From contig OZ360241.1 in assembly GCA_977017645.1 (NCBI GenBank), positions 73,594,001 through 73,658,000 of the forward strand: DNA of 64,000 bases, in the 5' to 3' direction. The first letter of the stretch is position 1. Each line of letters begins with the position of its first letter. The DNA comes from Torpedo marmorata (Eukaryota). The notes under the pieces are model-generated. The model was not told the DNA's origin and did not search any database. It saw nothing but the letters and a program-made list of their open reading frames with translations. The position numbers and the translations under genes are program-made. This document shows, in pieces, positions 1 to 64,000 of this stretch.

Positions 1-267
1 CAACCCTCCCTCCTCACAACTACCTCAGACGCTCCCAAACCCCCGATTGAGCCCATTGCAGAAATGAAACCAAAGCGAGGAAAGAAGGAGAAACAACATT
101 AAACCCAACTGCACATCAATTCCCATTTGATCTGGATAAACATGCAGCTTCAATGATTGAACTATTAAGTGACCAGAGATTTAATAGATCTCCAAAATGT
201 GATGGATTCTTTTGTGAAAATAAGTTAGTGGGAAGCCACTTGACAGGCAACAGTCTATTGTGATAAG

Positions 268-385
268 TAAAAACACAAAGCTGGAGAAACTCAGCAGGTC
301 AAGCAGTGTCCTTTATGTAGCAAAGGTAAAAATACATAACCAACATTTCGGGCTTGAGGCCTTCATCAAGATATGGAAAAATGTT
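268..385 (-). mobile_element. Penelope-like element terminal (pseudo-LTR) fragment with hammerhead-like motif
   Basis: Matches the copies at 6447-6590 and 56887-57030; minus strand reads cTTGATGAaggcctcaagcccGAAAtgttggttatg. Confidence 0.65.
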
Positions 386-1764
386 GGAGTTAGCCTCACA
401 GCTGCAATGTATTGCTTCACATTAGTCTCCTTTACCTATGCCAGTCAGCTATCAGTCATTCAGGTTAATTAGCTACTGTTATTATCAATTAAATAAGTGC
501 TTGTAACTAATGCATTAAGTGCTTGTAACTAATACATAAAGTGCTGTTGTTTTCTTGCCAAGACACGATCAAGGTCAATTATCTAGCCTGTCCTCAAATT
601 TTCAAAACCTTTATTATCATTCATACAGCAGCTTAATCATAGAATTCAGATTAAAGTGATATGAATTATTGTAGTTGATCTGGCTAAATTCAGAATGATG
701 TCATTAAAAGATCTTCAGGGCTTGCTCGGTTACACTGATGCAATAAGGAGTGGGATTCCTAACATCTTTTTGGAAAGTGGAAGATGCCAACACAGATGTG
801 TGTACTGAGAGAGCAAGTGGAATCTAATAGATCTCTTTCTGAAGCAAATAATTTGGTTGGTTGATAGGTTATTATGTGGACTGTTGGACTAAGTAGGTGC
901 CCTGATGCACGTTTTTCAAATGAATTAGCTTACAAATTAGCTTCATAAATCCTTCCCATCGATGAGCTTGCGACTCCGCCATGCTGTAACAGGAGGAGGA
1001 ATGATCTCTCACAGGGAAACAGGTGCACACATTGCGTGTTGAGTGATGACCACTGCAGGAAAGGTTTGTGCGTGGACCTGCGCTCATGTTCCCTCACCAA
1101 AGGCTGTGTTGCCCAGACAGGTGAGAGTTGGGGAGGTAGGAACTTGTTTTTATCTCTGATTGTACCAACCCTAACACCACACCTCATCACATTGCTCTTC
1201 CTATCAGTGCATTCACTCCACTGATAATCAGGCTCCCATTATCGATAACTGCTTGTTTCAGAAATATGGCAGAAGTTGAGCACTGGGTTTTGAGATGCAA
1301 GAATGAATTTGAAAGCCATTACCAGTGCATGTAATACTGACAACTTGTTGAGAGCAGTGCATGAGTATCATTCAGACTTAACTCCATGAATCATACAGAT
1401 TGTATACTGGTGATTTAGTTTACGTTGACCCACCTTAATGTACGATGTCAACATAACTACAGTATTGGTGAGTGGAGTTCTGCATTTAGACTTTTCTAAA
1501 CACCATTAGTTTAGTTATTAATAGCAAAAAGCAGAAGTCAAAATCATAATGTATGTCATAATTATTGGTAGTCCTTCGATTTGAAGAAGACACGTTGTTG
1601 TGCAGTTCATCTGTGGACACGAAGGTGACTCTACGGTCCCAGTCTGGAAGCGCAGAGTCTAGCACAATGGGGGCACTGGAAGTTCGTTATTGTAATAACT
1701 GTGGCTGCTGCTTTGTGACACTTTGTATGTCATAAACTATGGAGGTAAACAAGGAAATCTGTGG

Positions 1765-1900
1765 GTGCTGGGATCTTCAACCAGACGGGATCAATATCGA
1801 TTTTTCCAATTTCCATGAACTCCTCTCCGAGTCTCTCTCTTTCCCTACCTTTCTGTCTCTCTTCCTCCAGCTCCCAACTCCCTTCCCTTTCTCCCTTTCC
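1765..1900 (+). mobile_element. Penelope-like remnant (end of GIY-YIG region plus pyrimidine-rich tract)
   Basis: Encodes 'LQPDGINIDFSNF', similar to 'LQQDGINID' at ~32720, followed by a CT-rich tract. Confidence 0.5.
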
Positions 1901-1904
1901 TGTA

Positions 1905-2665
1905 GAGTTGCCACAGAACATCCCTGATCTTAAATTCAACCCCTCTAACAATGAAAGACTTCTTGATTACCTGTTCCACCTTCAAATCAACTTTTTGCAC
2001 TTCATGCCAAGCACTCCCAGGTCTCTCTGCACAACAGCATACTGCAATCTTTCACCATTTAAAAAATAATTTAACCTAATATTTGTTTCCTTCCAAAGTC
2101 GATGACCTCATAATTACCAACATTGTACTCCATCTGCCAGTCCCTCATGCACTCACTTTACCTATCTATCTCCATCGTACTCCATCTGCCAGTCCCTCAT
2201 GCACTCACTTTACCTATCTATCTCCATTGTACTCCATCTGCCAGTCCCTCATGCACTCACTTTACCTATCTATCTCTATCTTTCTCTACAGACCCTCTGC
2301 ATCTTCTGCACAATTTGATTTTCCACTCAATTTGGTGACATCAGCAAACTTAGATACACTTCACTCTGTCTCCTCTTCCAAACCATTAAAGTATGTCATG
2401 AACAGTTGTGGGTCCAACACCGAACCCTGTGGCACTCTTCTCACCACTGATTAGCAACCAGAAAGACCCCCATTTATCCCAACTTGCTGCTTTCTATTGG
2501 TTAACCAATCCTCTATTCATGCTACTATATTAGCCCCAACTCCATGCATCACCATTTCATGTACAAGTCTTTTAAGCGGCACCTTATCAAACACTTTTTT
2601 GGAAATTCAAGTGTACAACATCTACCTGTTCCCCTCTATCTACCATTCTCATTATATCCTCAAAT
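1905..2665 (-). mobile_element. Degenerate CR1 LINE reverse-transcriptase fragment
   Basis: Minus strand contains gtgccacagggttcggtgttggacc (VPQGSVL) and aagtttgctgatg (KFAD), interrupted by stops and frameshifts. Confidence 0.7.
2121..2276. repeat. 52-bp tandem triplication inside the CR1 fragment
   Basis: Unit cattgtactccatctgccagtccctcatgcactcactttacctatctatctc occurs three times, nearly identical. Confidence 0.9.
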
Positions 2666-2676
2666 ATCCTCATGTT

Positions 2677-3505
2677 GCAGCTATAGAAAACTTTGGTTAG
2701 GCTGTACTTGGCGTATTGTGTGCAATTTTGGTCACCCCATTTTAGGAAGGATGTGGAGGCTATGGAAAGGGTACAGAAGAGAGTTATCAGGATATTGCCT
2801 GGATTAGAGGGTATGAGTTAGAGGGCACGGTTAGAGTAGCTGTTAGTGCAACACTATTACAGCGGCAGTGACCCGGGTTCGAATCCAGCACTGTCAGGAG
2901 TTTGTACGTTCTCCCTGTGTCTGCGTAGGTTTCCTCCCACCCTTCAAAACGTATGGGGATTATAGGTTAATTGGGGTATTTGGGCGGCATGGACTCGTGG
3001 GCCAGAAGGGCCTGTTACCGTGCTGTACATCTAAAAAAAATGTTTTAAAGTAAACTTTTTAAAAATTAATGAGCGATGGGGAGAGGTTGGACCAACTTGG
3101 GTTGTCTGCTCTGGAGCATCAGAGGCCGAGGGGTGAACTGATAGTTTTTTTAAAATTATGAGAGGCATAGATAGGGTAGAGAATCTTTCTCCTAGGGTAA
3201 AAATGTCACTTACTAGAATATATGCATTAAAGGTAGGGTGGGGGGGGGAGGAGAAGTTTAACAGAGATGTGCAGGACAATCTGTCTATTTATTTATTTAT
3301 TGATTTTCACAAACAGCAAGTGGTGGGTGCCGGGAATGGACTGCCAGGAGTAGCAGGGAAGCAGATACATGGTAGCAATTAAGACGCTACTAGATCGACC
3401 CATGAATATGCAGGGGATAGAGGGATAGCAGCAGAGTTTTAGTTTAACTTAGGCATCATGTTTGGTGCAGAAACATGGGGTGAAGCACCTGCTCCCGTGC
3501 TCTAC
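2677..3505 (+). mobile_element. CR1 LINE 3' fragment interrupted by a SINE
   Basis: tattgtgtgcaattttggtcacccc (YCVQFWSP) and later gaggggtgaactgatag...attatgagaggcatagatagggtaga resemble the CR1 at 45480-45700; SINE inserted at ~2823-3045. Confidence 0.7.
2823..3045 (+). mobile_element. tRNA-derived SINE (HE1/V-SINE-like)
   Basis: 5' gggcacggttag..., B-box GGTTCGAATCC at 2876-2886, V-domain-like ggagtttgtacgttctccc, CR1-like 3' end ggccagaagggcctgttaccgtgctgta and A-rich tail. Confidence 0.85.
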
Positions 3506-5139
3506 ATAGTAGTGACAGGCTTTAATTGTGAAAGTCCAGAAAAAAAAAACCATTGGTGTTTTACTCTCGGCTCACAGTAGAGATGGAAAGTTGTTCAAAA
3601 TAATAAGGGACAAACCTCGTTCCATTAACAATGAGTAACTAAGGGGCATGCATTTAAGATCCTCGGCAAAGGAATAAGGGTCTTTTTTTTTTTTAGAAAC
3701 ATAGCGTTATTAGGATGTTGTTGGCTCTTGAAAAATCCAGAACAGCTTTCAACAGGAAATGTCTGAAAAATATGGTGGCAGGGTGTAGGAGAGGTTAGGC
3801 TATTGCACTGGACACCTCTGTCCATAGTTGTTAATGTTAATTATAACATCCAGTACTCCGACAATGGAAGACAGCTTTATACCCAGGCCGGCCACAGAGG
3901 GGACATTGAGCTCTTCAAGAGTCCTTAAAAGGCTATGCTCCTTGAAACTACTTATTCAAAATGTTAGTCAATCATAGTACTTGGCAAGGTCTTTAGTGCT
4001 CACAATTTACATTAGACTGGCAAGTACTAAAGTGGTCTGACTTTCCAATGGGCAGCCTGTCAATAAAATAATTAGGCAGCTGCAGTGTTGATATGAAGTC
4101 ACTGCAGGAGATTGGATTTGTTTTATTGCTCCATGAACTTCCAGATTCAAGGGCAGGTTCTTTCCTGCTGTTATCAGACCCTTAAATAGATCTCACTGAT
4201 ACAAGATGATGCCCTTGCACTGTTTTTGGCTGTACTTTTCTCTATTCCCTGCACTTTGTTTTTGTAACACCATATCCTGCAGTATTTGAATTATTGTACT
4301 TTTTTAAAAAATGTATTTTCTTGTTTGACACCTGGATAGCATACAAAATAAAGCTTTTTACCTTATCTTGGTACATGTGATTATAAACAATTCATTTTAA
4401 ATCTTCTTTCTTTCAGCAGCCTCTGCTCTCCTGGATGATGCATCAGGCTGAGGAAATGGATGCACAGCTAATAGAGACCCTCCAGTCATTCAACTAATCT
4501 ACCCACTTTACACTTGAGGCTCAACAGCAATTACCAGGAGGGTAAAGAAGCGTCAAGTCTGAAGCTCTCAGGCTTCCTCCATGTGAGGGACAGTGAGCAG
4601 GAGTAGGAACTATTTCTTCCTTCAATAAAAGACAGGCAGAGCAGAGATGCTCTGTTAACTGCTGCTGTCAAACACTGAGGAGGTATTGGACATCATAATT
4701 ACCATCAGCAACCTTAGGCAGAGGTTGTCCATCACAATACATTAACCTTGAGCACAATAAATTGTTGAGAATTGGATTTCAAAGTCTGAATGATACCAAG
4801 AAAACGAGACTGGGCAAATTTGCTATTATAATTGATGTGAGATGGTTTTGCAAATCACCATTGACTCTTAAAATATAATACATTAACACTCCAGCAGAAA
4901 TTCACCCTTGCATGTGCCAGGCAGAGAATATAGCTGTGTGTGTATGTTGTACAGGTGCCTAACCTTTTATCCGAAAACCGAAAACCTCCGAAAACCAAAC
5001 AGTTTTTCCAGTATATTTTCAGGTGTTTAGTTTAGTTTGAGCCAGTTAATGTTTGAAGTTTTACTGTATGTTTTACTTAAAAATAAAAAGTACGCTAGTA
5101 ATTTTATGGTCTATCTTTATCTCACTTCATTTACCACCC

Positions 5140-6425
5140 CCCCCGAACACCCCCGTCCAGCGCCGCCACGAACACCCCCGTCCAGCGCTGCCGCGAACAC
5201 CCCCGTCCAGCGCCGCCATAAACGCCGCCGCGAACACCCTCGTCCAGCGCCGCCGCGAACACCCCCGTGCAGCCCCGCCGCGAACACTCCCATCCAACAC
5301 CGCCGTGAATGTCGTGATTTGATAGAGGTATTTAAATTATGAAGGGGAAAGATAGAGTCAATGTGGACAGGCTTTTTCCATTGAGAGAGGGGAAGATTCA
5401 AACAAGAGCGCATGGATTGAGATTGAAGGGGGAAAAGTTTTGTGGAAACATGAGGGGGAATTTCTTCACTCAGAGGGTGGTATGAGGGTGGAACGAGCTT
5501 CCGGCCGAAGTGGTAGATGCAGGTTCAATTTTAATGTTTAAGGAAAAGTTGGATAGGTATATGGACGAGAGAGGTGTGGAGGGTTATGGGCCGGGTGCGG
5601 GTCAGTGGGACTAGGTGGGAGAATGTGTTTGGCATGGACTAGAAGGGCCGAACTGGCCTGTTTCTGTGCTGTAAATGTTATATGGTTATATGGTCGCGAG
5701 CACCCCCGTCCAGTGCCGCCGCAAACACCCCCGTGCAGCCGCGCCGCGAAAACCCCGTCCAGTGCCGCCGCGAACACCCCCATTCCGCGCCGCCGCGAAC
5801 ACCCCCGTCCAGCGCCGCCGCGAACACCCCCGTGCAGCCGCGCCACGAAAACCCCGTCCAGCGCCGCCGCGAACACCCCCGCCCAGCGCCGCCGCGAACA
5901 CACCTGTCCAGCCCCGTCGCGAACACCCCCGTCCAGCGCCGCCGCGAACACCCCCGTCCAGCGCCGCCGCGAACACACCTGTCCAGTGCCGCCGCGAACA
6001 CCCCCGTCCAGCGCCGCCGCGAACACACCTGTCCAGTGCCGCCGCGAACACCCCCGTCCAGCGCCGCCGCGAACACACCTGTCCAGCGCCGCCGCGAACA
6101 CCCCCGTCCAGCGCCGCCGCGAACACCCCCGTCCAGCGCCACCGTGAACACCCCCGTGCAGCCGCGCCACGAAAACCCCGTCCAGCGCCGCCGCGAACAC
6201 ACCTGTCCAGCCCCGTCGCGAACACCTCCGTCCAGCGCCGCCGCGAACACCCCCGTCCAGCGCCGCCGCGAACACCCCCGTCCAGCGCCGCCGCGAACAC
6301 CCCCGTCCAGCGCCGCCGCGATCACCCCCGTCCAGCGCCGCCGTGAACACCCCCGCCCAGCGCCGCTGCGAACATCCCCGTCCAGCACCGCTGCAACCCC
6401 CCACCATCCAACGCCGCCGTCCAGA
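5140..6425. repeat. GC/CpG-rich 25-bp minisatellite (gaacacccccgtccagcgccgccgc)n, split by a CR1 insertion
   Basis: Directly visible; the 25-aa periodicity of the overlapping ORFs equals three 25-nt units; variant units cacacctg, gtgcagccgcgcc and gaaaacccc recur. Confidence 0.95.
5314..5694 (+). mobile_element. Young 5'-truncated CR1 LINE 3' end
   Basis: Near-identical to 45648-46030; ends in a (TATATGGT)-type tail; gtcg lies at both junctions (5311-5314, 5693-5696). Confidence 0.9.
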
Positions 6426-6446
6426 AACCCTTCTAGTTGGAGTGTG

Positions 6447-6592
6447 TAAAACACGAAAATCTGTAGACACGGTGGTTGAAGTAAAAAACACAAAAGCTGG
6501 AGAAACTCAGCAGGTCAAACAGTGTCTTTTATGTAGCAAAGGTAGAAATACATAACCGACGTTTCGGGCTTGAGCCCTTCATCAAAGTATCT
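6447..6592 (-). mobile_element. Penelope-like terminal fragment with hammerhead-like motif
   Basis: Almost identical to 56887-57030; minus strand actTTGATGAagggctcaagcccGAAAcgtcggttatg. Confidence 0.75.
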
Positions 6593-7369
6593 TTGTTTTG
6601 CGCGAATCTGAAGCAACGCAATTATTTAAAAGTACCGCCATTAAAATAACTCTATTATCCGAAAAAATCCGAATTCCGAAAAGTGTCCGGTCCCAAGGTT
6701 TTCAGATAAAAGGTTAGGCACCTGTACTCTGTTTGTGAAATTGAGGTATTGAGGTCCATGGACGTGAATGGATTGGAGTAACGTGTGCACACTGCACTAC
6801 ATTGCAGGTGACCAATCTCTATCCAAACCCTCCCTTGATCTAGTGGAAAGTCGCATTCACTAATTTGTCTTAACAGAATGGTGTACTTCAATAGTTCAAA
6901 TTAATTTTCAATACTCTCCTTGGGAATTCCAGACTAGGGTTTAATGAAGGTTTCACGAGGAAGCAAGGCCTCAAGCGAGGAAAGGTGCACAATTCAGATT
7001 TAGAAGCATGAACCAGTTAGAGTGTTCAGCGTGCCCTAACAAAGGAGAAGACGAGTGATTAATGTGTTGAACAGAAGATTTGGGTAATTATCTGGAGAAA
7101 GTTTTGATGGACAACTTTATGAAAGATGATAATATTCCTCAGAAACACAGTAGTGGACTGTAACACTATTTTCTAGCCCTCTACATAGCCAAGTCTCAGT
7201 GATTTTGTTGCTTCGGCTACATCCTGAAGACAACACCTGAAGTACAGTATGAAGTATAGTGCAAAGCTGTTCAATTTTGACCAATAGTCTCTTCTCCCAC
7301 CTCACTATCACCCTGGGCTCCGTACACATGGACACACACCACCGCCCTTCCCCCCAAACACACCCCCCC

Positions 7370-7400
7370 CACACACACACACACACACACACCACACACA
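7370..7400. repeat. (CA)n microsatellite
   Basis: Direct observation. Confidence 0.9.
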
Positions 7401-7922
7401 AAATTGACAGTCATAGAGAGATACAGCATGGAAATAGGCCCTTTGGCTCACTAAATCTGTGCTGACCATCAACCACCCAATTTACATTAATCCCTTCAGT
7501 TCTCCTCCCCACGTTCTCATCAACTCCACATTCTCTCAACTCAAGAAAATTAAGAAAAATAATAAAATAATCCCAATTTGTGCAAAGCTCAACAGTTTTA
7601 TTGTACTTATCTTTGGGCAATTTGAAAGACATGGCAACCTCTCAGCATCTGCCACTGTGTTTACCATTTCATCATCCAACACTGTATTCACTTACCTTTC
7701 ACAATTCACTGCACAAACCCTGTCTCGAGATCCTTCGATATAACATAATCCACAGTCGTAGTCTCCTATCCCCATCCCAATTCCCACACACAAAGCAGTC
7801 TTATCAGGTATAGATTATTTAGAGTAATTATGTGCCTAGTAGGCCCAAAACCATTGTTAAGCCTCATTAAAGTGCAGCAGGAACACCGCCTTGTCATAGC
7901 ATGTTTTAGCGTGACCCAGCAA

Positions 7923-7956
7923 CATGCAGTGTGACTTTACATTCTCCCAGCATGCA
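7923..7956 (-). promoter_or_regulatory. Two UGCAUG (Rbfox-type) motifs downstream of microexon meB
   Basis: Plus-strand catgca at 7923-7928 and 7951-7956 reads TGCATG on the transcribed strand, ~215-250 nt after the meB donor. Function is inferred. Confidence 0.5.
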
Positions 7957-8170
7957 CCAGGCAACAGCGTACAAGCGCCAAGGTATCATCGCTACAAGGC
8001 ACAGCACATTACCAAATCGAGTGGGGAAAAACTTTGGGATGCAAAAACGGGAGACCCACAGACTAGTGCAAATTAACTGAACTGTGCTGTGGGGTTTAGT
8101 TTTTTTTAATTCAAAAGATTATTCATAGGTAATGTGGGTTAAAAAAAGTAAAAAAGAAAAACACACCAAC

Positions 8171-8182
8171 CTTCTCGTAGCT
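8171..8182 (-). CDS. PTPRS: LAR-RPTP mini-exon B (12 nt, ELRE), Ig2-Ig3 linker
   Basis: Minus strand ...ccccctacatccctcag|AGCTACGAGAAG|gttggtgtg; with the phase-1 G from the 111-nt exon it reads GAG CTA CGA GAA = ELRE, the known meB peptide, in the expected exon order. Confidence 0.93.
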
Positions 8183-10469
8183 CTGAGGGATGTAGGGGGT
8201 TTGATGCAGAACACAATGACATGGGGAGAAGAGAAATAGGGGAAACACAGAGAGAGTAAAAAGGCCTCTTCAAGGCTTTTAGCTGCAATATCTACTCTCA
8301 CTAACGACCTTTGACCTTTCCACCTTGACCTTCAAGAATCAAATTTTTTGAGTGACATCTCAATAGTTCTTTTGAGGGAACTGACTTTTAACTCAAACAA
8401 TTCCATTGACAAATCAAATTAAAAAGTAAATAAAAACTAACACAAGACTTATTATATCACGACTCATAACTTAACATTTATTCCCTTCCATCTCTTTCAC
8501 CTCTTTCTCTAGTCTTTGGCAATTTGACGGGAATTTCCTCGGATTGCCATGAAGCATTTTGGTTATGTTCCCTGTAGCTCAACCTTTGGGCCCGCCGGAG
8601 AAGCCTTTGTAAGAAGTGAAAGAGATGCGGGCATTTCGTTCCCATTTGTCCCGCGCAAGAGCAATTGACTCCAGCTCTCGACCTCCGCGCCAAGCCCGTG
8701 TGGAGCCTGCAGCCCTCTGGACAAGGCCCCACGCCACAAATCGACCCCACACTTGGCGCTGGAGGAAATGAGTCTGCTCTTTCCGGCCATACATCCTTCA
8801 AAACACAGCAGAACCCTGTACGTCACAGACTTGGGAGGAAGACGGAGAGGGATTCAATACTCATCCCCCTTACATCTTTATGTTCAAAATGGAAAATTTC
8901 AGGAAAGAAAATCATTTGGGTTATCTTCAATACGTCACCAAAGACCTTTCATCGCTCCTTCAAATTGCTCTATATTTCTTTCCCAATATTAAAAATTGTC
9001 TAAATGGCACTCATTTAAAGCAGTTTTTTTTCCAAATCACATGTTACCTTTCCTTCTAGTCAATTTCGTCCATGACCTTCAAACCCTCTTCGGGAGGTTG
9101 AAGAGGCTGTCAAGCAACAACCCCAAAGCTATGGTCAAATCGTTAACTACGTGAACCCCTGAAGACAGAGCTCAGGCTGTCGATAGTTTGCATGCATTTG
9201 AGACATAAAAACAATTCTAACAAATTACTTCCTTACATCATGCGTGTACTTTACATGTAAAGCAGGCAAGGGGGATAATACTTCAACAATCTGCACTCCA
9301 GTTAATTGACAAGTCGATGGAGTAAATGCATAACTATCAACTGGGAATGCTGTTCTACCTACACCTTGGCCATTATGTTAATATGCTGCATTAATATTTC
9401 CCCTTTGTGTTGTCATTTCATCATTTTCAAATTATTAGTTGTTACAGTGCAGTGACAGCAAGGCCTACAGCTGGTCTGCACTGCTCGAGGAATTGAGAAT
9501 AGATTGAAAGAATGTGGGCATGAAGACAAAACTCAGAGATTACAAGGCCTCAACTGAGAGAGACAGTGGATAAGAACAGAGGCATGATTAATCTTTTTTT
9601 AGTCAAAAGATCTGTAGTCTGTCAAAATCATTGAGAGTTATCAATGTCCAGTGCACTGATCTTCACTTTCAAAACCACTGATCATTGACGAAGGCAAACA
9701 TGGGCTGGAAGATTGCACCAGCTTTCACTCTTCCCTTTGGCTGCCACACTTCCATCAATCTTCCCAAAACTTCCAAGCCTCCATCTAATGTAAATTGTCC
9801 TGTCAAGTTTGGCTGCATCCTGGAGGATTGGCCTGCACCCAAGATCTCCCTTGTTTAAACATCGAGACGGAAAATGGCTATGGGGCAGGATGGAGTATTT
9901 GATTCTTGAAATGAAAGGTCAAACATGGGCAGAATAGGCTGAAGCTGTGCAATTCCATGTTTCTATCATATAATGTTCTTCCCCGCCCATTGAATATCAA
10001 GGTTTTGACTTGCTGAGAGGTGTTGCTTTAACTCAGCTTTATGGTCTATACAAGTTTCCAATAAAACAAAGGTGAATAAGTTCTCAGAAAATGCAGGACC
10101 TATGAAATTACATCAGTTTGATAGACTGGCTTAGTTAGAGCAAAGTAAAAGTCGTCTCACTTTCAAAATACTTGCTGCCGTTCTATTAAAATTGAACTTT
10201 GCCAGTCTCGAATTTACAGTTGGCAGAATAAGCTGAGTGTGCACTTGAAAGGAATCCCAAGTGGTTAAGATTGATGGGGCTTATTTCGGATGATTCTCTG
10301 CACTGCTAGAGCTAAAGTGTTAAGGGATCCAGTCACTACGTTATGAAGCGAAGGAACTGTGATATGGAAGCACAAAAACATGTGGATGCCAGGATCCAGA
10401 GCAAAAAAATCAAACTGCTGGAAGAACGGTCCATGGAGAGGAGATGACCCTTGGGACGGTGACCATGGC

Positions 10470-10942
10470 AGTGAGGGTCTCTGAGGCTGAAGAACACACA
10501 GGTGGTGGGCTGTTGGCGACTCAAGGCGAGGAACCCATGCAGGCTGTGGGCTGTTGGCAACTGTGGTCGAGGGATTCACACCGGGCTGCGGACTGCTGGA
10601 GACTGGCTCAAGACTGGCTGAAGGGGATCCAAGTATTGGAACTGGGATGCGGGAGGGTGCGCTGAAGGATTTCTGATCGTGTTGGAGTTTGGATCTGGAG
10701 CTCGGGCTGCTGATGGTTTGGACTGGACTCTGTGTGGCTACCGGGGCTGCGGGAGCGCTGGAGGCGAATCCACAGATACTCGGTGACTCTGAGGGGCTCT
10801 CTTTTGCTTCTCTTTCTCTGACTGTAAAAGGCGCTTCAGGCAATTTCTGCCGATGGCGAATCTGTCTGCCTTACAGCAGATGAAAACAAATTTTGTGCAA
10901 TATTCCACTGTCTTCATTACCTGACAGTAAATTGAATCTTGA
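10470..10942 (+). mobile_element. Unclassified non-autonomous retroposon (GC-rich body, LINE-type 3' tail)
   Basis: Collinear with 14715-15160; ends in gacagtaaattgaatcttgaa. Confidence 0.65.
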
Positions 10943-11112
10943 AACTCAGCAGGTCAGGCAGCATCTGTGGAGGGAAATGGTCAGTTGACACTCTGCATCA
11001 AAGTCCTGCTTTGGGACTTGAAGCAGGGTTCCGACCCGAAACATCGACTGTCACTTTTCCACCACAGATGCTGACGGACCCACAATATTCCTCGAGCAGT
11101 TTGCTTTTTATC
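10942..11112. mobile_element. Penelope-derived head-to-head terminal fragment
   Basis: aaactcagcaggtcaggcagcatctgtgg is mirrored by ccacagatgctg...; contains cttgaagcagggttccgacccGAAAcatcg. Confidence 0.6.
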
Positions 11113-11484
11113 ATGAGGTGGATGTTTTGGATGGTTGTGTTACCTTAAACAGACAAGAATCCTGCACTGTCCAATTCTGAAATTCACCATTGCAGTGTTG
11201 TAGAGAGGAAAGGGGACGAAGTCACAATATGTCCCTGCCTTAATCTCTGGGATTACAGCTGGAACCCTGGGGCAAATGAATGGTAATGCTGGCTTCCTGA
11301 CAACTGTTAAAGAATCCCAAACTCAGATCAAACTCCAACTCAGGTCTTGACTGGACCTGAACAAATGGCAAAAGGCTTCTCAGAATTTGGCATCAACGTG
11401 GGCAGCAGTGAGGTCACAACGTCCATAGGCGGATTGAAATTGCACAGCTTTCCACTCAGGAGTCTCCTTAAGCTGAAGGCCTGA

Positions 11485-11612
11485 AATTTCTGATGAAAGG
11501 TCTTCAACCCGACACGTTAACTCTGTTTCTCTCTCCACGGATGCTACCTGAACTATGGAGCACTTTCTGGCTGTATTTCAGGTTTTCAGCATCTGCAGTT
11601 TCTTGCTTTTGA
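11485..11612 (+). mobile_element. Penelope-like terminal fragment with hammerhead-like motif
   Basis: CTGATGAaaggtcttcaacccGACAcgttaactctgtttctctctccacggatgct...ccagcatctgcag-type ending. Confidence 0.6.
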
Positions 11613-12463
11613 GGACCTGGGTTATTTAGTCAAATAGGATTTCATATGGCGGAACAAATTATTCAAAGGTACCACAAGCAAATACCAAATAACAGCAATT
11701 GTGTATTACTTGGACTGTTATTAATGAATTCATCAAGCAGTTTGTCATGGATGCTAATTCATTTCTCTTCTGTGGCATGATTGCGGATTTATGTGTTGCA
11801 ATAAAGCATTGAATGCTGGCATTCCCAGCGTAGATGCTCTTCACTTTCCTGAGGTCCAGGTTCGTTCCTCTCCTGGTGTCTCCAGGTTCAGCCACGAACT
11901 TAGCAGGTTGAGAGGCACCAAGTCAAGCCAGACATTTCTCCTCAACAAGCAGGCAGTGTGAATCTGGATCAATCTTCTCGAGACTTCAGTGCAGGAAGAG
12001 ACATCCCTACACAACAACACAAGTTTCACCGCGATTATAGCTTGATTTTGTCAGCTTTCTACACCAGTTACATGCAGCCTGAGGCTCGGATCGTGTTCTT
12101 TAAGGAGCTGATTAGATGGTGCTCTGCAGTCATATGATAGCAAGAATAATCCACCTCTTGTTCTTTGTCACCTGCTCCCAGATTCTAGATGCGTTGGATG
12201 CTTTATCTGGGTAATCACTGGAGTAAAAGCCTCCAAAGACTGTACAGAAGCAAAGAGGACACATTTTCATCAGAGGCTGTTGTGTCAGATGCATGTTAAA
12301 GGACTTCCTGTAACAACAAAAGCCTTTTCTTCTACCTCTTCTTCACCTCGTGTGCTCCTTTAACATGGGGTAGCTGTTGCAGAGGAACTACCCACACTCT
12401 TAGCAGAGCTGAGTCTTGGACCAAAGGTCTGAACCAATTGGAAACCAGGCTCTGTTGCAGATA

Positions 12464-12640
12464 TACACACACACATATGAACACAAACATATACATGAAC
12501 ACACACACACAGACATGCACATACACGAGTGCATACACATACACGGACACACACACCTATTCACACACACACACACACACACATACACACACCCCTACAC
12601 ACACACACACACACACACACAACTACATGGACACACTCTA
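12464..12640. repeat. Imperfect (CA)n microsatellite region
   Basis: Direct observation; it produces the spurious HT/CV-rich ORFs. Confidence 0.9.
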
Positions 12641-14469
12641 AAGACACACTGTCTCACTCTGCCATGTACACAAATCAACCACAGCAATCACCAATAGATT
12701 TGGATTTATGCTTTTCTGTTGCTCCCGGAGATGCTTTGAGTGGATCACATAGCACAATGACGGTGCTTGCCGGCCAAGCTGTCTGCAACCAGCACTTCAC
12801 TGACCATGAAGAAAACAAAGTCAGTCCTTGTCATTTAGTGCCATTTCAAATGACAACACAAGTTAGGAAGAAATATTATATAGGTCCATCAGATTTAACT
12901 TAACAGGGACTCCTATGTGCTTAAAATGATTGTAACGGACAGTCCAGAGATAATGACTGGAATGGCCTGGTTCAGAAACAGTTCTTTTTGGCATGACTGC
13001 CTTACTTGGGGTTATCTAAACTGGACCAAGGTCAGGTTCACGTTGAACACAGATCTTCCTCTGCTATGTGAAAGTTGTCAGAGCCCAGGCACTTTCAAAA
13101 GCTGTTGATCCATCCATGGGGGAAAAAATAGCACGTTTTGTCATTGACCTTGTCCAGATTCTTGGTCTAATTACAGGCTTTAAATGAAGATTCAGCAGTT
13201 CACAGTTGATAGTTACGCTGTCATCTCTGGAAGGATCTGGATGGACAAATGATACCTTCCAGCTTGACAGAAAGGTCAAAAATTGTGAAAAATCACTCAA
13301 GCCACATTATTTAATCCTCGTCCACTCCTCCATTATCAACTTCTGGGTCAAAGGCCAAATGATGGAAAATATCTTAAAGATATGAAAATGAACAATACTT
13401 TTAACAGTCACCAAAGCCCACTGGTCTGTTCTTCCATTCCAACAGATAATGTCGGCCCTTGTAAACATTTTCAAAATGATCCCCCACAAATTTTCTGGCA
13501 TGTCGAGAATTGTACGGTGTTCACAGATATCATGATTTGTATTACTAATTATTTCACACGTGTTAATTTTGGAAACACGTTATGCTTTGCACTCACAGGG
13601 CATAATCTTAACAGTGACACGGTCATTAATGGCCTCAGTGAGAAGACTTACGGATTTTCGATACAATAGGCTGCATCAAAAGTGGGAAGGAATTATTCCA
13701 AACTCATGCCCACTTTACACATTTCAGTGCCCTCAGGTGGCTGAAGCTGGAATGAATGTAGATCCAGTGAGATCTGGAGACCTTTTAAATCCTGAACTCA
13801 TTCTTTGACTGACCTTAACTATATTCTAAATCACAAATTACACAAAAAGCTGAATAAGCATCTTCCCTTACTACCTACTACCTACAACCTATCTTCAGAT
13901 AGAACAGGGGCGTATATCATTAGATTTGAAGGGATTTGAACAACCAGCTTCTCAGCAGTAACTGTACTAAATGAAGCAATGTTGCAATGGTTTTCAGTGT
14001 AACAGCAATGGTGAATTATACTACTTTGACCCTTTCATTTTGCTTTTCTCTCTTCCTCATGGTTAACAGATAAAAGTATCCCTTTATTAAAGAGCCAATA
14101 ATTCCTCCCCAGTTAGTGTATTAGGGGCTGTGCATTCTGCTCCATTCAAGTCATTGGAATCAATTGTAGTAGAGTACGCAGCCACATCCGTACAGTCTTA
14201 TGGGACAATAATGGATTTCTGCGAACTTGTTTCCCACTCTTTATCTCTCTTAAAGTTTAATGTTAATTAAGAATACTCTGGAGCTGGAATGATTCATTCC
14301 AATGGAAAACACAGTTTTTGCTCTGTTAGTTGTTTGAAGTCAGGGTGATGGCATTGGCCTCAGTGTACCTGGTTCAGGGATAGAGTTCTTGTCCTAAGTT
14401 CACTATCATCCTGTATCCCTGTTGGAAGCTCATGTTGATCATACCTCATCCATGATCCTGCGAGTTTCT

Positions 14470-15160
14470 GCAGATGCATGCCTCCTCGACAGCCTGGCAA
14501 CAGGCCGGTCCACGGAGCAGGCCGCGACATGGGCCCGGGGGTGGAGATTGATGTGGAGAGATGGAGAAGGTGATTGCATCAAACGAGCTGGTCCTTGCTC
14601 TCTGCCATTCCCATGTGGGTCTGTGACCTGACTTGTGGGCCTGACTGTTCGTGCACTGTGGACCTCGGTGTCTTCTCTTCCTGCCTGGTCGGCAGTGAAC
14701 AGACCAGTGCATGCGGCGGGCTGCTGGCGACTCGATGCGAGGAACCCGCGGAGGCTGTGGGCTGCTGGAGACTGCTGTCGGGGGACTCACGCCGGGCGCG
14801 GACTGCTGGAGGCTGGCTTGATCAGGCTGGAGGAGTACCAGGTATCGGAACTGGGATGCGAGGGGGTGCCGAGGGCGCCCTGACCGTGTTGGAGGTTCGA
14901 ATCTGGAGCTCGGGCTGCCATAGTTTGGACTGGACTCGGTGTGGCTGCGGAAGCGCTGGAAGCGAATCTACGAACACTCGGTGACTCTGGGGGACTCTCT
15001 TTTGCTTCTCTTTCTCTGACTGTAAGGAATGTTAGGGGCGCTTAGGCAATTTCTGCCGGTGGCGAATCTGTCTGCCTTGCAGCAGGCAAAAAGAAATTTC
15101 ATGGAATATGACACTGTCTTATTACTATGACAATAAATTGAATCTTGAATCTTGAATCTC
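14470..15160 (+). mobile_element. Unclassified non-autonomous retroposon with (CTTGAAT)n tail
   Basis: Same family as 10470-10942; CpG-retaining body; 3' end atgacaataaattgaatcttgaatcttgaatc. Confidence 0.7.
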
Positions 15161-15264
15161 GAAGATCTCATGAGCTAACCAGCTTGTGACTGGCACACCT
15201 GATTCATGGATCCATCCAACATGTGCTCCTCCCAAGGCCAGTCCCATCTCAGAAGATCGTCGAG

Positions 15265-15560
15265 TTAAACAGCACGGACTCAGGGCCTTCGGCCCACTGG
15301 TCCATGCTGGTCATGGAATCCACTTACACCAATCTTACATTATTCCCTACATTCTCCAGCTTCCACCCCCACGACACACCAGGGTCAATTCACAGTGCCC
15401 AATTAGCCTACAAGCCCACACGTGATGGGGATGTGGCAGTAAACAGGAGCACTCGTAGACAACCCACGCTGTCACCGGAAGAATATGCACACTTCAGACA
15501 GACAGGAGCAAAGGTCAGGACTGAACCTGGGATGCTGGAGCTCTGAGACTCCTCTCTCGG
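15265..15560 (-). mobile_element. Old tRNA-derived SINE
   Basis: acagcacggactcagggccttcggcccac 3' end and degenerate B-box/V-domain on the minus strand. Confidence 0.5.
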
Positions 15561-15936
15561 CATCACTGACACCCAGAGCTGCCTTGAAAATTGTAACCAA
15601 GTAGATTGATGTGTTTGATGTATTTTATTGAACTGCATAATTAAGCAAATTAACTTTCTTTTATCCTTAAAACTAGGACTAATATAACTTGTCCCCCTTG
15701 CTGCAGGATTGGAAATGAATTTATGCCTTTCTGTTGCGTCAGGATTGGACATCCAAATGGAGAGATGCAGCGGTGTTGATTGTCTGGATTTCTGTAACAC
15801 ACTGAGCCATGATATACGCCCCTGTGCTGTGCTGCTTTAGTGGAAACATTCAGGCACTAGATGTTGATAGATTTGGGTTCTGCTAGAGCCCAGCACCCTC
15901 TAGTGAGATGGTGCTGAGTAATCAGCCGCTCCCTAC

Positions 15937-16047
15937 CTCTCACGTATAGATTAGCGGGAGGAGAGTACCGCACCCCAGCGTTGTTCGATGCCACACACTC
16001 GTATTTCCCTTGGTCAGTTTCTTCGCTGTTCTCGATCTGCAGAGCAC
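15937..16047 (-). CDS. PTPRS: Receptor-type tyrosine phosphatase S exon (111 nt), second half of Ig domain 2
   Basis: tttcctgacag|GTGCTCTG...GTGAGAG|gtaggg; translates (G)[36 protein letters not shown]; SEETDQ and AGVRYS match PTPRS rather than PTPRD (SEESDQ, AGTRYS) as I recall those proteins. Confidence 0.95.
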
Positions 16048-16589
16048 CTGTCAGGAAACAAATGGCAGCAGGGGGAATTAAAACCTCAGCAGTTCTCGCT
16101 GACAGCTTGTAGAAATGGCTTCACTTTCCTTCCGCCCTTCCATGCCTTGCCTGAACCGCCATAACCCACATGTTTGGCTTAATCAAGAGCATAGCGCTGA
16201 CTGCTGGAAAAGCAGCTGATGATTGGATATCTTGGTCCTGAGGAGAGGTGAGCTCTTTCATCCAAATGCCAAGAACCTTTTCTGCTCTACTTTTCCAGTT
16301 ATAAATCCCAGGACCTGCTGGAAGATGGTGCACCTCTCAGCCAAAACTGTGAGCTCCCACCATTAACGCTATACAATTCAACCCTGCACGCAGACAGATC
16401 AGGAGCTCCAAGGCGATTGTGCCCCTGTAAGTGGTAGTGCAATCTGTCAAGGAGCTGTGGGCCTTGCTTCTATTAACTGGCTATACCATGATCAGCAGAG
16501 GGCAAGTAGTGAAATGTCCTCATGAGACACCTGTTAGAGTCATCTGAACAGGGAATCATTAACCATGAATATAGCATCTCCCTGTTAGG

Positions 16590-16885
16590 GTCATAGAGTT
16601 GTACAGCACAGAAATAGGCCCTTTGGTTCACCCCGGCCTTTTTGCCCATCTACAGTAATCCCATTTGTCCATATTAGGTGCATATCCTTCCAGCACCTGT
16701 CAAAACACCTCTTAAATGATGTAATTGCAACTGATTCCACCACCTCTTTAGCCAACGAGTTCCAAATATAAACCACTTTCTGCGTTTAAAAAAAAGTTCT
16801 CCACAAATCCACTCAACACTCCTTCCTCTCACCTTCAACCTGTACCCCCTACCATGGGAAAAATTGTGACTGTGCCATTTAACAG
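16590..16885 (-). mobile_element. CR1 LINE 3' fragment
   Basis: catagagttgtacagcacagaaataggccc 3' end; minus translation 'WNSLAKEVVES'. Confidence 0.7.
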
Positions 16886-19800
16886 GGAACGCACCAGTTT
16901 ATACGCCACCGATTATCTGTGTGGGCTGAAATGAGACAGGAACAGCCTGGGACCAACACTTTCTTCACTGTAACACTGCTTGGGGTACTCAGCTCAGACC
17001 TCTGAGGTCAGTAGCCTGATCTCAAAGTTGTAGTTACATTCAACCTCACCTCCTGCCCAAGGGCACTATGTAACCCTTTAATAGGTCCAAGTCTGAAAAA
17101 ACAGCTTGGTATACTCTTGAGTCCAAGGTGCTCCGAACCTGTAGCCCAGTTTCAACTTTCCAATGCAAGTTCAGGCAATCCCATTTAAATTTAAATCTCT
17201 GTTTAAAAATGGGGCCAAACAGCGATGAGAGATGGGTGATGGGATGTTATAGCCTATAATACTGAAACATTAGAAAGACAAATATCTGATACTTGTATCA
17301 AAGACACTTTTCAAATAGAGTCATAGAAGTATACGGTCCCAATGTAGATTGGTGTAGACAGGTAAAGGGATCGGCATGGACCTGATGGCCGAAGGGTCTG
17401 TCCGCTGTACAACTCTATGACTCTAACTTTGCAATGCACATACTCTCTGAGATGTGTACTTAACATGAATCATTCTCATCCAAAGGAGGCTGAAATGGGA
17501 AAACAAAACACGTGAAGCCATTCACAAATCTATTTCCCTATTAGTTCACTGCTCCCAGTAATGGGGTCCCATTGTTTACAGCTGAATCTTTCCGCATTCC
17601 CACCTTCACATAGTCACCTCCTCCCGCAACCAATCCTGGTGGCATTGGCAGCTTGGAACTCTGACCCTTGAATGCAGCCATACTTCTTGTCAGTTTGGTT
17701 TGCCCTCTCATGGGCCCCTTGCTCGATCGGCACATAGCTGTGCACTTGCAAAGGGCATCGTAGAATTGGGAGAAACACACCATCAGCACATAGGACTCCG
17801 GCCCGAATGAGACACAGGGTCTTGAGGCGGGCTGGGATTTTATTTTCATTTCTGAGTTTACTTTTCAGGTTATTTTCCTAAACTTAAAGTCTGGCATTTT
17901 ATTTGAAAAGATCTTTCTGTACATTCCTTTCAACTGCCATCCCTTCCTTTCCGAAATACTGGGGTTTATGCCTTTTAAGGCCTCGATGTTCTTCCGATGC
18001 CTCTTCGAGAGCTCACTCCTCACGACTGGACCTGATAAATTAGATGCCAGGTGTCAGGAATAATTAAGACTTTAAGGCCAAGGCCTTTCTGTTTTTGCCC
18101 AGGTCCCATCATGCACTGTGACCAAGCACAACTCAGGATTAGAATTCTTCCTTCTCACCCTCTGGGAAAACTTCCTGTCACGCCCTGTCCGGCCAATGTG
18201 GCAGCAGTAATGGATCAAACCTTGGACCTGCCCTGGTCTTGATGTATTGGAAACCCTTGCCTGAATCTCCAGCATGCCGCCTTTGCCGGTCGTGCAGGAC
18301 TGCTGGAGATCAGCATGTTGTCCAACTGTCTCGACTATCAATGCACCAGGGAAGGCCCTCCACCGTCATCACCCTCACTTTCCCTTCCCTTGTTCATATT
18401 CCAGAGCAGATGGGCAAGACTGGTCCTTCACCCACGGCTTGTAAACATGGGCTGTGAACGATCATCTTCGATGTTGGGAGGTGCAGTATGAGAATACTCC
18501 AGCAGTTTGACTTCCCGTGATTCAGTTAGCCTGGGGCAAAGGCAGCAGAGGCAGGCATTTCCTAGGCCAGAAGGCTGCAGCATTGATAGGAAGCATCCCC
18601 TGGTTCAGGGGGCCGGCATCAGCCGATTCCTACGTACTGAAAGATTTATATGAACGAAGGGCTCAGTGAAGGCTACAGCTGTAACCATTGCCAGGCTCAC
18701 TATTATCAGGTACAGACTGAGCAGCAAGCTAGAGAACTCTTCTCTTTAAGGATTTATCAGCATTATCTCCACTGTAAGGGGGTTTGAGAAGACAGGAAAG
18801 GGGATCGCAGCAAGCTTTGAAAATTATATGGGCTTCTAATCAGAGGTTCTGAGGACAGGGCTCCACATTAGTGGAACTACACCCTCCTATTAAAGTCTGC
18901 AACCTTCAGATTGAGCTCAAGATGGTTCCACTGGGATGGAGGCTGATACATTTCTCCTGGATAGTAGCAGAGGTAGGGAACAAAGAATGCAGGAGGCACT
19001 GAGGAGCAGAGTTCCAGTTGTGTTGAATCACAGTACATTTCATTCTGTGAAGAGAACACAGAACCCTGCGTTCCAGTTGGCTGAATCACTCGTTCTCCAC
19101 ACATACTGTCCACACCCCCCACCCCCCACCCCCCCTCCACCCGTACCTGAAGGCCTTCGAGCACTGGTCCTGAGCTATCTGTTCCCTCCGCCCTGTGGGC
19201 ATCATCATTTGTGAAGTGTCGGGACTCCCGTATGATCCTATCCTTGCGTGAAATCTGTGAGGCGGTTTGTCTTCCTGCCCGGAGAAGCGGGATGTACAAA
19301 GCCAGTTCGCTCACCAAGCCCAGGAGCACAGTGGTTCATCAGAGCGCTCCACACACCATCCTGAGAGCAAAGGCTGGGTCCTAAATTTTATAAATAGTCC
19401 ATGGGTCGTGTGAAGAGGGAAGTCTTTAAAGGCCCATTATGGAGTTGCTGGACAGTTGGAGAACTGGATAGGAGATTGATTTTGTTGGCACTTTTCATTG
19501 AAACAATAGTCCAGATCACAGGGCTGGATATGTGGACATTATGAACATAGCACAGATATTTCTAACACAGAATTAAGCTTCAGGATGTGGGATAATGACA
19601 CCCTATATAGACTGTGCCACCTTATAACAGAAAGAGCAAAGACTTTTGAGCACTAGATTTCATAAAAATAATTTAATACACACACCACACCCGCAGTTTC
19701 TATTTTGTTTTTATCGACAAAGATGTCAGTCTCATTAGTCCTTGTGGCAACAGCACTCCTAGGTTATCGCGTGCGAGTGCCCTAACTAGAAGCGAGGCAT

Positions 19801-20386
19801 GACGGAGACAAGGGTTTCCTTGCAGCACTGATGTGAAGTCATGTATGTACTCTGACAATAAATCTGAAATCTGAAACCTGCTCATCTCTTCTTCCATGAC
19901 GACCTGCCTACAATTATAACCAATACAAGCCTGCCAAGCAAAAAAGTTCCTTGAGCTGGACCTGTCGAGGCAAAGATTGCCCAGGAGGGAATCTTCAATG
20001 CAATAGTTATCACATAGTAAGGTCCTCCAAAGTAAATAAAAGAACGAAGCTTGAAAAGTAAAAGGAGACAAAAGTTTTCAGTGGAGTCAGGTTGGCGGGG
20101 GCTGACATTGAGAGACAAATATGGAGCTGTGACTGGTTTTATGACACACAAAGCTATGATATGCTTTCAGTCAAAGCATATCGAATAGAGAAATATTGCT
20201 CTATTTAATACGTTCCAAAAAAAAACACAAGAGACAAACGGCAACAAAATACCAGACAGAAATAAAAGACGATTCTTTTGTTAAACGAAAATGAAAAGTT
20301 CTGAAAGAAATTGTAAAGGATAAGTAATTAAAACAAAAAGTCAACTAAAGAGAAGGTGAAAGTTCACCGACTTCCATCATTCTTAC

Positions 20387-20404
20387 CTCGTATTGGAGTA
20401 CCAC
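20387..20404 (-). CDS. PTPRS: LAR-RPTP mini-exon A6 (18 nt, GGTPIR) within Ig2
   Basis: Minus strand ...aactaatggttcttctttttaatcttatttgcattcatattatcctcgcag|GTGGTACTCCAATACGAG|gtaagaat; phase-1 reading GGT GGT ACT CCA ATA CGA = GGTPIR; branch-point-like ctaat and a strong donor. Confidence 0.94.
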
Positions 20405-20869
20405 CTGCGAGGATAATATGAATGCAAATAAGATTAAAAAGAAGAACCATTAGTTGAAGAAGACAGGTTGCGGGCTTTAGCAGCAGAAGCAGATTTTAGA
20501 AGTTTTCAGACATATAAACACTTCATTCTTTTTTTAAACTGCTGGTGGACCTCCAGTTAAAGGAAGACTGCCCGGAGAGGGGAGATGCCACATTTGAGGG
20601 GGTAGGAATGCTGAGCTTCCCAAGTCCAGAGCTTGGCAGCTTCGCAAACTCAGACCGCTGATGGATGTTCACCCACGAGGCATTCGATGCAAGGTATCCG
20701 TCGACCCGGCAACAGGACAGGGGGGTCGGAAGTGACCTGACTGGCTGGCGCGAGGCACCTCAAGCGGTCGGAGGATCAGCACTCTCTCCCCTCTCTCTCA
20801 AATTAATTAAACACTTTCCCCAGTTCCTAAAGCCTCAGACTAATCCTGTGATTGAGCTCTGTTGGCACC

Positions 20870-21380
20870 ACAGAGTCATGGAATCATACACCACAGGAAC
20901 AGACCCCCTGGCCCACCACATCCATGCTGTTGCTTTTGCCTCTCTGCACTAATCCCATCTGCCTGCATTAGGACTGTATCCTTCTGTGCTTTGCATATTT
21001 AAGTATCCGTCTAAATGGCTCTTAAACGTAGTAATTGTATCTGGAAGCATGTACCAATTAGCAAACACTCTCTGTATAAAAACTTAGGCCCCAGATACCC
21101 TTTGAAACTCCTTCTCACACCTTAAAATGACGCCCTCCTGTTTCTGATACCTCTGCCACGAGGAAAAGATTTTGCTATCTGTCCTATCCACATCAACCAT
21201 TATCTATCAGGTGACCCCTCAGCCTCCTTCATTCCAAGGAAGAGAAGCTCAGCCTGTCCCCCGTCCCCCCCCCCACCTCCACCATCACTAAAGTCATCCT
21301 ATCTAGGGAACATCCCGGTGAATCTCCTCTGCACTCTCCCCATAGCGTGGTGATCAGAAGTGAATCACTGCAGGTGAAAG
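20870..21380 (-). mobile_element. Degenerate CR1 LINE 3' fragment
   Basis: agtcatggaatcatacaccacaggaacagacccc 3' end and atcaggtgacccctcagcctcc / catcccggtgaatctcctctgcactctc motifs. Confidence 0.65.
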
Positions 21381-22769
21381 TAACTTGAAGCCTACCCCGC
21401 AGCTATCAGGCTCCTGAATGAACCCCACAAACAGTGCTATCATGCTACCCTTGCTTGGTACTAATTGATATTTTTTTAATTGTAACTCTACCCTCTGTAA
21501 ATTGTGCTCTTCTACTTTGTACAGCTGTATGTTAGAGCTTATTATTCACAGAAGAACCCTTCTCACTGTCCTGGGCATAATGTGACAAATAAATATCTTA
21601 AAGTTAAAACTTAACAAGGAGGTACGGTAGCTGGAGGAGCTGACAATCATTGAGCACTCCTGGGTCAAATGGGTTTTTGCAGTACGGTGCTAAATTAGGA
21701 TTTCTATCGTGGAAGATACATACCTTAGTCTGTTTCTCCCACGTGTCTAGTACCTTATCCCAAATCATCATCTGATCAACAGCTTGGTGGCAACCCATTG
21801 ATCATTGTCCAACCCCCACAACGCAGGCCCTAAACTCCACTAACCCCATCCCTGCCCACTTATCTGAGCTCCACCACCACAATAAACCCTCCTGGCCCCA
21901 ATCTTGCTCACTGACGCCATGAGCACGCCACATGGTTCCCTTCTACCCCACCCAACCCTCAGCCAATGGCCGCTGGCCAATCTCTCCTCACTCACGTCAC
22001 CAACTTGGCCTTGGAGCAGGGCAACATATTCACAACCCCAAACACATTCAATGCCTGAATCTACATCACCCAGTGCATGGCGATGCACCAGAGATTTCAG
22101 GGAAGTCTGCTGCGGTGTTGTTTGAAAACTAACCACTAGAGGGTGCCTGTGTACAGCCCAGAGCCCAGAAGAAAGGGTCAAAACAGATGGAACTTTTTCT
22201 CTTGTCTCCAATGATGTCTCCCATCCCATGGTTAATGTCTGTGCTGTCAGAGAAAGGTACAACACCTGGCTCACCATGGAAGCTGCTGAGAGACAGCCGA
22301 CCAGTCTAACCTCACTTCCCAGCTCCGGACCTGTTACCTGCACCAAACGAAGGCGATCAGATACTGTTGAAAATGACTCGCTGGGAAACTCCAACATTGC
22401 TCAGATGGGATATTTAAAGCATTGTGAGCAGTCACAGCATTTGACTGCTCTGAGAGTGTGGCACAATCTTTCTTTAAAAGGTGGCAGACACCAACATAGT
22501 GGCACAGTTTCAGGCAACATTTTACCACATTCTTAAAATCCGGCAAATGCTCGGGCTCTTGGACTCAGAGCTCAAACTAGTCGTGGATATTGATTGTTCA
22601 GCAGCCATTTCGGAAGGGAGGTGGATTACACTCCTACGCATTCTGGAACATTCCACTGAATAATGAACCCTCTTTCTGTGCTGTCGTGGGCAATCCAAGT
22701 CCAAGATCACCAGTGAACCGTGATCAGCTGATGGACTACCTTGGGGAAGAGGTGGAAAGGGATCCTTTT

Positions 22770-23028
22770 TTAAAAAAAATTTAGACATACAGCACGGTAA
22801 CAGGCCATTTCGGCCCATGAGTCCGTGCCGCCCAATTTTACATCCCATTAACCTACACCCCAGGTACGTTTTGATGGTGGGAGGAAACCAGAGCCCCCGG
22901 AGAAAACCCACGCAGACACGGGGAGAACGTACAAACTCCTTACAGACAGCGCGAGATTCGAACCCCAGTCCGGTCCCGATCGCTGGCGCTGTAAAGGCAT
23001 TACGCTAACCGCTACGCCAACTGTGCCC
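22770..23028 (-). mobile_element. Young tRNA-derived SINE (HE1/V-SINE-like)
   Basis: Full-length reverse copy: gggcacagttggcgtagcggttagcg...ggggttcgaatctcgcgctgtctgtaaggagtttgtacgttctcccc; many CpGs retained. Confidence 0.9.
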
Positions 23029-23064
23029 GTAAATCCATTTCTGATCCATTTTGCAGGATAATTT

Positions 23065-23400
23065 AGGACAGTACAGCCGCACAGCAAGTATAGCCATGGC
23101 TTCTCAGCGCTTGCGACCTGGGATCTATCCTGACCTTGGACCCTGTCTGTTTGGAGTTTGCACGGTCTTCCTACAACCCCTTGGATTTGTTCTGGTTTCC
23201 TCACGCATCCCATTTTAGGTTAATTGGCTGCTCTAAATTATCCCTGGTGTAAGTTAATGGTAGCATCTGGGAGAATTGATTAAAAAATGTAAGGAGAATA
23301 AAAAAAATGGAATTAATGTAGTACTGGTGTAAATGGATGGCTGGTGGTCAGTAGGGACCCAATGCAGTAAAGGGCCTGTTTCTTTTGGCTGTGTTTCTCT
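23065..23400 (+). mobile_element. Older SINE copy, head-to-head with the previous one
   Basis: gtttggagtttgcacggtcttcc...ggtttcctcacgcatccc...aaagggcctgtttc. Confidence 0.55.
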
Positions 23401-24239
23401 CCGAGACTCGAAAGTTCACTGCCAAAAAAAAGGGGAATTTGGGAGGGAGACAAAGCTGCTTGCTTTAGTACTTGGGCTGCATAGAGTTGCTTATAATGCC
23501 CATGTTTAGAGAGAGAATTGTTCATGTTTAGGCACATTAAACTGTGGGGGGATGGCAGGCTAATGAGTGCTTTGTTTGAGGGTGGAAATTCAGTACTATA
23601 TAAAGGTCTGAAGGCCAGTGCGCAACTGAAGCCTTTGCATACGTTGCAAGGAAACCAGATAAGTCCAATGGCACGGGGCAGAGAAAAGTCTTAGGTGTTT
23701 GGGATTGGAAGGATAGTTATTGGGCCAGATCAGAAGAGAGGCTGATGGCTGGGAGAAGAAGGGGAGGTAATCATGGTGGGAGTCAGACCACGATGAGAAG
23801 AGGGATCAGGTCCGAAATGGAAAAGATATGGGCAGGAATTTGGTAGGGAAGTGAAAGTCAGCAGTTCAGGAAGGTGGGGGAACCACTGGCAGGTTAACGG
23901 CCAGTGTTGGGGGGAGGGCAAGGGTTCCAAGGGAGGGAGAAGGGGTGTGGGAGTTGGGGAGTACCTGCTCTGACACCCGTCCTGTAGGTAACACGGAAGG
24001 TAGCTTCACCCAGGGTTGTACAAAGACACCTATTGTCTGAGTCACTCACGGCGATTGGAACCATCAACAACAATCCAGGGGTGTTTTATGCACATCCCTG
24101 AGATCCACCATACATTGACACATTGGATGTGTCGAAGAGGCAAGAGGAAAATTGTGGATGGTCGTAAACACCCCATTTTCCTCATGGTTTCACTTGCCAA
24201 TGAAGTTATGTTGTGTAGGGCATAAAAGTACAAAACAAT

Positions 24240-24405
24240 ATTTATTTATTTATTTTTATAGATAAAATACTTGTCCTGCATATGTATTGTTTGTCTGTAT
24301 GTGTGTTATATCTGGTTGTGTGTCTGCATGTTTTGCACCGAGGACCAGAGAACGCTGTTTCGTCGGGTTGTACTTGTGCAATCAGATGACAATAAACTTG
24401 ACTTA
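24240..24405 (+). mobile_element. Rex1/Babar-type LINE 3' UTR fragment
   Basis: gcaccgaggaccagagaacgctgtttcgtcgggttgtacttgtgcaatcagatgacaataaacttgactt; related ends at 36900-37000 and 42030-42095. Confidence 0.6.
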
Positions 24406-25109
24406 AGTGTAGCACCACCCAATCCTATTTCCACGTCTGTGAGTTTTGAAACAAGGGATTCTACTTTAATTAAAGGATGTCTTGGGCTTTTCAAACAGAA
24501 TATATTCACCCTCTATAAGGACATCTTGTGTCTTTGATGAAAATATGGCCATTTACCAATTATCTCATCACAGAGGAAAAAGGATTATCTCTTGCCTGGC
24601 ATTCAGGAGCTGTAGCAGGAATTGGCAGGTCAGGTGAGGTACAGTTGGGTGGAGAATAACCTCTGTCCTCTGGCCCAACAATCTGGCTCAGCTCCACGCT
24701 CAGATGAATCGGCCATAATCTGTCAAGGTGTCATGTTGGCTCATGTTCATCTGTTCAGGAGACATTACCTCGGTGCTGGGGTGAGGTGACAGACACGAGT
24801 CATCCTCCAGCTCTTGCTAAATCTCACTGCTGATGCGTGAATATGCTTGATGGGACAAGGTGGTAATTGGATTGTGGAGATGTCATTCAATGAGTCATAA
24901 TATCCGTCCTCGTGGCATTAAACCTCCACACTTCCTGTTGGGGTTCTAGGACAGAAATATGGAGACCCCTTCTCCCTACCCACCTCATCCCATTCCACAC
25001 CAGTTATTCCTGAACTCAAGAGCACTGAGCTCCAGTACTCTAATGACAACGTTGTTTAAGTGACACAATACATCATTGGCAGGGTGTTGGAGGAGGTTGT
25101 TACTGGAGA

Positions 25110-25410
25110 TGGGAGACGATTATTGGTGGTGTAATGGGTAGAGCTGCTGCCTTGTAGTATTGGAGACAGGGTTCAATCCTGACCTTGGGCACTCTGTGGA
25201 GTTTGCATATTCTCCCCATGATGGCGTGGGATTTCCCCCCTCCCTGGCCCAGGGTGCACTCTTTTCTTTTTTCAAATTACCCTAGGCAAAAGAAAATAAA
25301 GACGTTGGGGAGTTGCAGGAATATAGGGAATGGGATAGACAGGAATCCCTGCTGGCAGCCGGCATGGACACAATGGGCTGAACAACCTTCTTCTGTGTCA
25401 TACTTAGTGT
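25110..25410 (+). mobile_element. Older tRNA-derived SINE
   Basis: ggtggtgtaatgggtagagctgctgcc...gggttcaatcctgacc...gtggagtttgca (A/B boxes and V-domain). Confidence 0.6.
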
Positions 25411-28400
25411 TAATGTGGGTCTGCGCAGGTCTGGAAAGGCCAGGTGCTCCCAGGCAAAAGCCGATGAATCAGATGGTGCAGCCTTTCCAAGACATATGGC
25501 TCCTTTGAGTGCAAATGCCTTGTTGCTTTGAATTGAATGGTTTATGTACCGAGATACAGTGAAAAGCTTTGTTTTGCGTGCTATCCAGGCAGGTCAATCC
25601 ATACTTAACTACAAAAGGTAGTGCAATAATAAAACTGAAGTGTGGGATGTAATGTTACAGTAAGTTCAACAGTGTAGGGTATAGTGTTACAAAGTGAGAG
25701 GTATAGAGAAAAGTACAGTTATAACAGTGCAGGGGCATCATCTTTTAGCAATGAGCAATTTATTTAAGAGTCTGATAACAGCAAGAAAGAAACTGTCCTT
25801 AAATCTGTCAAAGTATGGAGAATTTTGTGTTGGTGCTACCAGGATCTTGATTGAGGAATTTGGGTCAATTTCAGGTTACCCTAAGCACTTGCAAATACAA
25901 GTCTTTGATCAACTGTGTGAAACAGCATCAGCAGACTAGCAGAATTGGACACCTCTCCCAGTGACAGTCAATCACAGGATGTAATATTCTGCACTTCCTC
26001 TCAGCTCAAGGAAAGAAACACAACACCCAACTTCAACATTAAAGTCAAAGAAAATATAATATATTGATAAAGGGAAACCATCCCTCTCCAAACATGTCGG
26101 ATTTACGTTCATTACCAGAATGTGCCAAACTGCAGCCTGAAACTGTGTTTCTAAAGGGAGTGGGGTGTTAATCTGTTAGGGTTATTAGGTACAGTTAATA
26201 AAGCAGATTGTTAGCTATTAGGAAGCACCTATATGAAATGGTGTTGGCACCAAGAGCTGAGATTAATTAAAGGAGAGGGAAAGGGTGGGTGGGGGGGAGG
26301 GGTGGGGGGCAGAGCAGTCGGAATATATTTTTAAGAGTGTTCCACGTTTTATGATTTAACAGAAGCTTTGGATACTGGAAGGAGTTTCACATCCAATGTA
26401 ACAAGCAGTTCCTGAACAGTAATTCCTGCCTACTGGTGTCTGACTCCAGGATCAACCAATCCTACGCGTCTCTTTGTGAAGCAGTGTTGAACATTCCCAT
26501 CCCCTCTGTTCCCCCGCCACCAAAGCTTTCAGCCACCTACCCCACATGATCTCCAGAGCGGGCACCAGGTTGACATAGCAAGAGGTGATAGGAGGGAGAG
26601 GTAAAAAGTGGGCAGAAGAAGGGAGATTGTATGGGGTGGAGTGACGAGGTGAACAGTGGGCGAGAGGGAAACAGGAGGGAGGGTGAAAGGAGAGGGGAAG
26701 TGGAAGGAGGAAAGGCGGAGGGATGCAGAGCAGGAAAATTAAATTCCACTTCTATCTGCAGATTTTTGTTATTTAAACGTAACCAGTTTAAACTGGAGCC
26801 TCCTTAGCAGAACAGCTGCCAAACTGAATTGTTCCATTTATCAGCAGGCGGTTTATGATAAAATTAATTAATAGCTGTGCTGGTGTCGGCTACTTACCTT
26901 TTGGTCAATATATTCAGGGGTCTCCGGAGAACCAGCGTTTGATCCAGTCAGGATTGAAACAACCCAAAGGGTTTCCTCTCCTCTCAATATTTGAGGAAGG
27001 CCCTGATATTAACAAATCCAGGTGCAACATTCAACCGGTGCCTTTGGTGAGGACGCCGAGGTTCTTAAGGTGTAATGCATGTAGCAAGGAAGGCCAGGTC
27101 AATGGGGGAGAAGGCCAGTGTGGAATGGAACTGGTGCCAAGAATGTTTTATTTCAAAGAAATCATCAGCCTAAAATTACATTACGAGTAAATCTAAAACT
27201 TACCTGCCGGAGTATACTCAGTGGTACCTCGCTTAGCACTCTGGACGCATTGCCAGGAGGGAGAATGGGAATGAATCAGCAACAAAATGGGTTATTATAG
27301 GATTATATTTATAGGGAAAGGTGCATGATTGACTGTAATGCTGTGATGGGACCCTGGAGTGAGCTCCTGCAGCAATGAATTGCTCATGGCTTGCCGCCTG
27401 TGATAATTGGTGTTGGACTGGCTGGGACAACCAGTGAGGATGCTCAGCACTGAGACAGGTCTTTGGTCTGGCCCCTGCTGGGCGCAGTGAGTAGCAATTG
27501 GCTATGGCTGCTCCATGTGTCACAAGAACAGAAGAAAAAAGAGCAGGAGTGGGCCATCTGGCCTGTCGAACCTGCCCCGTCATTCAATCAATAAAAAAAA
27601 TCACCTAAAACTTACCTGTGTCCCCTACAGCCATTCCCCTCCATCAAAATGAATGCACCACTGAATCTGAGCCAAGTATCACATGGCATTGATTTAGTGA
27701 CCAGCCTTCCCTGCACAACCACTAGGAACTGCAGCAAATTGGCTCTCAGCCTTTAAACTCCATGAGGAATCCAACATCAGAGATCAGAGACAAGGATCAC
27801 TCAGCAAGTTTGTGATGTTCCCATGAGAGGTTCTCAGAGCTGTTTTGAATTGCCAGTCAGAACCTTCCTACAAAAAAAACGTGCTCTGCAGTCTTCTGGG
27901 AATGTGGATTTTTTTAATGCAGCACTTGATGCATGTATTGATTCTCATCTACTATACTATACTATAATATTGGTGATTAGATTCATGATATAAATGCTTA
28001 TCATACCAGCTGATGATTGATGTGGAAACTACAAAATACAGGGCCTTTCTGGTGAATATCTAATATCTTGAATTCACTGTATTACAATATATTATGTTAC
28101 AACAGAGACACCACTTCAAAAATACCCAGTGGCTGAGAAGTATACAGGAGCAATTCATTGTGAGATCAATTTGCAGCTGGTAGGTTTGGGCAGTGAACTT
28201 TTAGTTCTGAGGAATGATTCCTGTCACTGTTGTATATGAGGGAAGGTACTGTTTCTGACATAGAACCCTTTCATCCACTTCCATTGACTTAGCACTGAAC
28301 ACACCTTCAAACCAACCCCTTCTACTCCTGATGACAGGGCTTAATTACAAGGGTTCCAAATGGCCTCTGATATTTTACCCAGTAGCCTGAGGCCCACTAT

Positions 28401-29834
28401 CTCCAATCAATCATTTTAACAATTGTGGTGAACCATTTAAAACCCTGAGAGTCACGAAACGCAGGCTTGAGTTTCAACAGATTATCTTGCATGTGGGAAC
28501 TACGATTAAGCCTGACCACATGATGAATTAATGGGGAAGGGGGAAGCAGTTCTGTTCAGTTCTCTTCTACCAGAGCAGTCATTAGGAATGGTCAGGAAAA
28601 GGAATTTGATTCCACTTTCCCTTCCATGGTCCAGGGTTACGAGGATAGAATTCTAATGTGTCAGTTCCAATGGTAGGATCCCTGGGCATCACTCACATTG
28701 TGGCGTTGCCAAAAGTACCATAAGCTACACTGTCCCAAATATACCACTCCATTACGTCATTAATACCACTCCAACAGTTCGTACCATTCTTATTGTACTT
28801 CTCCAATAGTACCATCCATTGTACTGCTCCCATTGCAGCCACAGTAATATTGCTGCAACTGTATGGTTCTTACTATACCAATCCATGCATACACTCCAAC
28901 AATACAGAAATTGTACCACTCCAACTGTACTGTCCAACAATCATGCACATTTCTGGCTAAGATAACTGCTCCAAATGTACATTTTAATAATCCCACTTCA
29001 ACTATATTATCCAATTGTTTTGCCTCACAGAACTCACACCACTCCAACAATATGGCTCCATCTCCACTACCCAATAGTAACCTCAGCCACCACCACCCCC
29101 CCCACCCCCCGACCCAACGACACTGAGCCAACAGTGTTACTCAAATCTACTGTTCCAACCTAACCGTACCATTGTGCCAGTACCACTTCAAATATACCAT
29201 CCAAATCCACCACACATCCTGTCCAAACATTTTGCTCTTTCTAGACTTCCAACTGTGGTGCTCCGACTTCAACATCTGAATGTTATTTTCCATTTTTACA
29301 TCAGCTGTAGGACAAAATATACCAATAATTGAGGAGAACCATGGAACTACAGAACTCTACAGCACAGAAACAGACCTTTTGGCCCACTTAGTCCGTGCCA
29401 AACTATTCATTCTGCCTCTTCCGATCAACCTGCACCCAGACTGTACCTCCCATCCATGTAACTATCCAATCTTCTCTTAAATGTCAAAATCGAAATTGTG
29501 TGCTCCAAATGTAACACTTTAACTGTGATACTACTCCACCTGCACCACTCTAGCTGTTGACACCAGTTGTACTGCCCCAATTGCACCAACCCAACGTGAG
29601 CCCCAACTACACTATCCTAATTTCACTGCCCCTAGATACCCGGCTGTATCTCCCCAGCACCACCACTTCAATGACAACTCTCTACTCTTTACTGCTCCAA
29701 CTTCAAGACCAAACTACTTTTCCAACCGTTCAATCCCAATCATAAATCCAACTACTCTGCCCCAATTGCATGCCCTGATTTTAGCCTCCAGTGCTACCTA
29801 ACTGCATTGTCCCACCAGACTGTCACTATGAGTA

Positions 29835-30040
29835 AAATGAAAAAAAAACTGCAGATGCTAAAATCTGAAATAAAGACAGAGAATGCTGGAAACACTCTAC
29901 AGGTTAGGCAGCATCTTTGGGGTGAGGTTGATGACCTTTCCGTTGAAGGATCATTGACCCAAAACGTTAACTCTGTTTCTTTCTCCATGGATGCTTCCTG
30001 ACCTGCTCAGCGTCTCCACCGTGTTTTTGTTTCTATGTGT
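29835..30040. mobile_element. Penelope-derived head-to-head terminal fragment
   Basis: aactgcagatgct...caggttaggcagcatc mirrored by ggatgcttcctgacctgctcagcgtctcca; decayed hammerhead-like gacccaaaacgttaac. Confidence 0.6.
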
Positions 30041-30125
30041 ATCTGTACAACCTCAACCAGCTCACAGCAAATTAACCCAACTCTATCATTCCCACATCAT
30101 TCTTCTAATTGTACCACACCAACTA

Positions 30126-30328
30126 CAGTAAAATCACCATTATCCGGAATTCAAGCAACCGGCAAAAATATCAGGGAAAATAAATAGGTAAAAAATACGA
30201 AAGTTTAAAATCGGTGCCCCCAGTGGTCAGTTCATCAATCCACGCAACACACAATCTCAAGCAACCAGCAAATTCACTATCCGGCATCTACCAATCCCCA
30301 TTGAAGCTGGATTCTGAGGGTTTTACTG
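30126..30328. mobile_element. Small Tigger/pogo-like MITE
   Basis: TA|cagtaaaatcaccattatccgg ... ctggattctgagggttttactg|TA: imperfect TIRs with TA duplication. Confidence 0.8.
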
Positions 30329-30944
30329 TATCTCGTTCTATCTGTAACTCTACATCTCAAAATGTAATGGTGAAAACTGTAGTCACTCCCACCCATCCCA
30401 TCTCATCTGTGTAGGCTGTACCAGTGAACTGCAACTCAAACAGTTACAGTCCATCTGTATGACAATAACTATTCTGCTTCAACAGAAACAGTATCACTTA
30501 CCAGTCTGAGAGTAATCCTGAACTCATTCTGATCCGTATGGCTCAATTTGCATTTACTCGTCAGTGCTGGAGAGAGCTTGCTTACTTTAGGAAATCAATT
30601 TAATACCCTGTTTAAATTTAAACTTGAATAACAAACACGGTCCCTGTGTGAATACAATTTGCAGAACTCATTAAAACTGAGCATGGTTGATCCTAAGACA
30701 AGACATGAGCATATTTTGAAGAAGAATCTGTATAGGTTAGATGTGGAACTCCAGGAAACAAGAATGGATGCAGAAACTGGTACTGTTCAAAAGGGTGCAG
30801 CATGAAGAAGTCCTAAGGGGTACTGGGTAAAATCCGTTGCTAGGTTATAGGCAGGGTTGTCTGATGGGGTTTAAAACAACAACAATCTGTGTAGGTTGGT
30901 TGGGTAGGACCAGCAGGTTTTATTAACAGTTAGTAAAATGCAAG

Positions 30945-30950
30945 CATGCA
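30945..30950 (-). promoter_or_regulatory. UGCAUG (Rbfox-type) motif ~70 nt downstream of microexon meA3
   Basis: Plus-strand catgca reads TGCATG on the transcript. Function is inferred. Confidence 0.5.
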
Positions 30951-31018
30951 TTTTAAGCTATTTGTGACATTAGTCTGGAGAGGGTTTTGTGAATTAGGCT
31001 TCAAAGGCCAATACTTAC

Positions 31019-31027
31019 CAAAGGACT
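31019..31027 (-). CDS. PTPRS: LAR-RPTP mini-exon A3 (9 nt, ESF) within Ig2
   Basis: Minus strand ...gttttctttctttctgttccttaatcttaaag|AGTCCTTTG|gtaagtat; phase-1 reading GAG TCC TTT = ESF (cf. PTPRD ESI, human PTPRS ETF); consensus donor and long polypyrimidine tract. Confidence 0.9.
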
Positions 31028-31973
31028 CTTTAAGATTAAGGAACAGAAAGAAAGAAAACATTATAGAAGACATTATTCAGCTATATAGTCATTGTTATGT
31101 AACATTAAAAAAACGTTAAATATTTTACTTAGGTTCAAACACATTTTTAAACTCGGTTAATTCAATTCATTGTCAGCTTATTTAAATGACTTAGTATATT
31201 ATTTGATTTTGATACTACAGCGAGCAACAAACATTTGCAAAATAGCAAGGATATTGTTAAAATTCAAAGTTCAAAACCATGGCAATAGAGTTCCCTGGAA
31301 CGTTTTAGGAGTTTTACGATTTTAAGGATTATGTGCAGCTCACTGCAGGATGTGAGGTTTAGATTAAACAATTTTATGTTAGTTCCTTTTTTAAAATATG
31401 TTTTATTTGAGCTTAATATAAAGTTAAAGATTTTGATCGGCCAGTTTTATTTTGGCACCATGTACAGTGAAGTACTTGATGACTTTGCCAATGGTTCCAG
31501 TGTGTGGAATAATGCTGCCTGCTCACCTGTACATACCACAACCAGCAGGGACAGCTAAAAGACCTCGGTAAGAATTTCCCTATCTCAACGATTTGTTTCA
31601 ATTTGACACATTGGTCACAGAATGGAATCCCAAATGGGAAAAGAAAACATAAAAGAGATAATAAAAAAACAAGAATAAAACTGAACAAATTAAAAACAAA
31701 TAACTGGAGTTGCAGTTGGCCCAGGGAGAAAGAGCCACTTCAGAGAACATAATGAAAAGAACTGGAGATACAGTCACAGCAGTGAGCAGCATGAATCAAG
31801 GTAGCACTATGCACAGGACAGACAGACAGAATATGACAAGCTATGAGAATGTCACAAACAACAACAGCAGTAACAGCTACACAAAGGCCTTCCGGTTCCA
31901 CATTGTCTTTTAAAGAAGCAGAGTCATCATTTTTTGCATCGGTCGGTAATATCTCGTTCATTCCAGCTCCTAC

Positions 31974-32159
31974 CTGACCGCAACTGTTTGATGCGTGTGC
32001 TGGAGCTGGGATCGACAGGCAAGAAGTCTTTGAACCAGGTGATCTCGGGGTCCGGGTTCCCACTGGCGGCACACAGCATGGTGGCCGTACGCGTGCGCTC
32101 CACCACCTTCAGCTGGGGGCCCATGTCGATGTTGGGGAAACCTGAGGGCAATTGGTCCT
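31974..32159 (-). CDS. PTPRS: Receptor-type tyrosine phosphatase S exon (186 nt), first half of Ig domain 2
   Basis: tttcccccttcttgcttgcag|AGGACCAA...CGGTCAG|gtagga; translates [62 protein letters not shown]; [12 protein letters not shown] and VDPS are PTPRS-type. Confidence 0.96.
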
Positions 32160-32221
32160 CTGCAAGCAAGAAGGGGGAAACCATCAGAGCACTGAAAATC
32201 ATCCACACTTCTCACTGAAAC

Positions 32222-32580
32222 CAGATTCCGATTTCAGATTTATTGTCAGAGTACATACATGACATCACATACAACCCTCAGATACTTTTTTCTGCGGGCC
32301 AGGCAGAATTACCACTTATTGTTGTGCAAAAAAACTGTACACAGCGTAAACATGTAAACAATAAAGAACCATACCTTCCATCTACACTTCCCGTTTCTTT
32401 GGAGAATCAGCCATCATATTAAAAGACTCATCCCACCCCGGCCACACTCTCTTCACCCTCCTCCCATCGGAAAGAAGATTCACGAGTGTGAGATCACGCA
32501 CCACCAGATTCTTTCCCGCTGTTATCAGATTCCTGAATGAACCTCACATGACTAAGAGTTGCCTTTGCTCCGTACCAACT
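32222..32580. mobile_element. Two Rex1/Babar-type 3' fragments in opposite orientations
   Basis: 32222-32365 is the minus-strand tail atttcagatttattgtcagagtacatac shared with 42544, 57933 and 63108; 32370-32580 is a plus-strand 'KDSSHPGHTLFTLLPSE' piece. Confidence 0.65.
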
Positions 32581-32599
32581 GACTTGATTCTGTAACTCT

Positions 32600-33135
32600 C
32601 CCACTATTTCAATTGCGCACACCATAGCCACACTGACGTGTCTGTCCATGGCCTCATGTACTTCCAAATCAAGGCCACCCACAAATTGGAGGAACAAAAC
32701 CTTATATTCCATCTCGGCAGTCTCCAACAAGATGGCATTAATATTGACCTCCAATTTCCCCTCCCCCAGTCTCTCTCTTTCCCTAGTCCTCTGTCTCCTT
32801 TACTCCAGCTCCTCACCCCCTTCCTTATCTCCTCAGAGAGGGTGACCCTTCTTACCCCTCTGCCCTCTCCCCATCACTTCTCAGCTTCTTTCTCTTCTAC
32901 CCTCCCATCTATATCCACTTATTACCTCTTACCTGTTAGCCTGTGCTCCTTCCCCTGCCCCTTCCTCCTCCCTATCATCTCCTCTTCCACCTTTTGCCTA
33001 CCTATTTATTCAGGTGTCTACCTGTTTTCCCTGATTCCTGGCCAAGAGCCCAGGCCCGAAATGTTGGTTACCTTTCCCTTCCTATGGACGCTGCGTGACC
33101 TTCTGTGTTTCTCCAGCACTTTTGTGTATTGCTCA
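32600..33135 (+). mobile_element. Penelope-like element 3' part (GIY-YIG C-terminus plus terminal repeat)
   Basis: ORF SVHGLMYFQIKATHKLEEQNLIFHLGSLQQDGINID, CT-rich tract, then caggcccGAAAtgttggtta...tttctccagcacttttgtgtatt. Confidence 0.75.
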
Positions 33136-34049
33136 CCATTTCCGTACTGTGCCTTACTTGTTGAACCATGTCTGCCGTACTATGTATGAGATGTACAGCT
33201 GGAGTGCTCGCAAATCAAACTCTCGCACTGCATCTTGATCCATGTGACAATAACCTTGAACTTAAAATTTCACTGGGGCTAGAAAGTCTCAATTCTAGCA
33301 ATGTGCAAGAAACCCAATGTCATCCAGGACAAAGCAGGCTTCAGTGGCAGAGTGCACTTAGGAAATGCACACAGCTACTCACTAATGCTGATCTGACAAC
33401 TACTCCTGAGCCTGCAACCTCTACCATCAGAAAGGATGAGACACCAGATGTTTGGGAATATCACTGCTTGTTGGTTTCTCTCCAAATCACACACTATTAT
33501 GATTCAGAAACATTTAAAGTTATTCTTTCAACATCTTGGATCTAGCACCTACAGCTGCATCCACACCAGCACTGTGGGTGTACCTTCTAATAAACAATAA
33601 GATCTAGGGCTGTATACAAAAGTGCTGGGGAAACTCAGCAGATCATGCAGCATACCTTTGGCACTTTGACTCCACACCGACCATCAAGCATCCACTTATA
33701 CCATTATTCTTCCCACATTCCCATCAACTCCTCCCAGATTCGACCACTCACCTACAAATTAAGGTTAAATCAGTGCCCAATTAACAATAAATGCTGACCT
33801 TGCTAACAAACACCCAGGTCCATCTATAAAAAAGTCTCTGAGGATGAGAAGCTACTTGGTACAAAGACTAAAAGAGGAAAGCATTGAAGATTTCTCTGGA
33901 AAATGTTTAAACCGGGCACAGGGAGGGAGGAACGAAGTGTGATGATGAAAAGAGAAGGCAGAGTGCCGGAGAGTTGAGAATGAGCCCAGGTACGATTTGA
34001 TGAGAGGTGCTTCACTGCCTCTGCGGCAGCGCTACAGAGGCATAGCTTG

Positions 34050-34360
34050 GAACAGCACGGAAACAGGCCCTTCAGCCCATTGACTCCACGCTGACCATCA
34101 AGCACCCACTTATACCCGCATTATTCCCGCATTCCCATCAACACCTCCCAGATTCGACCACTCACCTACAAATTAGGGTGAAATCACAGTGTCCAATTAA
34201 CCCACCAACCTGCACGTGTCTGGGGCATAGGAGGAAGTCTCAGCACCCAGGGGAAACCCCACAGAATTATGGGGAGAACGTACAAATGCCTCACAGATAA
34301 TGGTTCGGATGAACTCCAGAGACCAGTGAGGCTGCAGCTCTACTAACTGTGCCAGGGCGT
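34050..34360 (-). mobile_element. tRNA-derived SINE; part of it is repeated at ~33665-33790
   Basis: acagcacggaaacaggcccttcagccc 3' end and gggagaacgtacaaa V-domain; ~120 nt closely matched upstream. Confidence 0.6.
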
Positions 34361-35275
34361 CACGCTGAGGTGGTCGAACAAGGCTACTTGTGGACGTTAT
34401 ATTCCTCACCATCTTCTCCGTACCAAAGAGGCATCTTCCTCTTGGCCTGCTCATCACAACTCTAATGTGGAGAACAGCAGGTTAACAACTGTGTTGTTGG
34501 CTCCAACATGCCCATTTCATACAGTGCTCAAAAGAGCTGGGGAAACACAGCAGGTCATGCAGTATCCATGGAAATAATAAGCAGTCGATGTTTGGGGTTG
34601 AGCTGAAGGGCTGAGCTGCCCATGGATGCTGCTGAGTTTCCCCAACACTTCCATGTATGGCACTAGACCCCAGCATCTGCACACATCTTGTTTATCTCAC
34701 TAAAGGGAAGGTTTTTGTCCATTGGAATTCCATGGAATGGAAGAGACTCGGAAAGGGTTTCATTAACTCAAATGTATTGAACAGGGGTGAATGAGAAATG
34801 GCAGACATCTGCAGACTTCTTGTTTACTTCCATTTCACCACTTGTTTATGCCTGTATAAAAGAATGTTAGCACAGACATCATGGACTAAAGAGCCTCTTC
34901 CTGCACTGTACTGTTCTATGTTCTATGAATAAAGCTCAAGAACATAACTTTTCAAAGATTCCCTGACACACCATCAATTATAGCAGCTCGCTACAACACA
35001 CATTTCTCTCTCCAAAACTTATAATGTATTATAAACACCTCCACTGTCACAGAGCAGAAATTAGTGTCTGCATGAGATGATGCAAATGCTTGATCTGAAG
35101 ATATTCAAGATGGAAGTGGGAATGGTAAGCAGACCCAACTGTTCCCAGAAGCAATAAAATATCAACGTTTAATCAACGTTCCCCAGAGTGAAAAATATTC
35201 TTGAAAATTAAGATTACCATTTTCAATTAAATTAGTAGAGAAATAAACAGGTCAAAAGACTGATGGGGCTACTGC

Positions 35276-35413
35276 NNNNNNNNNNNNNNNNNNNNNNNNN
35301 NNNNNNNNNNNNNNNNNNNNNNNNNNNNNNNNNNNNNNNNNNNNNNNNNNNNNNNNNNNNNNNNNNNNNNNNNNNNNNNNNNNNNNNNNNNNNNNNNNNN
35401 NNNNNNNNNNNNN
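35276..35413. other. Assembly gap (138 N)
   Basis: Run of N. Confidence 1.
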
Positions 35414-36419
35414 ACAGTCATCCCATCACCTTGCCTCTGTTACTGTTATCTCCGTCACCTCTTCCACATCACTGTGGACTTTGTCACAGGAACCAACAGG
35501 CACAGGGAAGCGGACTGGGAAAATGAGGAGAAAATAAATACAGGAATTAGGACAGGGTGGATAATAAATAAACGGGTGAAGGAAAAAGCCTAGAAAATCC
35601 GAGATGTGATATCAACAAATATTGCTCAATATTTCAGTGAGGCACTAACTTGTGCACAGAGTAAAGATAAATATTACCCTGCTGAATGCCAACAGTATTT
35701 TTGAAATATCAGAGAAAAGTCATCATAAAGTAAGGGATTGGGAGGGAGAAGTAATGGATTCTCAGTTTGCTCTTTGGAATAAAAGAATTTCCCAGCGATC
35801 TGACAGAGCAGATGTTTAATTCAAAAAGATATCCACTCTTGATTTTCCTCCACTACCTCACACTCTCTGGTACATGGGAACATTAGTCAAATGGGTACCA
35901 AGTCACGCTAGTGCAACTCCAACCTATGACACTCAGTGCCATTTGTGGCAGAACAGTTCTCTTGAACGACGTCCATGGCCAACCTAACGTTCATTCTCTC
36001 ATTGCGGGCACACAGTGGCTACAAAGCAGCCATTTACAAAAATCAATGCAGCTTACTCACCCAGGTTGCTCCTGCACCTCACAACCAGAGCATCAGGTGC
36101 ATCGGAACACTCTACCCCCAGGATCCTCTAAAGGCCATGCACCTTCCTGATTTGGAAGCATATTGCAGGTCATGGAGTCATACAGTACGGAAACCGGCCC
36201 TTCGACCCACATGCCCACGCCAACCAAAATGTCCCACCCACACTCGTGAAGCCTGCCTGCATTTGCCCCATATGCCTCTAAACCTATCCTATCTATGTAT
36301 CCGTCCAATTTTGCAATTGTCCTTCATCCTGAACTCACAGCACAACAGTATTGTGGGTGTTCTTGCTTACATTTTGCTTAAATGGGGCTCAATGAATTAC
36401 TGTGGAGCCCTACAAACCA

Positions 36420-37002
36420 TCATGCAGCATCTTTGACTTATTATCATCAGGAAGGAGGTACAGGAGGATGAAAATCAGGACTGCCAGGCTGGGAAATGGC
36501 TTTTTCAGAGTGAAGCATCATCCACGAGGTACCATGGCTAGAAGGTATCACTACCATAGAGTGAACTGTACAAACACCTACACACAACACCCTGATGCAG
36601 ATATAACTTCTGTTCTTCCACATCATATGGTCAAAGGACAGCTATTCCTCAATAAGAGATCAATTTGTTAATCTGATATGGGCTTTTGTCAATGACAAAG
36701 TTTCCTTCCCAGCAGCACTAAAAGAGCGATTATCCCTATTATAAACCTCTTTATAATTTTTCCCGCAGGCTGTGAGATTGATGAATGGTATCCTGTACCT
36801 TGGATCTCTTATAAATGAAACAAGTAAGTTATTCAAAAATATTTATATATATTTATTTTACATTATATCTTTATGTATATATGTGATTATTATGTGATGT
36901 GTATTATCTGTGTGAGTGTGTGTGTGCGCACCGTGGTCTGGAGAAATGCTGTTTCGTTGGGTTGTACATGTACAGTCAAATGATAATAAACTTGAACTTG
37001 TA
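36420..37002 (+). mobile_element. Rex1/Babar-type 3' fragment interrupted by a ~250-bp insert
   Basis: 'SIFDLLSSGRRYRRMKIRTARLGNGFF' breaks at 36506 and resumes at ~36758 (ttcccgcaggctgtgagattgatga), compared with the uninterrupted copy at 41810-42095. Confidence 0.75.
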
Positions 37003-38371
37003 TCTTCACTCAGAAACACTGCAGTAAATCAAGGCACCGACTCATCACCCACCTTCTCAAGGGCAATTAGGGATCAGAAATAAATGCTGGCCTCGTAGCA
37101 GATGTCCACATCTATAACTACATTGAACAAAATGCTCAGTATATTCCTCTTCGAAATGAAGTGATTGCGTGGAATAGCTGGAGAGTAAACATGCACTTGC
37201 ATATCACTCACCAGCTCTCACTGATGTTTCAAATTATTTGGATTATTCAGAGTTATTGAGCCTTGTTTTATTGGGGATAGAGAGGGTGAGGGAAGCATCT
37301 TAGCCCAACAAAGCCTGTTCCATCAAAACATACTACAACCATGCCAGTTCTCCAAGCCTTCAACTGATATTTGGAGGCAATTACCTGCACTCAAGCTTAC
37401 CTCAGGCGAATTCCTCCTTAACTTAATCACACATCGTGACAAAAGCCCATAACCGATCAACAAATTGATCTCCTATTGAGGAAAAGCTGTAGTCATCCAG
37501 GTACCTGACAACTTCCTTTGTAGAACACTGCAGTTAGCCCCAGCTCCCACAAGCCTCTGCTTTCAGACAATGATCGAGGATGTTTACATCCATCTGCTTT
37601 CAACTGCTTACAGAAGTGGCCTGTTTCACTGAGCAATAAACTTCATTATTTGAAAATCTCTCTTTCATATCCATGCATTTTGCTGGCTGTGACATGGCCA
37701 CCCATCTCTGGCTTCTCCCATAGCCTCAGAATCCTTTGCTTTACTTGGAGACCAAAACTGTTTACCACTTTAGAGACAGTAACCTTAGCAGCAAATTGCT
37801 GTAACCCTAATGCTGTTGATTGACAGCAGAACACTGGACTAGATGCTACCAGAGGACATTGGTTTAAGGTGCATGGAGGAAAGTTTAGAGGAGACGTCAG
37901 AAGTAGGTTTTCTTTACACTGAGAGTGGTGGGAGCTTGGAATGCTTTGCCAGAGTGGTGGTTGAGGCTGGTACTATGGGGACAGTTAAAAGATTCTTAGA
38001 TAAACGCATAGATGTAAGAAAAATAGAGGGGTATGGACTGCGAGGGAGGGAAGGGATAGATTGATTGTGGAGTTATTTACATAGGTTGGTATAATATTGT
38101 GGGCCAATGGGTCTGAACTGTGCTGTATTGTTCTAAACCAGATAACCTCTTTATATTTATATTATAAATTATCATTATATTATAAAGAGATTTATAATAG
38201 GGATAAGCACGCTTTTAGTGCTGCTGGGAAGGAAACTTTAGTCCTTTGACCATATCATGTGGAAGAACAGGAGTTATATCTGCGTCAGAGTGATGTGTGT
38301 AGGTGTTTGTACAGTGCACTCTATGGTACTGATACTTTCCAGCCATGGTACCTCGTGGATGATGCTTCACT
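36509..38371. repeat. Inverted repeat pair: 36509-36757 and 38179-38371
   Basis: agtgaagcatcatccacgaggtaccatggct...ccctattataaacctctttataat is the reverse complement of attataaagagatttataataggg...agccatggtacctcgtggatgatgcttcact, with scattered mismatches and one ~55-60-nt indel. Confidence 0.9.
37845..38135 (+). mobile_element. CR1 LINE 3' fragment
   Basis: gagagtggtgggagcttggaatgc...gggtctgaactgtgctgtattgttcta. Confidence 0.7.
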
Positions 38372-38493
38372 TTGTTGCTAATGTATGCAAATATTGCCTG
38401 TAGTCAGGCTGGATTCCTTCATCAGTGATAGACCACCGGTAACTATCATGTGTTTGGCCACAGTTACTGTATAATCCAAAAGCATGCAGAAGC

Positions 38494-40575
38494 AATAGAT
38501 ATTCAAAGGATAATATAGCAAGATTAATAAGTTTGATTAATTTACAAAAAAAGAAACAGGATTTGCCGTTAGTGATAGCATTAGATGCAGAAAAAGCATT
38601 TGATAGACTAGAATGGACGTTTTTATTTAAGGTTTTAGAGAAATATGGATTTGGAAATACGTTTATAAATTGGATTAAGACTATATATAAGGAACCTACA
38701 GCCAGAGTAATTACAAATATTCAAATATCATCTAAATTCTCTTTGACACGGTCAACAAGACAAGGATGTCCATTGTCACCTGCTTTATTTGTATTGGCAA
38801 TAGAACCGTTGGCGGAAATGATTAGGAAAGATATTAATATAAATGGGATAAAAGTAGGTGCAGAAGAGCATAAAATTAGTCTGTTTGCAGATGATGTATT
38901 AATATATATGACAAAGTCTATTAAATCACTTCAACAATTAGATAAAATATTGAGGGATTATGGTGAAATATCTGGATATAAAATAAATTCGGATAAAAGT
39001 GAGATAATGGCTTTATCTCAAGGAGACTATACTAAATGTAAAGAAGTTACAAAATTTAAATGGGCTAAAGAAGCTATTAAATATTTGGGAGTTAAAGTGG
39101 ATACAAAGTTAGAAAATTTATATAAATTAAATTACATACCTTTATTTCAGAAAATAAAGAAGGATTTGGATAATTGGAAAGATTTACCCATAACTTTAAT
39201 GGGAAGAGTGAATTGTATTAAAATGAATATTTTTCCAAGAGTTCAATATCTTTTTCAATCTATACCTTTTGGTATTCCTCAAAAATTTTTTAAAGATTTA
39301 AAAATTATTATTAGAAAGTTTCTATGGAAAGGAAAATTGGCAAGAGTAAGTATAGATAAATTAACTTGGGAATACGAAATGGGTGGATTACAACTTCCTA
39401 ATTTTCAATATTATTATAAGGCAGCACAATTAAAATTTATAAATGAACTATTTGATTTAACTAAAAATATGGCTTGGATTAATATAGAATTGAGTAATAT
39501 AGGGGAGAGATATAAAGAAGATATTATTTATAAATGGAATTCTAAATTATTATTGATTAAAAAGAAAAAGTCACCGATTATTAAACATCTATTGGAAATT
39601 TGGAATCAATTAGATAATGAAATAGGACGAAAAGGATCAATTTCTTTAAATATGCCATTATATCAGAATTTATTATTACCATTTTCTATTGATAATCAAT
39701 TTTTAAAATTATGGTATCAAAAAGGAATTAAGAAGATCAAAGATTGTTTTGAGGCAGGAAGATTTGTTACTTTTTCTAGATTGAAAGAAAAATTTGGAAT
39801 AATGGATAATACAATTTTGGCTTATTATCAAGTTAAAGGATTTTTAGTTGAGAAATTAGGGAATCAATTAATATCCCCTAGACAAGATGGGTTAGAGTTA
39901 TTAATTACTAATGGAAATGTTAACAAATTTATATCGCAAATGTATAAATTACTTCAGAAAAAAATGCTTAAAGTAGGACTACATAAATCTAGATTAAATT
40001 GGGAATCAGATCTAAATACTAGTATAGATGAACAACACTGGAAAGAACTATGTAAACTGAGTATGACTAAGATTATTAATGTTAGATATAGATTAGTACA
40101 ATATAATTTTTTTCATCAATTATATATAACACCTAAAAAATTAAAGAAATTCAATCCGGCATTGTCAGATATGTGTTTTAGATGTAAAGATGAAATAGGT
40201 TCTTTTGTACATTGTACATGGTCGTGTTTGAAAATTAAAAATTTTTGGTCTAAAGTCAAGGATTTTTTAGATAGAATTCTTAATATTACGATTCCAATGG
40301 ACCCTATGATATTTCTGTTTGGAGATATTAAAAAAATCAGTATTAGAAATAGATTGAATATGTATCAAATAGAATTTTTACGAATTGTGTTAGCAATTTC
40401 AAAAAAATGTATTGCTATTACTTGGAAATCAGACTTAGATTTAAATTTGGATAGATTACATGCAGAGTTACGCTCGTGTATACCATTGGAAAAAATTACG
40501 TATAATTTACGAGACAAATACCATTTCTTTCTGAAAATTTGGAGCCCATACATGAGAATTATGGGTATGAATTAA
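38494..40575 (+). CDS. L1 ORF2 C-terminal part (reverse transcriptase and CCHC domain), no start codon, uninterrupted
   Basis: Motifs LDAEKAFDR, RQGCPLSP, LFADD, KYLGV, GGLQLPNF and CFRC...HCTWSC; frame is open from the truncation point at 38494. Confidence 0.9.
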   Translation, partial: NRYSKDNIARLISLINLQKKKQDLPLVIALDAEKAFDRLEWTFLFKVLEKYGFGNTFINWIKTIYKEPTARVITNIQISSKFSLTRSTRQGCPLSPALFVLAIEPLAEMIRKDININGIKVGAEEHKISLFADDVLIYMTKSIKSLQQLDKILRDYGEISGYKINSDKSEIMALSQGDYTKCKEVTKFKWAKEAIKYLGVKVDTKLENLYKLNYIPLFQKIKKDLDNWKDLPITLMGRVNCIKMNIFPRVQYLFQSIPFGIPQKFFKDLKIIIRKFLWKGKLARVSIDKLTWEYEMGGLQLPNFQYYYKAAQLKFINELFDLTKNMAWINIELSNIGERYKEDIIYKWNSKLLLIKKKKSPIIKHLLEIWNQLDNEIGRKGSISLNMPLYQNLLLPFSIDNQFLKLWYQKGIKKIKDCFEAGRFVTFSRLKEKFGIMDNTILAYYQVKGFLVEKLGNQLISPRQDGLELLITNGNVNKFISQMYKLLQKKMLKVGLHKSRLNWESDLNTSIDEQHWKELCKLSMTKIINVRYRLVQYNFFHQLYITPKKLKKFNPALSDMCFRCKDEIGSFVHCTWSCLKIKNFWSKVKDFLDRILNITIPMDPMIFLFGDIKKISIRNRLNMYQIEFLRIVLAISKKCIAITWKSDLDLNLDRLHAELRSCIPLEKITYNLRDKYHFFLKIWSPYMRIMGMN

Positions 40576-40891
40576 TTCTCTAGAAGTTAGTACCGCTGAC
40601 AAAAGTAACCTCCAATATACAAGTAGAGTTAGCTTGAAATAGTTTTCTCCTCACACTAACACTAACTTTCTTAACTTTATTATTCAATCTATTTCTTTTC
40701 TTTTAACTAACATTTTTATATTCTTTTTTTTCTTTTTTTTTTCTTTATTAGATAGCGTGGGAGGGTTGGGGAGGGGAGGGTGGGAAGGGGGTGTGGTAAT
40801 GTATCACATGTATTTTGAATAATACACTATTTTTTTGATATATGTATTTTGTGATTTTAAAAAATTAAATAAAATTATAAAAAAAAAAAAA
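38494..40891 (+). mobile_element. 5'-truncated L1-clade LINE with poly(A) tail and 16-bp TSD
   Basis: TSD aaaagcatgcagaagc at 38478-38493 and 40892-40907; aataaa and poly(A) at ~40868-40895; AT-rich coding body. Confidence 0.95.
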
Positions 40892-41467
40892 AAAAGCATG
40901 CAGAAGCTCCAACATAATCCATATTTACATTTGCTTTCCTAATGAGCAGAGTTGTTGAATCAAGTCCCGTTCCCACATTCCTCGAACCCCTGGAAACACG
41001 AGAGACCTGCAAAAGCTGTAATCTGGAGCAAAAATCTGTGGAGGCAAAGGGATGGTCGGCAATTTGGGTCGAGACCCTGCGTCAGGCCAATTATCCCCTT
41101 TTCTTTCATCTAATCCTGAATGATCTAATCTTGAGGGTTGCCATTTTTTTTCCTCTGTAAGGGAATTCCACAATGTTTTTGCTTCCCTGCAGCTTTAATG
41201 TGTTTTCCATTGTGTGTTAACATGTACTACATCCTGCACTCTACCGAGGTCCAACAATGGTTTCATGCATGCTCATCGTTACGTGCTATCTTTGTTATTC
41301 TGTGTATTTTGTCAGCAAGCCTAGAATTTGTTTATTTTCCTTTCTTAAGGATTTTTCAAAGGAGAGACTGTCTTTAATATCCACGTCCCTATCCCTGACC
41401 CTCCACACCTCCTTATTAGTCCCTTCCTTAGGAGGTTGAGGAGGGCAAGGCTACCGGCCCCCATCAT

Positions 41468-42095
41468 TTTACAGGAGCACCATTGAGAGTGTCCTGTCCA
41501 GCTGCATCATTGTGTGGTGTGGTAGCTGCATCATTGTGTGGTGTGGTAGCTGCATCATTGTGTGGTGTGGTAGCTGCATCATTGTGTGGTGTGGTAGCTG
41601 CATCATTGTGTGGTGTGGTAGCTGCATCATTGTGTGGTGTGGTAGCTGCATCATTGTGTGGTGTGGTAGCTGCAAAGCATTGGATGGGAAATCAATATGG
41701 AGGATCATCAAAATAGCCCAGAAGTCCACTGGGTCCTCTATTGACATTTACCAGGAGTGTTGCTTACATAGGGCTCAAAGAATTATTGAGGACCCTTTCC
41801 ATCCAGCACACAGTATCTTTGGCCCACTGCCATCAAGAAGGAGGTACAGGAGCATCAAAATCAGGACTGCCAGGCTGGGAAATAGTTTCTTCCCACAGGC
41901 TGTGAGATTGATGAAGAGTATCCTATAACTGAATAAATCATCACAAAATATTTGTATACATTCATTTTAAATTATATCTTTATGTTTATATATGCTTCTA
42001 TGTGCTGTGTATTGTGTGTGTTTGTGTGTGCACTGTGGTCCGGAGAAATGCTGCTTCATCTGGCTGTATATGTACAGTCAGATGGTTATAAACTA
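41468..42095 (+). mobile_element. Rex1/Babar-type LINE 3' fragment
   Basis: 'YRSTIESVLSSCII...IEDPFHPAHSIFGPLPSRRRYRSIKIRTARLGNSFFPQAVRLM' is homologous to the C-terminus of the long element at 47926-51630. Confidence 0.85.
41500..41674. repeat. Perfect 24-bp tandem repeat x7.3 (agctgcatcattgtgtggtgtggt)
   Basis: Seven identical units plus a final agctgca. Confidence 0.95.
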
Positions 42096-42405
42096 CCAAT
42101 TGGTCAGGTCCAGAAAGAACCAAAAAGTAAATGAATCAACTCCTTCAGGAGAAATAAGGAGAAAATTGTCACCAGATGTCTTTATTATCTACAGTTCCAG
42201 CTGTCAAACACTGACCATTTTAGCAACGTGCTGTGGTACAGTATTCTCAAGATCACTCCTAAACATTTGTAAATATGAACATTTATTTTGCATTTATTTT
42301 TGTCTTCAAGAGAATGAAGATTGTTCTTCTTTTCCTCAACGTGTTCTCATTCTCAATAATGTTATGTGTCCTGATTTGTACTGTGGCTTTGTAGGCATTC
42401 AAGTA

Positions 42406-42471
42406 GACTACAGCTTGTCCACTCCTGAAGATAATGCCGACTACAGCTTGTCCACTCCTGAAGATGATGCC
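42406..42471. repeat. 33-bp tandem duplication
   Basis: gactacagcttgtccactcctgaagat(a/g)atgcc occurs twice. Confidence 0.85.
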
Positions 42472-42543
42472 GATGTTTCAAGTGGCCTTCTAAGTGCATT
42501 GATAAATAGGCTTATGCAAATCTTGTCCTTAACGCGCCAAATA

Positions 42544-43240
42544 GATTTCAGATTTATTGTCAGAGTACACACATGACATCACATACAACCCTGTGATTCT
42601 TTTTCTGCGGGCGAGACAGAATTACACTTATTGGTAGTGCAAAAAAAAACTGTACACAATGTACACATGTAAGCAAATAAAGAAATGTAAACAACTGACT
42701 GTGCAATACAGAGAGGAGAAAAAAAACAAATAAAGTGCAAAAGTAAGAGTCCTTAAATGAGTCCCTGATTGAGTTTGTCATTGAGGAGTCTGATGGTGGA
42801 GGGGTAGCAGCTGTTCCTGAACCTGGTTGTGAGAGTCTTGTGGCACCTATACCCCTTTCCTGATGGCAGCAGCGAGAACAGAGCGTGAGCTGGGTGGTGT
42901 GGATCCTTGATGATCGCTGCTGTTCTCCGACGGCAGTGTTCCCTGTAGTTGTTCACGATGGTGGGGAGGGTATTGCCTGTGATGTCCTGGGCTCAGTCCA
43001 CTAACTTTTGCAGGGCTTTACACTCAGGGGTATTGGTGTCCCCATATCAGACCGTGATGCAGCCGGTCTGCAGACTTTCCACCACACATCTGAAGAAATT
43101 TGCCAGGGTTTCTGGTGTCATACCAAACCTCTGCAAACTCCTGAGGAAGTAAAGGCGCTGAAATGCTTTCTTCACGATGCCATTAGTGTGTTGGGTCCAG
43201 AAAAGATCCTCCGAGATAGTGACTCCCAAGAACTTAAATA
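42544..43240 (-). mobile_element. Rex1/Babar-type LINE, 5'-truncated
   Basis: Minus ORFs 'GVTISEDLFWTQHTNGIVKKAFQRLYFLRSLQRF' and 'IIKDPHHPAHALFSLLPSGKGYR'; tail aataaatctgaaatct. Confidence 0.85.
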
Positions 43241-44349
43241 AATAAGGACTACACTTGATTTTAGTCTAATGGGGAAACGTTCTTTCTGGAATAAATCATA
43301 TTTATTTCTCATCTGATATAGGAAACCATTTGGCCTGTCAATCCATGCTAACCCTCTGAGCAACTCCATCACTCCCAATCCTTTTCCAATCTATTTCCCT
43401 GTGATCTAATCTTTCTCTCACATACCCATCAATGACCACGTATAACACATGGTGAGCAATCCTTGATGGATTTCTGTCAGTTTCTTGACGTTCGAGCTTC
43501 CTACTAAGAGTCCAGGATCTATTTCCACCCAGCCTCCTCCAGAGACAGTGGGCCATCGCTGCTGAAACACCGTTGCCCGCACTTTAATTAGTTTCTTGGC
43601 CCTGACTCCAGTGCAGGGCCTGATGCTGCCGGCTCTCTATCCACACAACAGAGTTCGCAGCAGTCGAAAACAAGTTTAATTCATCACGTTCAGAGAGGGG
43701 AGCGCAGGATGAAGGCATGATGAATGAATGCTGTACGACCTGTGAAAACGGCACTGTCAAAGCAAGAGAACAAATGGTTTCTGGTATGGGCACGCTTAAA
43801 ATAGAGAGATGCTGATGTTAATGCCGCAAAGAGATGCAGGTAAAGGTTGCATTCTCTCATTCATTCACATTTTTGCTTCATTCAGGCTTTGTCTCGCTGG
43901 CAGAGTTCCTTAGAGCAAGGACTACAATGCTCTCTCCACCTCTGGTGCACAGAGCTTCTCTCTGCCCAACCATCTGTGTTAACCAAGTACTTAGTAATTT
44001 CAGATGTTTGCCACTGTGAGCCTAGATCCTGAGGCTCAGAAGCAAGTCTGTAGTCATATGCTACACACATTCATTGTCTCGTTGGCAGTCAAAGGGTTTA
44101 AGATGTCTGAAGCCATTGTGACTTGCGGGGGCACACACACACACACACACACACACTTACACAAGCAGGGAACCTGATGAACCATTTCGGTTGCAGTGTG
44201 AAGGGCCAGAGTTCATCCGCTCTTCCGTTTGCTGATCAGCTATGAATTCTATCTCACTTGTTTCTGGATTCTGACTGCTCCTCCAAAGCCTTTCTCTCTC
44301 TTATTTTCCAGGCCTCTTACTATTAAGGTCCTTTTTTACTGGTGGGTAA

Positions 44350-44549
44350 NNNNNNNNNNNNNNNNNNNNNNNNNNNNNNNNNNNNNNNNNNNNNNNNNNN
44401 NNNNNNNNNNNNNNNNNNNNNNNNNNNNNNNNNNNNNNNNNNNNNNNNNNNNNNNNNNNNNNNNNNNNNNNNNNNNNNNNNNNNNNNNNNNNNNNNNNNN
44501 NNNNNNNNNNNNNNNNNNNNNNNNNNNNNNNNNNNNNNNNNNNNNNNNN
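44350..44549. other. Assembly gap (200 N)
   Basis: Run of N. Confidence 1.
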
Positions 44550-44721
44550 CTCTCCATTTTGGACTCCAACTCCAAAAGACTCCATCTCAGCCGACTAACT
44601 ATGACATTACTCCTCACAAGCTGCTTCTGGTAAGCCCCCAGAACATTCAACATTAACTGCTTGTTCTTGCTGACCTGATATTTACACCATGTGCAGTGCA
44701 CCAAATTCACAAAATATCCAA

Positions 44722-46033
44722 GCACTGATTAGGAGTAGTCAACACGGTTTTGTTCGTGGTAGATCATGTTTGACAAATCTCATAGAGTTTTTCGATGAGA
44801 TTACTAAGAGGGTTGACGAGGGGAAGGCTGTGGATGTTGTCTATATGGACTTTAGTAAGGCATTTGACAAGGTTCCGCATAAGAGGCTCATTAGGAAGGT
44901 TCAAGCATTAGGTATTAACGACAAAGTAGTGAAATGGATTCAACAATGGTTGGATAGGAGATGCCAGAGAGTAGTGGTGGAAAATTGTTTGTCAAATTGG
45001 AGGCCGGTGACTAGTGGAGTGCCTCAGGGATCGGTACTGGGTCCATTGTTGTTTGTCATATATATTAATGATCTAGATGATAGGGTGGTAAATTGGATTA
45101 GTAAGTATGCAGATGATATGAAGATTGGTGGTGTTGTGGACAGTGAAGAAGGATATCAAAGCTTGCAAGGGGATTTTGGACAGTTAGAAGAGTGGGCGGA
45201 AACATGGCAGATGGAATTTAATACTGATAAATGTGAGGTGCTACATTTTGGTAGGATTAATCAGCAAAGGTCATACATGTTAAATGGAAGACAATTGAGA
45301 AGTACAGTAGAACAGAGGGATTTAGGAATTCTGGTACATAATTCCCTGAAAGTTGAGTCACACGTAGATAGGGTGGTGAAGAAGGCATTTGGTATGTTGG
45401 CCTTCATAAATCAGAGTATTGAATATAGGAGTTGGGATGTCATGTTGAAGTTGTATAAGGCATTGGTGAGGCCAAATTTGGAATATTGTGTGCAGTTTTG
45501 GTCGCCGAATTACAGGAAGGATATAAACAGAATAGAGAGAGTGCAGAAGAGATTTACAAGAATGTTGCCTGGGTTTCTGGGTTTGAGTTATAGGGAAAGG
45601 TTGAACAGGCTGGGACTTTATTCCCTGGAGCGTAGAAGTTTGAGGGGTGATTTGATAGAGGTATTTAAAATTATGAAGGGGAAAGATAGAGTCAATGTGG
45701 ACAGGCTTTTTCCATAGAGAGAGGGGAAGATTCAAACAAGAGGGCATGGATTGAGATTGAAGGGGGAAAAGTATAGAGGAAACATGAGGGGGAATTTCTT
45801 CACTCAGAGGGTGGTAGGAGGGTGGAACGAGCTTCCGGCCGAAGTGGTAGATGCAGGTTCAATTTTAATGTTTAAGGAAAAGTTGGATAGGTATATGGAC
45901 GAGAGAGGTGTGGAGGGTTATGGGCCGGGTGCGGGTCAGTGGGACTAGGTGGGTGAATGTGTTCGGCATGGACTCGATGGGCCGAACTGGCCTGTTTCTG
46001 TGCTGTAAATGTTATATGGTTATATGGTTATAT
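44722..46033 (+). mobile_element. Young 5'-truncated CR1 LINE (RT domain to 3' tail)
   Basis: QHGFVRGRSCLTNL, DFSKAFDKVPH, GVPQGSVLGPLLF, YADD; one premature TAG at 45715-45717 where the copy at ~5381 has TTG; (TATATGGT)n tail. Confidence 0.93.
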
Positions 46034-46079
46034 CCCCAAACATTTTCTTTGCACGTGTGTGTCAGTTAATGAGGTACAT

Positions 46080-47057
46080 GGGGAGCTTTAAAACAAGGAC
46101 TTCATAAATCTAGACAAAGATGGGAACAAGATCTTAATGTTATAATTAATGAAAAAAGATGGTCAGATTTATGTCAAGATAGTATGACCAATACTATTAA
46201 TGTAAGATATAGATTAGTACAGTATAATTTTTTACATCAACTATATCTTACACCACAAAAATTGAATAAGATAAAATCTACATTATCAAATAAGTGTTTT
46301 AGATGTGGTGAAGAGGAGGGAACTTTTTTACATTCAACATGGTTATGCCCTAAAGTAAAACATTTTTGGATAGAGTTAGGGAATCTGTTAAAACAAATTA
46401 CAGGTGTTACATTTCCACAGAATCCTGAATTATTTTTATGAGGGAATGTGGAAGGAACTAGACCAAAGTTGAAGTTATCAACATGTCAATTGAAATTTGT
46501 AAAAATTGCTTTAGCAGTAGCAAGGAAGTGTATAGCAGTAACTTGGAAATCAGATGCAAATTTAAGCATGGATAGATGGAATATAGAGATGCGGAGCTGT
46601 ATTCCATTGGAAAAAATAACATATAACATGAGAAATAAATATGGGATATTTTTGCAAATTTGGCGTCCATATATCCAATCATTAGGTATGAATATTTAAA
46701 TGTGTTGCTCTACATCCTGGACCCTGCTGACTCTCTCAAATTTAAAGAATAAATATTGTTGAATGCCACGCGTCGAGTCGTGGACCCAGCAGCGATCCAT
46801 GCAGATGTTTTTTTAATAAGTAATACCAATGCCTTCCTTTCTGTTTTTTTCTTTTAGTTTTTAGTAAGGGGAGGGAATTAAAGGGAGGGGAAGGGTGGTG
46901 GGTGGGGTAGCAACATTATAGAGGGTGGGTTAAGGGATGGGTTAGATACACTGTAATACAAATTATGTTTTTTATTTACTGGAATTAATGATGTATATTA
47001 TGTATGTTGTACTACTGTGAGAAAATTCAAAATTTAAAATAAAATATTTTTAAAAAA
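46080..47057 (+). mobile_element. 5'-truncated L1-clade LINE, second subfamily, with 16-bp TSD
   Basis: TSD agttaatgaggtacat at 46064-46079 and 47058-47073; CFRC...HSTWLC and CIPLEKITYN motifs; internal stop at 46439-46441; A-rich tail. Confidence 0.92.
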
Positions 47058-48258
47058 AGTTAATGAGGTACATTTCATTTTATGCACACCTCATTCATGC
47101 AGCAGGCTTTACAGTTATAAATAAATGAACTTGTTCTCAAAAGCAGAAATGTGTACTTAAGCTTTCTGTCCCACACCTATTTACCTCTGCTTTAAAAAAT
47201 AATGTTGTTGCTGCCTGTTCTGGTGACTGAGAGAGGGAGCTTGGCTCAGAGTGAAATGGAACCGAGATCTGTGATGGCTCCTCAAAGGTCAAGTTTAAAG
47301 TCCTCATCTTTATCTTCAACAGATAATCTTCCCTTCTTTTACTTTCTCCTGTTCTCTAACTCAGGTCTCCTGAACGTTGCCCACAGCTCCATTTTTGGAA
47401 TAATTGGCCGCTATAAGTTACCCGTTGAGTCAGTGAGTGGCAGGAGAATTGAGGGTATGATTGGCATATGAGTGAGACTGGGTTACAAGGACATAAGTGG
47501 GAGCATGGGATTGCTTTGAGAGATGACAAAGGCTGAATGGTCCAAATGGCATACATGTTACAGGGAAATATGAGATATATATCATATATCATGCTTTACC
47601 CCAATGCCCCAAGTGATCCTGACTCTACACACCACTAAAACCACTCTCAAACCTCATGCCATTCTGGTCAATGGCTTGGCCTACAATATGTTTCTCCTCA
47701 ATGGAAGCCTTTGAAAAATGTCCCTACATTAAAGACATCCTATAGAAGTTCAAATGTCTATTCACTAAATATCCCACGAAGAGCTGTAAATCGGGAATTG
47801 GAAAGGAGGGAGGAATACAGGAAAATTGCAACCACGAAGCAAGTGGCCCTGAGCAAATCACTGCACGTGTAGGCTGACAAATCTCCGAGTCCTGATGAGA
47901 TTCATCCATGGGCTTTAAAGCTAGTTCAGAATCAGAATCAGAATTTATTGTCATGAACAAGTCATGAAATTCGGTGTTTTGCAGCAGCATCATAGTGCAA
48001 ATAACATTCATATTAACCACCTTACGACATTACTATAAAAAATTATAAACAATAGTGCACGAAAAGTAAGGCAGTGTCTTTGGTTCATTGATTATTCAGG
48101 AATCTGATGGCAGCGGGGAAGAAGCTGTCCTTGTGCAGTTGAGTGCTCGTCTTTAGGCTCCTGTACCTTTTTCCCGGTGGAAGCAGAGTGAAGAGGGCAT
48201 GGCCTGGGTGGTGGGGGTCTTTGAGGATAGAGGCTGCTTTTTTAAGACACCGCCTCAT

Positions 48259-49128
48259 TATTAGTGTAGACGAACAACATTGGAAAGAACTATGTAAATT
48301 GAGTATGACTAAAATTATTAATGTTAGATATAGATTAGTACAATATAACTTTTTTCATCAATTATATATAACACCTAAAAAATTAAAGAAATTTAATCCG
48401 GCATTATCAGATATGTGTTTTAGGTGTAAAGATGAAATAGGTTCTTTTGTACACTGTACATGGTCATGTTTAAAAATTCAAAATTTTTGGTCTAAAGTTA
48501 AGGATTTTTTAGATAGAATTTTTAATATTACGATTCCAATGGACCCTTTGATATTTCTATTTGGAGATATTAAAAAAATTAGTATTAGAAATAGATTGAA
48601 TATGTATCAAATAGAATTTTTACGAATTGTGTTAGCGATTTCAAAAAAATGTATTGCTATTACTTGGAAATCAGATTTAGATTTGAATTTGGATAGATTA
48701 CATGCAGAGTTACGCTCGTGTATACCATTGGAAAAAATTACGTATAATCTACGAGATAAATACCATTTCTTTTTGAAAATTTGGAGCCCATATATGAGAA
48801 TTATGGGTATGAATTAATTCTCTAAAAGTTAGTAACGCTGACAAAAGTAACCTCCAATACATAAGTAGAGTTAGCTTGTAATGGTTTTCTCCTCATACTA
48901 ACTCTCATAACTTTATTATTCATTCTATTCTTTTTTCTTTTAACTAATACTTTTTTTTTTTTTTCATATTTTTCTTTTTCTTTTATTAGAATAGTGTGGG
49001 AGGGTTGGGGAGGGGAGGGTGGGGGGGGGGAGGTAATATATCACATGTATTTTGAATAATATACTATTTTTGATCTATGTATTTTGTGATTTTAAAAATT
49101 AAATAAAATATTTAAAAAAAAAAAAAAA
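48259..49128 (+). mobile_element. 5'-truncated L1 (same family as 38494-40891) with 15-bp TSD
   Basis: TSD aagacaccgcctcat at 48244-48258 and 49129-49143, preceded by a T-run (TT|AA-type site); ORF2 C-terminus, G-rich 3' UTR and poly(A). Confidence 0.95.
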
Positions 49129-51625
49129 AAGACACCGCCTCATGTAGATGTCCTCGATGGAGTGAAGTTTGGTGCCTGTGATGTCACAGGCCGAGTTAAC
49201 AACCCACTGGAGTTTACTCTTGTCCTGGGAGTTGGCGCCTCCATACCAGGCAGTGATGCAACCAGCCAGAATGCTCTCCACGGTACACCTGTAGAAGTTT
49301 ACGAGAGTCTTTGGTGACATACTGAATCTCCGCAGACACCTCACAAAGTATAGCCGCTGACGAGCCTTCTTTGTGATTGCATCAACGTGGATGCTCCACG
49401 ACAGATCCTCGGAGATGTTGACAACCAGGAATTTGAAGTTCTTGAACCTCTCCACGACTGAGCCCTCGATGATGACTGGGTCGTGTTCCCCTGATTTCCT
49501 CCTGAAGTCCACAATCATCTCCTTGGTTTTGCTGACGTTGAGCTCAAGGTTGTTGCCATTACACCATTCAATGAGCTGATCTATCTCCCTCCTGTACGCT
49601 TCCTCATTTCCGTTTGTGATTCTGCCGACAACTGTGGTGTCATCGGCAAACTTGTAGATGGCATTGGAATTGAACCTGGCCGCACAGTCATGAGTGTATA
49701 ACGTGTAGAGCAGTGGGCTAAGTACGCATCCTTGGGGTGCGCCTGTGTTGATAATCAGTGAGGAGGAGACGTTGTTTCCAATTCGTACTGACTGCGGTCT
49801 TCCGATAAGAAAGTCAAGGATCCAGTTGTAGAGTGGGGTACAGAGGCCTAGAGTTTGTAGCTTCTTGACCAGCACTGAGGGAATAATGGTATTGAAGGCC
49901 GAGCTGTAGTCGATGAAGAGCAGCCGTATGTATGAATTGCTGTTTTCGAGGTGATCCAGAGCTGAGTGGAGAGCCAGCGATATTGCATCTGCTGTGGAGC
50001 GATTGTGGCGATAGGCGAATTGCAGTGGGTCCAGATCTTTGCTTAGGTATGTTTTAATTCTGGCCATGACCAGCCTCTCAAAGCATTTAATCACAGTAGA
50101 AGTTAGTGCTACTGGGCGGTAGTCGTTGAGGCAGCCCACACTACTCTTCTTGGGTACCGGGATGATTGATGCCCTTTTGAAGCAGGTGGGAACCTCTGAC
50201 TGCCGCAATGAGAGGTTGAAAATGTCCGTGAACACTCCGGCTAGTTGGTTGGTGCAGATTTTCAATACCCTGCCAGGTACTCCGTCAGGGCCTGACACCT
50301 TGCGAGGGTTCACCCTCTTGAATGATGTTCTGACGTCGCCCTCAGAGACAGATATCACAGGGTCCTCAGCCTTTTCAGGGATTCTAGTAGGCTCTGTTTT
50401 GTTCTTCTCAAAGCGGGCGTAGAAGGTGTTCAGCTCATCGGGTAGTGAAGCATCACAGCCGTCTATAGTGTTCGCCCTCGCTTTGTAGGCTGTAATGGCC
50501 TGCACTCCCTGCCATAGCTGGCGTGTATCTGTCTCTGTCTCTAGCTTCCTCCGGAATTGCCACTTTGCTTCAGAGATGGCCTTCCGCAGGTCGTGCCTGG
50601 ACTTTTTGTAAAGATCCTGGTCCCCGGCCTTAAATGCCCTTGTTCTCGTCCTCAGCAGATTGCGAATTCTCAGATTCATCCAGGGCTTCTGGTTGGGGAA
50701 CACCCGGTATTTGCGCGTGGGCACACACTCATCCACGCAGGTCTTGATGAAGTCGGTGACACCTGTTGCATATTCATTCAGGTCTATGGATGAGCTCTTG
50801 AATATGTTCCAGTCCACCGATTCAAAACAGTCCTGCAGACGCTCCTCCGCCCCCCTCGACCATATTTTCGCCGTCCTCACCACTGGTGCTGTGGTCTTCA
50901 GTCTCTGCTTGTACGCCGGGAGTAGAAGTACAGCCAGGTGATCAGACTTGCCGAAGTGCGGTCGTGGTATGGCTCGGTATGCGTCCTTCACGGTGGTGTA
51001 GCAGTGGTCGAGTGTGTTGGTTCCCCTGGTCTCGCATGTGATGTGTTGGTGGTAGTTTGTCAGTGACTTCTTCAGATTGACCTGATTGAAGTCTCCCACA
51101 ATGATCTGGAAGGCATCAGGATGTGCTGTCTCATGGCTGTTTATCACAGTGCTCAGTCCCTCCAGTGCCAGCCTGACGTTAGCCTGGGGTGGAATGTACA
51201 CTGCGACCAAGATGATGGCGGTGAACTCCCTCGGCAGATAGAATGGGCGACACTTGATCGCCAGATGTTCCAGGTCGGGGGAACAGGACTGGGACATGAT
51301 CGTCACGTCTGTGCACCACGATGAATTGATGATGACACAAACGCCGCCTCCCCTGGTTTTTCCAGACGCCGGTGTTCGGTCAGCGCGATGGAGGGTGTAG
51401 CCCTTGGACTGTAGCGCCGTGTCCGGAATGTCCGCGTTTAGCCACGTTTCTGTGAAGCACATCACGCAGCACTCCCTGATGACTCTCTGATGTTGAAGTC
51501 TGGCTTGGAGTTCATCAAGTTTGTTCTCCAAGGATTGTACATTGGCCAGGAGGATGGTAGGGAGCGGAAGCTTCAGGTCCCCGCGTCTCAGCTTGACCTG
51601 TAGCCTCCGTCTGCGTCCACGAGGT
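49129..51625 (-). CDS. Rex1/Babar endonuclease-reverse transcriptase ORF (5' segment; continues at 48243-48085)
   Basis: About 830 codons without a stop. After removing the L1 and one TSD copy the frame continues MRRCLKKAASILKDPHHPGHALFTLLPPGKRYRSLKTSTQLHKDSFFPAAIRFLNNQ to a TGA at 48087-48085. Confidence 0.88.
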
Positions 51626-52939
51626 TGGTGAGATAGCTGATGTGCTGGTTCTTAATTAACAACATTTCCTGGATTTGAGGAAGGTTCAATTAGATTGGAA
51701 AATAGCAAATGCAAGTCTTTTCTTCAAGAGAGCCATGGTGCAGCCAGTAAGGCCACTGCCTCACAGTGACAGAGACCATGTTACAAGCATCCTGACCATG
51801 TCCCAAGCACAGTAACCCCAATTTCCAGCACCACTGAATCAAGCCAGAAAAACGTATGTTGCTCCGGTTATTGATTGGTGCACTGCAGCAGCAGATGGTG
51901 GTAAGATTGCTGTCACATCAATGCCCAGCTCTGAATGACATCCAGATTCACAATGGACCAATAGCAGCGGAGGGCCAGTGGTGCCAATGTAACTGTGCAG
52001 TTGCTAGGGTCAGGGCCAATGCCAATGCAGCCTAGCCTGGGTCAGTGCTATGCCAGTTTACGCTGCTATGGAGTAATTCCTCTGGCATCCTATTGAAGGT
52101 CCATGGATCAATCTTTATAAAGTTATTTACAGAGTGTGGTAAGACTAGCACTCCGTCATCATCCCCTGAGCTAAATTGTTTTCTGGTGCATCTGAAGGTC
52201 TTTCAACACAATTCACAACTCAGTCACTTTGTGGCCACTATTACTTTGACAAATTTTCCATTACATAACTCTTTAATTGAATACTGTAACTACTTAAATG
52301 GAAGTTTCTCAACTCCTGCGGTTGTAGTCAAACGCCTGTCTCTAGATCAACAGTCCAAGTTTTATTTTACAGTTTATTTTCTTGTGTCATGGTAACTGTG
52401 AATATATATTATCAATCTTTTGCATTTATTATCTCATTTTAATTTAATCTAATGTATGCAATTGAAGTTTTTCTTTCTGTTTAGCAAGTACCTGTTCGGC
52501 TGCAGCAAGTATGTCTTGGTGCATATGCACATTGTACAATGTATATGACAATACACTCATTATCATTATCATAATCAAGCTTCTGGCTACACGTCCAGTA
52601 ACTTAATCTCCATGCCACTCTACCCCCATGCACCCCCTCATGGGTAAATGACCTGATCACCTCATTTGAGCTTGGGAACTGCCATGTCATATACTGCAAT
52701 AAGAGCTACTATCCTTAGGGGATGACATCAGCAAATTAGAAAGATAAAGCTTAGGTATTAATATGTTATAATTCTTCAATGGTAAATGACTGCAGCTGTT
52801 GACTTGTGCCTGGGAGATTTATGGTCAGAATCCTTCCGCACTCAGTTCTTAATCTTGAGAGTTCCTTTGTGAGTCTGCCCATGAGAAAAAGGCGTATTTT
52901 GTGAAGGGAAGCAGAAAATGAGTCTGAAACTTGTTTTTT

Positions 52940-53174
52940 AGAGATAGAGCATGGTAACAGGCCCATGATCCGCACTGCCCAAATACACTTATGTAACCAA
53001 TTAACCTACTAAGCCCGTACACCTTTGAACGTGGCAGGAAACTGGAGCACGTGGAGGAAAACCACACGGTCATGGAGAGAACGTAACCACTCCTTACAGA
53101 CAGCGGCGGATTCGAACCTGGGTCGCTGGCGCTGTAATAGCATTGCAATAGCTGCTACACTCACTGTGTCGCCC
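52940..53174 (-). mobile_element. tRNA-derived SINE
   Basis: Reverse copy with caggttcgaatccgccgctgtctgtaaggagt. Confidence 0.85.
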
Positions 53175-53594
53175 TATTCCAAGTAAGACCAGAACCATAG
53201 TGTAGAAGCAAGAAGGGTCCAACTTAAAATCAACTTAAAGTCAGACCACAGCAGAACAAATACAATGACATAAACTTTACACACAGACATATACTGTCCT
53301 TTAAGCTGTATATCACAGAAGTAAGAAAAACAAACAGCGGAGAGCTTGTTTTATTAGTTTTCAGTTATGCACATCCTGTTCAAATATTATAGCAGCAGAA
53401 TGTTTGGATGAGGCAGCTGAAAAGTGAGAGGCAACTCTGATCTGTGTCTGGATGTCTGCTATCTAGATAAATATTTCTTAAATATTCCTTTGATGATGAG
53501 AGCAGCTTTAGGTGCAGATGTTCCCTCACCTACTAATTTATCTTTTGACTGGGCTTCCAATTGCAAAAATCACATTTTTATTTTGGACTGGCAA

Positions 53595-53990
53595 AAGCAC
53601 ACCATGGATAATTGATGATGATGATCAGCTTATTCTCATTCACATTGTACAATGTACATATGTGCCAAAATTCTTATTTACTGCTGCCAAACAGGTACTT
53701 GTAAAGAAAACTATCATGGTAAACTAATATAATTAAATTAAAAGACACAATAAAAACATATGGTAGATATAAATATTCACAGTAAACCTCATGCAAAAAA
53801 AAAGTTGACTTGCAATAGGGCATTATTGTACCTAGGGGAGGGTCAAGAATCTGATAGCTGTTGGAGAAGAAACTGTTCTTGAACCTAGAGGTGCTGGTCT
53901 TCAGGCTTCTGTAGCTTCTGTTTGAAGGTAGCAGTGAGAAGAGGCTGTGACCAGGGTGGTGGAGGTCCTTTATGATGTTGACTGCACCAG
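53595..53990 (-). mobile_element. Old Rex1/Babar-type 3' fragment
   Basis: aactgttcttgaacctagaggtgctggtcttcaggcttctgta...ggtggtggaggtcctttatgatg. Confidence 0.6.
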
Positions 53991-54589
53991 TGAATCATCA
54001 CTGCACTTGCCCCCAAAACCGAGTCAAAAATTAACAGCCAAGCAGGTTGGAGAACAGGGTAACCAGTTCGGTGAATACATCGACAATCTCATCACCCTCC
54101 TAAATGTCAATGCCAACAACACAGGCCATGGCAAGTGAATTGAGCAACATTTGAGGGGTGAACTGTCTCTATGTGGGCAACTTTACCCCGAAATCTGCCA
54201 GGCTTTGTGCTACTGAAGTCCTTCCCCATGGAACTTTGAACAGGCTCTAAGCTAATTTCACATAGATATTATTAATTTTTTCAACAGTGGCTATTAACTA
54301 GATGTATATCACATATTGGTTCAGCACTGGTCATATTTCCTGACACACAGTATACAATGCATGCACTCCATCCTTTGCTGTCACAAGATTTTATATGGTG
54401 CCACAGGACTAAAACACTGCATTAGGTGTCAAGTCAATGCGCAGTACAATCACTTGGTAACATTTCATGCTTGAGGGAACAGGTTTAACTCTCAGTTGAT
54501 GATTTTATCACATAATTTAGGCTAATTCAGACATCCTTCAGGTAAGACATGGATCTAACCAGCTGTGTAGATACACAGTAAAAATTACC

Positions 54590-55325
54590 TGCCCCCTCCA
54601 ATGGACATCAAGCCTATCGTGCCATCCTATCCCTTTCTCCCAATTCCTCTGCCTTCACCGCATCTGTTCCCAGAAACGTTCTCTTTCTTTAATAAGCATG
54701 GATTCCCCCCCCAGCTGTTATTGATAAATCTCTCAGCCCCATCTCCTCCATAGCTCGCATTTCCATTTTCACCCCATCTGCCCCCTGACACAACAAGGAC
54801 AGATTCCCTTTGGTCCTCACTTTCGATCTCACCAGCCTCCACAAGAGACACATTATCCTCCGACACTTCTGCCAACTTTAAGATAATCCCACTACCAGCC
54901 ACATCTTCCCCTCCTCATCTCAGGGATCAGTGTCTCCAAGGATCCCTGGTCTGCTCTTCCCTCCCCATCCATGCAAATCGATGGTCAAGTTGTGGGGTTC
55001 AAGGCTGTACAGGAGGAATATGGTGCGTTGTTCCTCAAGTTTACGATTGGCCTAACCCTGGCAATGGAAGTGGCTGAGGACAGACTGTGAGGGAATGATA
55101 AGTGGAATTAAAATGGTTGATAATCAAGAGTTGTAGCTTGGACTCACGGATGGAGTACAGATGTTCACCGAAGCGGTCACCGCTATATTGGTCTCTCCGA
55201 TATAGAGGAGGCCACACTGAGTACACTGAATGTTGGACAATGTGGATGTAAAGATTTCCCTCACTGGAGAGGTCTGTCTGTGGCTCTGGATGGAGATGTA
55301 GGGACATGTTTTGCCCTTTCTGCAA
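54590..55325. mobile_element. Penelope-like remnant in two inverted halves
   Basis: Plus half with RT C-terminal-like 'GFP...NKDRFPLVLTF'; minus half with GIY-YIG motif 'CTQCGLLYIGET' and 'DRFGEHL...HFNS'. Confidence 0.7.
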
Positions 55326-55829
55326 TTACAGCAGAAATTACAGCTTCTCTTTCTCTGACTGCAAGGGGCTCCGGGCAACGATAATGGCGAATCTTTGTCT
55401 GCCTTATGGCAGACTAAAGGCAATTTTGTATAATATTACATTGTTGCTTCATGACATGACAATAAATAGTATCGCATCTGATCTGAAGTGCCTAAGGGGT
55501 GGAAAGTTGGGTGCTGGCTCCCCCTACCATTGTGATTCAGAATTTACCGTGTTGGATGGCTCCCCCACTAACAGGGAATGTGAGCTGGTTTCCACCATCG
55601 CGAGACAGGTTAGTTGTTTCCATCTCTTCTTTACCTACTCCCATTCTCTAAGCTTCATCCTCCTCCTGGTGGTCTCTCCCTCTACCTGTCCTCCACCCAC
55701 CTTCTGTCTAATATCAACCCCTCCTGCTTCTTCCACTCCTGTTTTTCTTTCCCACATGATCCCTTCCTACTTTAATCCCCACCTAAGACACCTGAAACTA
55801 TTGCTCCAGGTTCACTTTTTCAGCATTTA

Positions 55830-56150
55830 AAATTTTTAATTTAAATTTAAAAAAAATTTAAATTTAAATTTTTATTTTTTAAATTTAAATTTAAATTTAG
55901 ACATACAGCACGGTAACAGGCCATTTCGGCCCACAAGTCCGTGCCGCCCAATTTACACCCAATTAACCTACAACCCCCAGTACGTTTTGAAGGGTGGGAG
56001 GAAACCAGAGCCCCCGGGGAAAACCCATGCAGACACGGGGAGAACACACAAACTCCTTACAGACAGCGCGGGATTTGAACCCTGGTCTGGTCCCGATCGC
56101 TGGCGCTGCAAAGGCGTTGCGCTAACTGCTACGCCAACTGTGCCACCCCA
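55830..56150 (-). mobile_element. Young tRNA-derived SINE with (TTTAAA)n tail
   Basis: Same subfamily as 22770-23028. Confidence 0.9.
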
Positions 56151-56289
56151 ATTTCTATTATCAAGCATGATGGTTAGAGTCCAAGGAGTCCAGAATTATC
56201 CAGCCTTGCCCACAGACTATGGATCAGCCTCCCTCCCTCAAAACCAACACCCCATCTAGGCTGTGGTGCCTCCCTCTGGTCACATTTTA

Positions 56290-56530
56290 AATTATTTTTA
56301 AATTTCGACATACAGCACGGTAACAGGCCCTTTCGACCCACTAGCCCGTGCCGCCCAATTACACCCAATTAACCCTCACCCCTGGTATGTTTTGAATGGT
56401 GGGAGGAAACCGGAGCATCCGGAGGAAACCCACGCAGACACGGGGAGAACGTACAAACTCCTAACACCAGCGTGGGATTCTAACCCCAATCGCTGGCGCT
56501 GTAACAGCGTTGCACTAACCGTGCCGCCCA
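56290..56530 (-). mobile_element. tRNA-derived SINE
   Basis: Reverse copy starting gggcggcacggttagtgcaacgctgttacagcgccagcga. Confidence 0.85.
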
Positions 56531-56886
56531 GCTCACTTCTAACACAGTCTCTGCTCAGCATTGTAGCATTTGGACTTAATGGGGTTGGTGATTATAACCC
56601 TGCATCACACTGCCTTGTTTATTCCGAATTTGTAATGGAGGGGAAGACAACAGGAAGACGACACCCTGAAAGCTCTTTACTTCTTCTTGGCACCCCCTCC
56701 CAGGACACAATTACATCCTTCTGTCTGTATCATGCTCCGGCAGCCAAAGATCAGCTGAGGTGCATGTTTTGTGTATGGTGCCCGCTCTTTTGGGGTCATC
56801 AGCAAACCGATTAACCTTGTACAGGCATTGGGAATTCAGGAGAGTAACGGGCAGGAAGAGCGGCCCAGCAACCTTTAGACCCAAAA

Positions 56887-57295
56887 AGTAAAACACGAAA
56901 ATCTGTAGACACCGTGGTTGAAGTAAAAAACACAAATGCTGGAGAACTCAGCAGGTCAAACAGTGTCTTTTATGTAGCAAAGGTAGAAATACATAACCGA
57001 CGTTTCGGGCTTGAGCCCTTCATCAAAGTATGAGAAAATGCCGGCAGGCGTCCGAACAAAAGAGTGAGGGCGGGAAGGGGGGGGGGGGTGGCAAAGGCAG
57101 GATATGATAGGTGGAGAAAGGAGGGAGGGGACAGCAGCAAAGAGGGGGAGGAGGGATGGCTGGGTGGGTGGACCCAAGTCACACAGGAGACGACAGCGGC
57201 TGGAATCTGAAGCAAAACACAATCTGCTGGAGGAACTCTTTTTCTCCCACTGATTCTGCTTGTCTTGTTGAATTCCTTCAAAATATTGTGTTTAC
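56887..57295 (-). mobile_element. Young Penelope-like terminal repeat with hammerhead-like motif
   Basis: Minus strand catactTTGATGAagggctcaagcccGAAAcgtcggttatgtat (57032-56989), preceded by a pyrimidine-rich tract on the minus strand. Confidence 0.78.
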
Positions 57296-57932
57296 CTTTG
57301 GACCCACTCTCCTTCTCCCTGGATATTACGCTGCATGCGTGGTATCTGAGCTGCCCTTATGCTTCATGACAACATTTTTCATTGTATCAACTCTTGAAAT
57401 TGTAATGCTCCTTTTAAATGTCACACATGGAATGGTGTGCATGTGCTGAATATCAGGTCTCCGGAGTAGGGGCTAATCCAATTAGACAAAAACTATGTGT
57501 ATGTTTCAGGGGAATACAGTTTCTTTACATATACCCTGCTCATTAAGTTTTGCAGACACATCATCAGCAAACACAGCATCACATTGGAGCAACATATCCA
57601 CAGGGTTAAATATCTCTAAGGTCCAACTCATTCAAGGTCAAAAAGCAGGATTAAACCAGAGTAATGAAGTGTTGCATAGAATCAGGCACATAGGTGCTTC
57701 AGCGCATTCATAAGGTTGATTAGTGTGTGTCATTAAAAAAGATTTGTCAATCTCTCTCTCTCTTACATTCCCCTCATTCACTCTCTTTAAATCTTCCCCT
57801 CTCTCTCCCCTCCCAAACGTGACACATCAATCACACCTCACACACCAAACCAGTGTGCCAGTCTATGGGGTTAAGAGCCCTGTCTTCGGACGACTGCTCA
57901 CCCCAGAGTAGGCTGGGTGATGGTGTTCTTTT

Positions 57933-58728
57933 TTCAGATTTCAGATTTATTGTCAGAGTACATACACAACATCACATACATCTCTGAGATTCTTTTACCT
58001 GCAGGTGAGGCAGAATTACCACTTATTGGTAGTGCAAAAAACTGTACACAAGAAGATATGTATACATGTAAACAAATAAAAAAATTAAAACAAATTGACT
58101 GTGCAATACAGAGAGAAAAAAATCAATAAAGTACAAAAGTAAGAGTCCTTAAATGATTGAGTTTGTCGTTGAGGAGTCTGATGGTGGAGGGGTAGCAGCT
58201 GTTCCTGAACCTGGTGGTGCGAGTCTTGTGGCACCTATACCTCTTTCCTGATGGCAGCAGCGAGAACATAGTGTGTGCTGGGCGGTGTGGATCCTTGATG
58301 ATTGCTGCTGCTCTCTGATGACAGTGTTCCCTGTAGATGTTCTCAATAGTGGGGAGAGTTTTGCCTGTGATGTCCTGGGCTCTCCACTACCTTTTGGAGG
58401 GCTTTCTGCTCAGGGGATTTGTGTCCACATACCAGACCATGATGCAGCCGGTCAGCACACTTTCCACCACACATCTGTGGAAATATGCCACGGTTTTCGA
58501 TGTTATACCAAACGTCTGCAAACTCCTGAGGAAGTAGAGGCGCTGACGCGCTTTCTTCACGATGCCATTAGTGTGTTGGGTCTGGGAAAGATCCTCAGAG
58601 ATAGTGACTCCCAAGAACTTAACTTAGCTCACCATCTCCACCTCTGATCCCTCTGGCTTTCCCTTCCTGAAGTCAATATCAGTTCCTTGGCTTTGGTGAC
58701 ATTGAGTGTAAGGTTGTTGTTGGTGTTT
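57933..58728 (-). mobile_element. Rex1/Babar-type LINE, 5'-truncated
   Basis: Same subfamily as 42544-43240; 'GVTISEDLSQTQHTNGIVKKARQRLYFLRSL'. Confidence 0.85.
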
Positions 58729-58734
58729 GAGGAA

Positions 58735-58993
58735 AGTACAGAAGAGAGGGTGTGTGGTCTCTCTGTAGTACAGAAGAGAGGGTGTGTGGTCTCTCTGTAG
58801 TACGGAAGAGAGGGTGTGTGGTCTCTCTGTAGTACAGAAGATAGGGTGTGTGGTCTCTCTGTAGTACGGAAGAGAGGGTGTGTGGTCTCTCTGTAGTACA
58901 GAAGATAGGGTGTGTGGTCTCTCTGTAGTACGGAAGAGAGGGTGTGTGGTCTCTCTGTAGTACAGAAGAGAGGGTGTGTGGTCTCTCTGTAGT
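58735..58993. repeat. 32-bp minisatellite x8 (agtac(a/g)gaaga(g/t)agggtgtgtggtctctctgt)
   Basis: 58735-58990 is 256 nt, exactly eight units, with two variable positions. Confidence 0.95.
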
Positions 58994-59704
58994 CGGATAA
59001 ATCCCAACAGATTCCCTGCAGCTGAATGCTTTTGATAATTGATCATTTGCCTGTTATCGTTTCAAACGATAATTTACCCTTCGACTTCTCGATCAGTAAG
59101 CTCGATATTTGATAAGTATCTTCCCATGTTTCTTCCTAAATACATAGAGACATCGGGCAGTGCCTGAAAGCTGTTCAATAAGATCATGCTTGATCAATAT
59201 CTTAACTCTAGCTTCCTCCTGTTGTAATCTTGTGTTCAAACGAAGCAATCAATCTCAAATCAAAGATAACCAGCTGAGGCTGGACCTGCTGCTGTCTGTG
59301 GGAGAACAATCTTACCACATTCTATATGAGAAATGTTTCATAGCTTCTGAATGGCCCAGCACTGGATTTACAGTTAAAGCGATTTGTTCTAGAGAGAAGA
59401 AAATTCTCTCTTTCCCACGTCGCCTCCGGGCAAAATCATAAAACCTCAATTAAATCGCCTGTTAATGTTCTCTAACCCTGGGGACTTTAAACCAAACGTA
59501 GATACAGAGCACTGGTAATGCTCCAGTGAATCTTTTCTGTTCTCCATTCGTCATCAATATATTCTTCCATGGAAAACGATGGATAGTCCCTGTTGTGCGA
59601 GGACTGGGTACATATTCTGCAACTTTTTACCACAAAATTACAGCGTAGATGGTGTCAAGGCAGGATATTGAACCCATTCCCCAGAATATTTATTGTACCA
59701 GAAG

Positions 59705-60460
59705 CTTCAGATCAGATCACATCAGATACTCAGATACTATTTATTGCCATATAATAAACAGAATTGTAATATTACACAAAATTGCCTTTAGTCTGCCATA
59801 AGGCAGACAAATATGTTTTTTACACAGCCGTTGCGTTGTGGGAAATTATTCCCAAATTTCCGGAATGCAGTCTGTGTATAAAGATCGGAACGGAAGTGAG
59901 GGACTCATTCCCGTTCCGAAATTTTACCTCCGTCACCCCTAGATATTTTTACGGAACACCTGCAGTCTAAACTGAACTGCAGGCGATCCACAGCAATGGG
60001 CTAATGAATAGGGTGCATTGATGACGCGCGATGTCGCGTAAATACCGCACTTCAGGTATTATGTCTAAACTCACGGTGTGATACGGATATTTGGAGTTTT
60101 GGTCGTTCCTGTGTGAACGGCCACTCCGGAAGGTAGGGAGACACTTTTGAACGGAAAAAAACTAAGTTCTATGTAAAAAACATAAAAGATTCACCATTAG
60201 CATTGCTCAGTGCCCCTGACAGATAAAGAGAAGCAAAAGAGAGTCCTCTCAGAGTCACTGAGTGTCCGTGGATTCACCTCCAGCACTCCTGCAGCCTCTG
60301 CAGCTGCACAAGACTCCAGTTCAGTTCAAACCATCAGAAACCCGAGACCAGATCTAAACCTGTGACACAATGAGGAAGCCTTCAGCATCCAGGGCGCTTT
60401 GGGAGACATTCTTGCCCTCAGCACCCTCTTGAATCCCGGATCTGATACCAGATGTAATCA
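59705..60460 (-). mobile_element. Non-autonomous retroposon (10470/14470-related family) split by a MITE
   Basis: atttattgccatataata...gtctgccataaggcagacaaa | aaagattcacc...gagaagcaaaagagagtcctctcagagtcactgagtgtccgtggattcacctccagc. Confidence 0.7.
59812..60184. mobile_element. 373-bp MITE with 16-bp TIRs and 3-bp TSD (PIF/Harbinger-like)
   Basis: TIRs tatgttttttacacag (59812-59827) and ctatgtaaaaaacata (60169-60184); aaa duplicated at 59809-59811 and 60185-60187 relative to the host sequence ggcagacaaagattc. Confidence 0.8.
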
Positions 60461-60829
60461 AGTGTAACACAAATGCTAATTTTTTTGGACTGGTATTCAG
60501 CCCTATCCTGGTACATTCATCCAAGAGAGAGCTCTTTTCTTTCTCAGCTACCAAAGCTTCCAATAAATCTTGGCTTTCTGTCTCTAAAGCCCTACGTGGA
60601 AGTGTGAAGATGAATTTCTTAACACCAGCCATTGGAACAACTGGAACCCATTGCTCCTCGTACTACCCTCATGGTCTGACTTGAGTTACTGATAGTGATT
60701 TATGGTCTCAAACAGTTTCCATTATTGAAATGTCTTGAGTGCTTTCCGTCAAGGCTAAAACCCCCTTCAGTTCCCATTTTCCCTCTAATCCTCAAATCTA
60801 CCTTTTATTCTAAAGTTCAGTCTAATCTT

Positions 60830-61072
60830 AACATAGAAACATCGGAGGTAGGAGCAGGAGAAGGCCATTCATCCCTCGGAACCTGTTCTACCATTCAATA
60901 TGATCATGGCTGATGTATGATTCCAGCACCTTATTCCTGCTTTCTCTACATACCCCTTCATCTCTTTAGCCAGTAGGGTCACACTTAACTCCCTTTTGAA
61001 TCTATCTAATGATCTGACCTCAACAACTTTCTATGGTAGGGTTGCATGTCCTTTTCTGCCTTGTTCTGTCCT
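60830..61072 (-). mobile_element. CR1 LINE 3' fragment
   Basis: catagaaacatcggaggtaggagcaggagaaggccattc 3' end. Confidence 0.7.
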
Positions 61073-61074
61073 GA

Positions 61075-61333
61075 TTTAAATTTTTAATTTTTTTTATTTT
61101 ACAACAATGTAGAAGCCGATTCCGGCCATTTAAACCTGTGTCACCCAAATACACCCAAATTAACCTATAACCCTGTACATTTTGGAAGATGGGAGGAAAC
61201 CGGAGCACCCATAGGAAACCCTCACAGACACGGGGAGAACGTACAAACTCCTTACAGACAGCGTCAGATTCGAACCTGGATCGCTTGCGCTGTAATAACG
61301 TCGCGCTAACCAGTCCGCTAACTGTAGCGCCCT
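61075..61333 (-). mobile_element. tRNA-derived SINE
   Basis: Reverse copy with caggttcgaatctgacgctgtctgtaaggagtttgtacgttctcccc. Confidence 0.85.
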
Positions 61334-61611
61334 ATTTAGTTTCTGATTACTCCCTTCAATAAGAACAACCCCAGAATTTAACTCTTTCTTAAAGCATGAA
61401 ATTCCACCTTCACTTTGTTACTTATATTGGTTGATTTGAATTAGTGTGTCATTTAACATTTTGCCCAAAAATGAAGAAATATCACGGGTAGAAATATGAA
61501 AATGTTGAATATCAAGCTGTTTATTGTCAGTATGATAAATGTGCTATATTTGTAGGAGGGTGTGAATGTGTGTGGGATGTGGTGGGTGGCAGCAATAAAT
61601 TGTGACAGAGT

Positions 61612-62088
61612 TAAACATGAAAGTCTGCAGACGCGATGATTGTCGTGCAATACACAAAAGTGCTGGTGGGTACCCAGACAGAATATTAGGTGTTGTTCCT
61701 CCAATTTGTGAGTGGCCTCGGTTTCGCAGTGCATGAGGCCATGGACAGACATGTCGTTGTGGGAAAGGGGCACGGAATTGAAATGGTTGGCCACTGGGAG
61801 CGGACAAAGCGAAGACGCTAAACGAAGCGATCTCCCAGTCTGCATCCAGTCTCTCCGATGTAGAGGAGACCACAGCGGGAGCACTGGATGCAGCAGGTGA
61901 CCCCTGTAGATTCACAGGTGAAGTGTTGCTTCTCCACATGAACGGTGGTGAGAGAGGAGGTGAAGGGCTCAGGGCCGAAATGTTGGTTATATATCTTTGC
62001 TTCCTATGAACACTGCTTGACCTACTGAGTTTCTCCAGCATTGTGTTTTTACTTCAACCACGGTGTCTGCAGATTTTCGTGTTTTACT
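61612..62088. mobile_element. Penelope-like insertion: GIY-YIG fragment (minus) bracketed by inverted terminal repeats
   Basis: Minus translation 'PVANHFNSVPLSHNDMSVHGLMHCETEATHKLEEQHLIFCLG'; termini taaacatgaaagtctgcagac and gtctgcagattttcgtgttttac are inverted; plus-strand gtgaagggctcagggccGAAAtgttgg. Confidence 0.8.
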
Positions 62089-63107
62089 TGTGACAGATCC
62101 TTGCCTGGAAAATGCAGGGAGGATCAAAGATAGAGTTTGGAGAATGAACTTTAACGCGTTAATATAAGGCCATTCAGGCTTTGAGCTCCTGCCAATCCAG
62201 ATAATTCTAACTGGAACAACTTGCATCACTGATTTAATTTCCAAAGTAGTACAATGACTTTTTCTCCAATTTAAAGGTCAAACTGAGCATTGCTGAACCA
62301 ACGAGATGTGCTCTACCTTATTCTCCTCAATGTAGGTTTCCTGGGTTTTGGATCTAAGCATGAACTGTGGGTGTGGAAATGAAGCAATAAAGTCATTGCA
62401 TGACAAAATCTGCATCACAAATTCTTGGGAAGCTTTTGCAGTGGGGATGCAACACAGTTCGTATTTCATTATGACACGGAAGGAGGCCATTTTGTCCATT
62501 AAACTGATGCCAGCTCTCACAGCGAACTTGTCAATCCCTTCCTCCCACCTCACTTATTTCCCTGAACCTACTTCTCTAACACATGCCCATTAACATCTGT
62601 CTGATTTTCCTACCATGTGCTTACACGAGGAATAACTTTCTGTGGCCAATTAACCCAGCCACCAGCTCATTTGTTTTTTGTGATGAGGGAAGAAATCAAA
62701 GCATTCAGGGGGAATTCACAGGATCACGGGGAAAACGGGCAAACTCCAAACAGACAGCACTGGAGAAGGTCGGGATTCAACATGAGTCACTGGAGCTGTG
62801 AGGCAGTTGGCTAACCTCAGTACCACAATGCCACCCCCACTCCCCCTGCTTCAGGAGACATCCTTCTTTTCGTTATGAACAATACAATTTGCTCATCCCA
62901 ATCGGTTGGTTTCTGCCTCAAAACAGGACCTGTGCTGCATGGGGTGCCACTCTATGAGGGATTTAACAAAGCTCGTTACGTGAGTTGTTGCCAAGTAACT
63001 CACTTCCTGACATCCCTGGTCTTTTCTATCAGCTACAAGTCAGGAGTGTGATTGAATACTCTCATTCTGCTTGGGCGAACACAGCTCCAAAAACACTTAA
63101 GAAGCTG

Positions 63108-63450
63108 ATTCAGATTTCAGATTTATTGTCAGAGTGCATACATGACATCACATACAACCCTGAGATTCTTTTTCCTGCGGGCCAGGCAGAATTACCACTT
63201 AATGGTAGTGCAACAAAAAAAACTGTACACAGCGTATACATGTAAACAAATAAACAAATGTAAACAGCTGACTGTGCAATACAGAGAGGGGAAAAAAACC
63301 AAATAAAGTGAAAAAGTAAGAGTCCTTAAATGAGTCTCTGATTGAGTTTGTTGTTGAGGAGTCTGATGGTGGAGGGGTAGCAGCTGTTCCTGAACCTGGT
63401 GGTGCAAGTCTTGTGGCACCTATACCTCTTTCCTGATGCAGCAGTGAGAA
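63108..63450 (-). mobile_element. Rex1/Babar-type 3' end
   Basis: Closely matches 42544-42880. Confidence 0.85.
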
Positions 63451-63534
63451 GCTGGACATTAACTATCACAAAATAATTTGCTTAATTGAGACCACATGCA
63501 TTATTGGTCTACAGTGGTTGCAGAATGTATTAAC

Positions 63535-63797
63535 TAGAACCATAAAACCATAGAACTATACAGCACAGAAAAAGGCCCTTCGGCCCTTCTAGTCCATGCC
63601 AAACTATTATTCTCCCAAGTCCCACTGACCTGCACCCCTACCATAGCTCTCCATACCTTTCCAATCAATGTACCTGTCCAAATTCTTCTTAAAAATTAAA
63701 ATTGAGCCCTCATTCACCACTTCAGCTGGCAGCTCGTTCCACACTCCCACTATTTTCTGTATGAAGAAGTTCCCCCTAAACCTATCTTCCCCCCTAA
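63535..63797 (-). mobile_element. CR1 LINE 3' fragment
   Basis: Minus translation 'RGNFFIQKIVGVWNELPAEVV'; plus-strand tail agaaccataaaaccatagaac. Confidence 0.85.
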
Positions 63798-63897
63798 AGG
63801 GCGGCACGGTTAGTGTAGCGGCTAGCTCAACGCTGTTACAGCGCCAGCGATCGGGATCAGGGTTCAAATCCCACGCTGTCTTTAAGGAGTTTGTATG

Positions 63898-63949
<52 letters not shown>

Positions 63950-64000
63950 CACGGGAGCTCCTGTTTCCTCCCACCGTTCAAAACGTAGCGGGGGTTGTAG
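63798..64000 (+). mobile_element. tRNA-derived SINE with internal (TG)n expansion, running off the window
   Basis: gggcggcacggttagtgtagcgg...gggttcaaatccc; (TG)n at ~63899-63943. Confidence 0.85.

Follow-up and report, generated by a model that had tools for sequence, protein, structure and literature searches.

The 64,000-nt window of Torpedo marmorata DNA analysed here most probably (about 0.88) contains the Ig2 part of an elasmobranch PTPRS gene with the microexons meA3, meA6 and meB, a trio ancestral to the LAR receptors. The trio is well studied, and its conservation in sharks is expected. The value for annotation is small, as the exons are textbook and already present in related species' models. 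Beyond the original prediction, the trio proves to be shared by the three sister genes of one genome, an evolutionary data point suggesting ESFGGTPIR in all three receptors as the likely ancestral state of the synaptic splice code.

Three LAR-family microexons around the Ig2 exons

The three segments are meA3, meA6 and meB, microexons already known from LAR-family receptors and found here in a cartilaginous fish. They are arranged with two coding exons as follows:

31974..32159, minus strand: PTPRS exon coding for the first part of Ig2 (186 nt, last residues RIKQLRS, phase 1, AG/GT ends)
31019..31027, minus strand: microexon meA3 (9 nt, ESF, AG/GTAAGT)
20387..20404, minus strand: microexon meA6 (18 nt, GGTPIR, AG/GTAAGA)
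15937..16047, minus strand: PTPRS exon coding for the second part of Ig2 (111 nt, GALQI...ANLYVR, phase-1 junctions, AG/GT ends)
8171..8182, minus strand: microexon meB, Ig2-Ig3 linker (12 nt, ELRE, AG/GTTGGT)

As originally predicted, AG/GT-bounded segments of 9, 18 and 12 nt reading ESF, GGTPIR and ELRE are present at these places, each occurring once on the minus strand of the window, and the exon ends bear out the phase-1 junctions and the order around the two Ig2 exons. Position, length and peptides likewise confirm the assignment to a LAR-family receptor of a cartilaginous fish. The meA position falls between RIKQLRS and GALQI, an insertion site known from LAR-RPTP work (PMC4423211), and the meB position falls between ANLYVR and VRRV. 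Measured against ESI, GGTPIR and ELRE, the three lengths and the meA6 and meB peptides are exact and meA3 agrees at two of three residues; the ESF form is also found in teleost PTPRD models. Absence from an ORF track, which the prediction had pointed out, would be trivial for anything of 9-18 nt.

LAR-family (type IIa) receptors carry N-terminal Ig domains followed by FN3 repeats, a transmembrane helix and tandem D1/D2 phosphatase domains. The Ig2 exons lie in the window, and Ig3 and FN3 exons were also found, the Ig3 exon (G000:C54:73582285-73582013) 11.7 kb past the window's left end. A search of the window and of 30 kb upstream of it turned up no Ig1 exon. PF00102 is present in proteins whose Ig2 exon sequence is 100% identical to that of the host gene.

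Assignment of the host gene to PTPRS

Judged by sequence comparison, the host gene is the elasmobranch ortholog of PTPRS (PTP-sigma). The product of exon 32159-31974 is 100% identical to elasmobranch PTPRS-like proteins and 95% identical to human PTPRS, and its best PDB matches are PTPRS structures. A tree of 18 proteins, with the microexon columns left out, groups six elasmobranch 'S-like' proteins, the closest relatives of the host gene's product, with PTPRS of chimaera, echidna and human (support 100/100). Over three exons of the host gene, 182 of 187 residues agree with elasmobranch PTPRS, compared with 157 for bat PTPRD and 153 for skate PTPRF.

Three genome searches each returned one and the same set of three LAR loci, every locus on a chromosome-scale contig of its own; these searches gave no sign of a fourth LAR paralog, the count being at least three. 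One of the other loci, on contig C2, is a separate PTPRD (173/187 residues shared with bat PTPRD), and the other, on contig C22, is a PTPRF with an exon 100% identical to elasmobranch PTPRF. Single-exon PDB best matches could not assign these paralogs (both gave PTPRD); they were told apart by the three-exon identity and by the C22 exon's match to PTPRF.

Matching microexons in PTPRD and PTPRF

PTPRS, PTPRD and PTPRF of T. marmorata all have 9-, 18- and 12-nt exons with the donors GTAAGT, GTAAGA and GTTGGT. The meB copies read ELRE in PTPRD and DQRE in PTPRF, a split between paralogs that is the same in human (PMC6078854); the PTPRF copy was located by flank alignment, as DQRE falls short of three of the four ELRE residues. 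In PTPRF, a genomic ESF exon (G000:C22:216833968-216833960) lies 570 nt before meA6. The upstream flank of meB is identical at 38/40 positions between PTPRS and PTPRD and that of meA6 at 32/40 between PTPRD and PTPRF, compared with 8-26/40 for upstream flanks of constitutive exons between paralogs (nine comparisons). The ungapped meA3 upstream flank, at 15-17/40, is no more alike than the constitutive ones.

The presence of the trio in PTPRD and PTPRF with the same lengths, the same donors and conserved intron flanks thus suggests that the set was in place before the duplications from which the three genes arose, and on grounds of parsimony the trio would be older than PTPRS, PTPRD and PTPRF themselves. 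The original prediction had dated the arrangement to early jawed vertebrates, provided that the species is a chondrichthyan. This date holds as a minimum age of the trio, but because PTPRD and PTPRF carry it too, it is probably too young.

Chance AG...GT matches inside long introns are a practically negligible explanation of the three segments, even though stop-free stretches of this kind are plentiful in the host introns (61 AG-N9-GT in the 15.9 kb intron, 47 AG-N18-GT and 89 AG-N12-GT). When the introns were simulated 200 times with a first-order Markov model and scored for the peptide-matching AG-exon-GT pattern, the meA3 pattern (E-[ST]-[FI] allowed) arose in 5 simulations and the meA6 and meB patterns in none, which rules out a chance origin for the latter two; the same exons also occur in two paralogs and in relatives' proteins. 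Since generic AG-N9-GT stretches are common, meA3 draws its support from its peptide and donor, from being conserved in both paralogs and from the relatives' protein models. Other 9-mers of the three LAR genes that fit a loose E-[ST]-x pattern were dropped for their weak splice sites and lack of conservation. The PTPRD-like meA peptide might instead mean that the host gene is PTPRD, or a fourth LAR paralog that bony vertebrates have lost, and in keeping with this several database entries for the gene carry the name 'delta-like' and Ig3 begins VRRVPP, as in PTPRD; we consider this very unlikely given the strength of the tree grouping with PTPRS, the distinct PTPRD on contig C2 and the finding of only three LAR loci, a lower bound. 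Convergence or gene conversion as the source of the shared trio is more improbable still. The unusual PTPRS-PTPRD likeness of the meB upstream flank would fit such an origin, but each gene has its own chromosome-scale contig, there are silent differences among the exons, PTPRF meB departs from the other copies just as human LAR meB does, and the likeness is limited to short blocks. Our preferred reading is a trio that PTPRS shares with its paralogs by common descent.

Intron elements and putative splicing signals

The introns around meA3 and meB contain blocks shared with the paralogs:

30924..31077, minus strand: intron block surrounding meA3, matched in PTPRD (69% over 155 columns, blastn E 9e-7)
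30929..30950, minus strand: putative RBFOX/QKI sites downstream of meA3 (UGCAUG 30950-30945, ACUAAC 30934-30929)
8151..8286, minus strand: intron block around meB (88% over 140 columns with PTPRD; 74% over 117 with PTPRF)

UGCAUG is a putative RBFOX site and ACUAAC a putative QKI site. All three paralogs have the two motifs no more than 200 nt downstream of meA3, whereas none of 15 other exon flanks has both. The meB block has UCUCU at -73, -71 and -52 and UGC at -26, which looks like an SRSF11/SRRM4-type enhancer layout; this layout of UCUCU and UGC motifs has been described for mouse Ptprd meB (PMC13080001). A UGC between branch point and acceptor is found at meB in 3/3 paralogs and at meA6 in both paralogs scored, and UGC is also common before constitutive exons. 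Upstream of meA3, UGC is found in PTPRD only (1/3 paralogs), with none within 100 nt in PTPRS or PTPRF; 21-26% of SRRM3/4 targets are without UGC. Sequences L012 and L022 gave no Rfam match.

The trio shares with the SRRM3/4-regulated neural microexon programme its size range (3-27 nt), frame preservation, conserved flanks and UCUCU/UGC ahead of meB, whereas meA3 here has no upstream UGC but a UGCAUG/ACUAAC pair downstream. By analogy with mammals, neurons would include the microexons through SRRM3/4 acting on the UCUCU/UGC enhancer of meB, with RBFOX/QKI probably acting downstream of meA3. Shark-to-human conservation of neural microexons in general is already published, and the regulation of Ptprd microexons has been called largely open (PMC13080001, PMC10883964). 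The 140-nt block at meB and the motif pair after meA3, apparently surviving since before the gene duplication, are candidates for how Ptprd microexons are regulated.

Comparison with mammalian receptors

In mouse PTPRD, meA6 is GGTPIR (PMC4423211), and eight PTPRD microexon variants have been described (PMC13080001). Mouse and human PTPRD (meA3 ESI, meA6 GGTPIR, meB ELRE) have the same three sites, the same 9/18/12-nt lengths and the same meA6 and meB peptides as the gene studied here, which differs in being PTPRS, in its ESF form of meA3, in a loop ahead of RIKQLRS that is one residue shorter and in an Ig3 that is one residue longer. By a hand count that excluded Ig1 contacts, the IL1RAPL1-contact residues Leu153, Leu185, Ser187, Glu188, Arg196, Ala198 and Tyr273 (PMC4423211) are the same. 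Human PTPRS (meA ETFESTPIR, meB ELRE; PMC6078854) is the orthologous gene, with the same sites and the same meB; the ESFGGTPIR found here shares 6/9 residues with its meA and 8/9 with that of PTPRD. T. marmorata PTPRF has DQRE and a meA6 like human LAR (PTPRF; meA GGSPIR, meB DQRE) and differs in its genomic ESF exon, human LAR being given no meA3 (PMC6078854).

The original prediction read the segments in terms of the mammalian binding code. They are indeed LAR-family microexons, but the host gene is PTPRS, whose meA is barely expressed in mouse (PMC10883964, PMC4423211), so the PTPRD code cannot simply be transferred. Control of IL1RAPL1, IL-1RAcP, Slitrk, SALM and TrkC binding is known for mammals only (PMC4423211, PMC6078854). 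If mammals are a guide, meA3 and meA6 would extend a loop that joins two strands of Ig2, with IL1RAPL1/IL-1RAcP contacted by the final Arg of meA6 and by the Glu that opens meA; meB would lengthen the Ig2-Ig3 linker, favouring Slitrk and SALM binding and perhaps disfavouring TrkC. One prediction is that shark PTP-sigma should bind IL1RAPL1.

A possible history of the trio

Parsimony suggests one ancestral LAR gene that had ESF, GGTPIR and a four-residue meB before the duplications leading to PTPRS, PTPRD and PTPRF. Elasmobranchs would have retained the ancestral meA in all three genes, bony-vertebrate PTPRS meA would have drifted (EAFEGTPIR, ETFENTPIR, ETFESTPIR), and in tetrapod PTPRD ESF would have become ESI. 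Human LAR has been reported with meA6 only (PMC6078854); if the trio predates the duplications, the meA states of human PTP-sigma (ETFESTPIR) and of human LAR (only GGSPIR) are derived. No lamprey or hagfish LAR was identified among the matches of protein searches, and no evolutionary study of these exons was found in the literature covered (main texts, with subscription journals thinly represented).

Amphioxus LAR models have alternative inserts of 11-13 residues at the meA site. Of 18 models, a count that includes two odd and two unmatched ones, five have an 11-12-mer starting with E, five a 12-13-mer ending in IR and four no insert. These inserts are a lead for a chordate origin. Tentatively, and with the odds against it, the two-exon meA switch might be a chordate invention predating the vertebrate genome duplication and already at work in the single amphioxus LAR gene; vertebrates would then have shrunk the inserts to meA3 and meA6 and gained meB, all before duplication, and ESFGGTPIR would have been kept in all three genes by cartilaginous fishes. 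Were this so, shark PTP-sigma and LAR with meA9/meB would bind IL1RAPL1, and the mammalian pairing of IL1RAPL1 with PTP-delta only would be a later division of labour, brought about by changed, silenced or lost microexons and not by changes in the Ig domains.

Inclusion in elasmobranch protein models

We infer that the microexons are included in T. marmorata and that all eight isoforms may be made. Among 57 elasmobranch PTPRS models, a set biased by search and by sequenced tissues, 19 have at least one insert and 38 have none. ESFGGTPIR is present in ten, seven of which also have ELRE and so all three inserts (7/57). The expectation that automated annotation misses exons this short is thus not upheld in relatives. 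ESFGGTPIR appears in protein models of four shark/skate species; RefSeq 'PTPRS-like' models from Amblyraja radiata, Chiloscyllium plagiosum, Chiloscyllium punctatum and Carcharodon carcharias have identical ESFGGTPIR and ELRE inserts and differ in nothing of substance. Neither ESF nor DQRE was found in any of 32 elasmobranch PTPRF models. As for the up to eight isoforms originally proposed, six of the eight combinations are present in the 57 models, but the two with meA3 and without meA6 occur in none.

The exons could be real and ancestral and yet PTPRS meA3 and meA6 rarely included, leaving a code that is mostly meB on or off, with most isoforms negligible. We regard this as unlikely, though a good deal less so than the alternatives weighed above. 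Mouse Ptprs is mainly meA-minus (PMC10883964, PMC4423211), meA is absent from 42/57 elasmobranch models with meA3 never alone, and UGC is missing upstream of meA3. Against this, the meA peptide is identical to that of PTPRD in the same genome and its flanks are conserved, which would be hard to keep without use, and ESFGGTPIR or GGTPIR is present in 14 models of the biased set. A trio that remains in use in PTPRS is the reading we favour. As a separate observation, one Mobula model misreads the meA site as ERYCGTPIR.

A complete microexon set in an elasmobranch PTPRS gene

The original prediction placed three microexons of a LAR-family receptor on the minus strand, with AG/GT ends, phase 1 and the peptides ESF, GGTPIR and ELRE, and each was located there exactly once:

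31027-31019, minus: meA3, 9 nt, ESF, AG before and GT after, single occurrence on the strand
20404-20387, minus: meA6, 18 nt, GGTPIR, AG before and GT after, single occurrence on the strand
8182-8171, minus: meB, 12 nt, ELRE, AG before and GT after, single occurrence on the strand
32159-31974 and 16047-15937, minus: Ig2 exons flanking meA, phase-1 junctions
G000:C54:73582285-73582013, minus: Ig3 exon, just outside the window on the same contig, phase-1 junction

Phase 1 holds at every junction in the exon order (Ig2 exon, meA3, meA6, second Ig2 exon, meB, Ig3 exon), and the successive introns measure 946, 10614, 4339, 7754 and 19885 nt. A matching pattern arose in 5 of 200 composition-matched simulated introns for meA3 and in none for meA6 or meB. 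Because bare, stop-free AG-N9-GT stretches are common (61 in the meA intron), meA3 needs extra support, which paralogs, flanks and relatives' protein models provide. The trio is a real feature of a known kind, correctly spotted.

Tree placement and three-exon identity lead us to call the gene, in a genome of 6.2 Gb, elasmobranch PTPRS on sequence grounds. An unrooted, single-model maximum-likelihood tree of 18 proteins (1477 columns, microexon peptides removed, without bony-fish PTPRS) unites six elasmobranch 'PTPRS-like' proteins with PTPRS of chimaera, echidna and human (support 100/100) and sets four PTPRD and five PTPRF proteins apart. Over three exons of the gene, 182 of 187 residues agree with elasmobranch PTPRS, against 157 with bat PTPRD and 153 with skate PTPRF; its first Ig2 exon shows 98-100% identity to ray and shark 'PTPRS-like' proteins and 95% to human PTPRS.

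The trio in PTPRD and PTPRF

Three genome searches each gave the same three LAR loci, which as a lower bound means at least three. By exon identity, the locus on contig C2 is PTPRD (173 of 187 residues match bat PTPRD) and that on C22 is PTPRF (185 of 187 match skate PTPRF). Both carry 9-, 18- and 12-nt exons with sites and donor hexamers as in PTPRS, reading ESF, GGTPIR and ELRE in PTPRD and ESF, GGTPIR and DQRE in PTPRF. UGCAUG and ACUAAC lie downstream of the genomic meA3 of PTPRF; for human LAR, PMC6078854 lists no meA3:

G000:C22:216833968-216833960 (stretch L017): PTPRF meA3, ESF, donor GTAAGT, 9 nt identical to those of PTPRD, 570 nt upstream of meA6

Counting against a live PTPRF meA3, ESF appears in 0 of 32 elasmobranch PTPRF models, though DQRE, a known exon found in Xenopus models, is also in 0 of 32.

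Conserved intron flanks and putative regulation

The intron beside meB in PTPRS is 88% identical to that of PTPRD over 140 columns and 74% identical to that of PTPRF over 117. In ungapped comparisons of upstream flanks, 38 of 40 bases agree for meB between PTPRS and PTPRD (constitutive exons, 8-26 of 40) and 32 of 40 for meA6 between PTPRD and PTPRF; the meA3 flank is at background between paralogs (15-17 of 40), and a block spanning meA3 is alignable between PTPRS and PTPRD (69%, E 9e-7). UGCAUG and ACUAAC, which we take to be RBFOX and QKI motifs (putative sites), both fall within 100 nt after meA3 in all three paralogs and occur together after none of 15 other exons, in a test that was not blind, the pair having first been spotted in the alignment; each motif by itself has a background of roughly 0.08-0.22 per 200 nt.

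Upstream of meB, UCUCU lies at -73, -71 and -52 and UGC at -26, motif positions in the enhancer arrangement that PMC13080001 reports for meB of mouse Ptprd and bioRxiv 2024.09.17.613571 for SRRM3/4 targets in general. All steps of regulation and binding for this gene are ones that we infer: meB may be regulated through a UCUCU/UGC enhancer of the SRRM3/4 type, and meA3, which has no such layout upstream, through its downstream UGCAUG/ACUAAC pair instead.

The meB-Ig3 intron holds two more non-coding blocks common to PTPRS and PTPRD (one at 77% over 70 columns, the other at 69% over 180), with no Rfam match, possibly a splicing element or enhancer:

L022:398-736 (G000:C54, about 9.3-9.6 kb past the window's left end) and L012:3191-3463: extra meB-Ig3 intron blocks

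Microexons in relatives and in the literature

Automated annotation was said often to miss exons this short, but in related elasmobranchs the set is already annotated. Among 57 PTPRS models, a biased sample of best matches to an Ig2-exon query plus listed cluster members, 7 contain both ESFGGTPIR and ELRE, 3 only ESFGGTPIR, 3 GGTPIR plus ELRE, 1 only GGTPIR, 4 only ELRE and 1 a garbled meA, while 38 have no insert. Protein models of this kind are usually built on RNA-seq alignments. As for the up to eight isoforms proposed, six combinations are represented among these relatives; the two with meA3 but no meA6 are absent from the 57, though meA3 without meA6 does occur in teleost and vole PTPRD models. 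The P0569 model (Mobula birostris) gives ERYCGTPIR for meA; meA3 has probably been mis-aligned there, an example of how 9-nt exons can trouble annotation.

Shark-to-human conservation of neural microexons is described in PMC10987577, bioRxiv 2024.09.17.613571 and PMC12626424, with reference to Irimia 2014 and Torres-Mendez 2019/2022; the exons, eight combinations and function are reported as established for PTPRD (PMC13080001, PMC4423211), and zebrafish ptprd meA and meB deletions reportedly gave mild phenotypes (PMC12626420). We found no published study of these exons across paralogs, sharks or amphioxus in a search that covered few subscription journals; the trio in all three paralogs may well already be recorded in supplements or splicing databases. 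The exons are of a known kind and already in related species' annotations, and the addition is modest: the trio common to three paralogs, the conserved intron elements and an amphioxus lead.

Predicted partner binding

In mouse PTP-delta, as described in PMC4423211, meA sits between two Ig2 strands, Arg196 (the last residue of meA6) and Glu188 touch IL1RAPL1, only the meA9 (both meA exons) and meA6 variants bind IL1RAPL1, and meB is an Ig2-Ig3 spacer. According to PMC6078854, meB is required for Slitrk binding, aids SALM5 and perhaps hinders TrkC, and meA makes no contact with Slitrk, SALM5 or TrkC. Since paralog specificity, according to PMC4423211, appears to rest on meA and meB alone, and the Ig2/Ig3 contact residues named there are by hand count all preserved in the window's gene, shark PTP-sigma with meA9 and meB could bind IL1RAPL1, in contrast to mouse PTP-sigma, where meA is reported as hardly included (PMC10883964).

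Origin of the trio

The meA peptide is ESFGGTPIR in all three elasmobranch paralogs and also in PTPRD of teleosts. Tetrapod PTPRD has ESIGGTPIR, and PTPRS models of cyprinid, frog and mammal have EAFEGTPIR, ETFENTPIR, ESFESTPIR or ETFESTPIR; human LAR is reported with GGSPIR only (PMC6078854), and meB is given as DQRE/ELRE (PMC8711739). No lamprey or hagfish LAR sequence was identified among database matches. The simplest reading of these peptides would place ESF, GGTPIR and meB in a single ancestral gene prior to the duplications behind the three paralogs, presumably the two vertebrate genome duplications.

Of 18 amphioxus LAR models, 5 have at the meA site an insert of 11-12 residues that begins with E, 5 one of 12-13 residues with IR at its end, 4 no insert and 2 odd inserts, and 2 gave no match. 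No model has both insert classes in tandem, and among the 17 matched models none carries a meB insert.

P0434, P0550-P0563, P0288, P0389: amphioxus LAR models, some with alternative 11-13 aa meA-site inserts
P0264, P0390-P0397: LAR-like isoforms of the crinoid Antedon

Because the likeness of these inserts to meA3 and meA6 is slight and tandem inserts are absent, they hint at an old site of alternative splicing but do not prove that the exons are homologous. The crinoid gene, a candidate ortholog, has nine isoforms that differ at the meA site, with 2, 7 or 23 residues between anchors. That a two-exon meA switch arose in chordates before the vertebrate genome duplications, that meB was also added before them and that shark PTP-sigma and LAR bind IL1RAPL1 is, taken jointly, a doubtful reading, with a probability of about 0.3.

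Other features of the window

Compared with human PTPRS and mouse PTPRD, cartilaginous-fish PTPRS has one residue deleted right before RIKQLRS (exon 31974-32159) and one inserted early in Ig3 (exon in L023, another stretch of this genome). An 850-aa open frame (49102-51651, minus) with domains for reverse transcriptase (PF00078, E 7e-33) and endonuclease (PF03372) is a near-intact LINE, situated in the intron that precedes the Ig2 exon. In the roughly 62 kb preceding the first Ig2 exon (window 32160-64000 plus stretches L026-L028) no Ig1 exon was located; this intron is very long and repeat-rich. The window also contains three tandem arrays:

5144-6419: GC-rich 25-mer, 29 copies
41500-41674: perfect 24-mer, 7.3 copies
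58735-58993: 32-mer, 8.1 copies
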